64,000 bases of DNA, taken from IMG/VR virus record IMGVR_UViG_3300044644_001556, one strand, 5' to 3'. Shown piece after piece: positions 1 through 64,000 of this stretch (positions within the stretch are counted from its first letter, which is position 1; every line of letters begins with the position of its first letter). Source of the DNA: a virus. The notes beneath the pieces were generated by a model. It did no database searches, was not told the origin of the DNA, and saw only the letters and a program-made list of their open reading frames with translations. The position numbers and the translations under genes were made by a program.

Positions 1-2
1 TT

Positions 3-251
3 TTATTAACCGATATTTGGGCTACTATTGGAGTTCCGTCTAATTTAGGAACTCGTATTAATCTATATAAAAACGGAAATACTTTATTAGAGTCAGTTTA
101 TATCCATCCAAATACTCATAAATCGATAATTATGAGTAATAATATACGATTAACCCCCGCTGATTATTTAACTATGGATTTACAAGCAACTGGTGGTTCT
201 GATTTATTATTTACTGCAGTTTATTATGCGGTTATATATAGTGCGATATAA
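3..251 (+). CDS. 3' end of a plus-strand gene truncated by the window edge (possibly virion protein)
   Basis: Frame 3 is open from the window edge to TAA at 249-251 (LLTDIWATIG...VIYSAI*) and is followed by a hairpin. Confidence 0.6.
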   Translation, partial: LLTDIWATIGVPSNLGTRINLYKNGNTLLESVYIHPNTHKSIIMSNNIRLTPADYLTMDLQATGGSDLLFTAVYYAVIYSAI

Positions 252-278
252 GAAAAGCCGACATCAGTCGGCTTTTCT
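251..278. terminator. bidirectional intrinsic terminator
   Basis: agaaaagccgac-atca-gtcggcttttct between convergent genes. Confidence 0.75.
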
Positions 279-288
279 AATTATTTAA

Positions 289-495
289 TTACGATAAAAA
301 CTCAGCCATTACAAAACGCATTAATTGATTACCTTCGCCAATAAATCTACGTTCCCGATCATATGTCTTATTACGCTGCTTATCATAAAAAGCTAAAGTT
401 CGTTGATTACGATCAGTAATAGCAACTTCGGCTCCACCATGAATATCATTAAAATAACCGATAGTTTGTTGACGTCTATTATAAATAGGTTGCAT
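289..495 (-). CDS. hypothetical early protein
   Basis: ORF with AAGGA SD and its own promoter. Confidence 0.7.
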   Translation of the reverse strand: MQPIYNRRQQTIGYFNDIHGGAEVAITDRNQRTLAFYDKQRNKTYDRERRFIGEGNQLMRFVMAEFLS

Positions 496-529
496 AATTT
501 TTTCCTTTAAATATTATTAGTTAATACAA

Positions 530-569
530 ACAACAAATATATTATAATGTAATACTATACTACAGTCAA
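530..569 (-). promoter_or_regulatory. sigma70-like early promoter with conserved leader
   Basis: TTGACT-17nt-TATAAT followed by ATATTTGTTGT. Confidence 0.8.
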
Positions 570-642
570 GTTATTTTTAATCAGATAATAACCATAAAAA
601 TGGGGTTAATTATTATAATAACCCCATTTAAGTTAATAGTAA

Positions 643-999
643 TTAAATCATTAAAACTTCTAATAACTTTCTAGATTTTGATGGGGTTGCTGTAAATAAT
701 TCATCGAATTTTTCTTTAGGTAAATTCGCTTTTGCTGCAGTGGTCGAAATAGTTAATGATTCATACGATCCGGTTTCGGCGATAAAGTCGTATACTGATA
801 ATGAGCATGTATTTGTCATTGTTGGTTTCGAATAAATTATTGTAAATAATTCGCTACTTAATTCTATTTGTGATAATGACTCATTATTGCCAGCTTCTTT
901 AGCTAATTGTTTTTTTAACTCTTCGTATCTTATTTGAAGTGGTTTTATTTTATTATGTAATTCCGCAAATTCATTAATCAATTCATTAATTTCTGACAT
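643..999 (-). CDS. hypothetical protein, paralog of 54219..54593
   Basis: Shared DF..ET..Y..L..S...AKAN.....F...F C-terminal motif. Confidence 0.7.
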   Translation of the reverse strand: MSEINELINEFAELHNKIKPLQIRYEELKKQLAKEAGNNESLSQIELSSELFTIIYSKPTMTNTCSLSVYDFIAETGSYESLTISTTAAKANLPKEKFDELFTATPSKSRKLLEVLMI

Positions 1000-1237
1000 T
1001 TTTAATTCCTATTGTTAAATTATTACTACATTATTAGCCGATACCTAATTCATCAACCATTTCACCGTACTGTTTTTCTAATTGATTTAATAATGTTTTA
1101 TTCGATTCTATTTTTTTAGCGGCATTCGGATCGAACATATGTATATACCCATGATAATGAATTGGGTAAGTTGTATTTTGTTCTTGCTTCTCTATTTCCT
1201 CTGTCATTATTATGTTTCCATTGAAATTTTAATATTA

Positions 1238-1672
1238 CTAGGTTATTCGTCTTATTGGTCGAACGTTATTATATTGCGATAGATATTGGTTTCGCTTATC
1301 GAATGTAACTACATCATATCGATTATTAGTTTTTGTAGAAGTCCAATAGGAGCCATGCATTTGAGCAATTATATTAGTGATAATATTTTCTGAAATACTA
1401 ATTAATTCATACATAGATGGTAAATACCAATCATTATATCCACCGTAAACTAATCGATTACAATAATCATTAGCTTCATCCCAAGACATATTAACTTTAT
1501 TAACTGAAAATGGAGCTACAATAATATCAGCATTTACATTATGTTCGTTTATTTGAACATTAGATATCATTAACCCACCATATTCAGCGATTATATGTTT
1601 AATCTTAGATGGAATAAACAACACTTCAGGGTTTGTATGATAATTATATAAATTTAATGGCGGATTTACCAT
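1238..1672 (-). CDS. DUF1566/Lcl-C-like domain protein with LNLY.Y...P N-terminal tag
   Basis: W.EA..YC...YGGYNDWYLPS..EL...YWTST...VRPIR. Confidence 0.75.
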   Translation of the reverse strand: MVNPPLNLYNYHTNPEVLFIPSKIKHIIAEYGGLMISNVQINEHNVNADIIVAPFSVNKVNMSWDEANDYCNRLVYGGYNDWYLPSMYELISISENIITNIIAQMHGSYWTSTKTNNRYDVVTFDKRNQYLSQYNNVRPIRRIT

Positions 1673-1703
1673 TTAACAAAACCTCTATAATACAATAAAT
1701 TTA

Positions 1704-1711
1704 TATTTATA
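1704..1711 (-). promoter_or_regulatory. T4-late-like promoter TATAAATA
   Basis: TATAAATA about 30 nt upstream of the start of 1238..1672. Confidence 0.45.
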
Positions 1712-1787
1712 CTATAATCGATTGATTTTATTAATAAAATCCCGACATATTTTAAAAATATGTCGGGATATATTTTAAGTACGGTTA

Positions 1788-2267
1788 TTATGATTCGACG
1801 TACGTAGATTTATCCGGAACTGAATAAAATAATAAATCATCGTTCGTCGCATTGGCGCCTACTATAGTCGCAACTTCTGGACCAATTTCATGTTTATACA
1901 TGATTTTAATATTACCATTAAAATATTCGATAACCGCAGCTAAATGCTGATCTTTATTCTCTATATAATTATAATCCGGATTATACTGTAAAACGTCACT
2001 TAATAAAAAAGCCGAGGCAGTTCCGGTATTTACGTGAAATTTACCGATTGGTTTAAATGGGTTCTTTTCATTTCCGGTTGGTTGAATAATAGTCCAGGAC
2101 ATATTAGGTTGGACGTTAAACATAGTTGCGTAGGTATCCAAACCTAGCAATTCCATTTTATTACCTCTCGCGCATTTATCCCAATCACCCGGATTATTCG
2201 GATTTAAAATATACGATGGGTCGGTAATAATAATGGTACCATTAAAATATTGTGTTATATCGTGCAT
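1788..2267 (-). CDS. hypothetical protein
   Basis: 159-aa ORF with IITDPSY motif. Confidence 0.7.
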   Translation of the reverse strand: MHDITQYFNGTIIITDPSYILNPNNPGDWDKCARGNKMELLGLDTYATMFNVQPNMSWTIIQPTGNEKNPFKPIGKFHVNTGTASAFLLSDVLQYNPDYNYIENKDQHLAAVIEYFNGNIKIMYKHEIGPEVATIVGANATNDDLLFYSVPDKSTYVES

Positions 2268-2279
2268 AATTTATTATCT

Positions 2280-2732
2280 CTATTCATTATAAAATCGATT
2301 AATGCTATCTAACATATCATCTAAGCTATTATAAACTAATACACTTGGATTAATCAATCCTAACTGAGTAATTACATCTATTTTTCTTACGTAATTTGGA
2401 TGGCATGCTACAAATATTTTTTTATATGTTGGTTTAGCATGGACGCCTAATTCATATAATGTAATTGGGCATACGGTTTCTTCAGTAAAATAGAATAAGA
2501 TAGCATTAGCTTCAATTAAATGATTATATTCCCACATAATTTGATTAACTGTCATATTGATATCAGTTATATCAAAATCTGATCTACGGGGGTTTATGAG
2601 CTGAATATCTAAATTAGACAATCGTTGCACTGCATAATCTTGCCAGTCAGAACAATTAGATATACCGCCAGCTAAAAATATAGATGGCCTATCATCTGCT
2701 TTATATATTTCAGGACATTTTACTTCATACAT
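2280..2732 (-). CDS. nucleoside 2-deoxyribosyltransferase-like protein
   Basis: IFLAGGI...WQ...NPRR...QI.WE...CPITLYELG motifs; start moved to MYEVKC. Confidence 0.75.
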   Translation of the reverse strand: MYEVKCPEIYKADDRPSIFLAGGISNCSDWQDYAVQRLSNLDIQLINPRRSDFDITDINMTVNQIMWEYNHLIEANAILFYFTEETVCPITLYELGVHAKPTYKKIFVACHPNYVRKIDVITQLGLINPSVLVYNSLDDMLDSINRFYNE

Positions 2733-3024
2733 GAGGAGTACCAAATGGATTTAATGCATATTCTAATGCCGTATTTGCAGTCCCTGTTTTATCCGTTGCC
2801 GAGACTTCTCGAACTTTTGGATATTTAATATCAAATACTGGTATACTCTCCTTTATAGTACTAGATTCTGTTTCGGATTGATCTAATTTAATTTCCGATA
2901 ATATTTGTTTACTTCGTTTCTCGTAATCAAGACTTTTTGCTTTCAATTCGTCACTTTGCTCTGCATACATTTTAGCTAAATATGCAAATTCTAAGGCAGA
3001 CTCAATTTGATTTACTAATTTCAT
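2725..3024 (-). CDS. hypothetical protein
   Basis: ORF in operon context. Confidence 0.6.
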   Translation of the reverse strand: MKLVNQIESALEFAYLAKMYAEQSDELKAKSLDYEKRSKQILSEIKLDQSETESSTIKESIPVFDIKYPKVREVSATDKTGTANTALEYALNPFGTPHV

Positions 3025-3061
3025 ATTATTTCTCAGTTGATTAAAATTTAGTGGTTGTTTT

Positions 3062-4384
3062 TTAAATTCCAGTAATAGCTCTGGCTCGAATTATATCTAA
3101 TGATTCATCTATTAATAATTTACCATTTTCATAATAAGTTACTAAATTAGCGTCGTCAAATCGACCACCTTTTGATTTTTTACCAGAATCAGTAATTGGG
3201 TCTTTAACTGTATCGATCCACGCACCATTAATTTCCATTGCTGATGTTTTTTGGGCGAAGCTATACGTATCTCGATTAACTTTTTGTAATAAGCCGCCAC
3301 CTGAACCGTAAACTAAAGTTTCAGCTGCAAAACCAAGGGTACTTATTCTAGCACTTAAACCTTCAATCGCATCAGAGTCAATTCCATCACCTTGAATTAA
3401 ACTTATATTATTTAAAACATTATAACCTTTACTATTTGAAGTATGGCCAAAATGATAATCGATTACTCTAATTAATTTAGGAATAATATCGTAAGGATCT
3501 CCGCTATCCGGGCGGATAACTACATGCAAATTCTTTTCTAAAATTAAATTTTTAAAATGGATACATAATGCTTCCGTATCTCGGTAAATATCATAACCAT
3601 CTAAAACTATTGATATAACTTCTTCGTTTTTGCAGCTATTTAATATATTGCCGATATAATCAATCTGATTATGTTTACCGTAAGCGCATTGAATACTATG
3701 TTCTGTTGCTCGAATTGAATGCCCAGCCATTGGTTCATTATAATATTTTCTTGCAGCTCTTAACGCAACTAAATTATCAGTACCTCTAAAATATAATAAA
3801 TGAGCCAAACCACCAATTTCTGACGTTTCTTGAGAAGAGACGCCCCGAGCTCCAAAATCATGCAATGCATAATTTAAATTATGCATATTATCTGATGATC
3901 GGCTATATTCTTTTTTTAATCTAGAATAGTTAATATAATCATTAGAAGCAATGGTAGTCGGATACCAGACACTACGCTGCCACATAGACTCGATATATGA
4001 AGGTAACCAATATAATTCCGGATCATTACTTTCGATTGAATATAATGGAGTTCTCGATTGAGTTATAGAACCTTCGGGTACGCACTTAATAGTAATCGGT
4101 AATAAACCACCATATTCATTTAATATCTTTTCCCAACCACTTCTATTAAAAGGTAATCCGTGGGCTGCTAATAATTCTTCAGCTTCATCTATATTATCCT
4201 GAGTGATAGGATTTAATAGATGTTTTTTAATACTCATTTGAAAACCAAATGGTATAATAGTTTTATTAGGTTTTCTTGCTTCACCATATGCATATTGAGC
4301 TGTAGTTCCGCTCGGATACATATTAAAATGGCTAGGTTTATAACTATCTGCGTCTAAGATAATATTCTGTACTAATTGAGTCAT
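3062..4384 (-). CDS. nadV: nicotinamide phosphoribosyltransferase (Nampt)
   Basis: DSYK.SH, LHDFGARGVSS, ATEHS, RPDSGDP, IQGDG, GSGGGLLQKVNRDT motifs. Confidence 0.93.
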   Translation of the reverse strand: MTQLVQNIILDADSYKPSHFNMYPSGTTAQYAYGEARKPNKTIIPFGFQMSIKKHLLNPITQDNIDEAEELLAAHGLPFNRSGWEKILNEYGGLLPITIKCVPEGSITQSRTPLYSIESNDPELYWLPSYIESMWQRSVWYPTTIASNDYINYSRLKKEYSRSSDNMHNLNYALHDFGARGVSSQETSEIGGLAHLLYFRGTDNLVALRAARKYYNEPMAGHSIRATEHSIQCAYGKHNQIDYIGNILNSCKNEEVISIVLDGYDIYRDTEALCIHFKNLILEKNLHVVIRPDSGDPYDIIPKLIRVIDYHFGHTSNSKGYNVLNNISLIQGDGIDSDAIEGLSARISTLGFAAETLVYGSGGGLLQKVNRDTYSFAQKTSAMEINGAWIDTVKDPITDSGKKSKGGRFDDANLVTYYENGKLLIDESLDIIRARAITGI

Positions 4385-4694
4385 CGTTTTTCTCCCGTTG
4401 TTTCATCTCTTGCACTACGTTTCTAACTGGTATTACATATGATTCGGATATGCTATTATATAAAGAAGATTCAATCCAATAACCAACATTCCCCATTCCG
4501 TATCTAGTTAAAAAGCTATTGATTTCCGCTATTTCCATTGCCTTAGGTAATCGCCAATCAGTATAACCACCGTAATTTAAGAATTGACAATATATTGCAG
4601 CTTCTTCTTGATTTTGTAATTTAATAAATGCGTCGGATGCAATATCTAAAAAATAGTCTTGATATAAAAGTTCTTTTATCAATATCGTATTCAT
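4344..4694 (-). CDS. DUF1566-like protein inserted between the NAD genes
   Basis: YCQFLNYGGYTDWRLP...VIPVR. Confidence 0.75.
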   Translation of the reverse strand: MNTILIKELLYQDYFLDIASDAFIKLQNQEEAAIYCQFLNYGGYTDWRLPKAMEIAEINSFLTRYGMGNVGYWIESSLYNSISESYVIPVRNVVQEMKQREKNDDSISTEYYLRRR

Positions 4695-5656
4695 TTATAT
4701 CGATCATTTAAATAAGCTGGTTTTAAAAATTCAGCAGTCATAGCCATAATTATATCTCTATGATCATGAAATAAATTTAAATTATTGATTGCATATGATA
4801 TATCGAACCACTGAACTTCGCTTGCGTCGTCGGCAGCTTTAATTTTAGGTTCGTATATTTCAGGAACTAATACTTGAAATAAAAAGCAATTAGTTACCCG
4901 CATTAAACCACCAAATTTGCGTTTTGGTGAATCAAATATATTATTAAATATCGTATAATCAATCGATTCGCGCTGATCTTTTTCTTTTATTTGAATTCCG
5001 GCTTCTTCGAATAATTCGCGTTTCGCACAATCAAAGAAAGTTTCATCGTGATTTTTAAATCCGCCAGGTAATGCCCAAGTATCTTTCCCTGGTGCAAATT
5101 TGCGTTTAATTAATAAAATTTTACCGTCATTATAAATTAAAGCATCTGCACAATTAAACTGTAAGGTTTCAGGAAATGGATAACTAGCAAATAATTCTTT
5201 TTCTTTATTGAAGAAATTGTATTCTTCTTGGACGCTAGGATGCAATAATCCGCACTCTAATAAATTATTACGTATATCTGTCGCGGTAGTATCAATATCA
5301 GTATAAACTTCTACATATCTATAAGTCGGGAACCATTTTAGGTAATGATTATCTGGTTTAGTATGACCGTAAATTCGAACGTCATTAAATTTGCATAATA
5401 TTTCATTTACTTCGACTTTCCATAAATCGTCGTCATATAGATAATCATTTAATGGGAAAATCGTTACATCGGGAAACTCTTTTAATATCATATCTCGACG
5501 TTCTTGATATGTATAAGGGTTGCGTAGATTTCTCGATTGATTAGCTGAGCCTAATAAAATTACATGATTATCAGTTTCTTCGATCATTTTACTAATAACT
5601 GCAATATGGCCGGCATGCAATGGTTGGCATCTACCTATAAAAACACCAGTTTTCAT
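4691..5656 (-). CDS. bifunctional NMN adenylyltransferase / Nudix ADP-ribose pyrophosphatase (NadM-Nudix, NatV-like)
   Basis: GRCQPLHAGH (HxGH) N-domain plus WALPGGF...ARELFEE-type Nudix box and AADDA. Confidence 0.9.
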   Translation of the reverse strand: MKTGVFIGRCQPLHAGHIAVISKMIEETDNHVILLGSANQSRNLRNPYTYQERRDMILKEFPDVTIFPLNDYLYDDDLWKVEVNEILCKFNDVRIYGHTKPDNHYLKWFPTYRYVEVYTDIDTTATDIRNNLLECGLLHPSVQEEYNFFNKEKELFASYPFPETLQFNCADALIYNDGKILLIKRKFAPGKDTWALPGGFKNHDETFFDCAKRELFEEAGIQIKEKDQRESIDYTIFNNIFDSPKRKFGGLMRVTNCFLFQVLVPEIYEPKIKAADDASEVQWFDISYAINNLNLFHDHRDIIMAMTAEFLKPAYLNDRYK

Positions 5657-6004
5657 TTAATTACCTTTAATTTTATTAAATTTTTTAACATCATCTAAAA
5701 TAGTATGCGCTAAATTTACGGCTGATTGTTCATTTAATATTAAATGCGCTTGTTCTTTATGATAACCGGTAGTTAAAACTTCCCAAATAATTTTAAAACG
5801 ATTATATGAACTAGACCAAAAATTAGAAGTAGATTCAACGTAAAAACTAAGCGTTATATCTTTAAATTCAGTTTCAGTATCTAATTCAATCCAAGCATGA
5901 ACTTGATGTTCTGGGGAGCTACAAGCACAATTGATTATATAATTAGTAGCATTATCAAAATCAGTTCCTCTTGAAATACCTTCTGCCGGTTTTTGAACTT
6001 CCAT
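5657..6004 (-). CDS. hypothetical protein
   Basis: ORF with C.C...H motif. Confidence 0.65.
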   Translation of the reverse strand: MEVQKPAEGISRGTDFDNATNYIINCACSSPEHQVHAWIELDTETEFKDITLSFYVESTSNFWSSSYNRFKIIWEVLTTGYHKEQAHLILNEQSAVNLAHTILDDVKKFNKIKGN

Positions 6005-6450
6005 TATCTTTTACTCCAATGTGAATAAATTAATTCATCGAATGGAATTTGAGTTGCATTATAATCAGTAGTTACCAATGCATTACCATCTGTTAAATTT
6101 ACAAATTTATATAATACATTATTTTTCGTATAAAATATATCGATCAGTGGTAATTTATTTTGCAATGTTTTAGTATGAATTAAATATCGAATTTGGGTTT
6201 CGTTAGTTAGATAATCATTAATCGTTTCCATTTTACGAATAATACTTTTGGGGACTAAAACCGGTCGTATTTTATAATCAATACGCAATGTAATTAAAAT
6301 CGCTTTTTCAAACTCTTTATGAAACGCAACTAATTCATACCAATCGTGATAATATAATGGATCTAATCTACGGGATGGTTCGAAATCATCATACTCATCC
6401 GCATAATATAATTCATATAAATCGTCATCAAAATCAAAACAATCACTCAT
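6004..6450 (-). CDS. hypothetical protein
   Basis: GGAGG SD before MSDCFD; start revised. Confidence 0.65.
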   Translation of the reverse strand: MSDCFDFDDDLYELYYADEYDDFEPSRRLDPLYYHDWYELVAFHKEFEKAILITLRIDYKIRPVLVPKSIIRKMETINDYLTNETQIRYLIHTKTLQNKLPLIDIFYTKNNVLYKFVNLTDGNALVTTDYNATQIPFDELIYSHWSKR

Positions 6451-6470
6451 ATAGCCTCCAAAATAAATTA

Positions 6471-6497
6471 AAAGAGTGGGGTCTAACCCCACTCTAT
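6471..6497 (-). terminator. intrinsic terminator hairpin
   Basis: agagtgggg-tctaa-ccccactct downstream of 6506..7567. Confidence 0.6.
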
Positions 6498-6505
6498 ATT
6501 AAAAA

Positions 6506-7567
6506 TTAGATACCGAAGAATGCTTGATCTGGATTACTAAATGCACTTAATAATGGTGCAGTATTTAAATTATGCGATTTATTATTATTAGCTGGAAATA
6601 ATAAGCCGTTAGCTAATCGTTGTAATGCTCCGGATGTACTTTCTTCCGTCTCTGCAGTATGAGTACTTAATTCCGTTGCTAAATTATAACAATCAAATTG
6701 AGTTAAATGACCTTTTACTTGAGCGGCGATATTTTTATCTTGGAAAACATTATCTTGATAATAATCACGCAGATGAATAATTGGATCACTAATTTTCATA
6801 ATAGCATCTAATCTACGAACTTCGGCTGCACTATTAGATATTGCTCTTCTAGCTGCCGCATGTTTAGTTACTAACTGTAGATCAGATACCATTGCTCTTT
6901 CACGACCCATAATACTCAATCGATCGCGGACTAAACTACTTACTTTATTTTGCATTTGAATATTTGCAATTTGTAAATGTTCTTCCCAACGATTAACTAA
7001 TGGAATACGACTATTAATTAATTCCGTACTACCTACCATTCCATTAGTACAAATCTGACGCACTAACTCAAATGATCCTTTAATAAATGAAGTAAACGGA
7101 TTCCAATTAAAAATCATATTCGAAGTAAAATCTCCACCTTGTTGATAACCAGGAACGTCAAAATCTTGAGCACTCCATTTTTTCATTAACATATAATCCG
7201 ATGGAACAGTATTTAACCGCAATCCAGATCTGATATTACGTTCGTTTGTACTAACTCCAATATGAGCCATTAAATTATCAATGGCATTATCATCATGAAC
7301 AAAGCCGTTATATCCATTATCTCGAAAATCAATTAATTGATCTTCTACGAAAAAATAATTACCGCCAGTTAATCTCGCTTGCAATTGACTAGTAGCTAAC
7401 TCAATATGCGGACTATTTAAAGCTTTTGAAATGCGTGAAGTTGAATCGAATAAATGCTCATGAGCTCCATTGATTACGATATGAGCTTGTACGTTACCAG
7501 CTTCATCAAAAACGTTAGATAATTTTACATCTGCATTGCGGTATAATGAATAATTTTGTTGGTTCAT
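6506..7567 (-). CDS. DUF932-like protein
   Basis: LVRQICTNGM motif resembling DUF932 (R..C.NG). Confidence 0.55.
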   Translation of the reverse strand: MNQQNYSLYRNADVKLSNVFDEAGNVQAHIVINGAHEHLFDSTSRISKALNSPHIELATSQLQARLTGGNYFFVEDQLIDFRDNGYNGFVHDDNAIDNLMAHIGVSTNERNIRSGLRLNTVPSDYMLMKKWSAQDFDVPGYQQGGDFTSNMIFNWNPFTSFIKGSFELVRQICTNGMVGSTELINSRIPLVNRWEEHLQIANIQMQNKVSSLVRDRLSIMGRERAMVSDLQLVTKHAAARRAISNSAAEVRRLDAIMKISDPIIHLRDYYQDNVFQDKNIAAQVKGHLTQFDCYNLATELSTHTAETEESTSGALQRLANGLLFPANNNKSHNLNTAPLLSAFSNPDQAFFGI

Positions 7568-7628
7568 AATAATTAACTCCGATACGTTGTTATATAAATT
7601 TAAATTGGTTATTTGTTACTACAAAGAA

Positions 7629-7657
7629 ATTATATCATACTTTCATACTACGGTCAA
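7629..7657 (-). promoter_or_regulatory. sigma70-like early promoter
   Basis: TTGACC-17-TATAAT. Confidence 0.75.
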
Positions 7658-7669
7658 GCTTTTTGTCCA

Positions 7670-8695
7670 TTAATCTTCTTTTAATAAAAAAGTATTGGAA
7701 ATAGTTTTAAAAGTAAAGTCGCTATCATGACTCTTATATACTAAACCTTCTCTAATCTTATGATTAATAGATGGGCCTTCGGCGAATGCTAATAAATCTA
7801 CTAAATTAGTTGCAGAAACTTGTGATTTTTCACTAATAATAGGAACATGATTTCCAGTAAACCCAAGCTCAACCAAATCGTTATAAATTGATTTGCGTTC
7901 ATCTGGTTTAGCATACCGTTTTTCGTCGATTAAAAAGATATCAAACACAAATAGTTGAGTTGTTTCGAATTTTTCGCGATTACCTTGGATGTTCGGACCC
8001 ATTAATTCACCTTGAACCGCAATATTTTTGCCGTAACTTAGTAAAACTTGATCTAATTTACTATTTGAGAACATACGGACAAATGAATTATCTTTATTAT
8101 CTTCGTCAATCTTTAATTCTAAATTTCTAGAACAAACACCCAACTCGCCATTGAAATAATATCCGGTAAATGAACTACCATCTAATTTAATAGTAATCTC
8201 ATAGGATTCATTGATACGTTTTTCGAAAATATCACGAACTAAATTTTGACAACGCTCTTGATCGGTTTTGTGAATAAATGATGGAAAATTACCTTTAGCG
8301 TTACCGGCTAATTGCCCGTTGATAGGACGTTCCCATTTTTCAATACCTAATAGTTCAGCTATATCAGTTTCTGGCGTTACATCGATTAATTCCGGATATA
8401 ATGATAATGGTAAGATTAAACCTTGAGAAATTTGCCCTCGTAATTTAATAGTTCTAATTCTCATACCATCTTTACCTTCCCATCGAATCGCTTTGCTTGC
8501 TAAAAAAGCGTACCGTTCATCAGTTAATGGTAAAAAACTATCGATCTCAAAATAAACACCTTTATCTCCGACTTGAAATTCTCCTTTTTTTACGACGACC
8601 GGCCAACCACCATCTATAATCGCGCATTCAATTGCATCAGCATTTTCAATCGGAAGTAATTCTGTGATTGGTTTAATAGTTACTAATTGTCTCAT
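7670..8695 (-). CDS. ATP-dependent RNA ligase (DRB0094/Rnl2-like family)
   Basis: N-terminal OB domain, KLDGSS motif I, QGELMGPNIQGN, FDI, REGLVYK, FKTISN. Confidence 0.88.
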   Translation of the reverse strand: MRQLVTIKPITELLPIENADAIECAIIDGGWPVVVKKGEFQVGDKGVYFEIDSFLPLTDERYAFLASKAIRWEGKDGMRIRTIKLRGQISQGLILPLSLYPELIDVTPETDIAELLGIEKWERPINGQLAGNAKGNFPSFIHKTDQERCQNLVRDIFEKRINESYEITIKLDGSSFTGYYFNGELGVCSRNLELKIDEDNKDNSFVRMFSNSKLDQVLLSYGKNIAVQGELMGPNIQGNREKFETTQLFVFDIFLIDEKRYAKPDERKSIYNDLVELGFTGNHVPIISEKSQVSATNLVDLLAFAEGPSINHKIREGLVYKSHDSDFTFKTISNTFLLKED

Positions 8696-8723
8696 TTATT
8701 TTACCTTATATTTTAAAGATTAA

Positions 8724-9767
8724 TTAAACTGCGGTTGATAACGAAGATAAATCTAATAATGGCAAATCAATATGTTCATCTTTTACGATATTATGAATAT
8801 CTTTTTTACCGAAAATTCCATTCGTACTTAAATATCTAAATAATTTTTTCATAGTCATCATTTCATCATAAGTAGCTACTTTTTTATTAAGCCCCAATAA
8901 CCAAGCCATCGCCTGAGTAAAAGTTAAACCGATATCAAACGTCTGCTTTACTTCAGTTGGAATCTGCGGTAAGTTAACCGTTCTTAATTGAACCATTAAT
9001 TTCGGTAATTGTAATGGTTCAATTGATTGATATCCAAACTGTCTAGTTAATATAGTACCCGCATAAATAGCAAATTGTAAATTAACCATCAGATTATTAT
9101 CAACTTTATCAAATTGAGTAGATAAACCGATATATTCCTGGCTATCAGCGGCTTTTAATTTATTATTGCCTATTCCATCTAATGTTTTCCAAACCGGCGT
9201 AGAGACTGAATATGCTCCATTATTAGCGATATAAGCCAAACAGTTACGATCTTCGATATAAACATCATCAGCAAAGCCGATATAATTTACGAAAATAGAA
9301 TGAGCTATTACTGCTCTAAAATTTCCGTTTTCGGATAGATGCTTTCCGCCCACTACCGCTAAATCAATACCGTCATAGAATGAATAAATGTAACTACCGT
9401 CAAAAAACCATCTATATTCCGGTTTTAACATAGATAAGATTTTATCGAACACTGATTGCATTTGCGGAATCCATTCAATAGACTCATCAAATAAACCAAT
9501 AGTAAATCTTGAATTAACTGGAGCTCGTTCTAATGCTATAATATTACCGTCGTATAACATAATCGCACATTCTTGTGGGATAGTATAATTCGTAACACCA
9601 TGTACTTTTTTATAAAAACCAGTTATCGCTTTAGGGCAATCCATTTTATATGTCTTTTCGCGATCAGTTACGGTTTCATCGATAATCTGTAATGCACCAG
9701 ACATAGAATTTAAAGATTTTACTTTAATACGTTTAATTTTAATTTTAGATGGTTCGAAAGTAATCAT
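8724..9767 (-). CDS. hypothetical protein
   Basis: 347-aa ORF with its own promoter. Confidence 0.75.
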   Translation of the reverse strand: MITFEPSKIKIKRIKVKSLNSMSGALQIIDETVTDREKTYKMDCPKAITGFYKKVHGVTNYTIPQECAIMLYDGNIIALERAPVNSRFTIGLFDESIEWIPQMQSVFDKILSMLKPEYRWFFDGSYIYSFYDGIDLAVVGGKHLSENGNFRAVIAHSIFVNYIGFADDVYIEDRNCLAYIANNGAYSVSTPVWKTLDGIGNNKLKAADSQEYIGLSTQFDKVDNNLMVNLQFAIYAGTILTRQFGYQSIEPLQLPKLMVQLRTVNLPQIPTEVKQTFDIGLTFTQAMAWLLGLNKKVATYDEMMTMKKLFRYLSTNGIFGKKDIHNIVKDEHIDLPLLDLSSLSTAV

Positions 9768-9807
9768 AATGGCCTCATGTAATTTGGTTTAATTTAAACA
9801 ACAATTT

Positions 9808-9836
9808 ATTTTATCAAATATAAAGGAGAAAGTCAA
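9808..9836 (-). promoter_or_regulatory. sigma70-like early promoter
   Basis: TTGACT-17-TAAAAT. Confidence 0.65.
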
Positions 9837-9907
9837 GCCAAATCCAAGCCTATATATTATATTATTGTGTTAGCTTGATTTTAACTTAACTTAAGTTGTT
9901 GTTTTAA

Positions 9908-10984
9908 TTAGAAATGGGTGTAATCAAAAAGTTCTTCATTCCATTGATGTTTTGCATAGTAAATAATTTTATGAGAAGATGGAGTTCCAACTACGCAAGT
10001 AGTATCTAGATTATCTTTCGATAATGGATTTACAATTTCATAGATATGGCACGGGCAATCTGGTCTCGCGGCGCGGCCAATCAATTGATTTAAAAAGCTA
10101 TAACTACCGACATTAAGACCGATAACGACAGTATGACAATTTTTAACGTCAATACCTTCGCTTAATTTTTTACAACTAACTATAAATTTAACGGTTCCTT
10201 CACTAAATTGTTCTAAAATATCTTCAACTTCCTGTTTATTTTGATCTAATAATGCGACTGACGAATATCCTTTAGATAAGATATGATCATTAATTCTGGT
10301 TACTTCTTTTTTAGTTTTAGCAAAGATCAAAGTACCATTCATCTGATCCGCATAATTATCGAATATATCAATAATAATTTCGGCCTTAGACCGTTCCGAA
10401 CCATCAACTATAGTATGTAGATGAGTATCAGCTAAAAACCCTTGATTAACTGCTTCTTCGCGGCTAATAGGATTAATGATTTCTTCGAATTTAATAATCA
10501 TACCATCAGCTCGATCAGGAGTCGCAGTTAAACCAATTAATGGAATCTCACCTACCAACGTATCCAATTGATACTGCATTGAACTACATGCTTCATGATG
10601 GGCCTCATCTAAGACCGTAATATCCCAACCTTCATCTATAACCGATTGTGGAATATCCGACATCATTGATTGTAAAATTAATTCTACATTACTATCACCG
10701 ATAAATGTTTTTTCAGCCTGAGTTAATAATCGATGAGTATGAGCAATAAACATTACTCTTAATTTACGATCAGTTACCCCTAATATTTCAGCTAATTCTG
10801 GGCATCCTAAAGTACAAGCAATAGTTAATGTTTTCCCAGTTCCAGTCGGTAATACAACTAAGATTCTTTTTTTACCATCATTAATAGCTTGGATAGATTG
10901 ATTTCGAGCTGCAATTTGATACCAACGAACCGACTTATCACCATATAATTCATCAACAGATAATTCTTGGACTTGTTCAGACAT
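9908..10984 (-). CDS. superfamily 2 DEAH-box helicase
   Basis: LPTGTGKT Walker A, DEAHH, TATPDR, EGID, QLIGRAAR. Confidence 0.9.
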   Translation of the reverse strand: MSEQVQELSVDELYGDKSVRWYQIAARNQSIQAINDGKKRILVVLPTGTGKTLTIACTLGCPELAEILGVTDRKLRVMFIAHTHRLLTQAEKTFIGDSNVELILQSMMSDIPQSVIDEGWDITVLDEAHHEACSSMQYQLDTLVGEIPLIGLTATPDRADGMIIKFEEIINPISREEAVNQGFLADTHLHTIVDGSERSKAEIIIDIFDNYADQMNGTLIFAKTKKEVTRINDHILSKGYSSVALLDQNKQEVEDILEQFSEGTVKFIVSCKKLSEGIDVKNCHTVVIGLNVGSYSFLNQLIGRAARPDCPCHIYEIVNPLSKDNLDTTCVVGTPSSHKIIYYAKHQWNEELFDYTHF

Positions 10985-11028
10985 ATATTCACCTTTTTTA
11001 AATTAGTTAAATGATACAACAAAAACAT

Positions 11029-11057
11029 ATTATAACTGATCTAATAAGGTAGATCAA
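11029..11057 (-). promoter_or_regulatory. sigma70-like early promoter
   Basis: TTGATC-17-TATAAT plus TTTGTTGTAT leader. Confidence 0.7.
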
Positions 11058-11071
11058 TCAAAAAGTAGACA

Positions 11072-11311
11072 TTAACCGATAGCAATCGTTTCAATCATTA
11101 ATTGATTTTTAAATGATCTGATATTTACAAAAATTTCACGATCGACTAAAACTCGTTCTAATAATTCGCATTCATATAAACCAGGATTAATATCACTAAA
11201 TCTTAATTTACGACCCTGATCAGATTTTCGGTTATCTGGTAATGCATGATCACCAAATAATTCAGTTACTAAGTTACGGATAATGGTTGTTGTGTTTTGG
11301 TTAGTAGTCAT
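11072..11311 (-). CDS. small protein, GRRLKF paralog family
   Basis: TT.IR..V...NRK..GRKLRF. Confidence 0.6.
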   Translation of the reverse strand: MTTNQNTTTIIRNLVTELFGDHALPDNRKSDQGRKLRFSDINPGLYECELLERVLVDREIFVNIRSFKNQLMIETIAIG

Positions 11312-11338
11312 ATTAATCTCCAGATAGGTTAGTTTAAA

Positions 11339-11557
11339 TTAACGATTTTCTAATTCAATTAGTTTATATGCTTTACCGTTCTTAAATGCAAAAAACCCAA
11401 CATTTGATTTATGAATCAATAAGTAATTGGCATCAACATGTACGTAATAACTAAAGCCGGTAATAATAGTTCCCAAAAACAAACCGATTATAATACCCCA
11501 AGAACCGGCTTTAATTTCATTGGAAGTATAACTTGGTAATTTTTCGCCCTTTTCCAT
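11339..11557 (-). CDS. small membrane protein
   Basis: One TM segment; start revised to MEKGEK (SD AGGAG, promoter upstream). Confidence 0.65.
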   Translation of the reverse strand: MEKGEKLPSYTSNEIKAGSWGIIIGLFLGTIITGFSYYVHVDANYLLIHKSNVGFFAFKNGKAYKLIELENR

Positions 11558-11603
11558 AATAATCTCCTTTATTAAATTGAAGTTAATATCCGACAACAAA
11601 TAT

Positions 11604-11632
11604 ATTATATCATACTTTAATACTTTGATCAA
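11604..11632 (-). promoter_or_regulatory. sigma70-like early promoter
   Basis: TTGATC-17-TATAAT plus ATATTTGTTG leader. Confidence 0.7.
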
Positions 11633-11645
11633 TCCGGTAGGCATA

Positions 11646-11680
11646 AAAATAGCCCATTAGTTATAACTAATGGGCTATTT
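11646..11680 (-). terminator. terminator hairpin
   Basis: aaatagcccattagt-tata-actaatgggctattt. Confidence 0.65.
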
Positions 11681-11691
11681 AATATAAAATA

Positions 11692-11943
11692 TTAAGATAT
11701 TGCTATTTGAGCAACAGTAGCTATAATTTTAACTGGAACTGTTGTTTCTACTGTAATTGTAGTTGCCGATGCAATTTTAATGCGCGATGATGCAGTAATA
11801 TCTTGTTTGTAATTTACGTTATCCGCAGAATCACACCATACTGCAACAACTGGGCTAGTTAATGTTCCTAAACCATGTGTAATTGTGTGCAATGTATTTG
11901 CTGCTACCGCAGTATATCTATATCCGGTTACCGTAGTTGCCAT
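11692..11943 (-). CDS. small Thr/Val-rich beta protein, possible virion component
   Basis: TITHGLG...PVVAV motif and composition. Confidence 0.55.
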   Translation of the reverse strand: MATTVTGYRYTAVAANTLHTITHGLGTLTSPVVAVWCDSADNVNYKQDITASSRIKIASATTITVETTVPVKIIATVAQIAIS

Positions 11944-11980
11944 AAGAATTCCTATTAATAATAAAAAATTAAACTATATA

Positions 11981-12277
11981 TTATTTATTCTCAATGCTTT
12001 CAATTACATCCCGGACTGCTATTACAAATAATTCATCTTTTTCTCGCCGCTTATTTTTACCCACATCATCACTAGCCCAGCATAAATCATACCATTGTAT
12101 TCCTTGAACTTCATTTTTGATCATCACTCTAATGGGTCTGGGTAATTTCTGTAGTTCAAAATTAGTAGGAAACCGCCAATCTTTATGATCATTATAATCT
12201 AAAAACTGAACGTATAAAAAAGCATCACTCCAATTAAGCATTTTATTAAAAAATGGAGCTATTTCGATTTCATTCAT
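11981..12277 (-). CDS. DUF1566-like mini-protein
   Basis: EIAP...DA.LY.QFLDY...DWRFPT...AVRD. Confidence 0.75.
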   Translation of the reverse strand: MNEIEIAPFFNKMLNWSDAFLYVQFLDYNDHKDWRFPTNFELQKLPRPIRVMIKNEVQGIQWYDLCWASDDVGKNKRREKDELFVIAVRDVIESIENK

Positions 12278-12356
12278 GTTAACCTTTTACTATAATAAGT
12301 TAATTTACTAACAAATTATATTAGCAGATTATATAATCTGCTAATATTAAAATATT

Positions 12357-12593
12357 TTATTCGGAAAAATAATAAACCCGAATTTCTAAATTACTACCGT
12401 TAATAATAGCACGCCCTCTAAACGGAGCAATTTTTTCATTAATTTCTTGTAATTGTTGATCAGTTACTTTAACATCTGAATAAATTAATAAACTACCAGA
12501 ACTAGTCCGTTCATTATTAAATTTTTTAAGTTGCTTCCCACCAACATAACTTACAATAGAACTAATTTCTTTAATTTGATCTTTACCGCTCAT
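12357..12593 (-). CDS. small protein, GRRLKF paralog family (divergent)
   Basis: Similarity to 19841..20140 and 33971..34219. Confidence 0.55.
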   Translation of the reverse strand: MSGKDQIKEISSIVSYVGGKQLKKFNNERTSSGSLLIYSDVKVTDQQLQEINEKIAPFRGRAIINGSNLEIRVYYFSE

Positions 12594-12624
12594 AATTATC
12601 CTCTATGGTTCGTTAACCAAGTAT

Positions 12625-13005
12625 TTATTTTTCTGCAGAAAACGAAATAGCAAATTGAACAATATCTTCTAATTTTTCAGCAATTAAATCATATTCATCA
12701 CAGTCTTTACTAGCTAAATTATAACATAATTGCCATTGATTATCAGACAAGTAATCATACTCGGTTCGCAGCCAATTAAACCATAATTTAAAAGTCTGGG
12801 CTAAACAATCAGTATGCTGTTTATAAAATTCATTGTATTCGACTTCGTTTATAAAAACTCGCTCTACACCAGCATCTGAAAAATTAACTGCTTCAAAATG
12901 ACTATTGCATAGTTTAGATTCACCGCGCCTATAACCCCACCATCCATATTGCGGAACAATAGTTTTCGGAAATTGAACTTGAGATCGAAAATCATAAAAT
13001 AACAT
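12625..13005 (-). CDS. hypothetical protein
   Basis: GGAGG SD and promoter upstream. Confidence 0.7.
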   Translation of the reverse strand: MLFYDFRSQVQFPKTIVPQYGWWGYRRGESKLCNSHFEAVNFSDAGVERVFINEVEYNEFYKQHTDCLAQTFKLWFNWLRTEYDYLSDNQWQLCYNLASKDCDEYDLIAEKLEDIVQFAISFSAEK

Positions 13006-13053
13006 AGCACCTCCAATTAAAAAATATTATTATAATACATTAATACTATAAAA

Positions 13054-13404
13054 TCAATCTATTGTTTTAACCGGTCTAACACCGTGAATATAATGTTTAC
13101 CGCAACTTTGACTAAAACCTTTTAAACTTTCAACCCAAGCATAATACATACTTTCTTCGGTCGACGTCCAATAATAAGGTAAATAAAATTTATATTTTTC
13201 GTATCGAATATTCATTAAATTAGATTCAATAAACAATAACTCTTTCCTAGTTGGTAATCGCCAGTTTTTAAATCCATTAATTATTAATTTATCGCAATAA
13301 ATTATCGACTGATCCCAATTTAATTCAGTCGCATAATCAGTCGGCGATATAATAATATTACCGCCGATATATAATCCACCTTGGTATTCTAAATATTTTT
13401 TCAT
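13054..13404 (-). CDS. DUF1566-like protein
   Basis: W..S..YC.....GFKNWRLPT..EL...YWTSTE...AW...VRPVK. Confidence 0.8.
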   Translation of the reverse strand: MKKYLEYQGGLYIGGNIIISPTDYATELNWDQSIIYCDKLIINGFKNWRLPTRKELLFIESNLMNIRYEKYKFYLPYYWTSTEESMYYAWVESLKGFSQSCGKHYIHGVRPVKTID

Positions 13405-13691
13405 TACTCTAATATAGCTAAGATATCTTCTTCTTTAATTAAAATAATTTCTTCTTTATTAACAGTTACTTCTTGACCAGCATATCGACCAAATAAAACT
13501 CGATTTCCGACTTGAGTTTTTAAAGGACGCCAAGTTTCATCGGGCATAAATTTACCGATACCTGCTGCTATAACTTCACCGACTCCTGGTTTTTCAGCTG
13601 ATTTGCCTGGTAAAATAATTCCGGATTCAGTTTCTTTTTCTTCCGGATCACGTTTAATAGCAATATAGTCAAATAATGGTTTAATATTCAT
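13404..13691 (-). CDS. groES: co-chaperonin GroES
   Basis: IKPLFD, T.SGIILP mobile loop, G.VIAAG.G, YAG.EV, EEDILAI. Confidence 0.92.
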   Translation of the reverse strand: MNIKPLFDYIAIKRDPEEKETESGIILPGKSAEKPGVGEVIAAGIGKFMPDETWRPLKTQVGNRVLFGRYAGQEVTVNKEEIILIKEEDILAILE

Positions 13692-13699
13692 AAAAGCTC

Positions 13700-13978
13700 C
13701 TAGTTTGTGTATTCGATAATTTGATCATTCGCTCTAAATAAAACATGAATTGTTAATACTCGTTTATTGTATAATGAATTATACACTTTAATATCACAAT
13801 ATTGTTTTACTAGACTATTTTTTAATTGGTTTACTTGATTATCGGTAATATCAATACCTTTATAAGTTAATCGTTTACCCAAAGAATCAACTTTTGTATT
13901 ACATTTACTTTTACCGATAATAGATCTAACTATAGTATGAACGGTTGTCGTTCTAAGATCGCATTCTATTCTGCTCAT
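13700..13978 (-). CDS. small protein, GRRLKF paralog family
   Basis: TT.VH.IV...IG...GKRLTY.G. Confidence 0.6.
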   Translation of the reverse strand: MSRIECDLRTTTVHTIVRSIIGKSKCNTKVDSLGKRLTYKGIDITDNQVNQLKNSLVKQYCDIKVYNSLYNKRVLTIHVLFRANDQIIEYTN

Positions 13979-14007
13979 ATTACCTCTTTAAAATCGATAT
14001 TTAAAAA

Positions 14008-14232
14008 CTACAAATTTCGAACTGCCCTAACATCCCATGCATATCCCTGATCATTAAATGTCGAATCATGAGTATCCCAACAATATGGAAGATCGTACAC
14101 TTTACGTTCTACCGGAGTCGGTAATCGCCAATCTCGTTTACCATCTATATCTAAAAAAATTACATACGTTAATGCTTCATGATAAGTTTTACATCTAACC
14201 CTCGTAAAATCGGGCGATATTTCAATACTCAT
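14008..14232 (-). CDS. DUF1566-like mini-protein
   Basis: FLDIDGKRDWRLPT...VRAVR. Confidence 0.75.
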   Translation of the reverse strand: MSIEISPDFTRVRCKTYHEALTYVIFLDIDGKRDWRLPTPVERKVYDLPYCWDTHDSTFNDQGYAWDVRAVRNL

Positions 14233-14491
14233 TTGGACGTCCGTGTCCGGTTTAATCTAACGACTTTTTAAAACTAAAATACGACTGCGGATTTTATTTT
14301 TATCTCTAAGTCTGCTAGTTTTTTCAAATAATGCTTCTAATTGCGTTAAATTTAAGATCTTAATTCTCTGTTTGCCATTTTTCGTTAACGCTGGATTAGC
14401 GCGTCTTTTCGCTTTGCTTACATTTGCCATACTTACTCCTTATAATGCATATTAAAACTTTATTATATGTTAATACATTAAAAATAACTAA

Positions 14492-14779
14492 CTATTTGTA
14501 ACGCAAAACATAACAATCAATCGGAATGTTTATTGGCTTGTCTGATTTAATATTACAGAATAAATTAATACTTTTACTGTCAGCCGAGATTATCGGCTGT
14601 GATATGGTTACTTTACTCATATACGTATCTTCGTTACCTTGCTCGTCTAAACTATCGACTATTACTGTAATTTGATTGCCGGGTCGTAATTTAGTAGCTA
14701 AAACACAGCCCGGTAATTCAATGTCTGATATATGAGAAGCTGGAATGCGTGCTAATATACTCTTCATTATAAATCTCAT
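14492..14779 (-). CDS. hypothetical protein
   Basis: ORF. Confidence 0.55.
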   Translation of the reverse strand: MRFIMKSILARIPASHISDIELPGCVLATKLRPGNQITVIVDSLDEQGNEDTYMSKVTISQPIISADSKSINLFCNIKSDKPINIPIDCYVLRYK

Positions 14780-14802
14780 TTTTGTTGATATTAGTTTATA
14801 TA

Positions 14803-16104
14803 TTATTCCTTCGCCGTATAATCATCGACCAATGATTTAATAATATTAGCATAATCAACATACCACGAACGAGGTAATCCTTTTTCACCACCAATTGCAT
14901 TTACCTTGGGTTTATCTCTTGTAAATTTTTCATCCGTTATATTAGTTTGTGGGGCCCCTAAAGTAACAGTTCCATTCTCGATAATAAAAGTACATATTGG
15001 CGACGTATATGATTCGCATTCCTCACCATCAAACAAGGTAGCTTCTATTTGTAAAAATGGAAAAGCTTCTGCTATTTGAACCCAATCATCATAAACTTCA
15101 GAAACCTCAGGCCACTTACCGATATTATGCGAATAGTAAATATTACCGGATGGATTGCACCATCCATTCGGCCCAAAGATAAACGAACAAGATCCGTAAT
15201 TATTACTTAAGTATCGCAAACTAAGAAACTTAATTTTTTCGCGTAAATAATCAGATAGATTCCAATCATCAGTAGAAATATTAGCAGTTTCTCGATACCA
15301 TTTATTAAACGATTGATCATTACCCCCAGCATAACAATACGTGTCAGTAAAAAAACTATCGGTTCTAAAAATAATATCTTTCGCTTGCTCTTGAGTTATT
15401 GATTTCCCAACCACTAATAACTGAGGCCATTTCGGTAATGATTTATCCATATATTTGTTATATGCAATATCGGCATCCGATAAAAATAATGGTCTTAATT
15501 CATCGATGCGATTATTTAATTCCGCCGATTTTAATTTACCGTAATCGGTATACCAAGTTACTTTATTAAAAAATGATTTATTAGAATCCCAAAATTCTAA
15601 TCTGGTTAAATTATTAGATAGTGATATTTCTTTATATAAACCATTCAATGCTTCAATTGCTTCTTCGTCCGGTAAAAAGACTGACATCAAATCCGCATCG
15701 CGAATTGCTTTTTCTTCGAACGTAATAGGCTCAACCGGAAAAGTTCCTTTAATAAACGCGGTGCATCTAATAATAGAAACTATTTTAGCTATATGTCCCG
15801 GATTATAATAATCCCATTGATTGATATGTTGATTAGCCCATTTTGCATAAAATAAATTAAAACCGGTTACTGCATATAATAAATTTATATTATCGTCAAC
15901 GCGGCCGCCAGAATGGTCAAAATCATGAAATAATGCGGCCCATTGCAATTCAATAGCAAATTCTTTATTTTCGTGGGCTGCTATTTTCTCACACCATTTA
16001 TAAACATTAATACAATGTTGTAAATTATGATATGGATTTGCGTTCGGTTCTTTATTGCAAGATGAATCATCAATTGTAATATCAATTTGATCGAGAAGTC
16101 TCAT
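14803..16104 (-). CDS. HD-domain phosphohydrolase fused to an unknown C-terminal domain
   Basis: YHN..H, ALFHDFDH, IRDAD motifs; C-terminal LPKWPQ...GKWP domain. Confidence 0.7.
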   Translation of the reverse strand: MRLLDQIDITIDDSSCNKEPNANPYHNLQHCINVYKWCEKIAAHENKEFAIELQWAALFHDFDHSGGRVDDNINLLYAVTGFNLFYAKWANQHINQWDYYNPGHIAKIVSIIRCTAFIKGTFPVEPITFEEKAIRDADLMSVFLPDEEAIEALNGLYKEISLSNNLTRLEFWDSNKSFFNKVTWYTDYGKLKSAELNNRIDELRPLFLSDADIAYNKYMDKSLPKWPQLLVVGKSITQEQAKDIIFRTDSFFTDTYCYAGGNDQSFNKWYRETANISTDDWNLSDYLREKIKFLSLRYLSNNYGSCSFIFGPNGWCNPSGNIYYSHNIGKWPEVSEVYDDWVQIAEAFPFLQIEATLFDGEECESYTSPICTFIIENGTVTLGAPQTNITDEKFTRDKPKVNAIGGEKGLPRSWYVDYANIIKSLVDDYTAKE

Positions 16105-16166
16105 TTATTTACCTTTTTTAAATCGGTTAATCGAACAACTATTATATAATACTTTAATACAAAAAA

Positions 16167-16418
16167 TCAATCTATATCTCTTACCGCCCTTACATATCGA
16201 ACATTTAAAAAATCCGTGGTATCATAATAATCATCTAAATCCCAATAGACTGAATCTCTAGATGTTCCGTATATTCCCCATTGAGCTCGTTCTAATCTAG
16301 TCGGTAATCTCCAATTGCGTTTATCGTCTATTATTAAAAAATCGACGTACATTACTGCCTCAGCAAAGGTATTGCATTTATGTATCGTATCCTCTGGTGC
16401 TAATTCAATTTTACTCAT
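16167..16418 (-). CDS. DUF1566-like mini-protein
   Basis: ELAP...NWRLPT...YVRAVRD. Confidence 0.75.
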   Translation of the reverse strand: MSKIELAPEDTIHKCNTFAEAVMYVDFLIIDDKRNWRLPTRLERAQWGIYGTSRDSVYWDLDDYYDTTDFLNVRYVRAVRDID

Positions 16419-16764
16419 TATTAATGCGGATAGGCCTAACCGCTATTATATTCGAATTTTTATATAAACTACACGGCGAAGAAGCAAAAGCGGGAATAGT
16501 CATAGCCGAAGTATTAGAATATTCAAAATCAGTCCAATAATGCGATTCTCGTAATTCGTAATTACCATATTGTTTTATATCATAAAATTTACGCAATATA
16601 AATTCTAATTCTCCTCTATTCGGTAATCGCCAATCATTATAACCATCAATATTTAAAAATTGGCAATATAATATAGCCTCATACCAAGTCATTAGTTTTT
16701 CATATTGTTTTTCAGCAATAATTATATCATAGCCAACATTTAAACCACCAAAATATGATTTCAT
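16411..16764 (-). CDS. DUF1566-like protein
   Basis: MTWYEAILYCQFLNIDGYNDWRLP...YWT...VRPIR. Confidence 0.8.
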   Translation of the reverse strand: MKSYFGGLNVGYDIIIAEKQYEKLMTWYEAILYCQFLNIDGYNDWRLPNRGELEFILRKFYDIKQYGNYELRESHYWTDFEYSNTSAMTIPAFASSPCSLYKNSNIIAVRPIRINNE

Positions 16765-17435
16765 TTTCTATGCCTAAAACTTTGTTTTAAATCAAATCCA
16801 TGACCTTCGATTCGTAAATTATTTTCAATTTCGACCGGAGGTTTAATATCTGGTGAATCTTTCATTACATTACCTATAAAATATGAAATATCTTGAAATA
16901 ATTTTTCAGCGGAAATATAACTAGGAATACCCAAGTCCGCTAATACCGGTACTTTATAGTAATTATAAACAATATCATGACCATGAGTCAATACTTCACC
17001 AAAACTATACAAACCAGAATACTCAAATATTGGTGTTTGTAATTTATTTGATATTGCGATTAATTTATCGGTAAGTGATTCATTTCCGATATACTGTTCA
17101 TATGATGCAATTCTACGCCAATAAAAATGAGTCTCGAAATATTCTTTTAAATCATAATAATCATTCTGGGTAAATAATTTAAAATTAACCTTATCCTCAG
17201 CATACAATAAGTATAATTTCGCATTGATAATTAACCATTTAAATTTTTCTTGTAATGATGAAGCTTCACGCTGGCCCGGATGGTAAATATCAGCAAGTCT
17301 CATTATATTTTGCATTTCGCGTTGTATTGTAGGATCAACGAAAAATGGTTTTCTATTATATACAATTAATGGATCTACCCCATATTGATAGGCTATATGA
17401 TCGTAATAATCTTTATAGTTACTAATAATTTTCAT
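16761..17435 (-). CDS. conserved phage hypothetical protein
   Basis: MKIIS..KDYYD start and HGFDLKQSFRH end. Confidence 0.7.
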   Translation of the reverse strand: MKIISNYKDYYDHIAYQYGVDPLIVYNRKPFFVDPTIQREMQNIMRLADIYHPGQREASSLQEKFKWLIINAKLYLLYAEDKVNFKLFTQNDYYDLKEYFETHFYWRRIASYEQYIGNESLTDKLIAISNKLQTPIFEYSGLYSFGEVLTHGHDIVYNYYKVPVLADLGIPSYISAEKLFQDISYFIGNVMKDSPDIKPPVEIENNLRIEGHGFDLKQSFRHRK

Positions 17436-17726
17436 TTAAACTCCGTAATCTCGAACTGCTCTTACCCACCCGCCGCCAAGCTGCTGCCGTTGGCAATAAA
17501 AATATAAGGTACGATCCACGACTGAATATTGATACATTAAATCGCGTTCGTGAACTGTAGGTAGTCGCCAATTATTATTACCATTTATTGTTAAAAATTG
17601 ACAATATAATTTAGCTTGGTCCCAGCCATCCATTAATTCATTATCACAATTAATTCTAATTTCCGAAGAGATATGGCATATCTCTATTGCACGTTTATTG
17701 ATGTTTAAAATAGTTTTTTGCATCAT
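17436..17726 (-). CDS. DUF1566-like mini-protein
   Basis: YCQFLTING.NNWRLPT...VRAVRD. Confidence 0.75.
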   Translation of the reverse strand: MMQKTILNINKRAIEICHISSEIRINCDNELMDGWDQAKLYCQFLTINGNNNWRLPTVHERDLMYQYSVVDRTLYFYCQRQQLGGGWVRAVRDYGV

Positions 17727-18130
17727 AAAGCTTGCGACTTTTTCCCTAATGTTTTTAAATCAGTTCCTTCCGTAATATACTGATACCCACCTTTCGAAAA
17801 TGCAATACCAATACGTTTAGATTTAGCCATTACTGCATCGGCAGCATCTCCAGTAATTTCACCTCGAGCTACTTTTTCGACCATAGAATTACGAGACATA
17901 TTAGTTTTACTATTACTAACAACCGACGGGATATGTTCATTATTAGCCCAACTAGGTCTTCCGAATGTATTAGAGATATCAGTTTGTTTTTTAGGTTTAA
18001 TTAATTTAGTAGTACCCATGACCCAATTATAATATTCTTCGTAAGTCATTCGTAATTTAGGCTGAGCTTTATATTGAGCATTATATTGTTTCCAATCAGC
18101 TTTTAATTGAGCGGCTTGATTTTTCGTCAT
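17723..18130 (-). CDS. basic hypothetical protein
   Basis: C-terminal AFSKGGYQYIT motif. Confidence 0.7.
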   Translation of the reverse strand: MTKNQAAQLKADWKQYNAQYKAQPKLRMTYEEYYNWVMGTTKLIKPKKQTDISNTFGRPSWANNEHIPSVVSNSKTNMSRNSMVEKVARGEITGDAADAVMAKSKRIGIAFSKGGYQYITEGTDLKTLGKKSQAL

Positions 18131-18192
18131 AGGTTCCTCTTTATTTAATCAAGTTAATTATACAACAAAGATATTATATGATATTTTAATGA

Positions 18193-18603
18193 TTAAATCG
18201 ATCGAATAGCTAACATAAAACTCGAAGTATTATCGATTACCCATGCAGTTGAATAACCAGATCGTTGTTCACTCATATCAATAGTACCGTACGTACCTGC
18301 ATTCAGTTTTAATGATTTATTTGGGATTTGATCGTATAAAAAATAAATGTTATTAATTCTATTGCACTTTGAATTAGTTCGCAAATATTGTTGTGTAAAT
18401 GGGAAGCGCCTAATATAATCTAATTCTTTCCAAGTCGGCATACGCCAATCGATATACCCATTAATACGGATAAACTGACAATATATATAACCATCAGATA
18501 ACGTCATGCGAGGTATATATCCGGGCGCTACTACAAAATCACCACCCAAATATACACCCCCAGCAAACTCATCACCCAAACATAAGGATGATGCATCAAT
18601 CAT
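18193..18603 (-). CDS. DUF1566-like protein
   Basis: YCQFIRINGYIDWRMPT..EL. Confidence 0.72.
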   Translation of the reverse strand: MIDASSLCLGDEFAGGVYLGGDFVVAPGYIPRMTLSDGYIYCQFIRINGYIDWRMPTWKELDYIRRFPFTQQYLRTNSKCNRINNIYFLYDQIPNKSLKLNAGTYGTIDMSEQRSGYSTAWVIDNTSSFMLAIRSI

Positions 18604-19295
18604 AATTTTGAATAATCATAAACTGTTAAATCTATTTCGCTTCGCACTTTAACACCAATAATTGATTTATTAATAAAAATTGGGCGAATTTCAAATCGAT
18701 AGATAGAACTTTTCTTAAATATAGTATCATAATCTTCACAAACCTCCATTAATGGATACCAATCATCAATAGATTCTTGTAATTTAGCCTCCGCTAAAGT
18801 TTTAACGAAAACCCATTTGCGTTTTTTTGCTAAGTATCCGTAATTCGGAACATGCATAGCAAATTTAATCGATTGTGGAATTATATCGGATTGTTGTAAT
18901 TTATATACCTTACGATCAACATCCCATGCTCGAGCTTCTAATGCCTTAGCTACAATCAAATTAGCTGGGTCATTTAATGCTTGATAATCATTATAATCAA
19001 ACCCAAGTTTAGAATATGCGGCTGCTCTAATAGTAGCAGAAACATCATTTAATGCACTAGCTGGCCATTCACCCCGCATCCGATACGCAGTATATCGAAT
19101 ATCGCTATCCGGGTCTTGATATGCAATTTCAGGCCATTCGGCTCTGATAAATGCTATTCTGCGAATCTCCTTATCCGGATCACTAAATGCACTGGCATTA
19201 AAACCATATTCTAAATAAAATGCACGACGATATTCTTTATCAGTATATAACTCACCGAGACATTCACGAATATCTAAATCATTTACTTGTTCCAT
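18600..19295 (-). CDS. HEAT-like short-repeat protein
   Basis: Repeated A..DP...IR..AY units. Confidence 0.6.
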   Translation of the reverse strand: MEQVNDLDIRECLGELYTDKEYRRAFYLEYGFNASAFSDPDKEIRRIAFIRAEWPEIAYQDPDSDIRYTAYRMRGEWPASALNDVSATIRAAAYSKLGFDYNDYQALNDPANLIVAKALEARAWDVDRKVYKLQQSDIIPQSIKFAMHVPNYGYLAKKRKWVFVKTLAEAKLQESIDDWYPLMEVCEDYDTIFKKSSIYRFEIRPIFINKSIIGVKVRSEIDLTVYDYSKL

Positions 19296-19351
19296 TTTAA
19301 ATCCTCTTATAAATTGAATTAATAAAAACTTATTATATCATACTTTAATAC

Positions 19352-19624
19352 TTATGTCGATATATCTCGAACTAAATGTACTGGATGACTAGTTTTGGGC
19401 GTTAACATATAATCTGATTCCTGCCACCACCCCTGAAAAAAAGAATAATACATTAATGCACTATATTCATCATTACTAGGCAATCGCCAATTCATAATAC
19501 CATCATAATCATAAAAATAACTATAGATTAATGCTTCGTCGTAAGTTAAAACCTTGATCGCACTATCGATCGGTGCTAATTCAAGCTTTAATTTAGGAAG
19601 CGGTATTTTGGATTGAGTAAACAT
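19352..19624 (-). CDS. DUF1566-like mini-protein
   Basis: TYDEALIY...NWRLPS...LVRD. Confidence 0.72.
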   Translation of the reverse strand: MFTQSKIPLPKLKLELAPIDSAIKVLTYDEALIYSYFYDYDGIMNWRLPSNDEYSALMYYSFFQGWWQESDYMLTPKTSHPVHLVRDIST

Positions 19625-19625
19625 A

Positions 19626-19838
19626 TTAGTTACGGTCGCGATTTGTAACTAGCGGATTTTCGTTACTCGGATCAAATATTTGTTCTAATGCTTTTTGTAG
19701 TTCATCTAATTCATCCTTAGTCCATTTATTAGCAGTCGAGGGTAAACCTAACCGACTCATCTCACACGGACAATACGGTTCATTATTTAATGGACCTAAA
19801 CAAGCACATAATAGTAAATCATTTGGTAAATCAATCAT
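19626..19838 (-). CDS. small Cys-rich protein
   Basis: CACLGP...PYCPCEM. Confidence 0.6.
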   Translation of the reverse strand: MIDLPNDLLLCACLGPLNNEPYCPCEMSRLGLPSTANKWTKDELDELQKALEQIFDPSNENPLVTNRDRN

Positions 19839-19840
19839 AG

Positions 19841-20140
19841 TTATTCAACCGTTTCGTAAATTCGGATTTGTAAAATTTGGTCGTATTTTTTATTGCTTCT
19901 TAGTTTAACTTTACTTTGATATGGGGCAATAATTTTAGCAATTTGATTAACCTGATCTTCGGAAATATTAACACCTCGATATTCTAATCGATGACCATTA
20001 TCTCTAGGATCTTTATATATTCGTTTAAATGAACCGATAACTGGTTCAGTTAAATCTCGAACTAACCAAACCCGATTTAGTTGAGTTAAATTTTCATTCA
20101 TATTTGCATTATGAACCATAAATCCTCCGATATTAATCAT
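19841..20140 (-). CDS. small protein, GRRLKF paralog family
   Basis: D.R..GHRLEY.G..IS..Q. Confidence 0.55.
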   Translation of the reverse strand: MINIGGFMVHNANMNENLTQLNRVWLVRDLTEPVIGSFKRIYKDPRDNGHRLEYRGVNISEDQVNQIAKIIAPYQSKVKLRSNKKYDQILQIRIYETVE

Positions 20141-20327
20141 TTAATTTTTTAATAATATTATCTAATAATTCTCGATGATCATCATCCGGGCTTTTTCTCA
20201 GAGCCGATCGCATCTGCTTTTTAATCGCATCCATAGTATATAAATCAAAACGATGAACGGATTCCGTACTAGTAATTATTTTCCCATTTAAATTAACCGT
20301 AACTGTAGTATTAATAGTTATATTCAT
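20133..20327 (-). CDS. hypothetical protein
   Basis: ATGA-coupled ORF. Confidence 0.55.
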   Translation of the reverse strand: MNITINTTVTVNLNGKIITSTESVHRFDLYTMDAIKKQMRSALRKSPDDDHRELLDNIIKKLND

Positions 20328-20611
20328 TTAGATTCTCTTACCGGTAATAATCGTCTTGTTCGCCACTTAAATCGCGAGTTATCATCTACCATAACCAAGC
20401 TGCAATGTTCCGCATCCCAACAACGTTCGAGTATAATTGGATTTATTTGCGGATTCATTTTAATTATAAATGATAATTCTTTTTGAGTCGGTAACCGCCA
20501 ATCAGTATGATCATTATATCGAAAAAATTGACAATATAATAATGCATTGGAGGCGGTTAATTCTGGTTTATTTAACTGTGTCAAATTATACTCTAGCATT
20601 TTTATTACCAA
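20324..20611 (-). CDS. DUF1566-like mini-protein
   Basis: ALLYCQF..YN.HTDWRLPT...PVRE. Confidence 0.75.
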   Translation of the reverse strand: MVIKMLEYNLTQLNKPELTASNALLYCQFFRYNDHTDWRLPTQKELSFIIKMNPQINPIILERCWDAEHCSLVMVDDNSRFKWRTRRLLPVRESK

Positions 20612-20745
20612 CTGTTAATAAAAATAATATTATATAATACTATCATACATTTTACGAGCAAAAAAATACCCGAACTAATCCGGGTATTTCCTTTTTGTTT
20701 TAGATTAATGTCGTTACCCGATATCGATCCAAATTAAAGACAAGA

Positions 20746-20904
20746 TTATCTACGATAACGCGAATCGGATTCATCACCGACTAACGCAGTAGCGCGCATT
20801 GATGCCCATATCATTGAATCAATTTGATTTGAATCTTTCTTTTTTTCATCAGTTACTTGACGATCTGATGATTTTTTACGACCTAAAATAAATTTTTTAA
20901 ACAT
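20746..20904 (-). CDS. small basic protein
   Basis: Start revised to MFKKF; the upstream part overlaps a structured element. Confidence 0.45.
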   Translation of the reverse strand: MFKKFILGRKKSSDRQVTDEKKKDSNQIDSMIWASMRATALVGDESDSRYRR

Positions 20905-21064
20905 GGCTTTCTCTCTTTGGTTTGAGATGCAAGTACCTACTGGTATATTAGACCTTGTGAGTCTACGCACTAAAACTTATGCTAACTTGCAAAAATAATA
21001 GAATGGTTACGGATAGCTAAACATCCATAAAATATTTATTTAATATACGTAACCATAATTTTAA

Positions 21065-21340
21065 TTAAGCCGTCCGTCTAATAACATGCCAACCAAATTG
21101 AGTTTCAACTGGTTTGCTAATTTCACCGATTTCTAAAGCGAATGCAGCATCTTCGAATGGTTTAACCATTTGACCGCGACCAAACAAACCCAAATCACCA
21201 CCATTCGCACCACTTGGGCATTTGCTACTAGTCATTGCTAACGCAGCAAAATCAGCACCTTCGTTAATTTTTTTAATTAATTGCAATACTTCAGCTTCAG
21301 ACGAAACTAAAATGTGGCTTGCTTTAATATGCGTAGTCAT
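21065..21340 (-). CDS. ppiC: parvulin-type peptidyl-prolyl isomerase
   Basis: ASHILV, S.CPS...GGDLG.F.RGQMV.PFE.AAF, TQFGWHVI. Confidence 0.92.
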   Translation of the reverse strand: MTTHIKASHILVSSEAEVLQLIKKINEGADFAALAMTSSKCPSGANGGDLGLFGRGQMVKPFEDAAFALEIGEISKPVETQFGWHVIRRTA

Positions 21341-21402
21341 TAAATTACTCCTAAGATTAAAAATTATTTGATATTTAATTATATCGTCTCATCGCAAATA
21401 AA

Positions 21403-21819
21403 TCAATGATAATTTTCATCTTCTTCATCGTAATCCCAATTTTCATCTTCTTCTTCATCGTTTTCTTCTTCATCGTTGTAGAATGCATGGGCCATATCTA
21501 ATTCATGTTTTAAAATAGATATTACTTCATCTAAATCATGAGTTGATTCTATCGAACCTACACGATCCATAAATTGAGCTATAAGTCGATTTTCGGGTAT
21601 TTCTATATTCATAGTTCCGTGTTCAAGTCGACCATTCCATTTAACTGTAAATTTATTAGTATTTGGATGACGGGCGATATTTACATCATATGAATCTTGC
21701 AATTCGTATAAATCAGACTCAAAATCTTTTACTTTAGCATTATACTCAGCTTGATGTTGATCGTAACCTTGCTGATTTAAATCCGATGGCTTATCGTAGT
21801 AGTGATATAAATTAAGCAT
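21403..21819 (-). CDS. acidic protein with MLNLY.YY..P tag, late-promoter gene
   Basis: N-terminal motif shared with 33534..33905 and 1238..1672; TATAAATA at 21844-21851. Confidence 0.7.
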   Translation of the reverse strand: MLNLYHYYDKPSDLNQQGYDQHQAEYNAKVKDFESDLYELQDSYDVNIARHPNTNKFTVKWNGRLEHGTMNIEIPENRLIAQFMDRVGSIESTHDLDEVISILKHELDMAHAFYNDEEENDEEEDENWDYDEEDENYH

Positions 21820-21907
21820 AACTAATTCTCTTTTTAAATTAGTTATTTATATGACGGTTTTATTAAATTTAACCAGATAAATATTTTATTTGATTAATGA
21901 GATTACT

Positions 21908-22123
21908 ATGAAATTTTACGAAATTTGTGAGGGATATGATAAAAAACATAAATGTTTAACTCCGGGTACTATGTATCATATTAAATTTAAAGATAATAAA
22001 ATTAAAATAACGCTAGATCTTCCAAAATCAGTTGATGATATCGAAATTAAAAATTATGATGATTTAGAAGCTGACTTGCATTATGCAGTCGAGAAAGTAT
22101 TAGCGAAATATTATTTTAAATGA
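21908..22123 (+). CDS. small protein with MKFYEICE start (CTS-like)
   Basis: Plus-strand ORF, GAGA before ATG at 21908, GATAAATA at 21876-21883. Confidence 0.55.
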   Translation: MKFYEICEGYDKKHKCLTPGTMYHIKFKDNKIKITLDLPKSVDDIEIKNYDDLEADLHYAVEKVLAKYYFK

Positions 22124-22132
22124 TTTACTAAT

Positions 22133-22207
22133 TGGAGATCCGTATCGGATTTGAACCAACACCTCAAGGCTTTGCAGGCCTGTGCACTACCATTATACTA
22201 ACGGATC
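22133..22207 (-). tRNA. tRNA-Cys(GCA)
   Basis: Cloverleaf, GATCCGT/ACGGATC acceptor, U73, CCA. Confidence 0.88.
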
Positions 22208-22212
22208 GAATT

Positions 22213-22287
22213 TGGCATGCCAGTAAGGATTTGAACCCTAATCTCAAGGCTTTGGAGGCCCGTATGCTACCGTTACACCACTGACAT
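22213..22287 (-). tRNA. tRNA-Trp(CCA)
   Basis: Cloverleaf, anticodon loop CTCCAAA, G73, CCA. Confidence 0.88.
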
Positions 22288-22329
22288 ATAAATTTACTAT
22301 TGATTAATTTAAATTTAAAAAAGTATTTA

Positions 22330-22405
22330 GGGGCGAACGGCGGGACTTGAACCCGCAACCTCTCGAATCACAATCGAGGACGTCTACCAATTCCGCCACG
22401 TCCGC
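22330..22405 (-). tRNA. tRNA-His(GTG), no encoded G-1 or CCA
   Basis: Cloverleaf, loop TTGTGAT, C73; flanks form an extra 10-bp stem. Confidence 0.8.
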
Positions 22406-22509
22406 ACCTAAATACTCTTAAAAAATAATGCCCGACCGTACCACGGAAACCTTCTCGAGTTTCGATTTCCATACTAAACTATCTTACGATATAGTTCTGC
22501 GGTAATAGA

Positions 22510-22584
22510 TGGAGCCCCATTCCGGAATCGAACCGAAATCTAAAGATTACAAGTCAATTGTAATAACCATTATACTAATAGGGC
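22510..22584 (-). tRNA. tRNA-Thr(TGT), weak anticodon stem
   Basis: Acceptor, D and T arms intact, CCA; two U-U mismatches in the anticodon stem. Confidence 0.75.
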
Positions 22585-22605
22585 GAATGATATATTTATA
22601 TAGGT

Positions 22606-22640
22606 TGCGGTATCGGTTAAAATTTAGACCGATACCGCAT
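22606..22640 (-). terminator. hairpin downstream of pmoC
   Basis: tgcggtatcggt...accgataccgca. Confidence 0.6.
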
Positions 22641-22662
22641 TTAAACTACGAGTTAATTACGA

Positions 22663-23421
22663 CTAAGCAGCTAAATCAGCTTTCAATAATCTAGCAATTG
22701 CTTTAACTTCAATATTTACAACACCTAATACACCTAATGCGGCCCATCCGAAGAATACGAAGCCGTAGTGTAAAGGAGCAACAAATAATTCTTCCATAAA
22801 CCAGAAAGTGTGACCCCATTCATTCAAACCTACGTTTGGAAGAATCATGAAAGGTCCAATTACTGATACCATGTACTGTAATGGCAAACCTTGTTGATAG
22901 GTTGGCAATCTTGTTTTTGCATATAAGAAAGATGCAACACCAGTAATGATATAGATTGGGTAGCTCAAATAGAATTCAATAACATGACTTGGAGTGAAGT
23001 CAGTGTCACGAACGATAGTTTGATGCCATGTACCATCTTGTTCTGTAAAGTAAGAAGCACCGTAATAAATTGCGATACCGTACATTACCAACCATACCCA
23101 GTGTGTAAAATGACGACGTAATTCTTCGCGTGGTGTGATCGACATTACTTTACGATCACGACTTTTCCAGATATATCCCCATAATACTGAAGCGGTTACG
23201 ATTTCTAGAACCATTTCAATATAAAGGAAGTTCATCCAGTATGTTTCGAATTCTGGTGCAAATGAGTCTAAACCAGCTGACCAACCGTAAACTCCTTCAT
23301 ACCAACGAACCCAACCGTAGAATACAACATAAAGTGCAGCACCAGCGAACATATTTTTTTTGTTTAAAAGTGGTGCTTCTGTAACTGACGATACAACGTC
23401 TGATTTAATTGTAGCTGACAT
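22663..23421 (-). CDS. pmoC: particulate methane monooxygenase subunit C (phage auxiliary metabolic gene), gammaproteobacterial type
   Basis: GLDSFAPEFETYWMN, EQDGTWHQTIVRDTDFTPSH, GLNEWGHTFWFMEELFVAPLHYGF; GGGAG SD. Confidence 0.97.
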   Translation of the reverse strand: MSATIKSDVVSSVTEAPLLNKKNMFAGAALYVVFYGWVRWYEGVYGWSAGLDSFAPEFETYWMNFLYIEMVLEIVTASVLWGYIWKSRDRKVMSITPREELRRHFTHWVWLVMYGIAIYYGASYFTEQDGTWHQTIVRDTDFTPSHVIEFYLSYPIYIITGVASFLYAKTRLPTYQQGLPLQYMVSVIGPFMILPNVGLNEWGHTFWFMEELFVAPLHYGFVFFGWAALGVLGVVNIEVKAIARLLKADLAA

Positions 23422-23489
23422 TATAATTCTCCCAAAGGAAATTTAAATATTGAATCCAATAAATTTGAATCATGACAAGCCATTTATAA

Positions 23490-23727
23490 TAACCTAGTAT
23501 TTTACTAGGTTAATTATCCTACATTCTTCCCCTAGGTGATTCATACAAAAATAGCTTAAAGTATGAATCAATGTAGGCATCGATACTAATTACATCTCAT
23601 AAGATGTAATTATAACTCATTATTAGCAATCGATGGTATAAATCTTCCGTGATGGATTTGTGTCGCTAAATCGAGCTATTAATAAATGATTGATACCGTA
23701 GTATCAATCTATTAGCATTTATTTATA
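23490..23727 (-). ncRNA. highly structured pmoC 5' leader (candidate)
   Basis: At least five 8-11 bp stems incl. a C(UACG)G tetraloop on the minus strand; TATAAATA at 23720-23727. Confidence 0.5.
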
Positions 23728-23771
23728 ATCTATTATAGATATTGTTTTAATAAAAATTTAGTAATTTTAAA

Positions 23772-24389
23772 TTAGCAATTCCATTTTTTTAAAGCTAATG
23801 CTTTACGAGTAGGTTTGCCGTGTTCATCCTTCATCGGACCTTTTACACCACCCATTCGTGCACAAAAGCTTTTACGTCTTTTGTAAGCTTTACTGCCTTT
23901 TTTTAATTTACTAGGTTTAGTGGTTACTGCAGTCTGTAATTTACTACCAGGATGTGCTCTGCGATAACTAGCAACACCTTTTGCATTTAACCCACCATTT
24001 TTATTTTTGCCTTCTTTTCGAGTCCATGCTGCAGCTTCAAAAAGTTCTTGGTCACTAACCGATTCAAAATCAGCCCAAATTATTTCACTATCAACACCAT
24101 GGTGTATAGCTAAATTTTCAACCATATCTTCGATAAGGTCAAACATTTCATTGACTGTTGGATTAATACCGCGTTGTTCTTGACTCTGCAAATAATCCCA
24201 AACCGATACTAACATATTTTCGGCATTAGCGATTTTTTCTTGAGCCCATTCTGGTAAATTTTCGTTGCGATCGATGGTTCGCATTAGACCTGAGGCTGCT
24301 CGAGAAATAGTTATTAAATGACCGTGAGCTGTACCAGCTTCGTCATTATACTCAGAATCGGAACCTTCAAATAATTCATTTAATTTCAT
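23772..24389 (-). CDS. MKLNELFE-tagged protein with conserved T4-like-phage C-terminal domain (GGLN.KG...SFCARM...WNC; DUF6321-like, tentative)
   Basis: Motifs; CATAAATA at 24418-24425. Confidence 0.7.
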   Translation of the reverse strand: MKLNELFEGSDSEYNDEAGTAHGHLITISRAASGLMRTIDRNENLPEWAQEKIANAENMLVSVWDYLQSQEQRGINPTVNEMFDLIEDMVENLAIHHGVDSEIIWADFESVSDQELFEAAAWTRKEGKNKNGGLNAKGVASYRRAHPGSKLQTAVTTKPSKLKKGSKAYKRRKSFCARMGGVKGPMKDEHGKPTRKALALKKWNC

Positions 24390-24443
24390 ACATAGTTACC
24401 TTTTGTTGTGTTTGAGATATTTATGTACGAAATTAAACATTTA

Positions 24444-24518
24444 TGGCTCCCTAGGATGGATTCGAACCACCGACCAGACGATTAACAGTCGTCGGCTCTG
24501 CCACTGAGCTACTAGGGA
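24444..24518 (-). tRNA. tRNA-Asn(GTT)
   Basis: Cloverleaf, loop CTGTTAA, G73, CCA. Confidence 0.9.
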
Positions 24519-24530
24519 ATATATTTTATA

Positions 24531-24647
24531 TAACTAGATTCTATTTATTTCAAATACTCTACCAACTGAGCTACGCGAGGCTTTAATTCACGGTCGGAAT
24601 CGAACCGACGACACTTTGATTCGCTAAATTTTTTGCTGTTAGAATCT
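24531..24647 (-). ncRNA. circularly permuted tRNA-like RNA (T arm - closed acceptor - D arm) in an ACAGCAA scaffold
   Basis: GTCGG-TTCGATT-CCGAC precedes TAGCTC-AGTTGGTA-GAGT; CGTGA/TCGCG, TCAAA/TTTGA and AGATTCTA/TAGAATCT pairings. Confidence 0.7.
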
Positions 24648-24762
24648 TATTTAATTATTATACTTGACTTATTCTAATATATCAAGCATTAATTATCTCA
24701 TTTGAATTAATCTACCTATAAACCTAATTCTACCTCAATTAAAGGTTGATATTGATTATAAT

Positions 24763-24852
24763 TGGTGGAAGAGAAGAGATTCGAACTCTTGGACCCCTCT
24801 CGGAGCCGGCGGTTTTCAAGACCGCTGCCTTAAGCCACTCGGCCACTCTTCC
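24763..24852 (-). tRNA. tRNA-Ser(TGA)
   Basis: Long variable arm, loop CTTGAAA, CCA. Confidence 0.9.
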
Positions 24853-24865
24853 ATTTGTTATGTCA

Positions 24866-25051
24866 TTACAGAAAAGCTAAACTAATACTGGCGATACCTT
24901 CAATTAAAATCTCAGTAAAATCAGATGAGTTATTCGATGTTTTTTGTTGTTTGGTATTTTTAATATGCGTATCGATATAAGATTTAACTTCATCTCGTGG
25001 CATATCACCCACATCAATATAAAATATTTTTCTTTCAATCACATCATTCAT
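24866..25051 (-). CDS. 61-aa peptide resembling a T4-type portal (gp20) segment
   Basis: ERKIFYIDVGDMP....SYI; AGGAG SD; start revised to exclude tRNA overlap. Confidence 0.6.
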   Translation of the reverse strand: MNDVIERKIFYIDVGDMPRDEVKSYIDTHIKNTKQQKTSNNSSDFTEILIEGIASISLAFL

Positions 25052-25071
25052 ATTAATACTCCTAATATATT

Positions 25072-25145
25072 TGGCAGTCTCTACAGGGCTCGAACCTATA
25101 CTAACACAGTCAAAGTGTGTTGTGCTACCATTACACAAAGAGACA
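25072..25145 (-). tRNA. tRNA-Gln(TTG)
   Basis: Cloverleaf, loop CTTTGAC, G73, CCA. Confidence 0.88.
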
Positions 25146-25152
25146 ATAATCT

Positions 25153-25237
25153 TGGTGCGAATAGACAGAATCGAACTGTCACGCCCGAAGGCAATAGATT
25201 TTAAGTCTACAGCGTCTACCAGTTCCGCCATACTCGC
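25153..25237 (-). tRNA. tRNA-Leu(TAA)
   Basis: Variable arm, loop CTTAAAA, CCA. Confidence 0.9.
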
Positions 25238-25245
25238 TTTATAAT

Positions 25246-25331
25246 TGGTGGGTAAGGTAGGATTCGAACCTACTCAGCCAAAGGCGACAGATTTACAGTC
25301 TGCTGCGACTCTCCCACTTCGCCGCTTACCC
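25246..25331 (-). tRNA. tRNA-Tyr(GTA)
   Basis: Variable arm, loop CTGTAAA, CCA. Confidence 0.9.
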
Positions 25332-25337
25332 GATATT

Positions 25338-25414
25338 TGGTCTCCCATGAAGGATTTGAACCTCCGACCTGTCCGCCCCAAACGGACCGCCCTACCAGAC
25401 TGAGCTAATGGGAG
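25338..25414 (-). tRNA. tRNA-Pro(TGG)
   Basis: Cloverleaf, loop TTTGGGG, CCA. Confidence 0.9.
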
Positions 25415-25430
25415 AAAATTAATCTTTTAT

Positions 25431-25820
25431 TTATAACAACTTAAGGTGCTTGGTTAAAAAATCGATATTATCTGGATAATCAGGCCCTATCGCTAAACAA
25501 GTTAGTGTAGGAATTCCATTAAATTCAGTTAATCCAGCATCGGTTATTAACTTAACATTAACATTTGCGGCTAATGTATTATCATAAATTTCTAATAATT
25601 CTGCTTCGCTATCTACCGAAACACATATTTTTGTAAATAAGCCATTAATCCATTGTTCAAGTGCGTAATTCTCAGTAAGATTAATTTCTATGCGATCATC
25701 ATTATAAGATCTATAATTTAAAACTGCTCCCATTGACGCATGAGCTACTTGGGCTGCAATTTTACCTTTGCGCATATTAAGATCTTTACGAACTACGATT
25801 ACTTGTTTTGGTAATGTCAT
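25431..25820 (-). CDS. pth2: peptidyl-tRNA hydrolase, Pth2 family
   Basis: KQVIVVRKDL.M.KGK.AAQ.AHA, DAG.TEF.G..T.TCLAIGP. Confidence 0.92.
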   Translation of the reverse strand: MTLPKQVIVVRKDLNMRKGKIAAQVAHASMGAVLNYRSYNDDRIEINLTENYALEQWINGLFTKICVSVDSEAELLEIYDNTLAANVNVKLITDAGLTEFNGIPTLTCLAIGPDYPDNIDFLTKHLKLL

Positions 25821-25835
25821 ATTTATTCCGTTAAT

Positions 25836-25922
25836 TGGCGGAAGGTATAGGATTCGAACCTATACAACGATTTCTCGTTGACGGATTAGCAATCCGCTCT
25901 ATTACCATTCTAGCAACCTTCC
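25836..25922 (-). tRNA. tRNA-Ser(GCT)
   Basis: Long variable arm, loop TTGCTAA, G73, CCA. Confidence 0.9.
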
Positions 25923-25930
25923 GTTTATTT

Positions 25931-26129
25931 CTAACAAGATACATTTTAATTTCGCCAATGAAAGTTTTTGAAATTGCTGTTAGTATCTTTAAATTATCTA
26001 GATATCATCTTTCAATTATAAAATTGATATCTATAACTCGGAGTGAGTTTTATTTTTTTTAAAAATCCATTTTAACTAGATACATTTTAATTTCGCCAAT
26101 GAAAGTTTTTGAAATTGCTGTTAGTATCT
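25931..26129 (-). repeat. two identical 52-nt ACAGCAA-scaffold small RNAs (25937-25988 and 26078-26129)
   Basis: AGATAC-TAACAGCAA...TTTC-ATTGGC-GAAA...GTATCT; same ends as 24531..24647. Confidence 0.75.
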
Positions 26130-26180
26130 AAATTTGATACTAAGAAAGTAAATAATTCACTTTCTTAATAAATTAAAGAT

Positions 26181-26209
26181 ATTATATATTAAGATATCTT
26201 TAATGTCAA
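26181..26209 (-). promoter_or_regulatory. consensus sigma70 promoter for the repeat/tRNA cluster
   Basis: TTGACA-17-TATAAT. Confidence 0.75.
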
Positions 26210-26550
26210 TCTTTTTTTTAATACTTAGGTTAATCTTTAAAAATATTAATTATAATTTTAGCAATATCTAACAGTCCGAGTATTGAAAATCGCAATAATA
26301 TTATGGGCCATCCGAAAACGCTAGCAACTCGCATCAGTTAAATGTTTTAATATATAGTCTTCATCGTGGAAATAGATCTGTAACATATCTTGATCCGATT
26401 CGATAGTCCAATCAGCTAAATCAACATCTTGGTTTGATATATCTATATTTTCGACTGTTATTTTATTATTCATCTAATTTCTGCATTAACGAAATATTTG
26501 GTGATTAAGGTATTCCTATTGTTAGGTTCTAATAAAACAGCTAGAATTTT

Positions 26551-26713
26551 ACTATCATACATCTCCACTAGTGGGACTTGAACCCACGCCCGATATTGTC
26601 CGGTAGCCGGCATGTTCATGCATCCGAACATCGTAAGGTCTACTCCTCCCATGGCTCTAACCAACTGAGCTATAGTGGAGATGTATGATAGTGCTTGTCT
26701 TTCCAAGCCGTCA
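26551..26713 (-). ncRNA. GGAAAGAC-head unit with 20-bp stem enclosing a tRNA-like domain
   Basis: Inverted repeat 26551-26570/26673-26692; D arm TAGCTCAGTTGGTTAGAGC and T arm GTGGGTTCAAGTCCCAC; ~65-nt insert in place of the anticodon arm. Confidence 0.7.
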
Positions 26714-26727
26714 TGAAGGTCTCCGTT

Positions 26728-26848
26728 ACTATCAATAATTGCCACCGCAAGGAATCGAACCTAGATTTACCGGTTTGTTAGCAAGTTGCCTTACACCATT
26801 TAGACGACAATAGCAATTATTGATAGTGCTTGTCTTTCCAAGCGGTCA
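26728..26848 (-). ncRNA. GGAAAGAC-head unit with 15-bp stem enclosing a degenerate tRNA-like domain
   Basis: Inverted repeat 26728-26742/26813-26827; T arm AGGTTCGATTCCT. Confidence 0.65.
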
Positions 26849-26864
26849 CCACACATTAAATATT

Positions 26865-26948
26865 AATAAAACGCTGATGGGATTCGCACCCATATTTCAA
26901 ACCGCGCTGGGTAAGTGTACTTCAAGTCTTATACGACAGCGTTTTATT
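26865..26948 (-). ncRNA. tRNA-like RNA with 12-bp closed stem, no CCA
   Basis: AATAAAACGCTG/CAGCGTTTTATT; T-like arm ATGGG-TGCGAAT-CCCAT. Confidence 0.55.
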
Positions 26949-27040
26949 TCTAATCTGAAAGTTGTCTTAAGTAGACGGTTCAGCTCCCCTACAGCCGTTG
27001 GTTACCGAGTCGGTGGTCGGTTGATAATTATAATATAACT

Positions 27041-27222
27041 ATCAATAAAATGCACGTTACTTCTTCCGAAATATAATATCTTAAGCTACTATACTCGGCT
27101 TTACTGAGCTTTCCCCACTTGCGTGCTTTATACTCGAATCTGTACGCGCGTAACATATCGAATAAGGCCTCTACTATCTTTCGATGCATTTTATTGATGG
27201 TGCTTGTCTTTCCAAACTGTCA
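27041..27222 (-). ncRNA. GGAAAGAC-head unit with 14-bp stem enclosing ~130 nt of cargo
   Basis: Inverted repeat 27041-27054/27185-27198; head TGACAGTTTGGAAAGACAAGCA. Confidence 0.6.
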
Positions 27223-27586
27223 TATAGTAGCGAACTATAATATTGCTTTGTACCTATACGATATAACCGGCATGTATAGGCTTTTCCCAGTGAGGTTATC
27301 CGCAATTACTTCAGATGCCTTATCTCTATTGCGTGTACTGACAGATTATATAGGGGCGACCTATACCGCACACTTTTCACTAGCAACAGCGGGTAAATTC
27401 TATTAACTCTTAGTCTAATCCATTAAATGGCCCATCTTTTCCATAGGCCCATAATGCATTTTTTTCATGAATAGTTCGAGCTAATTTACGGGGTAAAAAT
27501 GGCAAAATAGGATGAACTATTACATTATGAATAATGCTCTTAATTAAACTCATATAAACTCCATATAATTAAGTTAATATAAGTAA

Positions 27587-27718
27587 TAGTGCCGGTACTG
27601 ATCTCCAGCTTCGGTAAATTCACGCAGACTATTTAATTGTTTACCATTTAATGATGCCTACCAAAACTATTTGGGTCTATCATCCTCTGCGTTATTAAGC
27701 GTATCAGTCTACGCACTA
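27587..27718 (-). ncRNA. structured RNA with complementary hairpin loops
   Basis: TAGTGC/GCACTA closing stem; GCGT-AGACTGAT-ACGC and GCTGG-AGATCAGTA-CCGGC loops are complementary. Confidence 0.6.
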
Positions 27719-27731
27719 ACTATTTAAATAT

Positions 27732-27760
27732 ATTATACTATTATGTTGCGATAAAATCAA
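27732..27760 (-). promoter_or_regulatory. sigma70-like promoter heading the ncRNA island
   Basis: TTGATT-17-TATAAT. Confidence 0.65.
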
Positions 27761-27776
27761 ACCTTTTGTTCGAATT

Positions 27777-28106
27777 TTACCACCAATATCCACGCTTAGG
27801 TTTTTTTAAGATTTGAATTTCATAATCCGCATCTCTTATATATCGGTGTATTTGTTGCTTTACATCTCTACGGTAAGGTCGTTGAGCATATAAATTATGA
27901 AACCACCCAGGACCTCTATAAAGCCAAGCACCCCATTTTTTATCGGAACTAAATCTAGCTACTCTTTTTTTATATTCATCACTAGATTTGTCTAATTTTA
28001 CCCGAACCTCATTATATTTAAATTCAGATATTGGAACCCAAATATATGTTATATTATTATATTTTAACATAAATTGAGCTTTTTTAAATCTATAAGTACG
28101 ACTCAT
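27777..28106 (-). CDS. basic MSRTYR-type small protein
   Basis: Highly basic ORF with GGAG SD. Confidence 0.7.
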   Translation of the reverse strand: MSRTYRFKKAQFMLKYNNITYIWVPISEFKYNEVRVKLDKSSDEYKKRVARFSSDKKWGAWLYRGPGWFHNLYAQRPYRRDVKQQIHRYIRDADYEIQILKKPKRGYWW

Positions 28107-28171
28107 TTTTTTTCTCCGTTAGTTAAGTTAACTAATGAAAAAATACTTTTTTATTTTTCATATAATCTCCA

Positions 28172-28273
28172 AAAATAATAAGAAGTTCTATATGGATATA
28201 TCCATGACTAAGCAATTCATCTTTCTGGTAATAGTTATATTACTTACGCACATATAGAACTTCTTATTATTTT
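28172..28273. repeat. 23-bp perfect inverted repeat enclosing 56 nt
   Basis: aaaataataagaagttctatatg / catatagaacttcttattatttt. Confidence 0.75.
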
Positions 28274-28282
28274 AAATAGAAA

Positions 28283-28307
28283 GGCGCCGAATTTAATATT
28301 CGGCGCC
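28283..28307 (-). terminator. terminator hairpin after the FN3 gene
   Basis: ggcgccgaat-ttaat-attcggcgcc. Confidence 0.65.
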
Positions 28308-28361
28308 CAAACCACTGTTTTAAAAAATATTATATCAAATAACTTAATATAAAATCAATCA

Positions 28362-31199
28362 TTAGACACCAGGTGTTGTACTAGCACTAACTAAACTATC
28401 TAAACTAGTACCCACTGAGTTAGTAGCAGTTACTGTAAATGTATACGCAGTTCCGTTAGTTAATCCGGTTACTGTAATTGGCGATGCAATTCCAGTAGCT
28501 GTTATATTATCAGGATTTGATGTTACGGTATAACTAGTAATTGCACTACCACCATCGTTAGCTGGCGGAGTAAATTCTACCGTTACTTCAGCATCGCCAT
28601 TAATAGTAGTAATTATACTTGGAGCATCGGCGATAGTCACCGGAGTTACTCCACCACTTGGTAAACTTGCAGCACTAACACCAACTGAGTTAGTAGCGGT
28701 TACTGTAAATGTATACGCAGTTCCGTTAGTTAATCCGGTTACTGTAATTGGTGACGCAGTTCCAGTAGCTGTTATATTACCAGGATTTGATGTTATGGTA
28801 TAACCAGTAATTGCACTACCACCATTGTTAGTTGGTGGCGTAAATTCTACCGTAGCTTGGGCATTACCGACAACAATATTACCTACAGTTGGGGCGTCAG
28901 CGATAGTTGCTGGTGCTATCGGGGCGATACTAGAGCTAGCTGTGCTTGCAGCACTAACACCAACTGAGTTAGTAGCGGTTACTGTAAATGTATATGCAGT
29001 TCCGTTAGTTAATCCAGTTACCGTAATTGGCGATACAGTTCCAGTAGCTGTTATATTGCCGGGATTTGATGTTACTGTATAACCGGTAATTGTACTACCA
29101 CCATTGTTAGTTGGTGGAGTAAATTCAACTGTTACTTCGGTATTACCAGCAACTACATTACCAATGGTCGGTGCAGCAGCTACCGTAATTGGAACAATTG
29201 GAGTAATACTAGAGCTAGCGGCACTAGCAGTACTGATACCAATTGCGTTAGTCGCAGTTACTGTAAATGTATATGCTGTTCCGTTAGTTAAACCAGTTAC
29301 TATAATAGGAGACGAAGTTCCTACTGCTGTTATATTGCCGGGATTTGATGTTACCGTATAACTAGTAATTGCACTACCGCCATTGTTAGTTGGCGGTGTA
29401 AATTCTACGGTTACTTCGGCATTACCGACAGTCGCAGTTCCAATAGTTGGTGCACCAGCTACAGTAATTGGTATCACTGGGGTTATACTATTACTTGCTG
29501 CACTTGCAGCACTAACACCAACTGAGTTAGTAGCGGTTACTGTAAATGTATATGCAGTTCCGTTAGTTAATCCAGTTACGGTAATTGGTGATGCAGTTCC
29601 GGTAGCTGTTATGTTACCCGGATTTGATGTTACGGTATAACCAGTAATTGCACTGCCGCCATCATTAACTGGAGGTATAAATTCAACAGTAGCTTGAGTA
29701 TTACCGACAGTCGCAGTTCCAATAGTTGGTGCATCAGCTACAGTAATTGGTATCACTGGGGTTATACTATTACTTACTGCACTTGAGTTACTAGTACCAG
29801 CTAAATTAACAGCAGCAATTGTAAATGTATACGCCGTTCCTGTTGTTAAACCAGTCACCGTAATAGGTGAAGTTAAGCCAGAAGCTGTTATATTACCGGG
29901 ATTTGAAGTCGCTACGTAACTAGTAATTGTACTTCCGCCGTCATTAACTGGCGGATTAAATCCAACTGTTGCTGAGGTAGGAGTAGCCATAACCGCCGTT
30001 CCGATAATTGGTGCATCGGCGATAGTAATCGGCGTTACTGAATTACTTGGGATACTAGATGGACTAGATCCGGCTGCATTAACAGCAGAAACAGTAAATG
30101 TATAAACTGTTCCGTATGTTAACCCAGAAATCATAGTCGGCGATGAACTATCAGTTATCGTTATATTGCCTGGGTTTGATGTTACGATATAATTTGCTAT
30201 AGCACTGCCGCCTGTATTTGCGGGTACGGTATAAGTTATAGTTGCTGTGTTATTATTTAACGCCACGTTCGTTATCGATGGTGCAGTCGGTATAGTAATT
30301 GGCGTAATACTAGCACTAGCAGTACTTACTGAACTTACGCCGACTGAGTTAGTTGCGGTTATAGTAAACGTATATGGAGTCCCGTTAGTTAAACCAGAAA
30401 CCACTATAGGTGATGCAGTTCCAGTAGCCATTATATTTCCTGGATTTGAGGTTACCGTATATTGAGTTATTACGGCTCCGCCATTATCCATTGGGGGTGT
30501 AAATTCTATGGATGCTTGAGCATTACCTCCGGTGACTGTATTAATACTTGGTGCGCCCGGTATAGTATTTGGTCGGAATGGAGTTATACTATTGCTCGGT
30601 AAACTAGCTGGGCTGTTGCCGCCAGCATTGATAGCAGAAACAGTAAAAGTATACGGTATTCCGTTAGTTAAACCAGTTATTACAATAGGAGACTCAGTAC
30701 CTGTTGCCGTTATATTACCAGGTATTGATTTTACTAAAAATCCAGTAATTGGATTTCCTCCGTCGTAATATGGTTCCGCGAACGAAACTGTAGCTCTCGC
30801 ATCGCCAACGACCGCTACGACTGAAGTTGGAGCATCAGATACGGCCGGTAATTTTATACCGATTGCGTATTCTACGGTAATTGGATCAGTCGAATCAGTT
30901 GATATACTAATAGTTGTTTCGGCACCGTCGTAAGCGAATAATTTAGTAGTAACAGGTATCGATTGACTAGTCGTTACGTCAATCAAATCACTACTTAGTA
31001 TAACGCCGGCTCCGAGATTACCTAATACCATAGGACTATCAACATTAGTTAAATCTACAGAACCGATGGTATAACTACCGAACGGTAACTGCATATTACT
31101 AGCGATAATTCTATTCGTAGTTATACGACCATAGGCATTCTCGGTTTTAAGATCTGAGTTAAAATCAACTGCCAACGTAGTTGGGTTTCTTATCGCCAT
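28362..31199 (-). CDS. protein with nine tandem fibronectin type III domains (likely virion surface/adhesion)
   Basis: Nine ~93-aa repeats P..P.I......A.V.F.PP..GG..IT.Y...GLTNGT.YTFTV.A.N..G; CATAAATA at 31226-31233. Confidence 0.88.
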   Translation of the reverse strand: MAIRNPTTLAVDFNSDLKTENAYGRITTNRIIASNMQLPFGSYTIGSVDLTNVDSPMVLGNLGAGVILSSDLIDVTTSQSIPVTTKLFAYDGAETTISISTDSTDPITVEYAIGIKLPAVSDAPTSVVAVVGDARATVSFAEPYYDGGNPITGFLVKSIPGNITATGTESPIVITGLTNGIPYTFTVSAINAGGNSPASLPSNSITPFRPNTIPGAPSINTVTGGNAQASIEFTPPMDNGGAVITQYTVTSNPGNIMATGTASPIVVSGLTNGTPYTFTITATNSVGVSSVSTASASITPITIPTAPSITNVALNNNTATITYTVPANTGGSAIANYIVTSNPGNITITDSSSPTMISGLTYGTVYTFTVSAVNAAGSSPSSIPSNSVTPITIADAPIIGTAVMATPTSATVGFNPPVNDGGSTITSYVATSNPGNITASGLTSPITVTGLTTGTAYTFTIAAVNLAGTSNSSAVSNSITPVIPITVADAPTIGTATVGNTQATVEFIPPVNDGGSAITGYTVTSNPGNITATGTASPITVTGLTNGTAYTFTVTATNSVGVSAASAASNSITPVIPITVAGAPTIGTATVGNAEVTVEFTPPTNNGGSAITSYTVTSNPGNITAVGTSSPIIVTGLTNGTAYTFTVTATNAIGISTASAASSSITPIVPITVAAAPTIGNVVAGNTEVTVEFTPPTNNGGSTITGYTVTSNPGNITATGTVSPITVTGLTNGTAYTFTVTATNSVGVSAASTASSSIAPIAPATIADAPTVGNIVVGNAQATVEFTPPTNNGGSAITGYTITSNPGNITATGTASPITVTGLTNGTAYTFTVTATNSVGVSAASLPSGGVTPVTIADAPSIITTINGDAEVTVEFTPPANDGGSAITSYTVTSNPDNITATGIASPITVTGLTNGTAYTFTVTATNSVGTSLDSLVSASTTPGV

Positions 31200-31252
31200 T
31201 ATAAATCTCCTCGATTAAATAACGATATTTATGTGTTAATTTTAAATAATGC

Positions 31253-31315
31253 GCCGGGTATAGGATTCAAACCTATAACTCTAATTAGTATTTTATCAAC
31301 TTAAACTAACCCGGG
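31253..31315 (-). pseudogene. tRNA remnant lacking a normal anticodon arm
   Basis: CCGGGT/ACCCGG acceptor, ATAGG-TTTGAAT-CCTAT T arm, no CCA. Confidence 0.5.
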
Positions 31316-31546
31316 TAATTTGATAAGTATTACTTCGATTTACTTTTTAAAACTCGCGATTTTGCTAATTGATCATCGATAATTTGCTGAGCTTTAGCAT
31401 CAACTTTCGATTTCGTATCATCTGTTTTTTTCTCGGCGCCTTTAACATCAGCTTTTAGTATTGCTGATTTATATACATCTTTAAAACTCATAACATCTCC
31501 CTAATTTAAATATAGTATATAGTAGCAATTTAAAAAAGTGTCACAA

Positions 31547-31891
31547 TTATTGAACTGGCGTTTGTGATACTGGTTCATTTGAGTTTTGAACTTCTGCCTC
31601 ATCTATTGATTTTTCGATTTTAGTTACTTCTTGTTCAGCATTTGATATTGCTTTTTCAACAGTAACCGATTCTTCCTCGTCTATTTCATTAGAATATACT
31701 TTAATGCATTGTTCTGCTTCGTCGAATGAAACTGCGGACGATAAACATTGTCTAAATTTTAATTCGTTTGGTGTTGGTGGTTCAGATTCGATTAGATTAA
31801 ACTTTAATGCGACACCGTAACCTACGAATAATACGAATATCGCCAATCCCGTAATAAAGGAATATTTTATTAATTTTATCAAACTGTTCAT
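31547..31891 (-). CDS. membrane-anchored protein
   Basis: N-terminal TM segment, AGGAG SD. Confidence 0.65.
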   Translation of the reverse strand: MNSLIKLIKYSFITGLAIFVLFVGYGVALKFNLIESEPPTPNELKFRQCLSSAVSFDEAEQCIKVYSNEIDEEESVTVEKAISNAEQEVTKIEKSIDEAEVQNSNEPVSQTPVQ

Positions 31892-31915
31892 TTTAACTCC
31901 TAATTAAAAATAATA

Positions 31916-32257
31916 TTAAAGAAATTTACTTAATGTGTAATTTATAGTCCATCTAATATATGGGCCGCTAGGATCGTGTTTATTTAAAAACTTACGTTCT
32001 ACTTTATGCCATTTATTTCGAACTGGTAATGGTGCATGGCTTCCCATATAATGTAGATATCTAAAGATGTCACATTGAGTTCTTTTGTTTATCGTATTAG
32101 CATCAGCCATATACCGTTTAGTATTATCGAACCAATTATATTTGGCGTACGATCTAATTGATCCATTTTTAACTCTGTTTATAGGTCTAAATAATATCAT
32201 AAAATTAATCCATTTAAAATAAATTATTACGTGTGCGGTCAAAAACTTTATATTCAA
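31916..32257 (-). CDS. hypothetical protein
   Basis: ORF; start uncertain. Confidence 0.5.
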   Translation of the reverse strand: MNIKFLTAHVIIYFKWINFMILFRPINRVKNGSIRSYAKYNWFDNTKRYMADANTINKRTQCDIFRYLHYMGSHAPLPVRNKWHKVERKFLNKHDPSGPYIRWTINYTLSKFL

Positions 32258-32411
32258 TCGAATATCGTTCCATTAATGGTTCGATATAGGTTATAGCGTC
32301 ATTTAAATCATTAAATATTTTATTATCTAATTCGTTAATATATTCATCCATCATTATTAATATACTATCATCATTTGGAAAAATAATATTATAACTAATT
32401 CTTCTAACCAT
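32214..32411 (-). CDS. hypothetical protein
   Basis: ORF in operon. Confidence 0.5.
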   Translation of the reverse strand: MVRRISYNIIFPNDDSILIMMDEYINELDNKIFNDLNDAITYIEPLMERYSIEYKVFDRTRNNLF

Positions 32412-32413
32412 AA

Positions 32414-32746
32414 CTACATCTCCGCTTCTCGAACCGGAATTACTACATTGTTAGTAAATGTTTTTTTACAAAAAGGTGGATGACTACGTTTAACTAATCG
32501 ACGAGATGTATATATAAAATCATTAATATTTTCGCCTAATGATAATATTAAATTACAATTCGTATTTGGATTAAGTTCAGAACTAGTCCAATAATACTCA
32601 TTCGTCGGTTTTAAAATATTTAACATTTCATCGAAAGTCGGTAAACGCCAACCAATTTTATTATCGATATTTAAGAATCGACAGTACAAAACCGAATCAT
32701 ACCAATTTAATCGTTTATAATATTGCGGTAATGCAACTTCAATCAT
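32414..32746 (-). CDS. DUF1566-like protein
   Basis: NWYD..LYC.FL...GWRLPT...YWTSS...PVRE. Confidence 0.78.
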   Translation of the reverse strand: MIEVALPQYYKRLNWYDSVLYCRFLNIDNKIGWRLPTFDEMLNILKPTNEYYWTSSELNPNTNCNLILSLGENINDFIYTSRRLVKRSHPPFCKKTFTNNVVIPVREAEM

Positions 32747-33177
32747 ATAAAAAAATAAGATAGATCTTGAATATCAATTGCTTTCCATTTACCGTTCAAA
32801 AACAAATAATGATAGTTTTTAGGATTATCTAAAATTGATGCAATATAAGAACCGACAGATTCATATAAATCATATAAAACTATATCGCCCCGATCTCTAC
32901 TATATAATACCGTTACATCATCGGCTGGAGTTTCAAACGAATGTTTACTATGCGAATCAAACTTATGTTTATTCCTTGACGTAACTTCAATAGGATTATA
33001 ATACATCCCTAATGAATATATAGCTCCACCACTAACTAAAGTTTCGGCATCTTCTTGTTCGCTATAAAATTGATTTAGTAATTTGCCGGCGTGTTTAATA
33101 TCACCATCTAATTGTAAATGAACTACTTTAATTGTGCAGTCGGATAATTGGACTGCTAATGATGCATTCGTTCCCAT
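32743..33177 (-). CDS. hypothetical protein, paralog of 62335..62715
   Basis: MGT.A..AV...DG...SLG...HSF..P....Y.RDRG. Confidence 0.7.
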   Translation of the reverse strand: MGTNASLAVQLSDCTIKVVHLQLDGDIKHAGKLLNQFYSEQEDAETLVSGGAIYSLGMYYNPIEVTSRNKHKFDSHSKHSFETPADDVTVLYSRDRGDIVLYDLYESVGSYIASILDNPKNYHYLFLNGKWKAIDIQDLSYFFI

Positions 33178-33202
33178 TTAAAGCTCCTACCCGTAAAAAT
33201 AT

Positions 33203-33231
33203 ATTATATCATACTATAATACTTTAGTCAA
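33203..33231 (-). promoter_or_regulatory. sigma70-like early promoter
   Basis: TTGACT-17-TATAAT. Confidence 0.7.
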
Positions 33232-33272
33232 TCATAAATAAAACGATTATATTTTAATTAATCGGATTAGTT

Positions 33273-33533
33273 ATGAGAAAAAATGAAAATGTCGGTCATA
33301 AATGGCGAGAAGCATTAGCTTGGTCTTATGTTGTAATTTGTTTATATGATTTTATGATAGGTCCGATCATTTATAATGTTTTGCAATTTTATAATCCGGA
33401 TCAACAAATTGGGATGTGGCAAGCAATTACGTTACAGGGTGGGGGTTTGTATCACTTATCGATGGGTGCGGTAATCGGTATTAGCGCTCACGGAAGAACT
33501 CAAGAAAAATTAGCGGATAAAGAAAATACTTAA
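33273..33533 (+). CDS. putative holin (GTA_holin_3TM-like)
   Basis: WR..LAW.Y..IC.YDF..P...W..ITLQGGGL.H..MGA.IG..A..RTQEK; CATAAATA at 33233-33240. Confidence 0.65.
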   Translation: MRKNENVGHKWREALAWSYVVICLYDFMIGPIIYNVLQFYNPDQQIGMWQAITLQGGGLYHLSMGAVIGISAHGRTQEKLADKENT

Positions 33534-33905
33534 TTAGACCTCTTCGGGTAATTCACTATCTAAAATATAGTCGATAAATTCACTAAGTTCGCCTGCGTTG
33601 TAATTAGGGTATTCGTTTCGTATTTCATCTTCCGATCCAGTAATGGGTTTATCATTATAAGAAACGATTACTGTACCATCACTGAGTAATAATAATTGAA
33701 TTGTTGATATTTTACCTAATTCGGAATTATATGCAATAACCTTAGTATCTGATTTCCAATTAACTTGATCGTAATCATATTGTTTTAACTTTGGATTAAC
33801 AACTTCATAAAATTTACGTTTTTGTTTTTCGTAAAATTGATTTATACCTTTTATTCCACCGAATAATAAATCTGGAGTTTTATAATATTTGTATAAATTT
33901 AACAT
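33534..33905 (-). CDS. protein with MLNLY.YY..P tag, late-promoter gene
   Basis: N-terminal motif; TATAAATA at 33930-33937. Confidence 0.68.
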   Translation of the reverse strand: MLNLYKYYKTPDLLFGGIKGINQFYEKQKRKFYEVVNPKLKQYDYDQVNWKSDTKVIAYNSELGKISTIQLLLLSDGTVIVSYNDKPITGSEDEIRNEYPNYNAGELSEFIDYILDSELPEEV

Positions 33906-33970
33906 TGATATTTACCGGATCAAATAACATATTTATATATTATTCGATCCGATAATCACATATCATAATA

Positions 33971-34219
33971 TTAAAATGATATAATTAACGAAGTAATTGT
34001 TTCTTCATTTTCTTTAGTGTCGACTAATTTAACATTGGCATTAAAGCCGCTTAAATCGGCTGTAAGCTGGTTAATACTATCTTCATCAAATGATATTGAT
34101 AGATTATAAAACTTTAATCTACGGCCGGTTTTGCGCTTATCATTAACCATTTTCTGGTATGATCTACCGATAGCGGCCTCAACGATAGATCTTACATGAG
34201 TAGTTGGGTTTGCTTCCAT
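33971..34219 (-). CDS. small protein, GRRLKF paralog family
   Basis: TTHVRSIVE..IGR...NDKRKTGRRLKF. Confidence 0.68.
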   Translation of the reverse strand: MEANPTTHVRSIVEAAIGRSYQKMVNDKRKTGRRLKFYNLSISFDEDSINQLTADLSGFNANVKLVDTKENEETITSLIISF

Positions 34220-34258
34220 TTTAATTTTCCTTAAATGTCTTATTAATTCAATTAATTG

Positions 34259-34597
34259 TTAGGATTCTGGATTACTTAGTTGCTTCAATTGTTCGTGGGT
34301 TTTATACCCGAAATAAAATATATTATTTTCTGCGACACAGAACGAATAACCATCACGTTCAATAAGCAATAGATAATCAATACTACCTTCAGGATTCGAT
34401 AACCAACCACTTTCTGAAATTTCATTGACTAATTCAGTTAACTCAACAGCATCTTGAATATCTTCGAAAAAAGCATCTTGATCTTCATTATCTTTATCTT
34501 TTAATTCCGTGGCGAATTTAATAACCGATAATGGAACCGCAAATTGTTCGTAATGCGTTTTACCCTGATTTTTTTTAATAGCTAAAACATTTAACAT
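34259..34597 (-). CDS. hypothetical protein
   Basis: ORF with GGAG SD. Confidence 0.65.
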   Translation of the reverse strand: MLNVLAIKKNQGKTHYEQFAVPLSVIKFATELKDKDNEDQDAFFEDIQDAVELTELVNEISESGWLSNPEGSIDYLLLIERDGYSFCVAENNIFYFGYKTHEQLKQLSNPES

Positions 34598-34607
34598 ATA
34601 TTCTCTC

Positions 34608-34823
34608 CTATTCTGCGATGGTTAAATTAAACAATTGAACATTCCAAACAACGCCACCGGCGGCTTCAACTTTAGCATACTTAGCAAATAATTCTACTAT
34701 TTTACCGGTCATTACTCGATCGTCAGGAACCCAAGTTACATTCATTCCAACTTTATATGGGTTACTAACTTGTTGTTGGTATGGGTTAATGTGATGTGCG
34801 TACGAAACTGGTCCAACTCTCAT
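34608..34823 (-). CDS. small SH3/KOW-like protein
   Basis: KVGM.V.W......GKIV pattern. Confidence 0.55.
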   Translation of the reverse strand: MRVGPVSYAHHINPYQQQVSNPYKVGMNVTWVPDDRVMTGKIVELFAKYAKVEAAGGVVWNVQLFNLTIAE

Positions 34824-34871
34824 ATATTTCTCCTATATTATATCTAATTTAGACTACAATGTCTACCTATT

Positions 34872-35057
34872 TTACAAATTAATTAATCCAGTTACTAAAA
34901 AAATAAGAAATAATATTCCTATTATTGCAGCAATACTAATTCTATGAATAAATGTTTCTTGACTTAATCGAAACTTCGAAAAATTATGCAATTGTTTTTG
35001 ACGTCTATTAATCCGTCTGTGTTTTATATGACGTTTTATTTTATTCAATCTACTCAT
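34872..35057 (-). CDS. small basic membrane peptide
   Basis: Basic N-terminus plus C-terminal TM; AAGGA SD. Confidence 0.55.
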   Translation of the reverse strand: MSRLNKIKRHIKHRRINRRQKQLHNFSKFRLSQETFIHRISIAAIIGILFLIFLVTGLINL

Positions 35058-35093
35058 ATTATTTCCTTTTTAAAATCGGACTCTAAAAAAACA

Positions 35094-35241
35094 AACCGAT
35101 GTATTACTATTAGTATCCCAAATCGGTTACCAGATACGTTATATAGAAGTGTGACTATCTATACCTTGAAATGCAAAAATAAAAGTGATAGATAAACGCA
35201 AGTTCACTTTTATCATAATAAAATATCGATAGTAATCGCAA
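35094..35241 (-). ncRNA. pseudoknotted 5'-UTR RNA, copy 1
   Basis: ATTACTAT/ATAGTAAT, GTATC/GATAC, loop AACCGAT pairs with 3' ATCGGTT; homolog at 39472-39637. Confidence 0.65.
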
Positions 35242-35255
35242 TAATTTTATTATGT

Positions 35256-35861
35256 TTATCTAATTCTAGGAATCAATATATGATTTCTAATGACATCACA
35301 TACGATAGGCTTATAGTTACCATTGGTATCTAATGATGCCATTCCATTATTACTTAACCAATTACTTAGTTGATTAGCATTTTCAAACGATATTTGTTCG
35401 TATGTATTACCTGATTTGCCGTATACGAACCCGTTACCCACACCGGGATATACGGTAACGACTTTATCATGATCGACATTAAAATTTAATCGGATCAGAC
35501 TATTTGGTCGTTCCATCGACGTATCAATGTAATCGATTATTTCAGCCTCAATAATTTTATTGCTGCTACCGGATCGAATAAATCTAACCATTATTAAATT
35601 TGGGCCAGTATACTTAGATCCTCCGGGGATATAACCTATCATTATCGGTTTACCGATAGATTCAGAATCAAATAATGTATTAGAAGCATATACTTGAACT
35701 GCATCAGGATCATGTCGATTAGTCGGTTCGTGTTTTAACCAACCAATATCGCCAGTACGAATATTACTATATACTGCATTTGCTTCTACATCTCGATAAT
35801 AATTACCGACTACTCGATATTTAGTTCCAACCCACTGATTAACTAATGCCTCGCGGACCAT
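35256..35861 (-). CDS. HIRAN-domain protein (probably C-terminal part of a -1 frameshift fusion starting in 36008..36652)
   Basis: VVG..Y, L.HEP.N.HDPDAV.V, IGYIP; frame stays open without a start codon up to 36011. Confidence 0.7.
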   Translation of the reverse strand: MVREALVNQWVGTKYRVVGNYYRDVEANAVYSNIRTGDIGWLKHEPTNRHDPDAVQVYASNTLFDSESIGKPIMIGYIPGGSKYTGPNLIMVRFIRSGSSNKIIEAEIIDYIDTSMERPNSLIRLNFNVDHDKVVTVYPGVGNGFVYGKSGNTYEQISFENANQLSNWLSNNGMASLDTNGNYKPIVCDVIRNHILIPRIR

Positions 35862-36007
35862 ATCTATAGTTTGGAAACCGTAATACTTAATACCATCTGG
35901 ATCTGATGGTGCGTCTTTATACGGATCTGATTGAGATATACCATTATCTTCTATTTCACGACAAATAGATTTACTATATGGCGATATCGTTTCAATCGGA
36001 TCCGATT

Positions 36008-36652
36008 TTACTTTTTTCCGAAGCCGCCATTCATCATCATCATTAATGGCAACATCTGAGCCATAGGATTAGCCGTACCCCCACCCATAGTTTGACTCAT
36101 TAATAACATAGGAATCATTTTATCCGCAGTATCAGAATCATCTAACATACCCATCATCATCATTGGCATTAAACTTTGTTGGAAATTATTTACACCATCT
36201 GAAGGCATCATATTAAATAAGCTACGCAAAATCATCACACCACTTTCAATACCAAGCATTGAAACTTTAGGTGGAGTCCAATCACTACGCGTTCCATCTT
36301 GTTTTAATAATTTAAAGCTTTTTTCTCGAATCTGAACGACCCAACCTAATGCTTTACCAGTTGAACTAGAATAAACTAAATCGCCTAATGAAATAGAATT
36401 AACTGGAATGCTTTGAGCGAATGCTGGAATACTCATACCCATCTGATCAAACATATTAACACATACTTGGGGTTCTAACGCTTCTTTTTTATCGTCAGTT
36501 AATTCGCCAAGTTCTAAACTTAGAATACCTTCTGATGTATTAAAGCCGATATTACCAGTACCTAAATCCCAAACCATATTATCTACTTTTTTAAATAATC
36601 GATCTACGAATTTTGAATTAAATTGATTTGAAAAATTATTTACATTATTCAT
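36008..36652 (-). CDS. protein with Met-rich C-terminus ending at an A_AAA_AAG slippery site
   Basis: PMMMMGM...PMLLM...PLMMMMNGGFGKK*; GGA AAA AAG TAA. Confidence 0.75.
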   Translation of the reverse strand: MNNVNNFSNQFNSKFVDRLFKKVDNMVWDLGTGNIGFNTSEGILSLELGELTDDKKEALEPQVCVNMFDQMGMSIPAFAQSIPVNSISLGDLVYSSSTGKALGWVVQIREKSFKLLKQDGTRSDWTPPKVSMLGIESGVMILRSLFNMMPSDGVNNFQQSLMPMMMMGMLDDSDTADKMIPMLLMSQTMGGGTANPMAQMLPLMMMMNGGFGKK

Positions 36653-36718
36653 ATTATTACCTTTTAATAAGTGTTATTTGTTACTACCTAAATATTATAT
36701 CATACTTTAATACTTAGA

Positions 36719-37126
36719 TCAACTAAAATCTTTATCTGATGGGTTGACTTCGAATCCGTAACTGTCGATATCGAATCCAGATTGTCGATATGAATCGGCG
36801 ATTATCTTTTGCGGCATTAAATTTCGTTGTTTACAACACCAAATATCAACACCTTCATTTAAATAATGTTGATATAGATTGATTATTTGATGATATTGAA
36901 GTTGGATTGCGTCCGCACTACCCCAAAAGAATAAATCATTGCAATTTACATATATCCCGATTGCATTGCGGGCGTATTTTGATAATTTTTTATCTTCTAC
37001 TTCATCATCGAAGGTTAATGTGTTTATGAAAACTATTCCTTTAGCCAATAAAAATGCTAAAATATCAGTAGTATCATCTTCATCTATTTCTGACGGATCG
37101 ATAGTAACTAAATCTAATTTACTCAT
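36719..37126 (-). CDS. hypothetical protein
   Basis: VNCND.F.WG.AD motif. Confidence 0.65.
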   Translation of the reverse strand: MSKLDLVTIDPSEIDEDDTTDILAFLLAKGIVFINTLTFDDEVEDKKLSKYARNAIGIYVNCNDLFFWGSADAIQLQYHQIINLYQHYLNEGVDIWCCKQRNLMPQKIIADSYRQSGFDIDSYGFEVNPSDKDFS

Positions 37127-37137
37127 TATTGCTCACC

Positions 37138-37320
37138 TTATGGTATTAAATGAACTCTATTAGCAGCTATTCGAATATTGACTCCATCGCTGCGTTTAAT
37201 ACATAGAGTCGGAATTTCGGTATAAATTACTTTAGTAATAACGCCAGTCGAATTCGGTTGGTTTTTAACTAACCAATAAACTTTATCACCGGGTTGTAAT
37301 TTTTTACGTAATTTTGACAT
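37138..37320 (-). CDS. small SH3/KOW-like protein
   Basis: LQPGDKVYW......GVI. Confidence 0.55.
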   Translation of the reverse strand: MSKLRKKLQPGDKVYWLVKNQPNSTGVITKVIYTEIPTLCIKRSDGVNIRIAANRVHLIP

Positions 37321-37342
37321 AACTCATTTCCTAAATAAAACA

Positions 37343-38239
37343 TTAATCAATATCGTGTTCTAAATTATATAATTCAGTATCTAATATTTTAGTGGTCGCT
37401 TCAATTAACATCCGATAGCCCCCATGATCGCAAGCTTGACTACCTTCATGACAACCAGGTAACCATTGCTTACGAGTTTTATCTATCAAATTATTAACAA
37501 ACGTACCTTTAATATAATCAGTAAGAAATACAGTTAATTCTTCAACCTTGTTTTTGACTATTAATTCAATAATATGATCATTCAAATTAAAGAATGTATT
37601 TCTAATATCATGCATCAATGTAACAACTACTAAATTAACTCTATTAGTTATTGGTGATTTTTCAAAGTAGCTTGAAAAACTGCTACTACTATTCAATTTA
37701 AATATAGAAAACATGATACTGTGGGTTGGATCATCTGGATCCGCCATACCACTTACCTTGTTTGTTAATACCTCAATAAATTCTGGTATTTCACTAAGAA
37801 CTTCTTGATATGTATATGGTTGATAACCTGATGCCTCAGCTATATAAACTTCCCGTACCCAATTGTCTAATACATAATCAACTACGTCTTTACGCATCAT
37901 AACGAAATCGATCAATCCTCCACCATAAGGATTATTGTATGTGATTTCATTGTCATGAACTAAATCAAAGAATTGATCGACATCAAATTCATCATCGTTA
38001 GATATATTACATTTTTCCTTGATCGCACGCATCAATGGATCCAATATCACTCCATGTGCATTATTACCACCACCGTAATCATTATAGTTACATTCAAACG
38101 GTACTAATACTGGTGTGAAGAACGATGTGCTGTAACATCTACCTACACCGCTATTCTGGACCAATATAAATGTATAAACTGGTTTATTATCAGTTATATG
38201 CAAATTCGATAAACCACATGTCTTATTCCAGCAACCCAT
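37343..38239 (-). CDS. hypothetical protein
   Basis: MGCWNKTC..S.L.I start, YNDYG and W.P...GSQ motifs. Confidence 0.72.
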   Translation of the reverse strand: MGCWNKTCGLSNLHITDNKPVYTFILVQNSGVGRCYSTSFFTPVLVPFECNYNDYGGGNNAHGVILDPLMRAIKEKCNISNDDEFDVDQFFDLVHDNEITYNNPYGGGLIDFVMMRKDVVDYVLDNWVREVYIAEASGYQPYTYQEVLSEIPEFIEVLTNKVSGMADPDDPTHSIMFSIFKLNSSSSFSSYFEKSPITNRVNLVVVTLMHDIRNTFFNLNDHIIELIVKNKVEELTVFLTDYIKGTFVNNLIDKTRKQWLPGCHEGSQACDHGGYRMLIEATTKILDTELYNLEHDID

Positions 38240-38437
38240 TATATTTTCCTAATTTTGACTTACGTAAAAAACGGTTTTGCAATCATTGCATTCATACATA
38301 ATTACTCGGTTATCGTAAATTTCAGTGACTACTGGAGTAAAATGTTCGTGGACTTCTAAAATTCCGCCATTCGGACTAATTGTTTTATCTAATTGATCAC
38401 TTGAACAATCTGGGCATTGCATAATTATATTCTCCGT

Positions 38438-38731
38438 TTAACTATATCGTACTAGCAAAAGTAAAGCTGGATTTGGTCTTCTTCGATCTTTTGGAAATGT
38501 GGTCCAGTAGTTAGATATTATACGTCTATTATACGATTTATCTAGCTCTATTTTATTAGTTAATTGTTTAGTAATAATTAACGTATTGATATATAAACTT
38601 AAATCTTGATAATTAGGAACTTGCCAATGCCTATACCCATCATGATTAAAAAACTGACGATATAATTGGACCTCAGACCAATTATTAATTACTTTAATTG
38701 AATCTATTGGCGCCCATATTAATTCATTCAT
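38438..38731 (-). CDS. divergent DUF1566-like protein
   Basis: NW.E..LY.QF..HDGY.HWQVP...YWT...LVR. Confidence 0.62.
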   Translation of the reverse strand: MNELIWAPIDSIKVINNWSEVQLYRQFFNHDGYRHWQVPNYQDLSLYINTLIITKQLTNKIELDKSYNRRIISNYWTTFPKDRRRPNPALLLLVRYS

Positions 38732-38739
38732 ATTTTAAA

Positions 38740-39420
38740 TTAAGCAGGAACTAAAACTGCAGCTAAAGCTTCTAATTGTTCTTTAGATAATCCAGAATTA
38801 TTAGTTATTGATTGGACTTGTCGTTCTTCCTCGAAATCATTTACGAATTGTTTATATTGATGATATAAGCGACTATTTTGCTTGATTACATCTTCACCTA
38901 ATTCAAATCGACCTTTTAAAACTTCTTTCGCGTAACTTAATGCAAATCTATCTTCGGTTGCAATAGCCGCTTCGCCTAACGGAAATGGTTCTTTTAATAT
39001 ATTTCTAGAGTAATAAAATGCATAATGCGGATCAGATGCGATTATAGGCTCACCTAATTCAAATCGTTCTTTAATTACTTCGGCGTAAGTAAATGCATAT
39101 CCCGGATTATCGATGAATAAATGATCTGCTAAATGGAATCGACCTTTTAAAATAGTTTTTGCATAATTTAAACTAAATAGTTCATTTGTCGCAATAATAT
39201 CTTCGCCTAATGTAAATGGACCTTTTAAAACTTTATATGCATATTCGTAGCTATATTCTGCCGATAACGCAATTATCTGTTCTAATTCATCATTCGGTTC
39301 TTCTAACGCTAATGCAATTTGGAATGCGGCTTTCGGACTAATAACTTTAACTAATATTTCTTTAGCTGGAAAATCATTAGATTGATCTTTAATTTCATCT
39401 ACTTGTGTAATTTCGGTCAT
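38740..39420 (-). CDS. ~25-aa tandem repeat helical protein
   Basis: Repeated YA..VLKG.F.LGE..IA. Confidence 0.7.
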   Translation of the reverse strand: MTEITQVDEIKDQSNDFPAKEILVKVISPKAAFQIALALEEPNDELEQIIALSAEYSYEYAYKVLKGPFTLGEDIIATNELFSLNYAKTILKGRFHLADHLFIDNPGYAFTYAEVIKERFELGEPIIASDPHYAFYYSRNILKEPFPLGEAAIATEDRFALSYAKEVLKGRFELGEDVIKQNSRLYHQYKQFVNDFEEERQVQSITNNSGLSKEQLEALAAVLVPA

Positions 39421-39471
39421 AAATATTCCTTTTTATAAATCGGTTAAGTCATAGAACTTTAAATTAATAAA

Positions 39472-39637
39472 TGACTGATGTATTACTATTTGTATCCCAG
39501 ATCAGTCAATAGATACGTTATACTCAATCTAACTCGAACCAAGGCAATGGTGTAAATTAAATTAGTACCTTATAAGGAGAGTGGACGCCCAAACTATCCA
39601 CTACTTATGATAAACGAACTTTCGATAGTAATTGCAA
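39472..39637 (-). ncRNA. pseudoknotted 5'-UTR RNA, copy 2
   Basis: Same stems as copy 1; loop TGACTGAT pairs with 3' ATCAGTCA (compensatory change). Confidence 0.65.
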
Positions 39638-39696
39638 AATTTGTCCGTACACCATGAACATATGAAGTCACTCATCATGCCATATTCTTTAAATCG

Positions 39697-40167
39697 TTAG
39701 CCGTCCCATTCGACTAACGTTGCGTTATTTCCGATCGCAAATTCTTCTAATAATTCAATAACTCGATTTTCATCCCCGCCTGCTAATCCGCAGCCGATTA
39801 ATGGGAATCCGAATCGTTTACCTTTTAATGCGTCGATACTACCTAATTGTCTTAAGATATTTTTAAAACCATCATATTCAAAAACATCTTCACCTCGACT
39901 AAAATCATATTGTGTATATGCATTACAAATAATAAATATCCGACCGTTCCGCTCTACTGTCGTAAAATTATAAGTCCCGACTTTATTTGCGCCTTTTACT
40001 GTTAAATTATCACTAACTACGACTTCGGGAAATAATTTAGCGATCTGACCAGCAATACCACTAGCCATCACATTAAAACAATTACACCCATGAACAATTA
40101 CATCAAATTTTCCATCAGTTGCTAATTGTAATAAATCGCCGGTTACTCGTTTTAAATGTTTAGTCAT
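39697..40167 (-). CDS. macrodomain (ADP-ribose binding/hydrolase) protein
   Basis: GDLL, IVHGCNC...M.SGIA, NAYTQ, FPLIGCGLAGG. Confidence 0.88.
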   Translation of the reverse strand: MTKHLKRVTGDLLQLATDGKFDVIVHGCNCFNVMASGIAGQIAKLFPEVVVSDNLTVKGANKVGTYNFTTVERNGRIFIICNAYTQYDFSRGEDVFEYDGFKNILRQLGSIDALKGKRFGFPLIGCGLAGGDENRVIELLEEFAIGNNATLVEWDG

Positions 40168-40197
40168 TATCTATTCCGTTTATTTTTAATTCAATAT

Positions 40198-40226
40198 ATT
40201 ATAATACGATAATACACATAAGTCAA
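40198..40226 (-). promoter_or_regulatory. sigma70-like early promoter
   Basis: TTGACT-17-TATAAT. Confidence 0.7.
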
Positions 40227-40231
40227 CAAAA

Positions 40232-40807
40232 TTATTCATTATATGCGGCCATTACTAAACCAACATAATTTTTCGTTTCTGGATATGGTGGGATACTATT
40301 ATTATGGCGCATTACGGCATGTTCGCCAGCATTATAACCAGCAATTGCTAATTTAGTATCCTTAAATGTATCTAATAAAAATTTAAGAAATTTTACTCCA
40401 CCGTCGATATTTTGTTTAGCGTCGGCTCGATCAGATACTCCAAATCGAGTAGCAGTTGCCGGCATTAATTGCATTAAACCAACAGCTCCTTTTTTACTGA
40501 CCGCTTTAGTCCTATATGTACTTTCAGTTTTAATAACCGCATGTATTAATTTTTCATCAACATTATATTTTAATGATGCTTTATGAATATAACTATTAAT
40601 TTCTTGTGCAGTTAAAACTTTAGGTTTTATTTTCGGTTTAGTCGATGCTTTTATAATAGGTTGTATTATTTTTATAGTCGGACTATTATTGGGTAAAACA
40701 ATCGGATCACTAGTTATAAACAATCTACCGGAATTATCAGATTCTATATAAACATTCGCACTAACCGGCGTTATAATTAATGCAGATACTATTAATGCTT
40801 TTATCAT
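40232..40807 (-). CDS. soluble lytic transglycosylase (SLT domain) with signal peptide
   Basis: AVIKTES, AVS.KGA.GLMQLMP.TA, AGYNAGE, PPYPET..YV. Confidence 0.9.
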   Translation of the reverse strand: MIKALIVSALIITPVSANVYIESDNSGRLFITSDPIVLPNNSPTIKIIQPIIKASTKPKIKPKVLTAQEINSYIHKASLKYNVDEKLIHAVIKTESTYRTKAVSKKGAVGLMQLMPATATRFGVSDRADAKQNIDGGVKFLKFLLDTFKDTKLAIAGYNAGEHAVMRHNNSIPPYPETKNYVGLVMAAYNE

Positions 40808-40943
40808 ATAATTTACCTTTTATTAAATAAGTTAGTTAATACAACAATATTAATTATACAGCATTTACCGATAAATGACTAACAATAAATCCAAAACATC
40901 TTCATCGTTAGTCTAATATAATCATAAGATGAGATTATTAACA

Positions 40944-41450
40944 TTAATTATAGCAAATTTTATTAACTAAGTTATTTACGGTAGATAAACCATTTTTACC
41001 AGTTATCTCAAATACTAATTTTTGATTTGTTAGATAAATTAAAAGTATATTAATATTAGAAGTATTTTCGTAAATATTAATTGCGCTAATATTAGCTAAC
41101 GGAATAATATATAGTCCGCCACTAGTAGAAAGAACTAATGGTGTTTTGCATCCACCAGGTTGAATATTTTTTATATTATCTGTTTTAATAATTTCATTAT
41201 CGGAATGGTCCGAATCATCTTTCGTTGTAGTAGTGGTTACTGATGCTACTATTTGTGGATCAGTTTTAATAATTTCATTATCCGAATGACCCGAATCGTC
41301 TTCCGTTGTAGTAGTGGTTGTAGTTACTGATGCTACTATTTGTGGATCAGTTTTATGTCGGGCATTATTTTGGGCGATCGTTCCCGCAACGACTGTAATC
41401 CCGAAAATAATTATCGATACTAGACATACTTTTGCTATATCATCAATCAT
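40944..41450 (-). CDS. membrane-anchored protein with internal duplication
   Basis: TM segment; KTDPQIVASVT(n)..DDS.HSDNEII twice. Confidence 0.65.
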   Translation of the reverse strand: MIDDIAKVCLVSIIIFGITVVAGTIAQNNARHKTDPQIVASVTTTTTTTEDDSGHSDNEIIKTDPQIVASVTTTTTKDDSDHSDNEIIKTDNIKNIQPGGCKTPLVLSTSGGLYIIPLANISAINIYENTSNINILLIYLTNQKLVFEITGKNGLSTVNNLVNKICYN

Positions 41451-41868
41451 TTACTAATTCCTTATTCGTTTTATCTTTAATTAATATTACGTTATTTTTA
41501 CTACTTTTACCAAAAAAATCTATTAATCCAGTTTCGAAATCATAAACCCAAGCTAATGGACTATGATGTTCAACACTAGACCAATATCTCTTATTGTATA
41601 AATCACCGACCGCATTATATATTTGACCTAATTCATCAATATCTGGTAATCGCCATCCATCTAAATTAGCTTGCTGGATTTCATGCCAAGTTAATGGAAT
41701 ATCGTAACCTAGTGATACTTCAAATGGTAAACCTAATAACTTACCTGAGGCGGCTTTTTGCTTTAATGCGATTATTCGATCAAAAAATTCATCACTTAAC
41801 GGCTTTGCTTGTTCTACTAATAACTGATTATCTAATAACGTCAAAATAGCAGCTTCAAAATCATTCAT
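41443..41868 (-). CDS. DUF1566-like domain protein with N-terminal extension
   Basis: LTW.E....GWRLPDIDEL...YWSS.E....AW. Confidence 0.75.
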   Translation of the reverse strand: MNDFEAAILTLLDNQLLVEQAKPLSDEFFDRIIALKQKAASGKLLGLPFEVSLGYDIPLTWHEIQQANLDGWRLPDIDELGQIYNAVGDLYNKRYWSSVEHHSPLAWVYDFETGLIDFFGKSSKNNVILIKDKTNKELVND

Positions 41869-42055
41869 AATAATACTCGATTACTTATATTCGCCAATTT
41901 CGGATTCGTAGGTTAAATCGCAGCAATTACAAACATGCCATTCAACATTTTTTGGCGCATCAGGCCAATAATGAAACATTTTACATCCACACTGACATGT
42001 AAATACATTTCCTTTTATTTTAATAAAATGAGAATCAATTACAGTATCCATATTA

Positions 42056-42502
42056 TCATTTAAACCAATTTAATATATTATCGATGAATGACGGTAACGG
42101 TTTAGGTTTACTGATAGGTATATCCCATGTTATAGTCAGCCCATCTACGATTTTGGAAACCGCTATTAAAAATGAATTTGGCTCGACGATATAACCGGCA
42201 TTAATAAAATCATTAGTTAATTGAAGTTCGAACCAAGTTATTTCAAACGGATTAACTTCTTTTAAATGTTCGTAACACCACGGCATTAATAATTGAGTAT
42301 CTCTAATGTAATATGTTTTCGGCGTAAAACAAATATGAACCGACATATGACCGTCGGCACCCAAGTTTTCCATCGTGGTTAATAATCGTGATACGATTCT
42401 ACTATAATCGGGTAATAAATTACGGTTCTTCGCCTCAATCGATATTTTTTTTAATTCTTGAGCTGCCGTTATTTTCGGAATTGAAACCATAATACCTCTC
42501 AT
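42056..42502 (-). CDS. hypothetical protein
   Basis: ORF with upstream promoter. Confidence 0.6.
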   Translation of the reverse strand: MRGIMVSIPKITAAQELKKISIEAKNRNLLPDYSRIVSRLLTTMENLGADGHMSVHICFTPKTYYIRDTQLLMPWCYEHLKEVNPFEITWFELQLTNDFINAGYIVEPNSFLIAVSKIVDGLTITWDIPISKPKPLPSFIDNILNWFK

Positions 42503-42562
42503 TTATAAAATAATTAAAAATAATATTATAATACAATCATAATATTAAATCAATACAAAAAA

Positions 42563-42820
42563 TTAATTATATCGTATTGGAACAATAACGAACGTGCGAC
42601 CAGTCTTTAAAATCATTTCTATTAATAATGGATTATCATCGCGAAACATCATATCTGTAATATTTAAATCTACTGGTAGTATATGACGCATAGCTAAAAT
42701 ATTATCGAAAGTGGGTAATATCCAATCTTGATGTCCATTATATTCCAAAAATTGACAATATAATTCAGCTTGGTAATACCCCATGGTTTGATTTGTTAAG
42801 GGTGGGGCATATTCTATCAT
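42563..42820 (-). CDS. DUF1566-like mini-protein
   Basis: MIEYAP...YCQFLEYNGHQDWILPT...PIR. Confidence 0.75.
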   Translation of the reverse strand: MIEYAPPLTNQTMGYYQAELYCQFLEYNGHQDWILPTFDNILAMRHILPVDLNITDMMFRDDNPLLIEMILKTGRTFVIVPIRYN

Positions 42821-42842
42821 AAATTAAAACTACGGAAGTGAC

Positions 42843-43100
42843 TCATTCTTTTATAAATCGTATTTTTGTTAATTTAGTAACAAATGTAGTCGGTCTTAAT
42901 TTAGTAATGCATATAGTTTCTAATTTATCATCAACTGTTATATGACTAATATCGTATTCTCTACCTTTATAATTTGCTATACATCTATAGCCAGATGAAA
43001 TGCGATATGCTTCTTTTTGATATGAATTATATTCATTATTAAAATTATCGACGTCAGTCGAATAAATTTTTTGTTCTTTTATTAAATCTGAAATATTCAT
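42843..43100 (-). CDS. hypothetical protein
   Basis: ORF. Confidence 0.55.
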   Translation of the reverse strand: MNISDLIKEQKIYSTDVDNFNNEYNSYQKEAYRISSGYRCIANYKGREYDISHITVDDKLETICITKLRPTTFVTKLTKIRFIKE

Positions 43101-43108
43101 TGTTTATT

Positions 43109-43318
43109 TTAGTTATCAATTGACCTTACTGGAGTAACGGTAAATTTACCGCGAGTCTGATCATCTAAATACCAACCATAAATTCCGTGAGTATTATGAT
43201 ATTCTTCTTTAGTAGGTAATCGCCAATTATTAAACCCGTCATGATTACAAAAAGTACAATACAATAACGCATCATCATAAGTCATCTCTTTTTCCGTTCT
43301 CGGAGCTTGTATAAACAT
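43109..43318 (-). CDS. DUF1566-like mini-protein
   Basis: MTYDDALLYC.FC...WRLPT..E...PVR. Confidence 0.78.
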   Translation of the reverse strand: MFIQAPRTEKEMTYDDALLYCTFCNHDGFNNWRLPTKEEYHNTHGIYGWYLDDQTRGKFTVTPVRSIDN

Positions 43319-43367
43319 AATTTACCATATAAATTTAGCTCCGCATATTAAGGCGGAGCTAATAACA

Positions 43368-43589
43368 TTAAGCTGCGTCTAATAGTTGTATTTGAATATC
43401 GTTTTTTGCTTCCGCTATATGAGTATCTACGTAATGATCAGCGATTCTCATAATTTGAAATGTATTGATATCGCCTTCTACTTCACCTTCAGTCATTTTT
43501 TCGTAGATAGCGTCTAATAACCAATCACCTAACATTAAATCGTTATCTTTAACTGTTATTGTAGTTACTACTTTATATGTCTTTGCCAT
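43368..43589 (-). CDS. hypothetical protein
   Basis: AAGGA SD, followed by hairpin ttagctccgc/gcggagctaa. Confidence 0.6.
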   Translation of the reverse strand: MAKTYKVVTTITVKDNDLMLGDWLLDAIYEKMTEGEVEGDINTFQIMRIADHYVDTHIAEAKNDIQIQLLDAA

Positions 43590-43637
43590 GTTTTTCCTTT
43601 ACTATTAATTAATCTCAAGTTATTTATATTCGAGTAA

Positions 43638-43871
43638 TTATTGATCGATGCTTATATTTTTATTGCGGACTGGATAAACAACTAACGATAGACCTTTTCG
43701 ATTATATAGACTTTGGCTTTGATTATGCCAACCATGAATTTGAGTATATTCTATCCATTCGGTCCATGTCGGCATTCGCCAATCAGCATATCCATTATAA
43801 TTTAAAAATTGACAATATAATATCGCATCTTCTAATAAAACTAAACCTGATCTAGGAGCTATTTCTATCAT
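43638..43871 (-). CDS. DUF1566-like mini-protein
   Basis: Family motif; ATGA coupling. Confidence 0.78.
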   Translation of the reverse strand: MIEIAPRSGLVLLEDAILYCQFLNYNGYADWRMPTWTEWIEYTQIHGWHNQSQSLYNRKGLSLVVYPVRNKNISIDQ

Positions 43872-44092
43872 GCAGTTCTAATTGGCGTTACTATCCGCAC
43901 AAATCTAACATTAATACTACCCTCGTACCAAATATTAATCATTGATCCTCTACTCTTACTGTTAATATAATAATATTCTTCTTTAGTAGGCATTCGCCAA
44001 TCATTATATCCATTATAATTTAAAAATTGACAATATAATAATGCATCAGCATATACCATTTTATTTTTTGGGGATGGGGCTATTTCTATCAT
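43868..44092 (-). CDS. DUF1566-like mini-protein
   Basis: Family motif; start revised to the ATGA junction. Confidence 0.78.
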   Translation of the reverse strand: MIEIAPSPKNKMVYADALLYCQFLNYNGYNDWRMPTKEEYYYINSKSRGSMINIWYEGSINVRFVRIVTPIRTA

Positions 44093-44295
44093 ATATCTCG
44101 CACCGGAACTATAGCCCAATCCCCATCATCAAATTGAATAATCATCTGACACCAACTTATAATATGATAATCATCACATTCTTTTTTAGTCGGCATTCGC
44201 CAATCATTATGGCCCCGGTATTCTAAAAATTGGCAATATAATATAGCGTTATTATATGTCATTAATTCCGATAATTCTTCCGCTATCTCGATCAT
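44089..44295 (-). CDS. DUF1566-like mini-protein
   Basis: Family motif. Confidence 0.78.
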   Translation of the reverse strand: MIEIAEELSELMTYNNAILYCQFLEYRGHNDWRMPTKKECDDYHIISWCQMIIQFDDGDWAIVPVRDI

Positions 44296-44507
44296 ATATC
44301 ACGAACTGGATTTACCGGAGCTAATAACCCAGGTCGAAACTTCATATCAACCTGCCACCAATGATCATACCCGAGACCATATTCTTTACATTCAGCAAAT
44401 GTCGGTAATCGCCAATCAGTATAACCATTATAATTTAAAAATTGGCAATATAATATTGCATCATCATACGATAATAGTTTTTTACATTTTGGCGCTATTT
44501 CTATCAT
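44292..44507 (-). CDS. DUF1566-like mini-protein
   Basis: Family motif; start at MIEIAP. Confidence 0.75.
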   Translation of the reverse strand: MIEIAPKCKKLLSYDDAILYCQFLNYNGYTDWRLPTFAECKEYGLGYDHWWQVDMKFRPGLLAPVNPVRDI

Positions 44508-44670
44508 TATTTCCAATTGTTACAAAAAATACCTTGATGTAATCTTACAATTCCGTATAAGATATATTTGTAAATTGTCGCCCATAATGGTAATTTGTTA
44601 TTAGTGAAACATAACATTTCGAAATGTTCATATATTGTTTGCATATTTAATTTTCCTTGATATAAATGTA

Positions 44671-44919
44671 TTAATGATACTTGATAACACAATTACCACT
44701 AACTTCGACCATACTGTTCGATTCTTTATCTATAAAATAATAACCGTCGGATTCATGGCTATTCATAATCTTACCAGTACTATCACCATCGTAAATTACA
44801 GTATCACCCGAATAACATTTGACATGCCCTGATTCACCTAATGATTTAAATTTACCGATATTCGCATCAGTACATGCACTTACCATCAATGTAAAAATTA
44901 TAATTAAACTTTGTTTCAT
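44671..44919 (-). CDS. putative lipoprotein
   Basis: Lipobox VSA-C after a hydrophobic leader. Confidence 0.65.
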   Translation of the reverse strand: MKQSLIIIFTLMVSACTDANIGKFKSLGESGHVKCYSGDTVIYDGDSTGKIMNSHESDGYYFIDKESNSMVEVSGNCVIKYH

Positions 44920-44928
44920 TTTATTTTC

Positions 44929-45150
44929 CTATTTTATATCTCGAACTGGTGTTATATGTAATTTAAAATCTTTACCGGAATAATGATCTGCATCGTATAA
45001 CCACCCCCATACTTCAATCGTATTTTGATGCCAATCAAACATATTCGGCATCCGCCAATCGGTATACCCATCATACTCTAAAAATCGACAATATAATAAC
45101 GCTTCATCATAAGTCATTTTTTTATCAGCAATCGGAGCTATTTGAATCAT
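44929..45150 (-). CDS. DUF1566-like mini-protein
   Basis: Family motif. Confidence 0.78.
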   Translation of the reverse strand: MIQIAPIADKKMTYDEALLYCRFLEYDGYTDWRMPNMFDWHQNTIEVWGWLYDADHYSGKDFKLHITPVRDIK

Positions 45151-45407
45151 TATTCATTCACTGAATAAACAAAATCATTAATATTAAATTGGTCGGTGTA
45201 ATACCGCAACTCAATATCTCGATCTAAATACAATAACATCCCATCACCGTTTAATGGATCAATCTCTAAATCTAATGATTTAACTTCGCATATATTCATA
45301 CCAGTAATAAATTTTACGGAGCAATTATCATTAACGATTAAATAATTACCAGAACCACTAGCAATACCTTTTTCTTTTAACTCAATTAAAAAATCATGAT
45401 ACGTCAT
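45150..45407 (-). CDS. hypothetical protein
   Basis: GAGG SD. Confidence 0.6.
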   Translation of the reverse strand: MTYHDFLIELKEKGIASGSGNYLIVNDNCSVKFITGMNICEVKSLDLEIDPLNGDGMLLYLDRDIELRYYTDQFNINDFVYSVNE

Positions 45408-45495
45408 TTTTATTAACCTCTAAAAAATAAACTACACATACAAATACAAATGATTGTATTATACAAAATATATCTACTATTTTTTCTGGTTCCAT

Positions 45496-45714
45496 TTAAA
45501 TATCCCTTACTGGTACAACATACCAACCATCCGAGTCGTCTTTTAATGCATCATCCAAATACCAAACATCAGATTGATATAAATCAGCATCATCATATTC
45601 TGGTTTCGTTAATAACCGCCAATCGTTATAACCACCGTAAGTACAAAATGCACAATATAAAACTGCATCATCATACGACATTCGATTGTCTGATTTAATT
45701 CCCCATTCTAACAT
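45496..45714 (-). CDS. DUF1566-like mini-protein
   Basis: Family motif (WRLLT variant). Confidence 0.75.
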   Translation of the reverse strand: MLEWGIKSDNRMSYDDAVLYCAFCTYGGYNDWRLLTKPEYDDADLYQSDVWYLDDALKDDSDGWYVVPVRDI

Positions 45715-45968
45715 GCAATCTCTCGCTGTAATTCTTGTTCTAATATTTCAACTTGATTATCAGTTAAATTCAACTTGTATAATAAGATATTTAAATTACC
45801 GATACTCCGGCCAAATGCGTTAGCATAATAAACATAATTAGCTGCTCCTTCATTTTCTTTTTGAGTCGCTAATCTATGACAATCATCAGAATGTCTATTA
45901 ACGTACGCATTAATTTTATGATATTTTGTTAATACTGTAGTTTCGTTAAATATATCTAATTGTTCCAT
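45708..45968 (-). CDS. hypothetical protein
   Basis: ORF with upstream promoter. Confidence 0.6.
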   Translation of the reverse strand: MEQLDIFNETTVLTKYHKINAYVNRHSDDCHRLATQKENEGAANYVYYANAFGRSIGNLNILLYKLNLTDNQVEILEQELQREIAC

Positions 45969-46023
45969 TTTATAGTCTCTTATTAAATTAGTTAATTAAT
46001 ACAACTAATATATTATAATACAG

Positions 46024-46536
46024 CTAATCAATATTATCAATATTTTTATTTGTAACGATAATACACGGCAACCTATCTGAGGGGGCGACCGGTATTTCGT
46101 AATATGAATGATAACTATGCCTACCCATTAGCGCCTCATGCCAAATTATACTAGAACGTTTCGCATCAATTAACGGAATTGAACCGACATAATATTTTTC
46201 TGGTATATCAGCTTTAGTATTACTAATCCAGATAAATCGACCCCGAGGTATATCAGTTCGATTATTATATAAGTTCGTTATTGCGTATATTTCATCATTA
46301 TTAGGTAATCGCCAATCAATATTAAAACAAAGCAATAATTTTACTTCATCATGGGTTAATAAATTATCAATTACCTTATACTCAAGTTTATCATCAATTG
46401 CTAATAAATCATCTATAACTCGTTGTTGAATTGATAATAGCCGGCGTTTATCGTACCAAAACCATAAACTTACAGATAACCATATGATTGCAGTAAGACC
46501 GACTGCAAAAAGACCATGCATAATATTTACCCACAT
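46024..46536 (-). CDS. membrane-anchored divergent DUF1566-like protein
   Basis: N-terminal TM plus LT.DE...DWRLPN..E...W. Confidence 0.6.
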   Translation of the reverse strand: MWVNIMHGLFAVGLTAIIWLSVSLWFWYDKRRLLSIQQRVIDDLLAIDDKLEYKVIDNLLTHDEVKLLLCFNIDWRLPNNDEIYAITNLYNNRTDIPRGRFIWISNTKADIPEKYYVGSIPLIDAKRSSIIWHEALMGRHSYHSYYEIPVAPSDRLPCIIVTNKNIDNID

Positions 46537-47069
46537 TATTGTATAAAATATGGTATATCGCGTTTAGTCCATTTAAATATATGACGCTTTCCGTTATTGT
46601 AATAATTATGGTACGCTTTAACCGAACTACTATCCTTATACTCATCTGGCATGGCGGGTGGAGGCTCACTAAATGCATTTGATGAAATATTAGCAGGCAA
46701 ATTAACTAAATACTTTAATAATCTAGATGAAGCATGTACTTTACCATAACGATACGTATACTCTTCCATTAATTTAACCCACAAATTATACAACCATGTA
46801 TAATTATCACGACTTTGTCTTACCCAGGCACTAGAGGGGTGATTTGTATGCGAATCTTGATATAAATTTTCATTTAATTCTAAATCAGCTAAAACATAAC
46901 GTTTAACTTTTTTACCAGAGTTAGATAATACCTGCATTTGTTCACCATCTAACACTCGATGAGCTACTGATAATAATTGCGCGTATTCTAATATCATTTT
47001 AACGCAATGTTTATCGGTATGATACCGAGCACATAATTCTACATCATGATCTAAATAAAATATATTCAT
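46536..47069 (-). CDS. pyrimidine-dimer DNA glycosylase family protein
   Basis: MNIFYLD...A..H.DKH.VKMILE.AQLLS, H.NHP...W.R, PAMP...AY..YY. Confidence 0.75.
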   Translation of the reverse strand: MNIFYLDHDVELCARYHTDKHCVKMILEYAQLLSVAHRVLDGEQMQVLSNSGKKVKRYVLADLELNENLYQDSHTNHPSSAWVRQSRDNYTWLYNLWVKLMEEYTYRYGKVHASSRLLKYLVNLPANISSNAFSEPPPAMPDEYKDSSSVKAYHNYYNNGKRHIFKWTKRDIPYFIQ

Positions 47070-47208
47070 CCTAACTTCTCCATTTAATTAGTTAATTTTT
47101 CAATACCAATATATTATAAGATATCTAGACAAATTAGTCTACCATTCCCTAGCTAATATATTATATTATTGTGTTATTTTGATTTTAATTTGGAGTATCC
47201 GATTGTTT

Positions 47209-47457
47209 TTAATCGATTATATCTCTTACTGGAATTACTTTGCGACTGGGATGCGGATTAAATGTAAATCTTTTAATATCCGAATACCAACAGAATTTTG
47301 AATTAATTCGAAAATAAATATTCGAGGCACTAGAACAACATTCATCCCACGTCGGTAATCGCCAATCAGTATAACCATTATGAGCACAAAATTGGCAGTA
47401 TACAATCGCCTCTTCATACGTCATATCATCATTAGTTGGAGGAGCTGCTTGTATCAT
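47209..47457 (-). CDS. DUF1566-like mini-protein
   Basis: Family motif. Confidence 0.78.
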   Translation of the reverse strand: MIQAAPPTNDDMTYEEAIVYCQFCAHNGYTDWRLPTWDECCSSASNIYFRINSKFCWYSDIKRFTFNPHPSRKVIPVRDIID

Positions 47458-47459
47458 AA

Positions 47460-47705
47460 TTACTTAATTTTATTATCAATACCGAATCTTGGTTTATTTA
47501 ACCAAACCACTAGTCTATTCATCGTCGGTTCTAACCAATCCGATATAATAAATAATGCCGCTATTGTATTTAAAATCGGTATAAAACAAAATAACATAAG
47601 TAATATATCAGCTATTGATATATTAACTGGAGGATTTAATTGTTCCTTATATATCCACCAAAACCAGATAATAATTGATGTGATATAGATAATAAGTTCT
47701 ATCAT
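47460..47705 (-). CDS. small membrane protein
   Basis: Two hydrophobic segments. Confidence 0.6.
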   Translation of the reverse strand: MIELIIYITSIIIWFWWIYKEQLNPPVNISIADILLMLFCFIPILNTIAALFIISDWLEPTMNRLVVWLNKPRFGIDNKIK

Positions 47706-48097
47706 TATTTTACTCCAAAGTATTTTAATATTTTAGATTTAACTTCAGGTTGACTTACTAATTTACTACATTCTCGAATTATACTTTCGGCGAACCGCAC
47801 CATATGTTCTTCGGTATATAAATCTAACGGGACATCACTATATTGATAATCCGTGGTAAATGGATTTGGTAAATAATCTCGCATATTATACCTTATACTT
47901 CTTACTGGTACTACATAACACATTGAAGGCCAGGTTCTACCTTCATACCAATGACCAAATAACCCAATTTCATCTGTATTTTCTTGTTCCGTTGGTAAAC
48001 GCCAATCAGTCCATCCACCGCTCGTTAAAAAAGAACAATACAATACGGCATCATCATATGACATTTGCCTATCAGATCTATCTGCAAACTCTAACAT
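47705..48097 (-). CDS. DUF1566-like mini-domain fused to an FAE.II.EC-type domain
   Basis: Family motif, then RFAESIIREC as in 50969..51208. Confidence 0.72.
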   Translation of the reverse strand: MLEFADRSDRQMSYDDAVLYCSFLTSGGWTDWRLPTEQENTDEIGLFGHWYEGRTWPSMCYVVPVRSIRYNMRDYLPNPFTTDYQYSDVPLDLYTEEHMVRFAESIIRECSKLVSQPEVKSKILKYFGVK

Positions 48098-48320
48098 ATA
48101 TATCCCTCACTGGAATCACCTTCAATGCTATTCCAAAATAATCATCCTGATCCGCTCTTCCGAAATACCAACATCCAAAAAATACATTCGAAGTATACCA
48201 TTCATCGAGGCTCGGTAATCGCCAATCAGTATATCCGCCAAATCGACAAAATGTACAATATAATATAGCATCATCATACGTCATTAGATTTTCCGTCTCA
48301 GGCGCAATCTCTATCGTCAT
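48078..48320 (-). CDS. DUF1566-like mini-protein
   Basis: Family motif. Confidence 0.78.
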   Translation of the reverse strand: MTIEIAPETENLMTYDDAILYCTFCRFGGYTDWRLPSLDEWYTSNVFFGCWYFGRADQDDYFGIALKVIPVRDIYVRVCR

Positions 48321-48508
48321 AATAAATTAACGGTACTCATTGGAATTTTATCTTTAACTCGTAAGCAATATTTGCAAGTAACTTCAACCCAGTCACTTAC
48401 CTTTACAATATTAAATGATGAATCTTCGTTACCGCATGCAGTGTATTGCTGACGTTTTTTATCTTCATTCCAAAAAAATGAAGCTTTGTGAATATTTCGT
48501 GGTTTCAT
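48317..48508 (-). CDS. small putative zinc-binding protein
   Basis: H...CG...VTCKYC. Confidence 0.55.
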   Translation of the reverse strand: MKPRNIHKASFFWNEDKKRQQYTACGNEDSSFNIVKVSDWVEVTCKYCLRVKDKIPMSTVNLL

Positions 48509-48577
48509 ACAACTTTCCTTTTATAGTTAAGTTATTATCTATTACCAATATATTATACTATATATTATCTCATAAAT

Positions 48578-48823
48578 CTACACTTTATCTCTTACTGGTG
48601 TAACTGTTAAATTCGACGTAAATTCCATATCGTGATCATCTTGCCCCCATCCTAAACTACCGATTAATCTAGCCTCTGGGATAGTCGGCATCCTCCAATC
48701 TCGATGTCCATTATAATCTAAAAATCGGCAATATAATATTGCTTCGTCATATGACATTGATTTAGAAACAGGCCCTACCTCAAATAAGTCAGGCTCTACA
48801 TTATTATTGTAAATTCTAATCAT
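48578..48823 (-). CDS. DUF1566-like mini-protein
   Basis: Family motif. Confidence 0.78.
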   Translation of the reverse strand: MIRIYNNNVEPDLFEVGPVSKSMSYDEAILYCRFLDYNGHRDWRMPTIPEARLIGSLGWGQDDHDMEFTSNLTVTPVRDKV

Positions 48824-49134
48824 ATCCTTTTATTAAATAAAACATCAATAAACACATTAATTAAATATTTAATATCTCGTTTAAATGAGATTATAGATTC
48901 AATCCAATTCTTTGTTACTCGACACGGACAAACTTGATACTCACCTATACTATGATATCGCTCAATATCAGTATACCAAACCATAATCCGATATTGAACC
49001 CAATCGTTTGTAAATTCACTTATTGTAGGTAATCGCCAATCCGTATGACCATCTTGTTCTAGAAACTGGCAATATATCTTAGCTTCATCGAAAGTCATCT
49101 TATGCTTAGTTATCTGACCCCATTGCAATCTCAT
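48820..49134 (-). CDS. DUF1566-like mini-protein with C-terminal extension
   Basis: Family motif. Confidence 0.75.
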   Translation of the reverse strand: MRLQWGQITKHKMTFDEAKIYCQFLEQDGHTDWRLPTISEFTNDWVQYRIMVWYTDIERYHSIGEYQVCPCRVTKNWIESIISFKRDIKYLINVFIDVLFNKRI

Positions 49135-49352
49135 ATTTTATCTCTCACTGGTGAAGCAAGCATCGTCGGATGTTTACCATTAATCGAGTGCACTCTATTT
49201 AAATACCAGCCAGATAATGATTTAATATTATGATATTCAGCTTCTGTTGGTAAACGCCAATCAGTATAACCTCTAAATCGACAAAATGTACAATATAATA
49301 ACGCTTCGTCATATGTCATTAACCCACTAGATTTAGGAGCGAATTCTAACAT
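49131..49352 (-). CDS. DUF1566-like mini-protein
   Basis: Family motif; start revised. Confidence 0.78.
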   Translation of the reverse strand: MLEFAPKSSGLMTYDEALLYCTFCRFRGYTDWRLPTEAEYHNIKSLSGWYLNRVHSINGKHPTMLASPVRDKI

Positions 49353-49573
49353 ATATCTCTCACTGGTATTACCGTTTGTAGATATAAATGTTTTGGTGCT
49401 CCATACCATTTATTTTCATACCAACAGCCCGCATTGATACCATGGGTTTGCCAAAATTCATCCCAGGTCGGCATCCTCCAATCCGTATAACCATTATGCG
49501 TGCAGAATTGACAATACAATATTGCTTCCGCGTATGTCATCTGACCGTTCGATTCGGGAGCTGATTCTATCAT
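49346..49573 (-). CDS. DUF1566-like mini-protein
   Basis: Family motif; start revised to MIESAP. Confidence 0.78.
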   Translation of the reverse strand: MIESAPESNGQMTYAEAILYCQFCTHNGYTDWRMPTWDEFWQTHGINAGCWYENKWYGAPKHLYLQTVIPVRDIC

Positions 49574-49735
49574 ATTAATAACACCAGCGCATATAACAAA
49601 ATAATAATGATACCATATACAATGCGGTATCATATAATGTCATATTATATTTGTCATTCAAATATATTAAACCAGGAACTATTATTATTGTTCCTATAAT
49701 CCGCATAATCGTATTACCGATATTAGATTCGACTA

Positions 49736-50068
49736 TCACTTTACAGTCCAATCGATTTCGAAAACATGGAAGTAATGTGTATTATCATAAGAATGATACT
49801 CGTCGAATTTATACCCATTCTTCTTTAATTCTTTTTTAAATTGTTTAGCAGTCGATTTAACTATCACGTCACTATCAAATACCTCTACGTGATTTTCTGT
49901 CGCCCAATCAAGTTCTGGACTACAGAATACTATCTTTCCATAACTAAACGGACACTGCATAATAAACTTATTAATCCTATCTACTAATTCATAATACTCA
50001 TTATCGTCTAATCGAAATTTAGGCAAATCGGGATTTAATATATGTCGCTGTACTAATGTTATTTCCAT
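49736..50068 (-). CDS. hypothetical protein
   Basis: GGAG SD, promoter upstream. Confidence 0.65.
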   Translation of the reverse strand: MEITLVQRHILNPDLPKFRLDDNEYYELVDRINKFIMQCPFSYGKIVFCSPELDWATENHVEVFDSDVIVKSTAKQFKKELKKNGYKFDEYHSYDNTHYFHVFEIDWTVK

Positions 50069-50123
50069 TATATCTACTCCAATAAAATTATTCTATGCTA
50101 ATATTATAATACAAACATACAAC

Positions 50124-50339
50124 TTAATCAACTATTATATCTCTTACTGGTATTATAGGATATCTAAATTCGCGGGATGATGGGTCATTTAAATGCCATC
50201 CGATGCTATCGCAATATATTCGCCATTCTTCTTTAGTAGGCATCCGCCAATCCTTATAACCAGCATGATTGCAAAATGCACAATATAATAATGCATCTTC
50301 GTATAATAAATGGTTTGATTTCGGTGCTATTTCTATCAT
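50124..50339 (-). CDS. DUF1566-like mini-protein
   Basis: Family motif. Confidence 0.78.
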   Translation of the reverse strand: MIEIAPKSNHLLYEDALLYCAFCNHAGYKDWRMPTKEEWRIYCDSIGWHLNDPSSREFRYPIIPVRDIIVD

Positions 50340-50542
50340 ATATCTCTTACCGGTACAATTAAATGATTTCCTTCAGCATATAACCGATTAATATACCAGC
50401 CGACAACATCATCATTTATAAACCAATCCGCGACAGTCGGCATCCGCCAGTCAATATGCCCATTATAAGTACAGAAGTGACAATATAATATCGCTTCATT
50501 ATATGTCATTAAACCGTTAGATTTAGGCGCTAATTCTATCAT
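50336..50542 (-). CDS. DUF1566-like mini-protein
   Basis: Family motif; start revised. Confidence 0.78.
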   Translation of the reverse strand: MIELAPKSNGLMTYNEAILYCHFCTYNGHIDWRMPTVADWFINDDVVGWYINRLYAEGNHLIVPVRDI

Positions 50543-50751
50543 ATATCTCTCACTGGTATTACCATCCAAGCTGTTAGATTAAATGTTGGATCTCGATCTA
50601 AATACCATCCAACTAAACCTGGCGAATCTTTCCATTCTTTATATGTCGGTAAACGCCAATCTTGATGTCCATTATAGTCTAGAAATTGACAATATAATAC
50701 GGCTTCATCATATGATAAATTAATTCGCGATCCTGGGGCCTGCTCTATCAT
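50539..50751 (-). CDS. DUF1566-like mini-protein
   Basis: Family motif; start revised. Confidence 0.78.
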   Translation of the reverse strand: MIEQAPGSRINLSYDEAVLYCQFLDYNGHQDWRLPTYKEWKDSPGLVGWYLDRDPTFNLTAWMVIPVRDI

Positions 50752-50963
50752 ATATCCCTCACCGGCGATACCCACCATAAGTAATCTTCAGCATTTACAC
50801 TCCATCTAGCAGACCGATCTATATACCAACAATTTAATGATTTATATTCAGCCCATGTCGGTAAACGCCAATCAGTATAGCCTTTATATGTACAGAATCG
50901 GCAATATAATATCGCTTCATCATAAGTCATCTTATTCTTAGATATAGGAGCGGTTTGTATCAT
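50748..50963 (-). CDS. DUF1566-like mini-protein
   Basis: Family motif. Confidence 0.78.
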   Translation of the reverse strand: MIQTAPISKNKMTYDEAILYCRFCTYKGYTDWRLPTWAEYKSLNCWYIDRSARWSVNAEDYLWWVSPVRDI

Positions 50964-50968
50964 AATGC

Positions 50969-51208
50969 TTATTCTATTCCAAAATGCGTTTTTATCCTTT
51001 TAATACATTCTGATACTACGTAACCTTGATGCTCTAATTTAGATACTGAATTACATTGAGCTATACACTCGTTAATAATTAACTCAGCAAACTTTTGATC
51101 GTAATCTCTTTCCCATTGATATTGCCAATCTTCATCCGTATAATCAGCTCTTTCACTGGCATATATAGAAGCTGGATCTTCATACTGCTTAAGTTTAATA
51201 TAATTCAT
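50969..51208 (-). CDS. small protein, FAELII.EC family
   Basis: KFAELIINEC...IK.HFGIE. Confidence 0.65.
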   Translation of the reverse strand: MNYIKLKQYEDPASIYASERADYTDEDWQYQWERDYDQKFAELIINECIAQCNSVSKLEHQGYVVSECIKRIKTHFGIE

Positions 51209-51210
51209 AA

Positions 51211-51483
51211 TTATACACCTAATAATTCACGTTCTTCTGGTGTTAATCTTGCTATAAGCTCTTCTCGTTTTTGTTGTTTAATGCTAGGATCATATTCATC
51301 GAATGATTCGTAAATAGTCCATGATTTTGAAACTATAACACTATCTACCCTACGGTAACCTTTTTGTTTATCTGCGCATTTCACCGCATCTACATGGTTT
51401 GAAAAATATGCAACATGGTTAGAGTTATATCCATCTGTTTCTGTTACCTCGTATGCTGCAAAATCAACTTGATGTTTCTTCAT
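51211..51483 (-). CDS. hypothetical protein
   Basis: C-terminal LTPEERELLG. Confidence 0.65.
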   Translation of the reverse strand: MKKHQVDFAAYEVTETDGYNSNHVAYFSNHVDAVKCADKQKGYRRVDSVIVSKSWTIYESFDEYDPSIKQQKREELIARLTPEERELLGV

Positions 51484-51504
51484 TATTTAAATCCAAAATA
51501 TTAT

Positions 51505-51768
51505 TTAATTATCGACAATATCGAATTTTTCTTGAATATTATCCATGATTCGTGTCAATGCATTATACGTCCATTCCTGTGCTAATTCACCGGCGGGGCT
51601 ATTACCGATAGGTATTGGATAAGTATCAATCTCTTCTAAACATGATTTAATAATCGAGATTGCGAAGTTTTGCATATAAAATGATTTATTTGTATCTAAG
51701 TATATGTCCATTAAATCTTCGTTAGGCATTCCACAAACATTTAATAACGCCCTGATTTTATCATTCAT
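51505..51768 (-). CDS. small protein, FAELII.EC family
   Basis: MNDKIR.L...NFAISIIKSC. Confidence 0.6.
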   Translation of the reverse strand: MNDKIRALLNVCGMPNEDLMDIYLDTNKSFYMQNFAISIIKSCLEEIDTYPIPIGNSPAGELAQEWTYNALTRIMDNIQEKFDIVDN

Positions 51769-51982
51769 CGTTTACTCCATTAGTCATAAAATATTTTATT
51801 ATCGATCGTGATATGCACATACACCCACAATACCGACTATGCATGCACTTACAAATGAACTAAATACTAGCCCAGGATAATGCAACTCGGTAAATATACC
51901 TACTAGATATACGAAAAATATAGTTATACATAAAAATCTTAATCTGATACTATTCATCATAAACCATCATTATAAAAGTAAT

Positions 51983-52011
51983 ATTATACTACTAATAAAC
52001 ATAATTGTCAA
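51983..52011 (-). promoter_or_regulatory. consensus sigma70 promoter
   Basis: TTGACA-17-TATAAT. Confidence 0.7.
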
Positions 52012-52298
52012 ACCACATCTCTTACTGCTCGAACAAAATAGCGGACACTCTTGGGAGTGGGATACTGAGTGCCTGACATACTCTGATATAATGCACCGTA
52101 ACCGCCATCGGTCTCAGTAGACGACCAGTAACCTAAACCAACTAAATCGTTTTCTAATTGATATATTTCTTTTAATTCATCTGTGGTTGGCAATCGCCAA
52201 TCATTCTTCCCATCTATGGCTAGAAATGAACAATATAGTTTAGCATCATCCCAATTAGCAATAATCTCTGTTTCTTTAGGTGCTATTTTAAAATTCAT
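52008..52298 (-). CDS. DUF1566 protein with VR-like C-terminus
   Basis: NWDDAK.YC...WRLPT..EL..IY...YWSSTE...FVRAVR. Confidence 0.82.
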   Translation of the reverse strand: MNFKIAPKETEIIANWDDAKLYCSFLAIDGKNDWRLPTTDELKEIYQLENDLVGLGYWSSTETDGGYGALYQSMSGTQYPTPKSVRYFVRAVRDVV

Positions 52299-52636
52299 GA
52301 TAAACTCCGAACTGCTCTAACATAGCTGCTAGAATCCTTACTATTGTAGCCTTGATTACCATGCAACATACCCTGCTTCCAAGCACCCCAACCATCGACC
52401 TCAACCGCGGACCAGTAATATGAATCAATGAAATCATGTTCCGAATTATAGATCTGGGTTAATTCTTCTAATGTAGGTAACCTCCAATCTCTATGACCAT
52501 CTATTTCTAGAAATGAACAATATAAATTAGCTTCGGTCCAGTCGGCTTTTATCTCGGTCGATTTAGGCGCTATATCTATAGTAATAACAAATACCAAGTT
52601 TGTACTCTGAAACTTTAATCTACCTATTTCTATCAT
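52295..52636 (-). CDS. DUF1566 protein with VR-like C-terminus
   Basis: YWS..E....AW.Q....G.Q....K....YVRAVR. Confidence 0.82.
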   Translation of the reverse strand: MIEIGRLKFQSTNLVFVITIDIAPKSTEIKADWTEANLYCSFLEIDGHRDWRLPTLEELTQIYNSEHDFIDSYYWSAVEVDGWGAWKQGMLHGNQGYNSKDSSSYVRAVRSLS

Positions 52637-52640
52637 TAGT

Positions 52641-52862
52641 TTACCGTACCGGTTTTGCGTATCTAATCGCTAAGTTTAAATCTGCGAACCTATTATCAAA
52701 ATACCATCCATTAGATAAACCATTCTTGTATAAATTATTAAGATATTCATCCCGGGTTGGTAAACGCCAATCACTATATCCATTATATCTACAAAATTGA
52801 CAATATAATACGGCTTCTTCATACGTCATTTCGTTTTCGGATCTTAGAGCTAATTCTATCAT
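52641..52862 (-). CDS. DUF1566-like mini-protein
   Basis: Family motif. Confidence 0.78.
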   Translation of the reverse strand: MIELALRSENEMTYEEAVLYCQFCRYNGYSDWRLPTRDEYLNNLYKNGLSNGWYFDNRFADLNLAIRYAKPVR

Positions 52863-53068
52863 ATATCTCTCACCGGAGTTACTAAGAATTTATCGATCGG
52901 TTTAAATTGATTCTTTTTAACATACCACCCGTGAGTCACATATGGATTACTATATTCTTCCTTAGTAGGCATACGCCAATCTCGATATCCATTATAATCT
53001 AAGAATGTGCAATATATTACAGCTTCCTCGTATGTTAGCATCGGAGATATTGGCGCAAATTCTATCAT
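52859..53068 (-). CDS. DUF1566-like mini-protein
   Basis: Family motif; start revised. Confidence 0.78.
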   Translation of the reverse strand: MIEFAPISPMLTYEEAVIYCTFLDYNGYRDWRMPTKEEYSNPYVTHGWYVKKNQFKPIDKFLVTPVRDI

Positions 53069-53319
53069 ACATCTCTCACTGGTATAACAAAATTTACATC
53101 CCTTACTGGTATAACGAAACATATCCCATCAAAATCATCACCTAAATACCAACTTGAGTAACCATCTAATGCAAAATAATACTCATCTGCATTCGGTAAC
53201 CGCCAATTACGATATCCATTATGCTGACAAAATGCACAATATAATAATGCATCACCATACGTCATTTCATTTTCAGATCTTGGAGCCGCCTCAATATTGA
53301 AATCAGCTAGCTCTATCAT
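53065..53319 (-). CDS. DUF1566-like mini-protein with duplicated ends
   Basis: MIELADFNIEAAP...VIPVRDVNFVIPVRDV. Confidence 0.78.
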   Translation of the reverse strand: MIELADFNIEAAPRSENEMTYGDALLYCAFCQHNGYRNWRLPNADEYYFALDGYSSWYLGDDFDGICFVIPVRDVNFVIPVRDV

Positions 53320-53534
53320 ACATCTCTCACTGGTCCAACCCACCATGTAAATAAAGTTCGATTTCGATCTGAATCGTACCGATTAATATACCACCCATGC
53401 ATACTATTAAGTAAATATTCTTTTTTTGTAGGCATACGCCAATCACTATATCCATTATATCTACAAAATGTACAATATAAAACGGCTTCTTCATATGCCA
53501 TTTCGTTTTTAGATATTGGGGCGAATTCTATCAT
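53316..53534 (-). CDS. DUF1566-like mini-protein
   Basis: Family motif; start revised. Confidence 0.78.
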   Translation of the reverse strand: MIEFAPISKNEMAYEEAVLYCTFCRYNGYSDWRMPTKKEYLLNSMHGWYINRYDSDRNRTLFTWWVGPVRDV

Positions 53535-53740
53535 ATATCTCTCACCGGAACCGCATACCATAACAACTGAGATGCACTTCCATTGTACCACGCATTTAAA
53601 CCAATATGCGAACCGTTAATATATTCAGCCCACGTAGGTAATCGCCAATTACTATACCCATCCCAGCCGCAAAATACACAATATAATATTGCGTCTTCAT
53701 ACGTCATTTCATTTTCGGATCTTGGGGCATACACTATCAT
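53531..53740 (-). CDS. DUF1566-like mini-protein
   Basis: Family motif. Confidence 0.78.
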   Translation of the reverse strand: MIVYAPRSENEMTYEDAILYCVFCGWDGYSNWRLPTWAEYINGSHIGLNAWYNGSASQLLWYAVPVRDI

Positions 53741-53994
53741 ATATCTCTCACCGGTATCAACCAGAATTTAAGAAAATTCGGATACTGATTCTTAACTCCC
53801 CATGATTCTAACGACCATATATTATCAATATAAATTTCATTATCTCCGTATACTATCGGACATACTTCTAAAAGTTCTTGATAATTAGGTAACCGCCAAC
53901 CAGTAACTCCGTCAATAACAATAAAATTAACAACCAAGGTCATATCATTGTTATTTAATTTCCGCCAATACTGATTATCGCTAATTTCTATCAT
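53737..53994 (-). CDS. divergent DUF1566-like mini-protein
   Basis: GWRLPN..EL...PVRDI. Confidence 0.7.
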   Translation of the reverse strand: MIEISDNQYWRKLNNNDMTLVVNFIVIDGVTGWRLPNYQELLEVCPIVYGDNEIYIDNIWSLESWGVKNQYPNFLKFWLIPVRDI

Positions 53995-54215
53995 ACGTTC
54001 CTTACTGCTGTCGCGTAATTTTTAACGCTCGATGGAACTTGCAATTCAGAACCATACCAACTCGATAATAACACATCTAAATTTTTATGCCATTCAGGTC
54101 GAGTTGGTAACCTCCAATCTTTATGCCCATTGCATTCTAGAAATTGGCAATATAATATCGCCTCACCATATGACATCTCATTATCCGATATCGGAGCAAA
54201 TTCTATATTCATCAT
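53991..54215 (-). CDS. DUF1566-like mini-protein
   Basis: Family motif. Confidence 0.78.
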   Translation of the reverse strand: MMNIEFAPISDNEMSYGEAILYCQFLECNGHKDWRLPTRPEWHKNLDVLLSSWYGSELQVPSSVKNYATAVRNV

Positions 54216-54218
54216 AAT

Positions 54219-54593
54219 TTATTTTACATACATTTTACGATTACCAATAGACGATACGAAATACTTAGCAAATGATTTCGATGACATATTAGCTTTAGCT
54301 CTCGATACCGAAACATCTAAATAAAAATACCCTTCGGTTTCATCCATAAAGTCTTTAAGATCGTAATCAAACTTCGACATAATAGCAGCCTTTGAAAATT
54401 CAATTCGAGCACCCTTTACATCCGCATATACAGGTTCGAACTTATCAATCTGCTGCTCTTCAATTACGTCTAATAACTCTTGCTTATATACAGCAACTTC
54501 CTTTTCTAATATCTTGATCTCTTCCATCAATAATGCCATCTTAGAAAATTTTGCTAACTGTTCTTCTGATAATAAATTTGTGATATTTGCCAT
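54219..54593 (-). CDS. hypothetical protein, paralog of 643..999
   Basis: Shared C-terminal motif; AAGGA SD. Confidence 0.7.
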   Translation of the reverse strand: MANITNLLSEEQLAKFSKMALLMEEIKILEKEVAVYKQELLDVIEEQQIDKFEPVYADVKGARIEFSKAAIMSKFDYDLKDFMDETEGYFYLDVSVSRAKANMSSKSFAKYFVSSIGNRKMYVK

Positions 54594-54638
54594 GATTGTT
54601 ATCCTTTATTTAAATTGGTTAATTAATACAACAAATAT

Positions 54639-54667
54639 ATTATATGATATTACTGCTATTAAGTCCA
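54639..54667 (-). promoter_or_regulatory. early promoter (TGGACT variant)
   Basis: TGGACT-17-TATAAT plus ATATTTGTTGTAT. Confidence 0.7.
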
Positions 54668-54689
54668 GCCATTTATCCGAGCATAAAAC

Positions 54690-54872
54690 CTATCTTTTAA
54701 ATCTTCTAAGCCATAATGTTAATGAACTACCACCGTCATATAATGCTACGAATATTAATGTTATTATAAACCAACAATACATTGGGGTAAATACTAACCA
54801 CCATGACCAATCTATTAATTCCAATACCTTTAATACGATAAAGATAATTTGTAATACTGAAAATATATCCAT
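54690..54872 (-). CDS. small membrane protein
   Basis: FIVLK...IDWSWWLVF.P pattern. Confidence 0.6.
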   Translation of the reverse strand: MDIFSVLQIIFIVLKVLELIDWSWWLVFTPMYCWFIITLIFVALYDGGSSLTLWLRRFKR

Positions 54873-54890
54873 TTACTATTCCCCAATTAG

Positions 54891-55091
54891 TTACTTACTA
54901 AATAATCTGATTCTAATCTGTTCGCACCCTACTGCAAAACATACCAATAGCAAAACCCCAATCATCCCGAGCCCCACCGCCGATAATATATCAGGATGAC
55001 TATAAAATAAGAATGCAATACCAATAGCGATAACTCCAAACACCATTATTGCAAACCACATACATATGAATTCAAATATTTTTACTAACAT
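54891..55091 (-). CDS. small membrane protein
   Basis: Two TM segments; GGGGAG SD before the revised start. Confidence 0.55.
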   Translation of the reverse strand: MLVKIFEFICMWFAIMVFGVIAIGIAFLFYSHPDILSAVGLGMIGVLLLVCFAVGCEQIRIRLFSK

Positions 55092-55225
55092 AACTCCCCT
55101 CTCCCCGATGATTAGAACATATCGATTGTTCTGATACCTCAGCTGCAACTTCAGCTAATATTAACATTATTAACCCACCTAATATCATCAATGATATCAT
55201 AAACGCTTTATCCATCCTATCCATT

Positions 55226-55528
55226 TTATAACTCTACTTCGTTCGGCAAAACTAATTCTAACTCACCAAAATTAGCAGTCGGATGTAAATCTACTTCATG
55301 AATATAACTTACATGTTCACTAATATCTCTAACCAACTCTACATACGTCTTGGATTGATAATTAGCTAAATTGAAGAACACGATAGTCTTATTACCGTCA
55401 TTATAAACCGATACTGGGAAATTAATATGAGCTGGATGAAACGTATTACGAAACTCATCTGCTACCTTACTTTTAATTGCACAATAAATGTCGCTAATCA
55501 ATCCGAAATTGTTTTCTAATCTGACCAT
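55226..55528 (-). CDS. hypothetical protein
   Basis: ORF with upstream promoter. Confidence 0.65.
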   Translation of the reverse strand: MVRLENNFGLISDIYCAIKSKVADEFRNTFHPAHINFPVSVYNDGNKTIVFFNLANYQSKTYVELVRDISEHVSYIHEVDLHPTANFGELELVLPNEVEL

Positions 55529-55571
55529 TTTATAACCCCTTATATAATTAGTTAATTAATACAACAAAGAT

Positions 55572-55600
55572 ATTATAATACAATCTGACCTTTAGATCCA
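55572..55600 (-). promoter_or_regulatory. early promoter (TGGATC variant)
   Basis: TGGATC-17-TATAAT plus leader. Confidence 0.65.
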
Positions 55601-55648
55601 GCCTTTTATTTTAATTAGCTGGATTTTAATTACATAGTTTTTAATCTA

Positions 55649-56767
55649 CTATTGTGTTCGAACCGCTCTAACATAAAATTTATATAATGTAGCTGACGTA
55701 TATGAACTCTGCTTTGATTTAAACCAACATTGTACCGATGCAGTTCCGTATTTACTTTTTACTTGTTCACCCCAGTAAATATCGTTATACTCATCCATCA
55801 ATTTATATTTAGAACTAGATTGAATAGTCGCTAAATTTTTAATCATCAATTCCATTTCGTCTTTAGTTGGTAACCGCCAATCATTATGACCACCATAAGT
55901 TAGATTATTACAATATTCATCTGCTTCTGGCCATGTTAATTGTTTTTGAGTCTCTATAGGACTCAATATCAAAGTCTTACCGTCAATCTCACCTACTACT
56001 AAACCACCACCTTGCTCTACCTTTTTTGTTGGTTTTAAATGTGGCTTATCTGTATACACCTTATTTAAAATAAGATCGATCTTTTTGATATATTTTGTTG
56101 AAGTAAAGAACCCTTGCGATTTTTCTCCATCATGAATAACGCCGGTTTGTTGTGGTTCACTTATATATGCATAACCTAATTGTCTTAATATAATATTAGT
56201 ATCAACGGTTTGGGTATCCTTAGTTACATTAACGACCTTTTGTGTCTCAGGATTAACTGCCTTCACCGGCTGTCTATTCGGATTTAATTTAGGTATGAAA
56301 TGTATTAAATGCCAAAATGAATCAAACGTATTAACCATCCCGAACGCGTTTTTCTCATTCATGATTTTATAACCAGCATCAACATCATATCCCAATTTCC
56401 GCAATTTAGTTTCATCGGCCCGCATATCATCCATCGTATACTTTGAGATATCTGATATAAATCGCTGACCCTGCCCGTTATATTTAATAACATGTATATA
56501 CGGCATACTAGCTCCGTATGTAAATGTTTTTGATAAATCTGAGGTTTCGTTTAATTTATACTGTTCCCAAAATGTTTTTAATGGGTAAAAATATATCCCA
56601 ATCGGCGTAGTCCATGAGCTTTTTGGATATACCCCAAGTTTGATAATAGGTGAAAAATGTATAAAAATATTTGGATCATCTTTATACTTCATTAATTGCT
56701 GTGCTGCAGATACCCGTAAGTTCTGTTCTGGATTTCGTCGAGCTTCGAATAACTCACTTAATTTCAT
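55649..56767 (-). CDS. MKLSELFE-tagged protein with C-terminal DUF1566 domain, late-promoter gene
   Basis: LTWPEA..YC..L.YGGHNDWRLPT..E...YW...YVRAVR; TATAAATA at 56795-56802. Confidence 0.78.
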   Translation of the reverse strand: MKLSELFEARRNPEQNLRVSAAQQLMKYKDDPNIFIHFSPIIKLGVYPKSSWTTPIGIYFYPLKTFWEQYKLNETSDLSKTFTYGASMPYIHVIKYNGQGQRFISDISKYTMDDMRADETKLRKLGYDVDAGYKIMNEKNAFGMVNTFDSFWHLIHFIPKLNPNRQPVKAVNPETQKVVNVTKDTQTVDTNIILRQLGYAYISEPQQTGVIHDGEKSQGFFTSTKYIKKIDLILNKVYTDKPHLKPTKKVEQGGGLVVGEIDGKTLILSPIETQKQLTWPEADEYCNNLTYGGHNDWRLPTKDEMELMIKNLATIQSSSKYKLMDEYNDIYWGEQVKSKYGTASVQCWFKSKQSSYTSATLYKFYVRAVRTQ

Positions 56768-56805
56768 AATATAAATACCGTAGAATAATCGTAATATTTA
56801 TAACC

Positions 56806-57039
56806 CTAAATATTGATCTTCGTATCCACTAATACATCTCTTACTGGTTGAATAGTCCATTTATCTAGGGGACGCCAACTTGTACTTTCATACCAACCAA
56901 ATATATTACCGCTCATACTATATTCTTCCGGTGTAGCCATACGCCAATCAGTATATCCATTATAATCACAAAATCGACAATATAATATCGCCTCACTATA
57001 TGTCATTTTTTTTTCTGATATTGGAGCTAATTCTATCAT
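56806..57039 (-). CDS. DUF1566-like mini-protein
   Basis: Family motif; start revised. Confidence 0.78.
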   Translation of the reverse strand: MIELAPISEKKMTYSEAILYCRFCDYNGYTDWRMATPEEYSMSGNIFGWYESTSWRPLDKWTIQPVRDVLVDTKINI

Positions 57040-57302
57040 ACATCCCTTACCGGACAAACCTTCCAGTTCGTATTATAATCAAACTTATCTATATGCCTAT
57101 TAACATACCATCCAGTAAGCCCCAGATTCGTACTATATTCATCCCGAGTAGGCATCCGCCAATCAGTATATCCATTATGCGTACAAAATCGACAATATAA
57201 TACTGCTTCTTCATATGGCATACCATTCACCGACTTTGGAGCTATTTCTATAATATATCCATCACTTGTGAAACCTTTCAGTGGTTGAGTAAATGTTATC
57301 AT
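57036..57302 (-). CDS. DUF1566-like mini-protein with N-terminal junction relic
   Basis: Family motif; start revised. Confidence 0.75.
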   Translation of the reverse strand: MITFTQPLKGFTSDGYIIEIAPKSVNGMPYEEAVLYCRFCTHNGYTDWRMPTRDEYSTNLGLTGWYVNRHIDKFDYNTNWKVCPVRDV

Positions 57303-57505
57303 ATATCCCGCACTGGGGTTACACACCACATGTAATCTGTTTTACGATCAATATACCAACTCCAACTAAAGTTGTACAGTCTCCACTCTTCAATTGTCGG
57401 CATTCGCCAATCTCTACGCTCGTTACACTCTAAGAATCGACAATATAATATTGCTTCACCATAAGTCATTTCAATTTCGGATCTCGGGGCGAATTCAATA
57501 TTCAT
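57299..57505 (-). CDS. DUF1566-like mini-protein
   Basis: Family motif; start revised. Confidence 0.78.
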   Translation of the reverse strand: MNIEFAPRSEIEMTYGEAILYCRFLECNERRDWRMPTIEEWRLYNFSWSWYIDRKTDYMWCVTPVRDI

Positions 57506-57711
57506 ATGTCTCTCACCGGCATTACATAATCTTCCCAATACGATGACGGATCATTTAAATACCACATAGTATAAATCGCCAAATACTCACATTCGTCCCG
57601 TGTTGGCAACCTCCAATCGGTATTACCATTATGGTTACAAAATGTACAATATAATAACGCCTCTTCATACGTCATCTCTTTTTCTGATGTTGGTGCTGAT
57701 TCAATATTCAT
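57502..57711 (-). CDS. DUF1566-like mini-protein
   Basis: Family motif; start revised. Confidence 0.78.
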   Translation of the reverse strand: MNIESAPTSEKEMTYEEALLYCTFCNHNGNTDWRLPTRDECEYLAIYTMWYLNDPSSYWEDYVMPVRDI

Positions 57712-57926
57712 ATATCTCTCACTGGACAAACGATCCGTCTACCAGTCATTGCATCATTATACCAACCCGTATTCCAACAACCTGTTACTATTTCATCTTC
57801 CGCAAAATATTCATCTTTAGTGGGTAACCGCCAATCGGTATAATCATCGTGCTGACAAAAGGTACAATATAATATTGCTTCGCTATATGTCATTTCTTTT
57901 TCTGATATTGGAGCTAATGCTAACAT
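57708..57926 (-). CDS. DUF1566-like mini-protein
   Basis: Family motif. Confidence 0.78.
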   Translation of the reverse strand: MLALAPISEKEMTYSEAILYCTFCQHDDYTDWRLPTKDEYFAEDEIVTGCWNTGWYNDAMTGRRIVCPVRDI

Positions 57927-58144
57927 ATATCCCTCACAGGCGTGACATGATCTAAGATGTACTGTAATCCACTGTATGCCCTATCATTTTCGGACCATCC
58001 ACGCGTACTCACGTGCTCCAGTAATTCAGCGCTTGTAGGTAATCGCCAATCATTATGATCGCCGTGTCTACAAAACGCACAATATAATACAGCGTCATTA
58101 TACCGCAACATCCGACGGGGACCTGGTGCGACTTCAATATTCAT
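57920..58144 (-). CDS. DUF1566-like mini-protein
   Basis: Family motif; start revised. Confidence 0.78.
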   Translation of the reverse strand: MNIEVAPGPRRMLRYNDAVLYCAFCRHGDHNDWRLPTSAELLEHVSTRGWSENDRAYSGLQYILDHVTPVRDIC

Positions 58145-58356
58145 ACATCCCTCACCGGAGTTACCCACGATGCGTAACATACCGTTCGATCAATATACCA
58201 ATCTCCAACTCTAGCGTCATGATATGCATTAGATGAGTATTCATCCCGCGTAGGCATTCTCCAATCTCTATGCCCATTATATTCAAGAAATTGACAATAT
58301 AATATTGCTTCTTCATATGTCATATAGTTTTTAGATCTAGGAGCTACTTCTAACAT
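58141..58356 (-). CDS. DUF1566-like mini-protein
   Basis: Family motif; start revised. Confidence 0.78.
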   Translation of the reverse strand: MLEVAPRSKNYMTYEEAILYCQFLEYNGHRDWRMPTRDEYSSNAYHDARVGDWYIDRTVCYASWVTPVRDV

Positions 58357-58559
58357 GCATCCCTCACCGGCACTACATACCAAAGCTGCTCAGTATTTAG
58401 ATCAATAAACCAACTGCATGATCGGGTACATATTAAGTAATATTCATCCAGTGTCGGTAATCGCCAATCTCGGTGTCCGTTGTAATCTAAGAATGTACAA
58501 TATAGTATAGCTTCTTCATATGCCATTTCTTGGGCGGACATTGGGGCTACTTCTATCAT
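58350..58559 (-). CDS. DUF1566-like mini-protein
   Basis: Family motif; start revised. Confidence 0.78.
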   Translation of the reverse strand: MIEVAPMSAQEMAYEEAILYCTFLDYNGHRDWRLPTLDEYYLICTRSCSWFIDLNTEQLWYVVPVRDAC

Positions 58560-58756
58560 ATACTTCTCACCGGTACTACGCTCCATATTCCACTCTCAGG
58601 ATCATTTAAATACCAACAATGCATATTATTACTCGAATACTCATCTTCAACTGGTAAACGCCAATCCTTATGACCACCATAATCTAAAAATTGACAATAT
58701 AATAAGGCTTCACCATACGTCATAACGTTTTTTGATCTTGGCGCAAATTCTATCAT
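58556..58756 (-). CDS. DUF1566-like mini-protein
   Basis: Family motif. Confidence 0.78.
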   Translation of the reverse strand: MIEFAPRSKNVMTYGEALLYCQFLDYGGHKDWRLPVEDEYSSNNMHCWYLNDPESGIWSVVPVRSI

Positions 58757-58956
58757 ACAGTCCTCACCGGTGTAACATTACGAGTATTGAAACCTCCTTT
58801 CCTATCAACAAACCACCCAGAGAGACCTGTAGTATCAAGGTATTCACTACTCGTCGGCATACGCCAATCTCTATGCCCATTGTATTCGAGAAATTGACAA
58901 TATAATATTGCTTCTTCATATGACATTACTTTAGATGGTGGTGCTTTCTCTATCAT
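58753..58956 (-). CDS. DUF1566-like mini-protein
   Basis: Family motif. Confidence 0.78.
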   Translation of the reverse strand: MIEKAPPSKVMSYEEAILYCQFLEYNGHRDWRMPTSSEYLDTTGLSGWFVDRKGGFNTRNVTPVRTV

Positions 58957-58966
58957 AACACTTCGA

Positions 58967-59266
58967 TTATGCTAATGTATATGTAAAAGTTTGTTTCTTA
59001 TTATCAGTAGCCATTCCAATATATTCCGGTACTTGCCCTTCATCTCGATACTCAACCATTGACCCTCTCCAGGTTTGTGTACATTCAGCTAATGTCGGGT
59101 GATTTGATGCTTCTATTAAAAAATTAATATATTCGGTTTTTACTGACTCAGTTACACCCACCTGAACTTTAATTCGAATCTCAGTTGGTGTGACAGTTAA
59201 TTTGAATCTGGCATTATTACCATCTGTAATAACAACATTTTTATTTGATTTGGTATTATATAACAT
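58967..59266 (-). CDS. hypothetical protein
   Basis: AGGAG SD, promoter upstream. Confidence 0.65.
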   Translation of the reverse strand: MLYNTKSNKNVVITDGNNARFKLTVTPTEIRIKVQVGVTESVKTEYINFLIEASNHPTLAECTQTWRGSMVEYRDEGQVPEYIGMATDNKKQTFTYTLA

Positions 59267-59346
59267 AAATTCTCCTATTGTAGTTAAATTCTTAGCTGCT
59301 TCATATATTATAGCTCAAATATAAGCTGATTGCAAGTACTATACTA

Positions 59347-59634
59347 TCATATATCCCTTACAGCACGCACGTAGTGGCCGCTATAGTCCTTATCGTCGAA
59401 GCCCACGTAGCTATTAGTTAGATTCTGAATCCAGGCGCCGTCGCTATCATCATCAGTAGAGGACCAGTAGTAGTCATTAGTAAAATTATTTTTAGATTGG
59501 TATATCTCATGCAATTCTTCTATTGTAGGCAATCTCCAACCTTTCTTTCCAGCTACTTCTAAAAAGGTACAATATATCTTAGCATCATACCAGTTAGCTT
59601 TGATTGCTGTTTCTTTAGGCGCTATTTCAAACAT
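59347..59634 (-). CDS. DUF1566 protein with VR-like C-terminus
   Basis: YYWSSTDDDSDGAWIQNL...K....YVRAVR; GC-rich NNY codons. Confidence 0.85.
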   Translation of the reverse strand: MFEIAPKETAIKANWYDAKIYCTFLEVAGKKGWRLPTIEELHEIYQSKNNFTNDYYWSSTDDDSDGAWIQNLTNSYVGFDDKDYSGHYVRAVRDI

Positions 59635-59855
59635 ACGTCTCTCACAGGCACTACAGATAAAAATATACCATCATTTTTAATATTAACGTCATCGCACCAC
59701 CAGGACATCAACTGAATATGATCCAAATTTATCCATTCCTCTTCGGTTGGCATACGCCAATCTCTATAACCATCATACTCCAGAAATTGACAATATAATA
59801 ATGCGTCATCATATGTCATTAGATTCTCTGTCTCAGGCGCAATCTCTACCGTCAT
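59622..59855 (-). CDS. DUF1566-like mini-protein
   Basis: Family motif; N-terminus nearly identical to 48078..48320. Confidence 0.78.
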   Translation of the reverse strand: MTVEIAPETENLMTYDDALLYCQFLEYDGYRDWRMPTEEEWINLDHIQLMSWWCDDVNIKNDGIFLSVVPVRDVCLK

Positions 59856-59886
59856 AATGCATACCATGTTTTGTTACAACAAAGAT

Positions 59887-59915
59887 ATTATAACTCATAC
59901 TTGATAATAGATCAA
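59887..59915 (-). promoter_or_regulatory. early promoter
   Basis: TTGATC-17-TATAAT plus leader. Confidence 0.7.
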
Positions 59916-59984
59916 GTACTATTGTACATCTTTTACCGAACCATACTTACTTGTTTATACCTGTAGTAATTTACTTTATAATAA

Positions 59985-60266
59985 TTAACATACTAACGCC
60001 ATTGACCTTTGGGATATAGTAGCTATTGCTATCGTATATTCATCATTAGACATATCCCTCACCGGACAAACTTCACGCCAAACTTTACTAACACCCACCC
60101 TATCAATATACCACCCGACTCTAGAGTTAAGCAATTCCTCGGAGAAATATTCATCAAACGTAGGCATTCGCCAATCATTATGCCCATCGTGTCTACAAAA
60201 TACGCAATATAATATTGCTTCTTCATATGGCATTATAATTCCAGATCTAGGTGCTACTGCTATCAT
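59985..60266 (-). CDS. DUF1566-like mini-protein
   Basis: Family motif. Confidence 0.78.
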   Translation of the reverse strand: MIAVAPRSGIIMPYEEAILYCVFCRHDGHNDWRMPTFDEYFSEELLNSRVGWYIDRVGVSKVWREVCPVRDMSNDEYTIAIATISQRSMALVC

Positions 60267-60478
60267 ACATCCCTTACCGGCGTCACTGTGTGTTTGACGT
60301 ACATTATTAATGGGATGGAATTATTATGCCATCCCCATATGTTATATCGATAATCACTCCACTCTTCTTTCGTCGGCATTCGCCAGTCCGTATGACCATT
60401 ATAGGTACAAAATTGACAATATAATATTGCTTCTTCATATGCCATTTCGTTTTTAGATATTGGTGCAAATTGTATCAT
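60263..60478 (-). CDS. DUF1566-like mini-protein
   Basis: Family motif; start revised. Confidence 0.78.
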   Translation of the reverse strand: MIQFAPISKNEMAYEEAILYCQFCTYNGHTDWRMPTKEEWSDYRYNIWGWHNNSIPLIMYVKHTVTPVRDV

Positions 60479-60702
60479 ACATCCCTCACCGGTAATACGT
60501 AATAAGCTAACCAAGGTATTAACATTCCGGTATGCCAACATCTAGCTGTTCGAACTTGATCAACATACATCTGCCAATAATGGTATTCTTCTGTAGTAGG
60601 TATTCTCCAATCTCTGTGACCATTATATTCTAAAAATTGACAATATAATATAGCCTCATCGTGATATAGATAGTTATTAAATACTGGCGCATATTCTAAC
60701 AT
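60475..60702 (-). CDS. DUF1566-like mini-protein
   Basis: Family motif; start revised. Confidence 0.78.
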   Translation of the reverse strand: MLEYAPVFNNYLYHDEAILYCQFLEYNGHRDWRIPTTEEYHYWQMYVDQVRTARCWHTGMLIPWLAYYVLPVRDV

Positions 60703-60899
60703 ACCTCCCTCACTGGCACTACGGTGTACTGACCGCTTGCAGGATCGTTTAAATACCATCCAGAAATATCAAACTCGTAATATTCATCAAATGTAGTCAT
60801 TCGCCAATCCCTATGTCCATTATAATCACAAAATGAACAGTATAATATCGCTTCATCATATGTCATATACTTTTCTGATCTTGGTGCAAATTCTATCAT
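60696..60899 (-). CDS. DUF1566-like mini-protein
   Basis: Family motif; start revised. Confidence 0.78.
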   Translation of the reverse strand: MIEFAPRSEKYMTYDEAILYCSFCDYNGHRDWRMTTFDEYYEFDISGWYLNDPASGQYTVVPVREVC

Positions 60900-61105
60900 A
60901 CATCCCTCACCGGGCAAACTTTCCATTTTGATACCCACTCACTACTTCTACAGACATACCATCCAGAAATACCTATAACATCCATATATTCAGCTCGATC
61001 AGGTAATCGCCAATCCCGATGCCCGTTATAATCTAAAAATGCACAATATAATACAGCTTCTTCATACGTCATTTCGTGATCGGATATTGGGGCTACTTCT
61101 AACAT
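60896..61105 (-). CDS. DUF1566-like mini-protein
   Basis: Family motif; start revised. Confidence 0.78.
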   Translation of the reverse strand: MLEVAPISDHEMTYEEAVLYCAFLDYNGHRDWRLPDRAEYMDVIGISGWYVCRSSEWVSKWKVCPVRDV

Positions 61106-61201
61106 ATATCTCTCGGTGTATATTGGTAAACTCAATGCTCTTACACTATCGGAGTAAGTATACTCCCGAGTTGATTTAATTTGTAAAAGATTATTGGTAT
61201 A

Positions 61202-61909
61202 TTAAATACTCCGAACTGCGCGAACATAGTTGCCGTTAAACTTATTACCATGCCCCTGATAGCCGTCGGACATATCCTGTCTCCAAGCGCCATTACTAAC
61301 GCCCTCAGTACCCGACCAGTAGTTGTCCTTAATAAAATCATTATTAGATTCATAGATTTGATTTAATTCTTTTTTAGTTGGTAATCTCCAGCCATCTCCT
61401 AATGATTTTACATATTCAACAGCTTCATACCAAGTCATCATTTTTTCCGGCGACCGTGTCGCAATTTCAAACGGCAAGGTTGGGTTTTGTTTAACTATAT
61501 CTCTTACTGCTCTAACGTAGGCGCTGTAACCCTTGAAGAAGTTGAACTGATTGCCATCGGACAAATTCTGACCCCAGGCGCCGTCGCCACTGCCCTCTGT
61601 AGACGACCAGTAGTAGTCCTTAGTAAAATCATTTTCAGAATTATATATTTCATGCAATTCTTCAATAGTCGGAAGACGCCATCCTTCTCCTAACGATTCA
61701 ATATATGCAACCGCATCATTCCAATTCATCTTTTTTGTTGTAGCTTTATCAGCAATTTCAAATGGTAAATCTGATTTGTATTTTATCATGATAGGTTTTA
61801 CAACATCTAAATTTAACTGCAGTAATTTGATAAATTCTTCCACTTGTTCTCTGGAAATATTATTAACCGCATCCCAGGAATAAGTTTCTGATTTTCTAAT
61901 ATTAAACAT
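61202..61909 (-). CDS. tandem two-domain DUF1566 protein, both domains with VR-like C-termini
   Basis: 2x LPFEIA...M.W..AV.Y..SLG.GWRLPT..EL..IY...YWS.TE...AW.Q....G.Q....K....YVRAVR. Confidence 0.88.
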   Translation of the reverse strand: MFNIRKSETYSWDAVNNISREQVEEFIKLLQLNLDVVKPIMIKYKSDLPFEIADKATTKKMNWNDAVAYIESLGEGWRLPTIEELHEIYNSENDFTKDYYWSSTEGSGDGAWGQNLSDGNQFNFFKGYSAYVRAVRDIVKQNPTLPFEIATRSPEKMMTWYEAVEYVKSLGDGWRLPTKKELNQIYESNNDFIKDNYWSGTEGVSNGAWRQDMSDGYQGHGNKFNGNYVRAVRSI

Positions 61910-61956
61910 TTTTAATATTTCCTTTTAATAAATTGATTATCTAATACAACAAATAT

Positions 61957-61985
61957 ATTATAACAAAAAAAGACATCCATGTCCA
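61957..61985 (-). promoter_or_regulatory. early promoter (TGGACA variant)
   Basis: TGGACA-17-TATAAT plus ATATTTGTTGTAT. Confidence 0.72.
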
Positions 61986-62215
61986 GCCATTTGTTTACTT
62001 ACCACATACCGCACTATAACCAATAATAATCGATTGTAAATTCATCTGATCTAACACTACAGTCTTTTCTTGCTTTGATTTTAAACAATCAGCAATTGAA
62101 TCAAAATTAAAGGTTAATATAGTTGGTGGGGTTGATAAATGAAATGTTAATGCGATTACTAATTTAATCATTTTTGCTTTTCCTATTTAGTTAAGTTATC
62201 TGATACAACAAATAT

Positions 62216-62244
62216 ATTATAATACAATCAAGGACATTTGTCAA
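62216..62244 (-). promoter_or_regulatory. consensus early promoter
   Basis: TTGACA-17-TATAAT plus leader. Confidence 0.8.
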
Positions 62245-62334
62245 GCCTATATATTATATTATTGTTCAATCTTGATTTTGTTTGGCCCTAACTGTTTGAT
62301 TTAAAAAGAGACTTCCTTGTCTAAGCCATTCAAT

Positions 62335-62715
62335 TTATTTAATTAAAGATGATTTTGCTTTTTGCCATTTCTTACCATCAAAGTAATATACGTAATCACA
62401 ATACATATGTTCTTTAATAAACTCAAACATTGCCTTGCGATTGTCATACCCATTGTACTTTAATTCTTCACCTCTATCTCTATGATAGAACACTGTAGTA
62501 CCTGACTCCGGCGCATCAAATGAATGCTCACCTACTGGGTGAATACGTTCACCTAATGAACTAATATTGCCATGCATTACTAAGTCTTTTGCTACTGCTG
62601 GGTCTGAATAGTACTGAGTTAAGATTGGTAATAATGTTCCACCGTCCCAATTGACTGTAACTGATTCATATCTACGGCCGGCTAATTTAACTGCTACGAT
62701 TGCTTGCGTTCCCAT
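62335..62715 (-). CDS. hypothetical protein, paralog of 32743..33177
   Basis: MGT.A...WDG...GNISSLG...FYHRDRGE. Confidence 0.72.
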   Translation of the reverse strand: MGTQAIVAVKLAGRRYESVTVNWDGGTLLPILTQYYSDPAVAKDLVMHGNISSLGERIHPVGEHSFDAPESGTTVFYHRDRGEELKYNGYDNRKAMFEFIKEHMYCDYVYYFDGKKWQKAKSSLIK

Positions 62716-62757
62716 TTGGCTTTCCTTTTAAGTTAAGTTATCTGATACAACAAATAT

Positions 62758-62786
62758 ATTATAACTGATCGAGATCTTAATGTCCA
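62758..62786 (-). promoter_or_regulatory. early promoter (TGGACA variant)
   Basis: TGGACA-17-TATAAT plus leader. Confidence 0.72.
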
Positions 62787-62924
62787 GCTTTTTTAAAAAT
62801 TATCTATTACTGTACTTAACATAAACATAATGAAAATAACGAATGGTCCCACTGCATCTAATACTTCTAATTTAGTCATTTTGATTTACCTTTTTATTAA
62901 TTGGTTAATTGATACAACAAATAT

Positions 62925-62953
62925 ATTATAACAAAAAAAGACGTCCATGTCCA
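62925..62953 (-). promoter_or_regulatory. early promoter (TGGACA variant)
   Basis: TGGACA-17-TATAAT plus leader. Confidence 0.72.
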
Positions 62954-62962
62954 GCCTTTTGT

Positions 62963-63256
62963 TTAGAAATTAGCTAATGATTTTTCATATGAATACTCTG
63001 GTGTACCAGTACGTTCTCTTTCTAGTTTTGATTTGGTTAATGTCGTGATTCGTTTGCCTGATACAATTACAATTGACATTAGTCGTTGGTCCTTGTCATA
63101 ACCATACTTAATAGTCTCAATTACCTTACCTTTATTCTTACCCTTTAATATTTGAGTGATTGCTTCTATTCTCATATGGTGTTCGTTAAATACATTAATC
63201 ATTACTGTATTGTTGTAAGTTAAAGTTTTTTTAATTGAATAATATGGTTTGTTCAT
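62963..63256 (-). CDS. hypothetical basic protein
   Basis: Start revised to MNKPYY (promoter lies upstream of it). Confidence 0.65.
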   Translation of the reverse strand: MNKPYYSIKKTLTYNNTVMINVFNEHHMRIEAITQILKGKNKGKVIETIKYGYDKDQRLMSIVIVSGKRITTLTKSKLERERTGTPEYSYEKSLANF

Positions 63257-63298
63257 TTTTTTCCCTTTATTAAATTGGTTAATTAATACAACAAATAT

Positions 63299-63327
63299 AT
63301 TATATAATAAAAGGACGTCCATGTCCA
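63299..63327 (-). promoter_or_regulatory. early promoter (TGGACA variant)
   Basis: TGGACA-17-TATAAT plus leader. Confidence 0.72.
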
Positions 63328-63335
63328 GCTTTTTG

Positions 63336-63611
63336 TTAGGTTAAATGAAACTCTTTATTAACCCAATCAAATGCAATATAAATCTCACCCTCTTCATCGC
63401 AATGCTCCAGGTAATACATATCACCATCACCACTTGGATTACCTGGGAACCAATCCTCATTTTGCTTTACATATCCATACCCAGCCATTACTTTTTCTAA
63501 TGCCTGTACGAATTGTTCTTCAGTTCCATTAAATGCAAATTCGTATTTACATGCACCAATTGATTTAATTAAGATGCCGTAATCTGAAAATTGATATACT
63601 AATGATGTCAT
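63336..63611 (-). CDS. hypothetical acidic protein
   Basis: AAGGA SD and its own promoter. Confidence 0.68.
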   Translation of the reverse strand: MTSLVYQFSDYGILIKSIGACKYEFAFNGTEEQFVQALEKVMAGYGYVKQNEDWFPGNPSGDGDMYYLEHCDEEGEIYIAFDWVNKEFHLT

Positions 63612-63655
63612 TTTGCTTTCCTTTTAAGTTAAGTGTTATCTGATACAACAAAGAT

Positions 63656-63684
63656 ATTATACTATACTTACCCACCAATGTCCA
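63656..63684 (-). promoter_or_regulatory. early promoter (TGGACA variant)
   Basis: TGGACA-17-TATAAT plus leader. Confidence 0.72.
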
Positions 63685-63686
63685 GC

Positions 63687-63956
63687 CTAAACTTTAATAT
63701 TTACGACCAACGAACTAACCATAGTCTTCTTACCTGCTTCCATTGCATACACATCAGCATGCTCAGCTACCGCATTAAACTTTCTAATCAGGCCATTAAC
63801 CTTGTCTAATTGGGCGTTAGTCAAATCCATACCTAAGAACTTCAACCTTCTACCAAACTTGCGCTTATCGTTATTTAAGCTAATATAATCCCGACCTACT
63901 AAGCTTTCGATCGCTGCGCGCACTTCTGTTGTCTTATTAAACGATGCCATTGTCAT
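63687..63956 (-). CDS. small protein, GRRLKF paralog family
   Basis: TTEVRAAIESLVGR...NDKRKFGRRLKF. Confidence 0.7.
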   Translation of the reverse strand: MTMASFNKTTEVRAAIESLVGRDYISLNNDKRKFGRRLKFLGMDLTNAQLDKVNGLIRKFNAVAEHADVYAMEAGKKTMVSSLVVNIKV

Positions 63957-64000
63957 AATATACCTTTCCTTTTGATTAGTTAATTTGTTCTACACTTTAT

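Follow-up and report, generated by a model that had tools for sequence, protein, structure and literature searches.

A probable new family of pseudoknotted RNAs among the early genes of uncultured low-GC phages

What kind of element recurs in two gaps between minus-strand genes of an uncultured freshwater phage, with its ends preserved and its middle replaced? Comparison of the 64,000-nt stretch of DNA analysed here (the window) with related contigs indicates that both copies very probably belong to a previously uncatalogued family of structured RNAs, 127-168 nt in length and in the sense orientation of the phage early genes. Inside the closing helix P1 (8 bp), a multi-way junction holds two to three variable hairpins and a conserved hairpin (S1), and the S1 loop forms a pseudoknot with 5-8 nt starting two bases 3′ of the P1 3′ strand.

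Both window copies lie on the minus strand, at 35241-35091 (copy 1, 151 nt) and 39637-39470 (copy 2, 168 nt), where the first-pass annotation had located them, and score 126.9 and 133 bits with model R2. Pairwise alignment delimits the shared blocks reported there as a 17-nt 5′ block and a 53-nt 3′ block, which differ at pseudoknot positions alone, and P1, the S1 stem, and the loop-tail pairing are all present as described. In copy 1, P1 pairs 35229-35236 with 35103-35110, S1 spans 35113-35137 (stem 35137-35132 with 35118-35113), and its 13-nt loop contains the pseudoknot 5′ strand (35128-35122), whose partner at 35094-35100 begins 2 nt past P1. The corresponding features of copy 2 are P1 at 39625-39632 and 39482-39489, S1 at 39492-39516 (stem 39516-39511 with 39497-39492), and a pseudoknot between 39508-39501, in the loop, and 39472-39479. 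The C-G to U-A pseudoknot change noted earlier between the copies is seen, along with a second compensatory difference, A-U to G-C. The middle regions do differ, but each folds into two hairpins rather than the single one first proposed: P2 (35214-35178) and P3 (35164-35141), separated by a conserved unpaired AAGG, in copy 1 (middle 35141-35214), and P2 (39608-39572, including a small CCU/AGG hairpin) and a long P3 (39568-39520) in copy 2 (middle 39520-39608).

Besides strain variants, seven further distinct copies were recovered from three related phage contigs (L194, L196, and L200), bringing the total to nine. Across 11 sequences and 22 pairs, 97.1% of cells are paired and seven pairs have changed on both sides (one in P1, two in S1, and four in the pseudoknot), compared with 23-50% paired and 0-2 double-change pairs in slid controls; the covariation first noticed between the window copies thereby extends to further homologs. 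P1 is 100% paired in the 11 sequences, with a U-A to C-G covariation at its second pair in three relative copies, and the S1 closing pair changes among close strains from U-G to C-G or U-A. The pseudoknot is paired in 91.9% of cells and carries double changes in four of its eight pairs. Other pairs are invariant (six of eight in P1 and four of six in S1), and several unpaired junction nucleotides are conserved: C-R-R after the P1 5′ strand, AAC before S1, and AC after P1. Counting S1, the inner hairpins make this a four- to five-way junction. The G-U pairs (five cells) are workable solely on the gene-sense strand, which argues that the element is RNA, not DNA, and because P1 covaries, both of its strands must reside in one molecule.

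Exactly two matches to the 22-nt core of the 3′ block are present in the window, versus 0.01 expected from shuffles. A sequence-blind descriptor (hairpin, 2-3 nt, an 8-nt strand with an upstream partner, AC, and loop-tail pairing of at least 6 bp) retrieved true copies only from 1.3 Mb of phage DNA and nothing from shuffles. The minimum-free-energy z-scores of the window copies are unremarkable (-1.5 and -1.4), so it is the comparison of copies, rather than thermodynamics, that supports the structure. The element is under strong purifying selection: the window and L194 elements are 95% and 91% identical, compared with 79% and 63% at third codon positions of the adjacent genes. Between copies L196a and L200a, the 3′ block is nearly unchanged and the middles are unalignable. 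In L196b, L196c, and L200b, 5′ hairpins that sequester the P1 5′ strand can be drawn; for steric reasons these cannot coexist with P1, nor are they a general feature, and they would be folding intermediates at most.

The annotation could match the element to no known class, and Rfam 15 agrees, matching none of the copies even at E ≤ 10. The whole window at gathering score returned tRNAs alone, positions 33000-41500 at E ≤ 10 gave three weak unrelated matches that do not overlap the elements, and L196 and L200 at E ≤ 5 gave nothing on five divergent copies. The tRNA model places 11 tRNAs at 22-26 kb of the window and none at the elements, providing no tRNA or tRNA-like identity.

All known carriers of the element fall in a narrow clade of uncultured low-GC phages, and one of the carrier contigs originates from JGI sample 3300002835. 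A 22-base pattern had no match in the IMG/VR copy searched, and one match each in metagenome contigs and genome contigs. Those two are one and the same sequence, which falls within a 455-aa ORF of Limosilactobacillus ingluviei, has no P1 5′ strand, and was treated as a coincidence. Scanning IMG/VR for exact occurrences of two short motifs gave chance matches only, none of which score against model R1. DNA and protein searches of GenBank phages uncovered no close relative; IMG/VR relatives of the neighbouring proteins are related at 30-50% only and their loci lack the element, as do the non-syntenic contexts of homologs of the 226-aa downstream protein. No copy was found in the more distant clade members L197, L201, and L202, or in about 8 kb past the window end (L203). 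A look-alike at 16902-16961 (15.5 bits) was rejected, being inside an ORF with no obvious P1 partner in the upstream sequence read, and a literature search by sequence strings and run accessions returned nothing relevant to the element.

Copies occupy gaps between same-strand genes of unrelated families, which fits a gene-independent function in cis. Copy 1 is flanked by a HIRAN-domain gene (35256-35861) and a 61-aa basic/transmembrane ORF (34872-35057), and copy 2 by a macro-domain gene (39697-40167), located upstream and not downstream of it, and a 226-aa repeat-protein gene (38740-39420). Downstream ORFs encode unrelated proteins of 61, 68, 95, 121, and 226 aa, for which Pfam and PHROG gave no function, or are missing altogether, as at L196b (L196:11841-11978), which runs into convergent genes. 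In L194, a glycosyltransferase takes the place of the macro gene and the element is retained. The distance from copy to start codon varies from 15 to 72 nt; in the window, the pseudoknot ends 36 nt before the start at 35057 (copy 1) and 51 nt before that at 39420 (copy 2).

Strict-consensus promoter sites number seven in the window, all on the minus strand, versus 0.42 expected. Those nearest the pair lie at 40226-40198, a sigma-70-type site before the macro gene, and at 33231-33203, so both copies may be intercistronic, probably in one unit of ~7 kb that starts at the former. The earlier description as a 5′-UTR RNA holds only in part: the window copies are probably intercistronic in a long operon, and L196b has no ORF to precede. 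A weaker candidate promoter-like site (35249-35276, minus strand) ends 8 nt before copy 1, and an RNA initiated from it would have the conserved 5′ block at its start; comparable sites occur at least as often in shuffles. No conserved terminator or terminator-like site was found after the window copies. In the window and L194, the 5′ block begins with a -35-like hexamer, followed by a -10-like hexamer 18-19 nt downstream; an internal promoter was set aside as the explanation, since P1 covaries and the -35-like hexamer is missing from the L196 and L200 copies.

As to what the fold does, our leading but tentative proposal casts it as a knot-like module that blocks nucleases or confers stability and shares its topology with flaviviral xrRNAs. 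The linkers are short, 2-3 nt from S1 to P1 and AC from P1 to the tail, and would force S1 alongside P1 and bring the pseudoknot to the outer end of P1, beside the incoming 5′ strand, a layout like that by which flaviviral xrRNAs ring their own 5′ end (L3-S4 pairing arrangement; PMC5760640). Acting in cis and needing no small-molecule ligand, the fold would present a mechanical barrier or set a processing boundary within polycistronic early transcripts. By stopping 5′-to-3′ decay or 5′-end-dependent attack, it would yield a stable RNA with the element at its 5′ end and any downstream sequence still attached. Folds of the xrRNA type halt bacterial RNase J1 in vitro (PMC5760640), an enzyme that may not occur in this phage's host. 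Rfam xrRNA models do not match the copies, and the second xrRNA hallmark, a 2-bp pairing of the 5′ end with the junction, was not found; on inspection of the alignment, the conserved 5′ flank (Y-Y-G-C-R) has no partner among the junction nucleotides that is consistent in all copies. The ordinary free-energy z-scores count against a barrier, as does L196b, which has no downstream ORF to protect. The invariant pairs of P1 and S1 count against it too, and could equally mean protein recognition.

Indeed, helix sequence is kept here, not pairing alone, as expected if the element were an RNA site bound by a protein of phage or host, or by RNA polymerase itself: either a nut-, put-, or EAR-like processive antitermination signal or a translational operator common to several early units. 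We consider this a credible though unlikely alternative. Two to three copies per early region stand ahead of unrelated genes, both paralogous copies of L194 have U at the same 5′-block position where the window has C, as if co-evolving with one partner, and the promoter hexamers upstream of L196c and L200b are conserved despite a diverged spacer. For an antiterminator, however, the placement of L196b is odd, no Rfam antitermination family matches, and the known put and nut sites are simple stem-loops with no junction or pseudoknot.

A new class of self-cleaving ribozyme, whose cleavage site in early transcripts would fall in or close to the conserved 5′ block or a junction, would account for the conserved unpaired junction nucleotides together with the pseudoknot, for the freely varying peripheral hairpins, and for several copies per phage genome beside unrelated genes, a profile shared by phage copies of twister, pistol, hatchet, and hammerhead. 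We regard it as improbable: no Rfam 15 ribozyme model matches, a length of 127-168 nt exceeds that of most small ribozymes, and the topology is unlike HDV-like folds in that the pseudoknot 5′ strand is inside a hairpin loop.

Slightly less probable still is a stand-alone small RNA that acts in trans as a decoy, sponge, or guide, with the variable hairpins as specificity modules on a constant scaffold. L196b would suit such a role: a promoter-like site whose second hexamer is the consensus TATAAT precedes it, and what follows is a hairpin and convergent genes but no ORF. In L196c and L200b, a conserved small hairpin and a U-rich run come between the element and the next gene. The window, L194, and L196a copies, however, have a start codon within 15-50 nt and no room for a promoter, which makes the element part of the mRNA, and no conserved terminator follows the window copies.

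A riboswitch-like function, as the first-pass annotation had suggested, is disfavoured and in our view quite improbable. On this reading, a metabolite (NAD+, ADP-ribose, or a nucleotide) bound by the junction and pseudoknot would govern expression of the downstream gene, in keeping with the aptamer-like architecture, the conserved junction nucleotides, and the NAD salvage enzymes and macro domain that the phage encodes. Yet the downstream genes are unrelated and share no common pathway, the macro gene is upstream and replaceable, the distance to the start codon is inconstant, and no riboswitch model matches. No expression platform, in the sense of an alternative pairing that involves a terminator or ribosome-binding site, proved to be conserved, and single changes in L184, L192, and L194 disrupt the alternative hairpins that the window's tail and downstream sequence could form. 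Least credible of all is a DNA-level repeat (promoter, recombination site, or mobile-element end) or chance similarity, as the promoter-like hexamers of the window and L194 are set against P1 covariation, strand-specific G-U pairs, and the absence of the -35-like hexamer from L196 and L200, and the core count and descriptor scan exclude chance.

Structured RNAs of phages are little charted, and the present one has unusually clean comparative support, with covariation in three helices, the pseudoknot included, from just nine distinct copies. At ~130-170 nt it is compact and open to testing, and whichever function applies, it marks regulatory boundaries within a long early-gene array of a novel freshwater phage clade. 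Only tentatively do we suggest that it could be the first knot-like RNA resistant to exoribonucleases in a bacteriophage, or alternatively a self-cleaving ribozyme of a new class. If either were true, phage early messages would have their 5′ ends and lifetimes set by an RNA device that needs no protein. A nuclease-blocking element would extend the xrRNA principle from eukaryotic RNA viruses to bacterial viruses and offer a portable mRNA-stabilising part for bacteria, whereas a ribozyme or antitermination signal would add a new class.

Among known systems, SAM-I/IV-type aptamers likewise join a P1-closed multi-way junction to a loop-to-3′-tail pseudoknot; the present family differs in having no common downstream pathway, conserved expression platform, or model match. 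HK022 putL/putR, lambda nut, and Bacillus EAR are cis-acting RNA signals that occur at least twice in early or long operons and, like the present element, are sequence-conserved and indifferent to the identity of the downstream gene, although they have no similarity to it in sequence or fold. Small phage ribozymes (twister, pistol, hatchet, hammerhead, and HDV-like) share the pseudoknot, conserved junction nucleotides, variable stems, and scattered copies beside unrelated genes, but no class model matches, the present element is larger, and its strand order differs from HDV-like and pistol folds. A catalogue of 8,495 candidate structured RNAs from IMG/VR 3 (PMC10690425) also contains covariation-supported intergenic motifs of uncultured phages with mostly obscure function; its motifs are 29-151 nt long (mean 67), and the comparison with our family is by description only. 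Class 1 flaviviral xrRNAs (PMC5760640) have no sequence or covariance-model match to the present element, which has an 8-bp P1 and a four- to five-way junction and sits upstream of or between genes of a bacterial DNA phage rather than in a 3′ UTR. In both, however, P1 closes the junction, the hairpin adjoining the 3′ strand of P1 pairs through its loop with sequence just past P1, one or more variable arms separate that hairpin from P1 on the other side, the junction contains several conserved nucleotides, and genomes carry multiple copies.

Re-reading the sequence bore out two minus-strand stretches described in the first-pass annotation, here copy 1 (window 35241-35091) and copy 2 (window 39637-39470). 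Pairwise alignment of the two defines common blocks of 17 nt at the 5′ end and 53 nt at the 3′ end, separated by 90-110 nt that cannot be aligned; across all copies of the family, folding places two to three freely differing hairpins in this variable middle. Shuffles give an expectation of 0.01 occurrences for the 22-nt core of the 3′ block, of which the window holds two. In both copies an 8-bp closing helix (P1) joins the 5′ block to the 3′ block, and the loop of a 6-bp hairpin (S1) pairs with 7-8 nt beginning two bases past P1. The pseudoknot with compensatory changes proposed earlier is present: two of its pairs differ between the copies and both differences are compensatory. A small CCU/AGG hairpin is found in every copy except those of the copy-1 type, and its AGG is conserved in all copies. 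Minimum-free-energy z-scores for the two window copies, from folding alone, are unremarkable (-1.5 and -1.4).

Relatives were reached through homologs of the 298-aa protein encoded between copies 1 and 2. They comprise near-identical strains (L184-L193), L194, which is syntenic and 69% identical at the protein level, and L196 and L200, at 60% and 53% identity. A covariance model of the 3′ block picked out seven further copies, two each in L194 and L200 and three in L196. With a full-length model, nine distinct copies scored 98-133 bits and everything else scored at most 18 bits, in a search set made up of the window, 25 IMG/VR loci of 30-35%-identity relatives (with one 58-residue partial match at 61%), and other loci. 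No copy was detected in the more distant clade members L197, L201, and L202 or in the ~8 kb past the window end (L203), so the family is narrow and numbers two to three copies in an early-gene region. Scanning IMG/VR for motifs gave nothing beyond chance matches. Contigs in NCBI, JGI, ENA, and Logan, up to 173 kb long, encode identical proteins, and JGI sample 3300002835 is the source of one contig that carries the element.

Two look-alikes were also encountered. The first is a weak 3′-block resemblance at window 16902-16961 (minus strand, 15.5 bits) inside a 224-aa ORF (16761-17435); pairings like those of S1 and the pseudoknot are compatible there, but the upstream sequence read holds no obvious P1 partner, and we judged the match to be chance. 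The second, 62 nt long, lies within a 455-aa ORF of Limosilactobacillus ingluviei (NZ_AZFK01000088.1, L199:6911-6972) and of a metagenome contig (L198:2823-2884) that is identical to it until 8 nt beyond the look-alike and then diverges. An S1-like hairpin and the motif of the P1 3′ strand are present there, together with 8 bp of loop-tail pairing, but the P1 5′ strand is lacking, and the resemblance is probably a coincidence.

Pair counts were taken over 22 pairs in an alignment of 11 sequences. All P1 cells are paired (100%), with one pair changing from U-A to C-G in three copies and another from A-U to G-U. S1 is likewise 100% paired, with two pairs doubly changed and U-G intermediates seen; its closing pair varies compatibly among close strains (U-G, C-G, or U-A). 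The pseudoknot is paired in 91.9% of cells, with four of its eight pairs doubly changed. Overall, 97.1% of cells are paired and the covariation sought in additional homologs is present, 7 of the 22 pairs being changed on both sides. Slid controls, in which the 3′ partners were moved by 1-3 columns, gave 23-50% pairing and 0-2 doubly changed pairs. A sequence-blind descriptor of the topology recovered only true copies in 1.3 Mb and nothing in shuffles. Read from the opposite strand, the five G-U cells would become A-C mismatches, which indicates that it is the sense-strand RNA that folds. Element identity between the window and L194 is 95% and 91%, versus 79% and 63% at third codon positions of the adjacent genes. 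The first copies in L196 and L200 share a nearly identical 3′ block and have unalignable middles.

None of the copies matches a family in Rfam 15, in keeping with the earlier failure to assign them to a known class, and a search of an IMG/VR copy did not find the motif; 8,495 IMG/VR motifs have been described (PMC10690425). Relative to Rfam 15 the copies form a new RNA family, although their general kind, covariation-supported phage intergenic motifs, is known.

The window has 31% GC, carries all genes on the minus strand, and has no close relative among GenBank phages by DNA and protein searches. It encodes 11 tRNAs, NAMPT, an NMNAT-Nudix protein, an RNA ligase, macro and HIRAN domains, and dozens of Lcl_C/DUF1566 mini-genes. 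Copies occupy gaps of ~190-550 nt between same-strand genes, with 15-72 nt from the element 3′ end to the next start codon. The genes downstream encode unrelated proteins: two with transmembrane character (61 aa, also basic, and 68 aa), two of 95 and 121 aa, and a 226-aa protein 3′ of copy 2 (window 38740-39420). The last consists of repeats of ~30 aa and has 171 homologs, many on large phage contigs of up to 487 kb, and matches no Pfam or PHROG family. Upstream of the element in L194, a 335-aa glycosyltransferase stands in place of the macro-domain gene, while ~100 nt of the macro 3′ end persists, non-coding, immediately upstream of the retained RNA; the locus (L194:7268-8600) looks like a gene-replacement hotspot. 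The HIRAN-domain ORF upstream of copy 1 is called as 201 aa in the window (35256-35861) and 243 aa in a near-identical strain (L184:7785-8516).

The seven strict TTGACW-N16-18-TATAAT sites in window 541-62244 (0.42 expected) all lie on the minus strand and are probable transcription-unit starts. Those nearest the two copies lie at 40226-40198 and 33231-33203 (both minus strand), so both copies may be intercistronic within one unit. Several copies have a weaker promoter-like site upstream, of a quality no commoner than in shuffles; the sole promoter footprint is in one pair of copies (L196c and L200b), which share conserved hexamers around a non-conserved spacer. The second copy in L196 (L196b, within L196:11700-12000) has no downstream ORF and faces convergent genes. 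Before it come a promoter-like site whose second hexamer is the consensus TATAAT and a leader holding a partial duplicate of the 5′ block, in which a hairpin mimics the inner part of P1; after it comes a hairpin that overlaps a convergent holin-like gene at its stop codon. This region is possibly a non-coding or antisense unit. A second promoter type resides in an 80-84-nt intergenic cassette before at least 11 mini-genes (window 61957-63684, minus strand, and L203:600-7700, just past the window end), with five strict copies in the window versus 0.16 expected. It combines a TGGACA -35 box, a 17-nt spacer holding a GGACGTCC-type palindrome in most copies, TATAAT, and a conserved leader and ribosome-binding site, and has the look of an early-promoter family, possibly with an operator.

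We tentatively favour a cis-acting nuclease barrier or processing boundary that would stabilise downstream sequence. A nut/put/EAR-like signal or translational operator is also possible, if doubtful, as a protein-binding site fits the strong sequence conservation inside helices equally well. At position 4 of the 5′ block both copies in the window (39637-39632 and 35241-35236) have C and both L194 copies (8603-8608 and 13021-13026) have U, a parallel change in paralogs that hints at a shared partner. A new self-cleaving ribozyme appears unlikely, and a trans-acting small RNA rather unlikely. The riboswitch-like function suggested in the first-pass annotation is quite improbable, because the downstream genes share no pathway, spacing to the ribosome-binding site is variable, and the window's alternative tail/downstream hairpins are broken in L184, L192, and L194. 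A DNA-level element is the most improbable, being largely ruled out by P1 covariation and the strand-specific G-U pairs.

The nuclease-barrier reading draws on the geometry of the fold. Only 2-3 nt link S1 to P1, and only AC links P1 to the tail, so S1 would have to fold back along P1; the pseudoknot would then sit at P1's outer end, by the entry of the 5′ strand, and a barrier would stabilise whatever sequence lies downstream. Although no counterpart of the 5′-end/junction pairing of flaviviral xrRNAs was found that is consistent across the copies, the arrangement is the same at the secondary-structure level, and xrRNAs are general mechanical blocks that also stop bacterial RNase J1 (PMC5760640); this likeness in arrangement, together with the blocking action of xrRNAs, is what favours a nuclease barrier or processing boundary.

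Follow-up and report, generated by a model that had tools for sequence, protein, structure and literature searches.

The DNA analysed here, a window of 64 kb from a contig of 144.8 kb, belongs to an uncultured large freshwater phage which encodes a methane-monooxygenase gene (pmoC); a methanotroph host is only suggested by this gene. A profile derived from the family copies of the window assigned 62 stop-to-stop open reading frames (ORFs) with 63 significant domains to one family, all of them on the minus strand. The block between positions 42563 and 61909 holds 48 ORFs (49 domains), and 14 more diverged ORFs are found between 1238 and 41880. These numbers equal exactly those of the initial annotation, which had estimated about 62 ORFs (63 domains), some 48 of them between 42.5 and 62 kb. 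Most copies had been described as 66-80 aa long, which holds for 33 of the 48 ORFs in the block, and 39 of the 48 are 66-88 aa; the short copies are called minis below. Family genes make up 61% of the block and 25% of the window. Reading frames are open in 62 of 62 copies. The mini proteins have a median pI of 5.1 and, as had been noted, lack a signal peptide, with the Kyte-Doolittle mean over 12 N-terminal residues peaking at 1.62. Neighbouring genes in the window are small ORFs with no assigned role and the auxiliary genes NAMPT, pmoC and RNA ligase. Another product of the window is a protein of 945 aa containing nine FN3 repeats. The family members and the associated promoters are listed in Table 1.

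Table 1. Family genes and associated features in the 64-kb window. Scores for Pfam refer to PF07603; L040 is a related phage described in the text.
Feature	Position	Strand	Remarks
Promoter and leader	61946..61985	-	TGGACA, 17-nt spacer, TATAAT, ATATTTGTTGTAT..., AAGGA ribosome-binding site, ATG
Further promoter-motif sites	59876, 55561, 54628, 46001, 18162, 11593, 7618, 530; five in 62205-63661	-	
2-kb segment	59894..61945	-	Two-domain gene and 5 minis, promoter-motif copy at each end
Two-domain gene	61202..61909	-	235 aa, two full-length Lcl_C/DUF1566 domains; Pfam 95 bits in two stretches (cut-off 34.9); two family-profile matches; first gene after promoter 61946, starts the largest operon
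5 coupled minis	59985..61105	-	60896-61105, 60696-60899, 60475-60702, 60263-60478, 59985-60266; family-profile scores 87-109 bits; stop/start overlaps 4-7 nt
Mini and long copy	59347..59855	-	Mini 59622-59855 with own promoter 59876, then 59347-59634
Long Lcl_C copy	59347-59634	-	95 aa, full-length; Pfam 58.3 bits
10 coupled minis	56806..58956	-	66-88 aa each; homologous interval of L040 has only 4 copies
372-aa protein	55649..56767	-	C-terminal full-length Lcl_C (residues 273-370), Pfam 47.7 bits; N-terminal part with no assigned family; gene kept in L040
7 coupled copies	52641..54215	-	Includes divergent 85-aa copy 53737-53994; downstream of promoter 54628 and a 124-aa gene, 54219-54593
Two full-length Lcl_C copies	52008..52597	-	96 and ~100 aa; profile E 4e-23 and 9e-23; 52008-52298, Pfam 43.5 bits
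4 coupled minis	50124..50963	-	L040 orthologs 92-99% identical (protein)
Runs of 4 and 2	47705..49573	-	48578-49573 (4) and 47705-48320 (2); two copies with C-terminal extensions (104 and 130 aa)
Run of 4 and singles	42563..47457	-	Found with the family profile; run 43638-44507; singles 42563-42820, 43109-43318, 44929-45150, 45496-45714, 47209-47457
Divergent member	46024-46536	-	Membrane-like N-terminus; 15.7 bits only, membership uncertain
14 dispersed members	1238..41880	-	74-133 aa, more diverged; profile E 1e-22 to 3e-4; low ends (stop included) 1238, 4344, 11981, 13054, 14008, 16167, 16411, 17436, 18193, 19352, 20324, 32414, 38438, 41443; chosen start codons uncertain in several

The genes are arranged in runs of up to ten, in which the stop codon of one gene overlaps the start codon of the next (ATGA) by 4-7 nt. 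The codons for the C-terminal PVRD (CCr GTG AGr GAT) double as a Shine-Dalgarno site for the copy that follows. Indeed, the Arg of the PVR motif is encoded by AGR in 25 of 29 copies with an overlapping downstream gene, compared to 12 of 25 copies otherwise (p 0.0035). The promoter together with its conserved leader was matched 14 times, all on the strand of the genes, where 0.65 matches are expected by chance. Its boxes, TTGACA or TGGACA and TATAAT, scored 11-12 out of 12 in a scan for sigma70 promoters. Several clusters had been proposed to follow promoters of this type, and five of the 14 motif sites do head runs of family genes. Contigs from an RNA library, which lie on four stretches of family genes and carry the SNPs of the DNA run from the same study, are weak evidence and may derive from carried-over DNA.

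In the 34 cleanest minis A17, Y20, C21, F23, W32, R33, W50 and R69 are invariant and ten more positions are conserved in at least 90%. Within the motif WR(L/M)PT..E these include W32 and R33 in the first group and P35 and E39 in the second, and a joint alignment of long and mini forms leaves the columns of this motif invariant as well. The description of a conserved scaffold with a segment specific to each copy agrees well with the alignment: variability, with entropy above 3 bits, is seen only in residues 41-48 and 52-64, and lengths range from 4 to 15 residues in loop 1 and from 9 to 17 in loop 2. It is concentrated, not uniform, and sits in the part equivalent to the end of the fold which binds ligands and is diversified by diversity-generating retroelements (DGRs).

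Assignment of the family to DUF1566 had been proposed from the sequence motif. In a search with Pfam PF07603 (gathering score 34.9 bits, 117 profile positions) the assignment stood for the long copies, which pass the threshold with the scores given in Table 1, but not for the minis of 66-88 aa, which reach only 23.6-24.7 bits and match profile positions 19-54 of 117 only. The profile of the minis in turn recovers the long copies at E ~1e-22. Judged from these searches, the minis are a truncated offshoot of Lcl_C, homologous to it and not standard members. The C-type-lectin-like fold expected for the family was predicted for both forms. The model of the long copy 59347-59634 (pLDDT 91.8) had Lcl's C-terminal domain (Lcl-CTD, 8q4e) as its top Foldseek match (E 1.2e-6, TM 0.76, 32% identity), and phmmer related the two sequences at E 9.8e-5. 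The mini 60263-60478, folded from an alignment of paralogs only, gave a model with pLDDT 91.6 and pTM 0.77, least confident in the loops (mean pLDDT 73 for residues 51-60). When it was compared by VIA-align to 48,161 chains, the best 50 matches were all C-type-lectin-like domains. The Z values, 6.5 for MPXV A35R and Bd2740, 6.2 for Lcl-CTD 8q4e (70 residues aligned) and 6.1 for TvpA, are below 8 and thus modest in absolute terms, but the matches are all of one kind and the true homolog 8q4e is among them. The long form is modelled with strands at residues 55-61, 66-71, 77-81, 87-89 and 92-94, of which those at residues 55-81 are missing from the mini; of the strands, the mini model retains just the first and the last, besides two helices, and it lacks the central beta-strands that are S5-S9 in Lcl-CTD. 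As modelled, a mini is a compact core of about 70 residues, in which the strands at the N- and C-terminus, two helices, the salt-bridge motif WR...E and a single anchoring Trp are kept and two loops stand in for the central beta-sheet. The features of the C-type-lectin superfold seen in the mini are the paired terminal strands, the two helices and the hydrophobic core with the conserved Trp.

The closest characterised relative is Lcl-CTD/DUF1566 itself (PMC11162425). It is homologous, shares the motif A..Y(C).F...G..DWRLPT..E, and its salt bridge Arg338-Glu344 corresponds to the Arg/Glu pair of the family (PMC11162425). Both have the C-type-lectin-like fold without disulfides or Ca2+ motifs, and the 95-aa copies are ordinary members. 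In the minis, by contrast, about 25 residues forming the central beta-sheet are missing, and they are stand-alone, leaderless proteins of ~70 aa in ~60 copies, while Lcl of Legionella pneumophila is a secreted, trimeric, collagen-stalked adhesin which binds glycosaminoglycans (PMC11162425). The best matches of the mini, poxvirus A33/A35 (OPG161) and the Link module (TSG-6, LYVE-1, aggrecan G1), superpose with an rmsd of 1.9-2.6 over 60-64 residues (Z 6.3-6.5) and, like the mini, are lectin folds that lack the long loop region. They show no detectable relationship in sequence (8-12% identity), are extracellular, disulfide-bonded proteins of eukaryotes and poxviruses, and resemble the minis in shape only. 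The variable proteins of DGRs, Mtd of a Bordetella phage (1yu0) and TvpA of Treponema (2y3c; PMC5758913), share the fold (Z 6.1 for TvpA, 4.2 for Mtd), the phage setting, and the placement of diversity in the C-terminal, ligand-binding part ahead of the conserved last strand. They differ in that diversity is generated in one gene, whereas in the minis it is stored in many fixed genes and the loops vary in length.

DUF1566 is a recognised class of DGR targets (PMC5758913, PMC4159848), and in the alignment the 3' ends of the full-length copies in 59347-61909 are G+C-rich, with many codons for Asn, Asp, Gly, Ser and Tyr. That a DGR wrote the loop diversity of the minis is nevertheless extremely improbable. 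Firstly, RVT_1 had no match in five sister records (two complete, three partial), while control genomes were matched, and no reverse transcriptase was found among the ORFs of at least 298 aa in the window. Secondly, the search for a template/variable repeat pair for the mini loops found no near-identical repeats. Between paralogs the loops are unequal in length and 32% identical in DNA, which is the random level, so no single template could produce them. The NNC codon bias is absent in the mini loops, where third positions are A/T-rich as in the genome and C accounts for 10%, and the loops are stable between strains. The remark in the initial annotation that the fold is a common DGR target does not apply to the minis.

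Relatives of the phage showed how the arrays change. In L040, with flanks of 92-94% identity, the syntenic interval has ~19 family ORFs compared to 33 here. According to blastn synteny, L040 lacks the 2-kb segment that is bordered by promoter motifs, and the unit 53744-53988 is also missing from it. In a contig from the DNA run X17 the unit 52862-53068 is skipped, a deletion of one unit (206 nt). Synonymous divergence was 0.238 in the scaffold, exceeding the 0.122 of the loops (p 0.0013), and the N-terminal parts of orthologs resemble other paralogs more than their positional partner. Scaffold segments are swapped among paralogs, and copy number shifts fast between close relatives. Origin by gene duplication, as first proposed, is supported in the form of tandem duplication. 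The expansion is not confined to this phage, since sister huge phages in five IMG/VR records have 23-47 matches each; some of the sister phages with the family carry pmoC and some do not. The phage recurs in ~19 metagenomes of lakes and estuaries, which come from 18 studies between 2016 and 2025. No members were found in GenBank phages, PADLOC gave no match for the family, and PHROGs matches were limited to entries with no assigned function. Literature searches found no published description of the family or of a phage with ~60 copies of a 70-aa domain.

Where Ala, Pro, Gly and Arg are invariant, synonymous variants have reached saturation at the four-fold sites, and dN/dS of the scaffold is 0.27 between paralogs. 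Orthologs from close relatives were compared in 14 pairs. Scaffold and loops had equal pN, while pN/pS came to 0.25 for the scaffold (p 1e-23) and to 0.47 for the loops (p 0.01), and several orthologs had no changes across 20-23 loop codons. Purifying selection thus acts on scaffold and loops between related phages, and the copies are therefore not in decay. A few copies do have altered C-termini (59985-60266, 48820-49134 and 47705-48097), and the end is duplicated in 53065-53319, as might be expected of non-functional duplicates or selfish repeats. We give almost no credence to such a reading: no reading frame is broken, selection is strongly purifying, conservation extends to start codons, ribosome-binding sites and coupling, and the family persists in divergent sister phages. 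Neutral decay is contradicted by the synonymous saturation together with the ortholog pN/pS. The family is real and selected, neither junk nor, as regards the minis, the product of a DGR, and each copy has loop sequences of its own, which are maintained between related phages. The last point bears on another reading, in which the loops are irrelevant and the copies serve dosage or are redundant in one function of the scaffold, for example a common ligand or a chaperone-like role, the loop diversity being tolerated drift. The scaffold is indeed the most conserved part, and copy number is free to vary between close relatives. We still regard this reading as improbable, since the loops of a given copy are kept, the paralogs are old (the closest pair is 70% identical in DNA) and all intact, and dosage amplification normally yields near-identical copies.

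An Lcl_C/DUF1566 domain was trimmed to its minimal core, and the gene was multiplied in tandem to ~60 copies. The arrays grow, shrink and become mosaic by unequal recombination, in which both the units and the promoter repeats take part. We consider the chances about even that the arrays are a germ-line-encoded repertoire of early intracellular binders. The soluble, leaderless proteins would be transcribed early, probably by the host sigma70 RNA polymerase; expression is called early only because the promoter resembles the sigma70 consensus. Each mini would be expected to bind a different ligand by its two loops, and the binders may act within infected cells to take over the host or to counter defences across varied host strains. 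The initial annotation had likewise proposed cytoplasmic binders, for example against host defence or regulatory proteins. Tandem paralog arrays resized by recombination are familiar as "genomic accordions" from poxviruses and giant viruses, as with ankyrin and BTB/kelch genes and the amplification of K3L. A role in host range and counter-defence is assumed for them, but the viruses infect eukaryotes, the folds are others and the proteins are much larger.

Alternatively, the minis could be extracellular or virion adhesin modules, docked on a fibre or capsid or freed at lysis, each binding different surface glycans or receptors and giving a multivalent or heterogeneous virion with broad host range. 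The characterised structural neighbours are all surface or receptor-binding proteins, i.e., Lcl-CTD, the Bdellovibrio fibre tip Bd2740, Mtd, TvpA, invasin and poxvirus A33/A35. Lcl, Mtd, TvpA, invasin, poxvirus A33 and Link modules act extracytoplasmically, which as precedent speaks for a role outside the cell or in the virion. A signal peptide is not required of virion proteins, and the 945-aa FN3 protein and the 372-aa protein with its C-terminal Lcl_C are possible virion parts. We nevertheless hold this role to be unlikely. The genes lie amid small ORFs behind sigma70-type promoters, beside auxiliary and not morphogenesis genes, and sixty separate adhesins of 70 aa are without precedent. 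The residues conserved in DUF1566 lie mostly in the core of the Lcl fold (PMC11162425), and those common to the copies are fold-core positions, so a shared docking surface is not evident.

If the intracellular binder reading is carried to the whole clade of huge freshwater phages, each may, tentatively, encode 25-60 minimal binders of fixed, selected specificity, reshuffled by gain and loss of units and by gene conversion and expressed early in the cell. Their targets would be variable proteins of host defence or regulation, or the small-molecule signals of these, which they would neutralise. If true, phages would have in this family a counterpart to the receptor families of innate immunity, and a hard-wired alternative to DGR hypermutation at the same end of the same fold.

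The array held up in every count. Among the stop-to-stop ORFs listed for 42-64 kb, dozens on the minus strand match the pattern MIE.AP....MTY.EA.LYC.F..Y.G..DWR(L/M)PT..E...W...V.PVRD, and a strict regular expression finds 52 such ORFs in the window. A profile built from the window's own copies gave 62 ORFs with 63 significant domains, without exception on the minus strand; 48 of these ORFs lie in 42563-61909 and 14 further, more diverged ones between 1238 and 41880. These are the same numbers as in the initial annotation (about 62 ORFs and 63 domains, about 48 of them in 42.5-62 kb). Of the block at 42.5-62 kb, 61% is taken up by family genes, as is 25% of the 64-kb window, and the array makes up about 11% of the 144.8-kb contig (144,806 bp). 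Judged from the sequence, the array is robust, and strongly supported as a real and unusual feature. We refer to the array proteins of 66-88 aa as minis and to the full-length domains of about 95 aa as long copies.

The long copies are Lcl_C/DUF1566 domains, with 43-95 bits on PF07603 (Pfam cut-off 34.9), and one of them matches the C-terminal domain of Legionella Lcl by sequence (E 9.8e-5). The AlphaFold model of that copy (pLDDT 91.8) had as its best Foldseek match 8q4e, the structure of the Legionella pneumophila Lcl C-terminal domain (Lcl-CTD; E 1.2e-6, TM 0.76, 32% identity); next in rank came snake-venom lectins, Bd2740, intimin and EgtB. The minis had also been ascribed to DUF1566. This stands as homology to the long copies, which the mini profile matches at an E of about 1e-22, but not at the Pfam threshold, below which the minis remain with about 24 bits on PF07603, over profile positions 19-54 only. 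The mini profile gave only insignificant matches to PDB sequences (E above 0.3), and Foldseek with a mini returned nothing at E 0.001 or better from PDB and BFVD, the sub-threshold rows being lectin-like domains and phage DUF1566 proteins.

The mini at 60263-60478, folded with 34 paralogs as the alignment, gave a model with pLDDT 91.6 and pTM 0.77. In an exhaustive structural comparison with 48,161 PDB chains, all 50 top places were taken by lectin-like domains, in agreement with the fold first proposed. The matches, with Z values that are modest as expected at 71 residues, include MPXV A35R and the Bdellovibrio fibre tip Bd2740 (both Z 6.5), the aggrecan Link module (Z 6.3), Lcl-CTD (Z 6.2, 70/71 residues aligned), and the proteins TvpA (Z 6.1) and Mtd (Z 4.2), which are diversified by diversity-generating retroelements (DGRs). 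The lectin-like assignment is safe because the top list is uniform and a true homolog, Lcl-CTD, is among the matches. In the predicted models five strands follow helix 2 in the long form, while the mini keeps only the terminal strand and about 25 loop residues anchored by the invariant W50, and for this reason the description of the minis as stripped-down was accurate. The mini is predicted to be a compact lectin-like core that lacks the central sheet; as a truncated, stand-alone form of this known domain, the minis are new. Prediction of a homotrimer from three minis (score 0.01, mark 0.42) had no bearing either way.

Positions of long copies, promoter/leader elements and other features in the window
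Feature	Position	Strand	Basis or remark
Full-length copy, ~95 aa	52008-52298	-	Pfam
Full-length copy, ~95 aa	52295-52597	-	Pfam
Full-length copy, ~95 aa	59347-59634	-	Pfam
Two full-length domains, both halves of one gene	61202-61909	-	Pfam
Full-length domain, C-terminus of 372-aa protein	55649-56767	-	Pfam
Promoter/leader element	530-546	-	motif match
Promoter/leader element	7618-7634	-	motif match
Promoter/leader element	11593-11609	-	motif match
Promoter/leader element	18162-18178	-	motif match; directly heads family operon
Promoter/leader element	46001-46017	-	motif match; directly heads family operon
Promoter/leader element	54628-54644	-	motif match; directly heads family operon
Promoter/leader element	55561-55577	-	motif match
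Promoter/leader element	59876-59892	-	motif match; directly heads family operon
Promoter/leader element	61946-61962	-	motif match; directly heads family operon
Promoter/leader element, five sites	62205-63661	-	motif match
pmoC/AmoC	22663-23421	as arrays	E 1e-120
NAD+ salvage pair: NAMPT, NMNAT/Nudix fusion	within 3062-5656	as arrays	
945-aa protein, nine FN3 repeats	28362-31199		
12 tRNA genes, cluster	22133-26815		

The 34 cleanest minis share eight invariant residues, and a further ten have a conservation of at least 90%. According to the Lcl structure (PMC11162425), most of the residues conserved in DUF1566 are core residues, an Arg-Glu pair that forms a salt bridge among them; the minis conserve the counterparts of this pair, R33 and E39. 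Entropy above 3 bits is confined to residues 41-48 and 52-64 (the loops), where the length varies too, and the variability is, as initially described, concentrated rather than uniform. Across paralogs the loops have 9.6% protein and 32% DNA identity, which is the random level, and the scaffold, i.e., the conserved part, 58% and 67%. Every synonymous codon is used at the invariant Ala, Pro, Gly and Arg columns; conservation therefore acts at the protein level and the copies are old. Even the closest paralog pair has just 70% DNA identity. Scaffold dN/dS among paralogs is 0.27, and the corresponding loop value is meaningless because the loops are saturated and cannot be aligned.

Orthologs were taken from three related phage DNAs that the protein database led to, L035, L036 and L040 (the flanks of the last being 92-94% identical to the window), giving 14 reciprocal-best pairs. 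In these pairs pN was 0.059 and pS 0.238 for the scaffold (pN/pS 0.25, p 1e-23), and 0.057 and 0.122 for the loops (pN/pS 0.47, p 0.01), which indicates purifying selection on both. Several orthologs had zero changes across 20-23 loop codons, and together with the pN/pS values this means that the loops of each copy are kept. On these comparisons the mini family is neither decaying nor, in its existing copies, hypermutating. That the array is junk is highly improbable, given the purifying selection and the retention of each copy's loops in orthologs.

The variable part of the minis is the positional equivalent of the region which DGRs diversify in full-length lectin-fold targets. A DGR as the source of the mini loops was considered and excluded, and we give it only a very slight chance. 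No reverse transcriptase was found in five sister records, in a search where control genomes gave matches, nor among window ORFs of at least 298 aa, and no near-identical repeat pair was found. In addition, the mini loops vary in length and show no DNA relationship to one another, their third codon positions are A/T-rich, and they are stable between strains. The 3' parts of long copies (59347-59505, 61202-61360 and 61493-61651) are, on the other hand, G+C-rich and abound in codons for Asn, Asp, Gly, Ser, Tyr and Phe; they resemble DGR variable regions and could be an old DGR footprint. Neither the window nor the sister genomes yielded a template for them. The L036 ortholog of 59347-59634 is 94% identical, the G+C-rich 3' part included, so there is no sign of present mutagenesis in this long copy, and any DGR activity on the long copies appears, from these sequences, to lie in the past.

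The arrays differ in content between relatives. Between conserved flanks there are 33 family ORFs in the window and about 19 in L040. The 2-kb block 59894-61945, a two-domain gene and five minis with a promoter copy at each end, is absent from L040, as is the unit 53744-53988; a run of ten in the window corresponds to four copies there, and three long copies stand in L040 at the place of one in the window. In a contig from a DNA run exactly one unit of 206 nt is skipped (52851 to 53058), and the joint shows 12 nt of identity; most contig joints in this repeat-rich region had sides under 30 nt and were disregarded, the exception being this skip, with a side of 84. Between orthologs, the scaffold has twice the synonymous divergence of the loops (p 0.0013), and in two orthologs the first 105 nt are nearer to other window paralogs than to the positional partner, while the loops are 85-92% identical. 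Both observations fit gene conversion in the conserved part. Given these gains, losses and exchanges, the arrays thus behave as an accordion, in which units, and likewise promoter repeats, would undergo unequal crossing-over with each other. Gain, loss and exchange are rapid, with birth-and-death dynamics.

The array shows a clear gene-expression architecture. The genes form runs of 10, 7, 5, 4, 4, 4, 2, 2, 2 and 2, within which each stop codon and the start codon of the following gene overlap, in most cases as ATGA. In the junction consensus, CCrGTGAGrGATrTATGATA, one frame encodes P-V-R-D-I/V-stop, and the same nucleotides hold a GAGG/GAGA Shine-Dalgarno site and then the ATG of the downstream copy. 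The Arg of PVR is an AGR codon in 25/29 copies with an overlapping downstream gene and in 12/25 without (p 0.0035), against a 39% background in other genes; the invariant Arg of DWR has mostly CGN codons. This preference is in keeping with the double duty of the junction, and bears the signature of translational coupling. In the copy 53065-53319 the C-terminal motif is doubled (…FVIPVRDV NFVIPVRDV) by a 27-nt tandem duplication of the segment bearing the downstream gene's ribosome-binding site.

A repeated element on the gene strand consists of (G)GCTGGACA or TTGACA, i.e., a TGGACA/TTGACA -35 box, a 17-nt spacer, TATAAT, ATATTTGTTGTAT.A.TTAAC, an AAGGA site and ATG. There are 14 occurrences of its core, where 0.65 would be expected, and every one is on the minus strand; several copies score 11-12 of 12 in a sigma70 scan. 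Five head family operons, which bears out the initial annotation of sigma70-like promoters before gene clusters; the others head small genes without known function. The consensus character suggests early use by the host sigma70 polymerase. The 20-nt conserved leader downstream of the -10 box is a candidate regulatory RNA or protein site. Short Logan contigs of a single metatranscriptome lie on four stretches of family genes, covering 12/30 bins (uncovered bins carry no meaning), and share SNPs with a DNA run of the same study; they are compatible with transcription, but could also be carried-over DNA.

The window derives from a large uncultured phage, and also encodes an RNA ligase and a helicase. 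The FN3-repeat protein may decorate the virion or lie on its surface, and the DNA under it is a 270-279-nt tandem repeat with copies 63-86% identical. At the end of the tRNA cluster, a tRNA-like gene (26739-26815) has the four-base anticodon aaca according to ARAGORN; it could be a tRNA of the frameshift-suppressor type, a pseudo-tRNA or a tRNA mimic. In L040:1669-9933, which corresponds to DNA past the high end of the window, there are more than 20 further small genes (58-153 aa, about 80 nt apart) without Pfam matches; this stretch, upstream of the arrays, resembles an extended early-type region made of single-promoter mini-genes.

About 19 metagenomes of lakes and estuaries, out of 18 studies (2016-2025), contain near-identical DNA. 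The phage is absent from IMG/VR, judged by an exact 43-mer of the window, and from the GenBank phages. Megablast of the window against GenBank phages gave tRNA-sized matches only, and tblastn of a mini against 50,697 GenBank phage records gave no match. The mini profile matched 280 small proteins in a word-indexed protein database and 5,958 cluster representatives in an exhaustive protein search, where full-length matches were proteins of 66-100 aa. Giant multi-repeat proteins (P0121-P0124 and others; 3,600-5,900 aa, 10-18 repeats) match the N-terminal scaffold half only; presumably they are surface proteins of cellular origin that carry DUF1566 domains in tandem. The expansion is not peculiar to one phage: each of five IMG/VR records has 23-47 family matches, two of them being complete 372-kb genomes with 47 and 45. 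Two of these five sister records carry pmoC (G001 and G005), and the complete sister genome G002 lacks it; the family thus characterises the phage clade and is not tied to pmoC carriage. Window copies have a median best identity of 51% among themselves versus 40-42% to copies in distant relatives, which suggests lineage-specific expansion or homogenisation. The searched literature, including the pmoC-phage paper, does not mention the family or DUF1566 arrays, and the expansion is of a scale not described for phages.

As to function, we see about an even chance that the minis are a putative early intracellular binder repertoire. Several points speak for soluble proteins that are made early and stay inside the cell: the minis lack a detectable export signal, as noted initially, and are small, mildly acidic and aromatic-rich; their promoters are of sigma70 type, and their neighbours are auxiliary genes and small genes without known function, not morphogenesis genes. 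PADLOC gave no matches, PHROGs only families without known function, and Pfam nothing informative for the interspersed non-family genes beyond a DenV-like DNA-binding protein (46536-47069). However, all characterised relatives of the fold act at the cell or virion surface, and that the minis are extracellular or virion adhesins is unlikely, though less so than redundancy or dosage amplification, which we consider rather improbable. A core that stays fixed, combined with loops that are selected and particular to each copy, speaks for a repertoire of distinct binding specificities.

Phages diversify lectin-fold receptor-binding proteins through retroelement mutagenesis, and large eukaryotic viruses expand gene families for host interaction. 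Some 60 fixed variants of a lectin core of about 70 residues, with all loops under selection, would be a third viral route to binding diversity. For protein engineering, too, the minimal scaffold may be of interest, in which a disulfide-free core of about 45 residues carries two variable loops. If the targets of the binder repertoire are host defence components, the arrays would be a ready-made catalogue of small natural inhibitors, and would also record the host diversity faced by methane-cycle phages.

Follow-up and report, generated by a model that had tools for sequence, protein, structure and literature searches.

Stop–start junctions in arrays of miniature lectin-like phage genes: a constraint-held repeat at which whole genes are probably exchanged

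Arrays of small Lcl_C/DUF1566 genes

The window analysed here is a stretch of 64,000 nt from a large freshwater phage, and it holds at least 58 genes of the Lcl_C/DUF1566 family between 13054 and 61909, far beyond the runs collected in Table 1. The original prediction had described runs of 10, 7, 5, 4 and 4 small genes (hereafter cassettes) joined head to tail; all five are present as claimed, together with one further run of four. Sigma-70-like promoter matches precede both the pair at 59855 and the 99-aa gene, so that each run looks like a transcription unit of its own; no terminator-like site was seen between 48000 and 62500. Among isolated phages, megablast and tblastn found nothing related to the region or to a cassette, IMG/VR searches anchored on the 372-aa and 99-aa neighbours gave nothing useful, and no description of arrays of DUF1566 mini-genes in phages was found in the literature searched.

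Table 1. Features of the arrays, their junctions and their scars (window coordinates)
Feature	Position	Strand	Remarks
Run of 10 mini-genes	56806–58956	-	ATGA or ATGTTAG overlaps; ninth gene carries a fused remnant
Run of 5 mini Lcl_C/DUF1566 genes	59985–61105	-	Joined by -4/-7 overlaps
Genes of the 5-gene run	60896–61105, 60696–60899, 60475–60702, 60263–60478, 59985–60266	-	
Run of 7 short cassettes	52641–54212	-	Two long-type Lcl_C genes follow immediately; whole block 52008–54212
Long-type Lcl_C genes after the 7-cassette run	52295–52636 and 52008–52298	-	
Run of 4 cassettes	50124–50963	-	
Run of 4 cassettes	48578–49573	-	Absent from the original prediction
Run of 4 cassettes	43638–44507	-	
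Pair: short-type cassette 59622–59855 and full-length Lcl_C gene 59347–59634	59347–59855	-	13-nt overlap
Non-family 99-aa gene between two runs	58967–59266	-	Orthologous anchor to L006, ~93% nt identity
Sigma-70-like promoter match (10/12)	59887–59915	-	Ahead of the 59855 pair
Second sigma-70-like promoter match	59307–59335	-	Ahead of the 99-aa gene
Representative junction	60891–60913	-	Perfect 23-nt consensus match: PVRDV codons, purine SD-like tract, ATGA overlap, MIE codons
Dead junction	57246–57268	-	ATG changed to ATT, read through in frame; behind ~50-nt cassette remnant
Remnant of internally deleted cassette	57252–57302	-	Start with first ~21 nt and last ~30 nt kept; fused to next cassette
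Junction-like leader and ATG of the run's first gene	61103–61119	-	Leader 61106–61117; no gene ends there
27-nt tandem duplication of C-terminal coding end	53065–53118	-	Outer copy functional
Doubled N-terminus (MIELA...IEAAP)	53281–53319	-	Same gene as the 53065–53118 duplication

The cassette proteins, miniature Lcl_C/DUF1566 domains of 66–95 aa, appear to be small C-type-lectin-like proteins, with profile scores and fold matches that are weak for the short members. Against PF07603 (gathering cut-off 34.9 bits) the long members score 43.5–95 bits (59347–59634, 61202–61909, 55649–56767 and 52008–52298), the full-length Lcl_C gene at 59347–59634 reaching 58.3 bits, whereas the short cassettes fall below the cut-off at 23.6–25.2 bits (E ~1e-5, profile positions 19–61 only), the first gene of the five-gene run giving 25.2 bits. 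Precomputed Pfam tags of the relatives also include PF07603, mostly weakly. An AF2 model of a cassette (pLDDT 93) places the terminal strands at residues 2–4 and 66–68, and Foldseek returned only weak matches in the PDB (all E > 0.3), led by the minimal CLec-like poxvirus proteins A33/A35 (TMq 0.6–0.66) and with Lcl-CTD (8q4e) in 17th place.

Junction anatomy and codon choice

The conserved junction of about 20 nt that had been predicted between consecutive cassettes is borne out, in that the 23-nt consensus CCNGTGAGRGATRTATGATAGAA has 23 matches with up to three mismatches, all on the minus strand of the window, against none in 100 shuffles (0 expected). It reads ...P-V-R-D-(I/V)-TGA, with the TGA lying within ATGA and the downstream gene opening M-I-E; in the variant ATGTTAG the downstream gene opens M-L-E and the upstream gene closes ...C-TAG. 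The claimed P-V-R-D-I/V-stop overlapping the next start is borne out. Consecutive family genes in the window overlap by -4 in 24 cases (25 with the extended start at 57302), by -7 in four, and by -8, -13 and -20 in one each. As in coupled operons, the stop overlaps or abuts the next start and an SD-like tract lies within the preceding gene, at 24–25 ATGA and four ATGTTAG junctions. No recurrent inverted repeat or hairpin was found at the junctions, and no Rfam match between 56000 and 62000.

The junction ranks highest in an ungapped information-content profile, but such a profile underestimates internal blocks because of codon indels, and a register-free analysis of exact matches was therefore relied on instead. 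By that measure 214 pairs of window paralogues share their longest exact match in the 5' constant coding block and 45 pairs in the junction. Adjacent junctions are more similar to one another than distant ones (0.59 versus 0.52 identity, p = 6e-5), forming local dialects.

Amino-acid constraint does not fully explain this conservation. At window junctions the valine codon is GTG in 21 of 25 cases, against 11 per cent elsewhere in the same genes and 2 of 13 terminal ends (Fisher p = 7e-5), and the arginine codon is AGR in 23 of 25, against 38 per cent elsewhere. Loci of the far clade behave alike (GTG at 39 of 51 junctions, background 11 per cent), and in the pooled data coupled ends exceed uncoupled ends in both GTG (93/135 versus 15/37, p = 0.002) and AGR (115/135 versus 23/37, p = 0.004). 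Together these choices create a GGTGA/GAGG purine tract with complementarity to the tail of the 16S rRNA, which may act as a Shine–Dalgarno (SD) sequence for a translationally coupled downstream gene. Predicted pairing with the 16S tail is -6.0 kcal/mol at coupled junctions versus -2.9 at random sites, and is better with GTG than with GTA by 1–2.7 kcal/mol; SD-like motifs precede 68 per cent of non-family genes versus 10 per cent of random sites. The first genes of runs mostly go without a good SD, so that a strong one is not essential for these genes.

Cassette turnover in relatives and scars in the window

Related phages of two clades, all of them metagenome assemblies, carry the same arrays with different cassette content, and their gene order is not the same throughout. 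Four precise one-unit indels were mapped between related loci (L005/L006, 215 nt; L022/L020, 262 nt; L024/L021, 209 nt; L021/L024, 217 nt), as were a block replacement between L020 and L022 with both ends within the junction, a cassette swap between L021 and L024 (K-M-T versus T-M-R-K) switching at the junction, and a change to different cassettes directly after the 99-aa anchor gene between L006 and the window, also switching at the junction. Of the 14 mapped breakpoints, twelve fall between about -22 and +13 nt relative to the junction ATG, and none of the mapped events has broken the stop/start overlap. The indel between L005 and L006 terminates in non-coding DNA, and the exact repeat of 9 nt that bounds it (17/22 positions) is the junction itself. 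Orthologous cassettes occupy different array positions while retaining 84–95 per cent identity. The predicted role of the junction as a crossover point at which units are added, lost or swapped is therefore supported in relatives, with internal exceptions: a crossover in the second cassette of L006 (+12 to +50), within the 5' constant half; a replacement that switches at about +20 to +25; and a conversion-like patch, also in the constant block. Independent assemblies reproduce each of the arrangements seen in the window, L005, L006 and L024, and the key arrangements found more than once are those of L006/L007/L008, L024/L025, L017/L019, the window with L002–L004, and L005 with its second contig; L020 and L021 come from one metagenome assembly only, and mis-joins at repeats are possible for those loci.

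The window itself retains all three of the scars that had been claimed for it, namely doubled termini (53065–53319), a dead junction inside 57036–57302 and an orphan leader at about 61105–61117. In the C-terminal duplication the inner copy has GTA for valine and has lost its ATG; the functional copy is the outer one, with GTG and ATGA. The structure of the remnant at 57252–57302, at whose upstream ATG the JGI gene call (88 aa) starts, shows a deletion that occurred without junction precision. The orphan leader lies 96 nt from the nearest upstream gene, whose end is at 61202.

The array of this phage looks old and static. The best identity between window paralogues is 43–61 per cent (aa), with no recent duplicates, and the DNA is 100 per cent identical over 13–16 kb in three other metagenome contigs, among which no structural variation of this phage was seen. 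Contigs that carry the window's own protein are identical in DNA and thus uninformative on turnover, and paralogues no more than 61 per cent identical imply that turnover is slow. The label of 'accordion array' in the original prediction is therefore not supported: neither recent near-identical copies nor copy-number polymorphism was found, and the mapped events are seen in relatives.

Interpretation and comparison with known systems

There is good reason to think that the junction, the overlapping end and start of paralogous mini-lectin genes, is a direct repeat held in place by constraint at which recombination exchanges whole ORFs, and we regard this as probable. Three stacked constraints would keep it nearly constant. 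It encodes the strand that closes one protein (V-x-P-V-R-D) and the strand that opens the next (M-I-E-x-A-P); its Val-Arg pair is held as GTG-AGR, which with a preceding CCG/CCA gives a purine tract (GGTGA, GAGG) able to pair with the 16S rRNA tail 5–12 nt before the next start; and the stop lies within ATGA, or four nucleotides later where the overlap is ATGTTAG, so that the terminating ribosome would sit on the next start, as in classical translational coupling. The result is a well-conserved short direct repeat, one per unit and in register, and phage recombination, or slippage between direct repeats, would then add, delete, replace and reorder whole ORFs with frame and coupling unbroken. 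Such a pathway is putative, and the role of the junction in recombination may be selected or a by-product; the junction may be a mechanistic hot spot or only the place where surviving events can lie.

It might instead be argued that the junction is conserved for protein termini and translation only, with recombination no commoner there, and that breakpoints gather at it since only ORF-precise products survive and the variable halves lack homology. Islands of identity inside the genes do exceed the junction matches in length and number, crossover and conversion have taken place internally, remnants of imprecise events persist in the window (57252–57302 and the doubled termini), and the arrays are old and stable. 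In-register internal crossovers, however, would likewise leave the chimeric ORFs intact, yet no more than 2 of the 14 boundaries fall there; the indel between L005 and L006, bounded by the junction repeat, ends in non-coding DNA; and adjacent junctions share non-structural tail variants (TNND, TIND, DIDD) when the cassette bodies are only about 45 per cent identical. We consider this account unlikely. That no cassette moved at all, the differences being assembly artefacts at short repeats or in-place hypermutation of the variable halves, might be entertained given that every relative is a metagenome assembly and that DUF1566-type domains are known targets of diversity-generating retroelements (DGRs) (PMC5758913), but it is very improbable: the key arrangements turn up again in separate samples and assemblies, the indels of single units are clean, and orthologues that share 84–95 per cent identity at different positions are impossible by in-place divergence. 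Cassette-precise gain, loss and reordering also resemble the work of an integron, but a dedicated site-specific system (integron-like or a homing nuclease) that recognises the junction is scarcely credible when the junctions have no recurrent hairpin, when no integrase or recombinase domain was found among the 20 larger window ORFs scanned (PHROGs and Pfam), and when the windows in which breakpoints fall differ in place and extent, which fits exchange that depends on homology and not on a specific site. On the evidence above, the integron-like, accordion and assembly-artefact readings were all rejected.

Exchange of whole ORFs at a constraint-held repeat would be a phage route to a repertoire of small binding proteins that is both large and able to evolve, in which one short sequence serves protein fold, ribosome loading, re-initiation and whole-gene exchange. 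A bolder extension, which we offer as speculative, is that the coding overlap is under selection as a general joint for recombination, by which ORF-precise binder cassettes are exchanged within and between co-infecting large-phage genomes, possibly via excised mini-circles, to give combinatorial germline mini-lectin repertoires without integrase or retroelement, and that several mini-gene families in large aquatic phages, unrelated to one another, work on the same principle.

The proteins themselves may be compared with Lcl_C/DUF1566 (PF07603) and the CLec2 DGR variable proteins (PMC5758913), with which they share a constant N-terminal half (A-x-x-Y-C, DWRLPT), a terminal strand and a concentration of diversity in the C-terminal half. 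The cassettes cover roughly half to four-fifths of the 117-position PF07603 model, and unlike CLec2 DGR proteins they keep their diversity as dozens of germline paralogues rather than generating it by retroelement; no reverse transcriptase was seen in the window. Like integron cassettes (IntI, attC x attI) they are promoterless single-ORF units that are gained, lost and reordered, but they belong to one protein family, their joints lie within coding sequence, no attC hairpin or attC-type imperfect inverted repeat bounds them, and no IntI tyrosine recombinase was found among the same 20 ORFs. Head-to-tail paralogues whose copy number is altered by recombination between repeats recall tandem multigene families that evolve by unequal crossing-over, poxvirus gene accordions among them, but accordions consist of recent near-identical copies that expand and contract fast, whereas the units exchanged here have distinct variable halves, the copies are at most 61 per cent identical and the array is invariant across samples. 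Deletions between short direct repeats are familiar in phage T4 from the classical rII deletion studies, and the L005/L006 indel, with its 9 exact nucleotides, is typical of that kind; what differs is that constraints on coding and translation systematically supply one such repeat with every gene.

The closest known analogue appears to be the modular shuffling of promoter-early stem-loop (PeSL) cassettes in the hyperplastic regions of T4-type phages (Arbiol et al. 2010, PMC2839356; Comeau et al. 2014, PMC4122927), for which excised mini-circles have been shown. In both cases short conserved repeats flank small non-essential genes of a large T4-like phage without a dedicated recombinase, and indel and replacement endpoints between close relatives lie in the repeat, here at 12 of the 14 boundaries noted above. 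PeSLs, however, are intergenic modules that pair a sigma-70-like early promoter with a stem-loop terminator behind it and flank unrelated ORFans, whereas the junction is a coding overlap of paralogous genes, with neither promoter, stem-loop nor intergenic space, whose signals would be translational and not transcriptional. The idea of modular shuffling may in this way be extended from intergenic regulatory repeats to coding overlaps, which would provide concrete joints for recombination-driven repertoire evolution in uncultured large phages.

Cassettes and their shared junction

The arrays are built from mini-genes that probably belong to the Lcl_C/DUF1566 family. Long members exceed the Pfam gathering cut-off for PF07603 (34.9 bits) at 43.5–95 bits, and the 66–77-aa cassettes score 23–25 bits over its first half alone. 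In an alignment of 33 cassettes (A1) the N-terminal half is constant, with A5, A17, Y20, C21, F23, W32 and R33 invariant, and is followed by a hypervariable stretch of variable length and an invariant closing P-x-R. AlphaFold2 run on A1 confidently predicted a small domain (pLDDT 93) with a strand at residues 2–4, two helices and a strand at 66–68. All Foldseek matches to this model were weak (E > 0.3), the best being minimal C-type-lectin-like domains, with the Legionella Lcl C-terminal domain at rank 17. C-type-lectin-like folds pair the first strand with the last, and such pairing here would account for the conservation of both protein ends, and hence of both sides of the junction. A profile search returned 6160 cluster representatives at E <= 1e-3, including many stand-alone 68–95-aa proteins and some two-unit fusions; three proteins of the library (P0034, P0039 and P0050; 140–160 aa) each matched the whole length of the cassette profile twice and are apparently two cassettes fused in one ORF.

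Every gene in the region is encoded on the minus strand. From 13054 to 61909 a motif-based census counted at least 58 members of the family and returned the run lengths of 10, 7, 5, 4 and 4 given in the original prediction, together with a further run (table). Consecutive members overlap by -4 in 24 cases (25 if the extended start at 57302 is counted), by -7 in four, and by -8, -13 and -20 in one each. The 23-nt junction consensus has 23 matches in the window at <=3 mismatches and none in 100 dinucleotide-preserving shuffles. It encodes ...Pro-Val-Arg-Asp-(Ile/Val)-TGA, the TGA lying inside ATGA and the next gene beginning Met-Ile-Glu. The other form opens the next gene with ATGTTAG (Met-Leu-Glu) and extends the preceding one by a codon, to Cys-TAG. 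The coding block M-T-Y-x-E-A-I-L-Y-C of many cassettes also gives a promoter-like reading on the sense strand, ATGACA-16-TATATT (10/12 matches), which could be a chance product of coding conservation or could mark internal promoters.

Codon choice and the predicted translation signal

Synonymous codon bias rules out amino-acid constraint as the full explanation of the junction. The valine of P-V-R is GTG at 21/25 window junctions, compared with 11% of valine codons elsewhere in the same genes and 2/13 C-termini without a following family gene (Fisher p = 7e-5), and the arginine is AGA or AGG at 23/25 junctions versus 38% elsewhere in the same genes. Loci of the far clade behave similarly (GTG 39/51 against an 11% background). 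When ends were instead classified as coupled to any downstream start or uncoupled, GTG was found in 93/135 and 15/37 (p = 0.002) and AGR in 115/135 and 23/37 (p = 0.004), respectively. The doubled C-terminus at 53065-53118 is a natural control within the window: the inner copy, with no start after it, reads GTA and its ATG is gone, whereas GTG and ATGA are both present in the outer copy.

Judging from sequence, the host-type translation signal is the Shine–Dalgarno (SD); SD-like motifs precede 68% of non-family genes versus 10% of random positions, and several of these genes use an AAGGTGA-type SD. The junction tract (C)CGGTGAGR holds two stretches complementary to the 16S tail, GGTGA and GAGG. 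Coupled junctions have a mean predicted pairing of -6.0 kcal/mol, compared with -2.9 for random sites, and GTG improves on GTA by 1–2.7 kcal/mol; most genes at the head of a run have no good SD. The dual use originally proposed for the junction is thus upheld by codon bias and predicted pairing, from which we infer that the tract serves as SD.

Gain, loss and exchange in related phages

Relatives were drawn from a nearer clade reached through homologues (L005; L006, L007 and L008; and L009) and from a second clade found by scanning IMG/VR with A1 (L016–L025, large uncultured viral genomes of 88–372 kb). The arrays and the junction principle recur in every one of them; in the far clade the overlap is either -4 (PVRD[L/I/V]-stop) or -8 (such as PVRTKDD-stop). 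The window phage's own array shows no variation: the protein encoded at 58141-58356 recurs unchanged on at least 19 contigs, and the three of these that were retrieved, from three metagenome samples (L002–L004), are 100% identical to the window over 13–16 kb. Cassette content varies between genomes that share flanks of 89–99% identity. Independent assemblies or samples gave the same arrangement again for the window, for L005, for L006 and for L024, and the arrangements of L020 and L021 rest on one assembly.

Mapped events and array features (breakpoints in nt from the junction ATG)
Feature	Position	Strand	Remark
E1: 215-nt cassette in L006, missing from L005	L006 4591-4805		end of run
E2: 262-nt cassette in L020, missing from L022			ambiguity window about -22 to +13
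EX: 209-nt cassette, L021 only			endpoints in junction
EY: 217-nt cassette, L024 only			endpoints in junction
Block replacement: L020 three family genes + one other gene vs L022 two genes
Swap: L021 cassettes K-M-T vs L024 T-M-R-K plus four more
Further run of four cassettes	48578-49573	-	motif-based census
Promoter-like matches within cassettes (examples)	57866-57893, 58296-58323, 56979-57006	-	10/12 matches
Long members above PF07603 cut-off	59347-59634; 52008-52298	-	Pfam score
Long member with two PF07603 domains	61202-61909	-	Pfam score
Long member, PF07603 at its C-terminus	55649-56767	-	Pfam score
Imprecise event: ~50-nt remnant	57252-57302	-	window
Imprecise events: three doubled N-termini	57036-57302, 53065-53319, 52295-52636	-	window

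The repeat GTATGAAGT, matching at 17/22 positions over the junction, flanks E1, and since this cassette lies at a run end the junction was the only homology available. In the block replacement the left flank stays identical up to the ATG and the right flank is identical again from the P-V-R codons; in the swap, orthologous cassettes are 84–95% identical and all flank switches fall within roughly -22 to +10. The 99-aa gene at 58967-59266 has a counterpart of about 93% identity in L006, where it is followed by orthologues of the window's sixth (57708-57926, 72% aa) and then third (58350-58559, 84% aa) cassettes, the first switch falling at the ATG. None of the mapped events has broken the stop/start overlap. 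Gene order in relatives thus differs by indels, a replacement and a swap, and units have been added, lost and exchanged with the overlap kept, as had been predicted. Between its cassette runs L006 also carries a 292-aa histidine-kinase-like gene (6919-7797; HisKA weak, HATPase_c).

Probable recombination at the junction and known systems

The protein ends, SD and ATGA overlap would jointly freeze about 25–35 nt once per unit, and recombination, homologous or between short repeats, would then survive preferentially at this repeat, so that ORFs would be moved as exact units and stay coupled. We consider this account likely. The window phage is T4-like, and T4-like phages are avid recombiners. 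A dedicated site-specific system moving the cassettes is unlikely: neither hairpins at the junctions, nor an Rfam match in 56000-62000, nor an integrase among the 20 larger ORFs scanned was found, and breakpoint windows differ in position and length.

The junction is one of three identity islands among cassettes, and of 820 window cassette pairs, 214 have their longest exact match in the 5' constant block and 45 have it in the junction. The second L006 cassette is chimeric, its first ~12–50 nt resembling the window's seventh cassette and the remainder the third; adjacent L006 cassettes (540-580, 750-790) share a constant-half patch, Q-F-L-E-x-N-G-C-R-G-W-R, missing in the window orthologues, which suggests gene conversion. 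In an L005/L006 replacement identity is lost at about +20 to +25, and imprecise events are also present in the window (table). No two paralogues of the window are more than 61% identical, so none is a recent duplicate, and the term accordion array, in the poxvirus sense, does not apply. Junction identity is higher between adjacent than distant copies (0.59 vs 0.52; p = 6e-5), and sub-arrays have arbitrary tail variants in common; this likeness of neighbors fits local duplication or homogenization and falls short of proving a hot spot.

The window phage probably belongs to the freshwater pmoC/amoC-phages known from Lake Mendota and other lakes (PMC7674155; bioRxiv 10.64898/2026.06.18.733297). 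ORF 22663-23421 (-) is a full-length AmoC/PmoC, ammonia/methane monooxygenase subunit C (PF04896, 401.8 bits), within a cluster of 11 ordinary tRNAs (22133-25922); beside the cluster ARAGORN called a tRNA with a four-base anticodon (aaca) at 26739-26815 (-) and assigned it no identity. The window also encodes an NAD salvage pair within 3062-5656 (-), namely nicotinamide phosphoribosyltransferase (3062-4384) and an NMN adenylyltransferase/Nudix fusion (4691-5656), an RNA ligase (7670-8695) and a 945-aa tail-protein-like ORF (28362-31199, -) that matches one PHROG four times; opposite-strand ORFs at 28825, 29104 and 29383 have a 279-nt period, which points to internal tandem repeats in it.

The literature searched gives no description of DUF1566 mini-gene arrays in phages, nor do they appear in two papers on pmoC/amoC phages from these lakes. 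The closest described system is the PeSL-mediated modular shuffling of T4-type phages (PMC2839356), which has the same outcome; the PeSL repeat, however, is intergenic and transcriptional, whereas the junction repeat is coding and translational. DUF1566-type domains are also known as DGR targets (PMC5758913), while here diversity is stored as paralogues instead.
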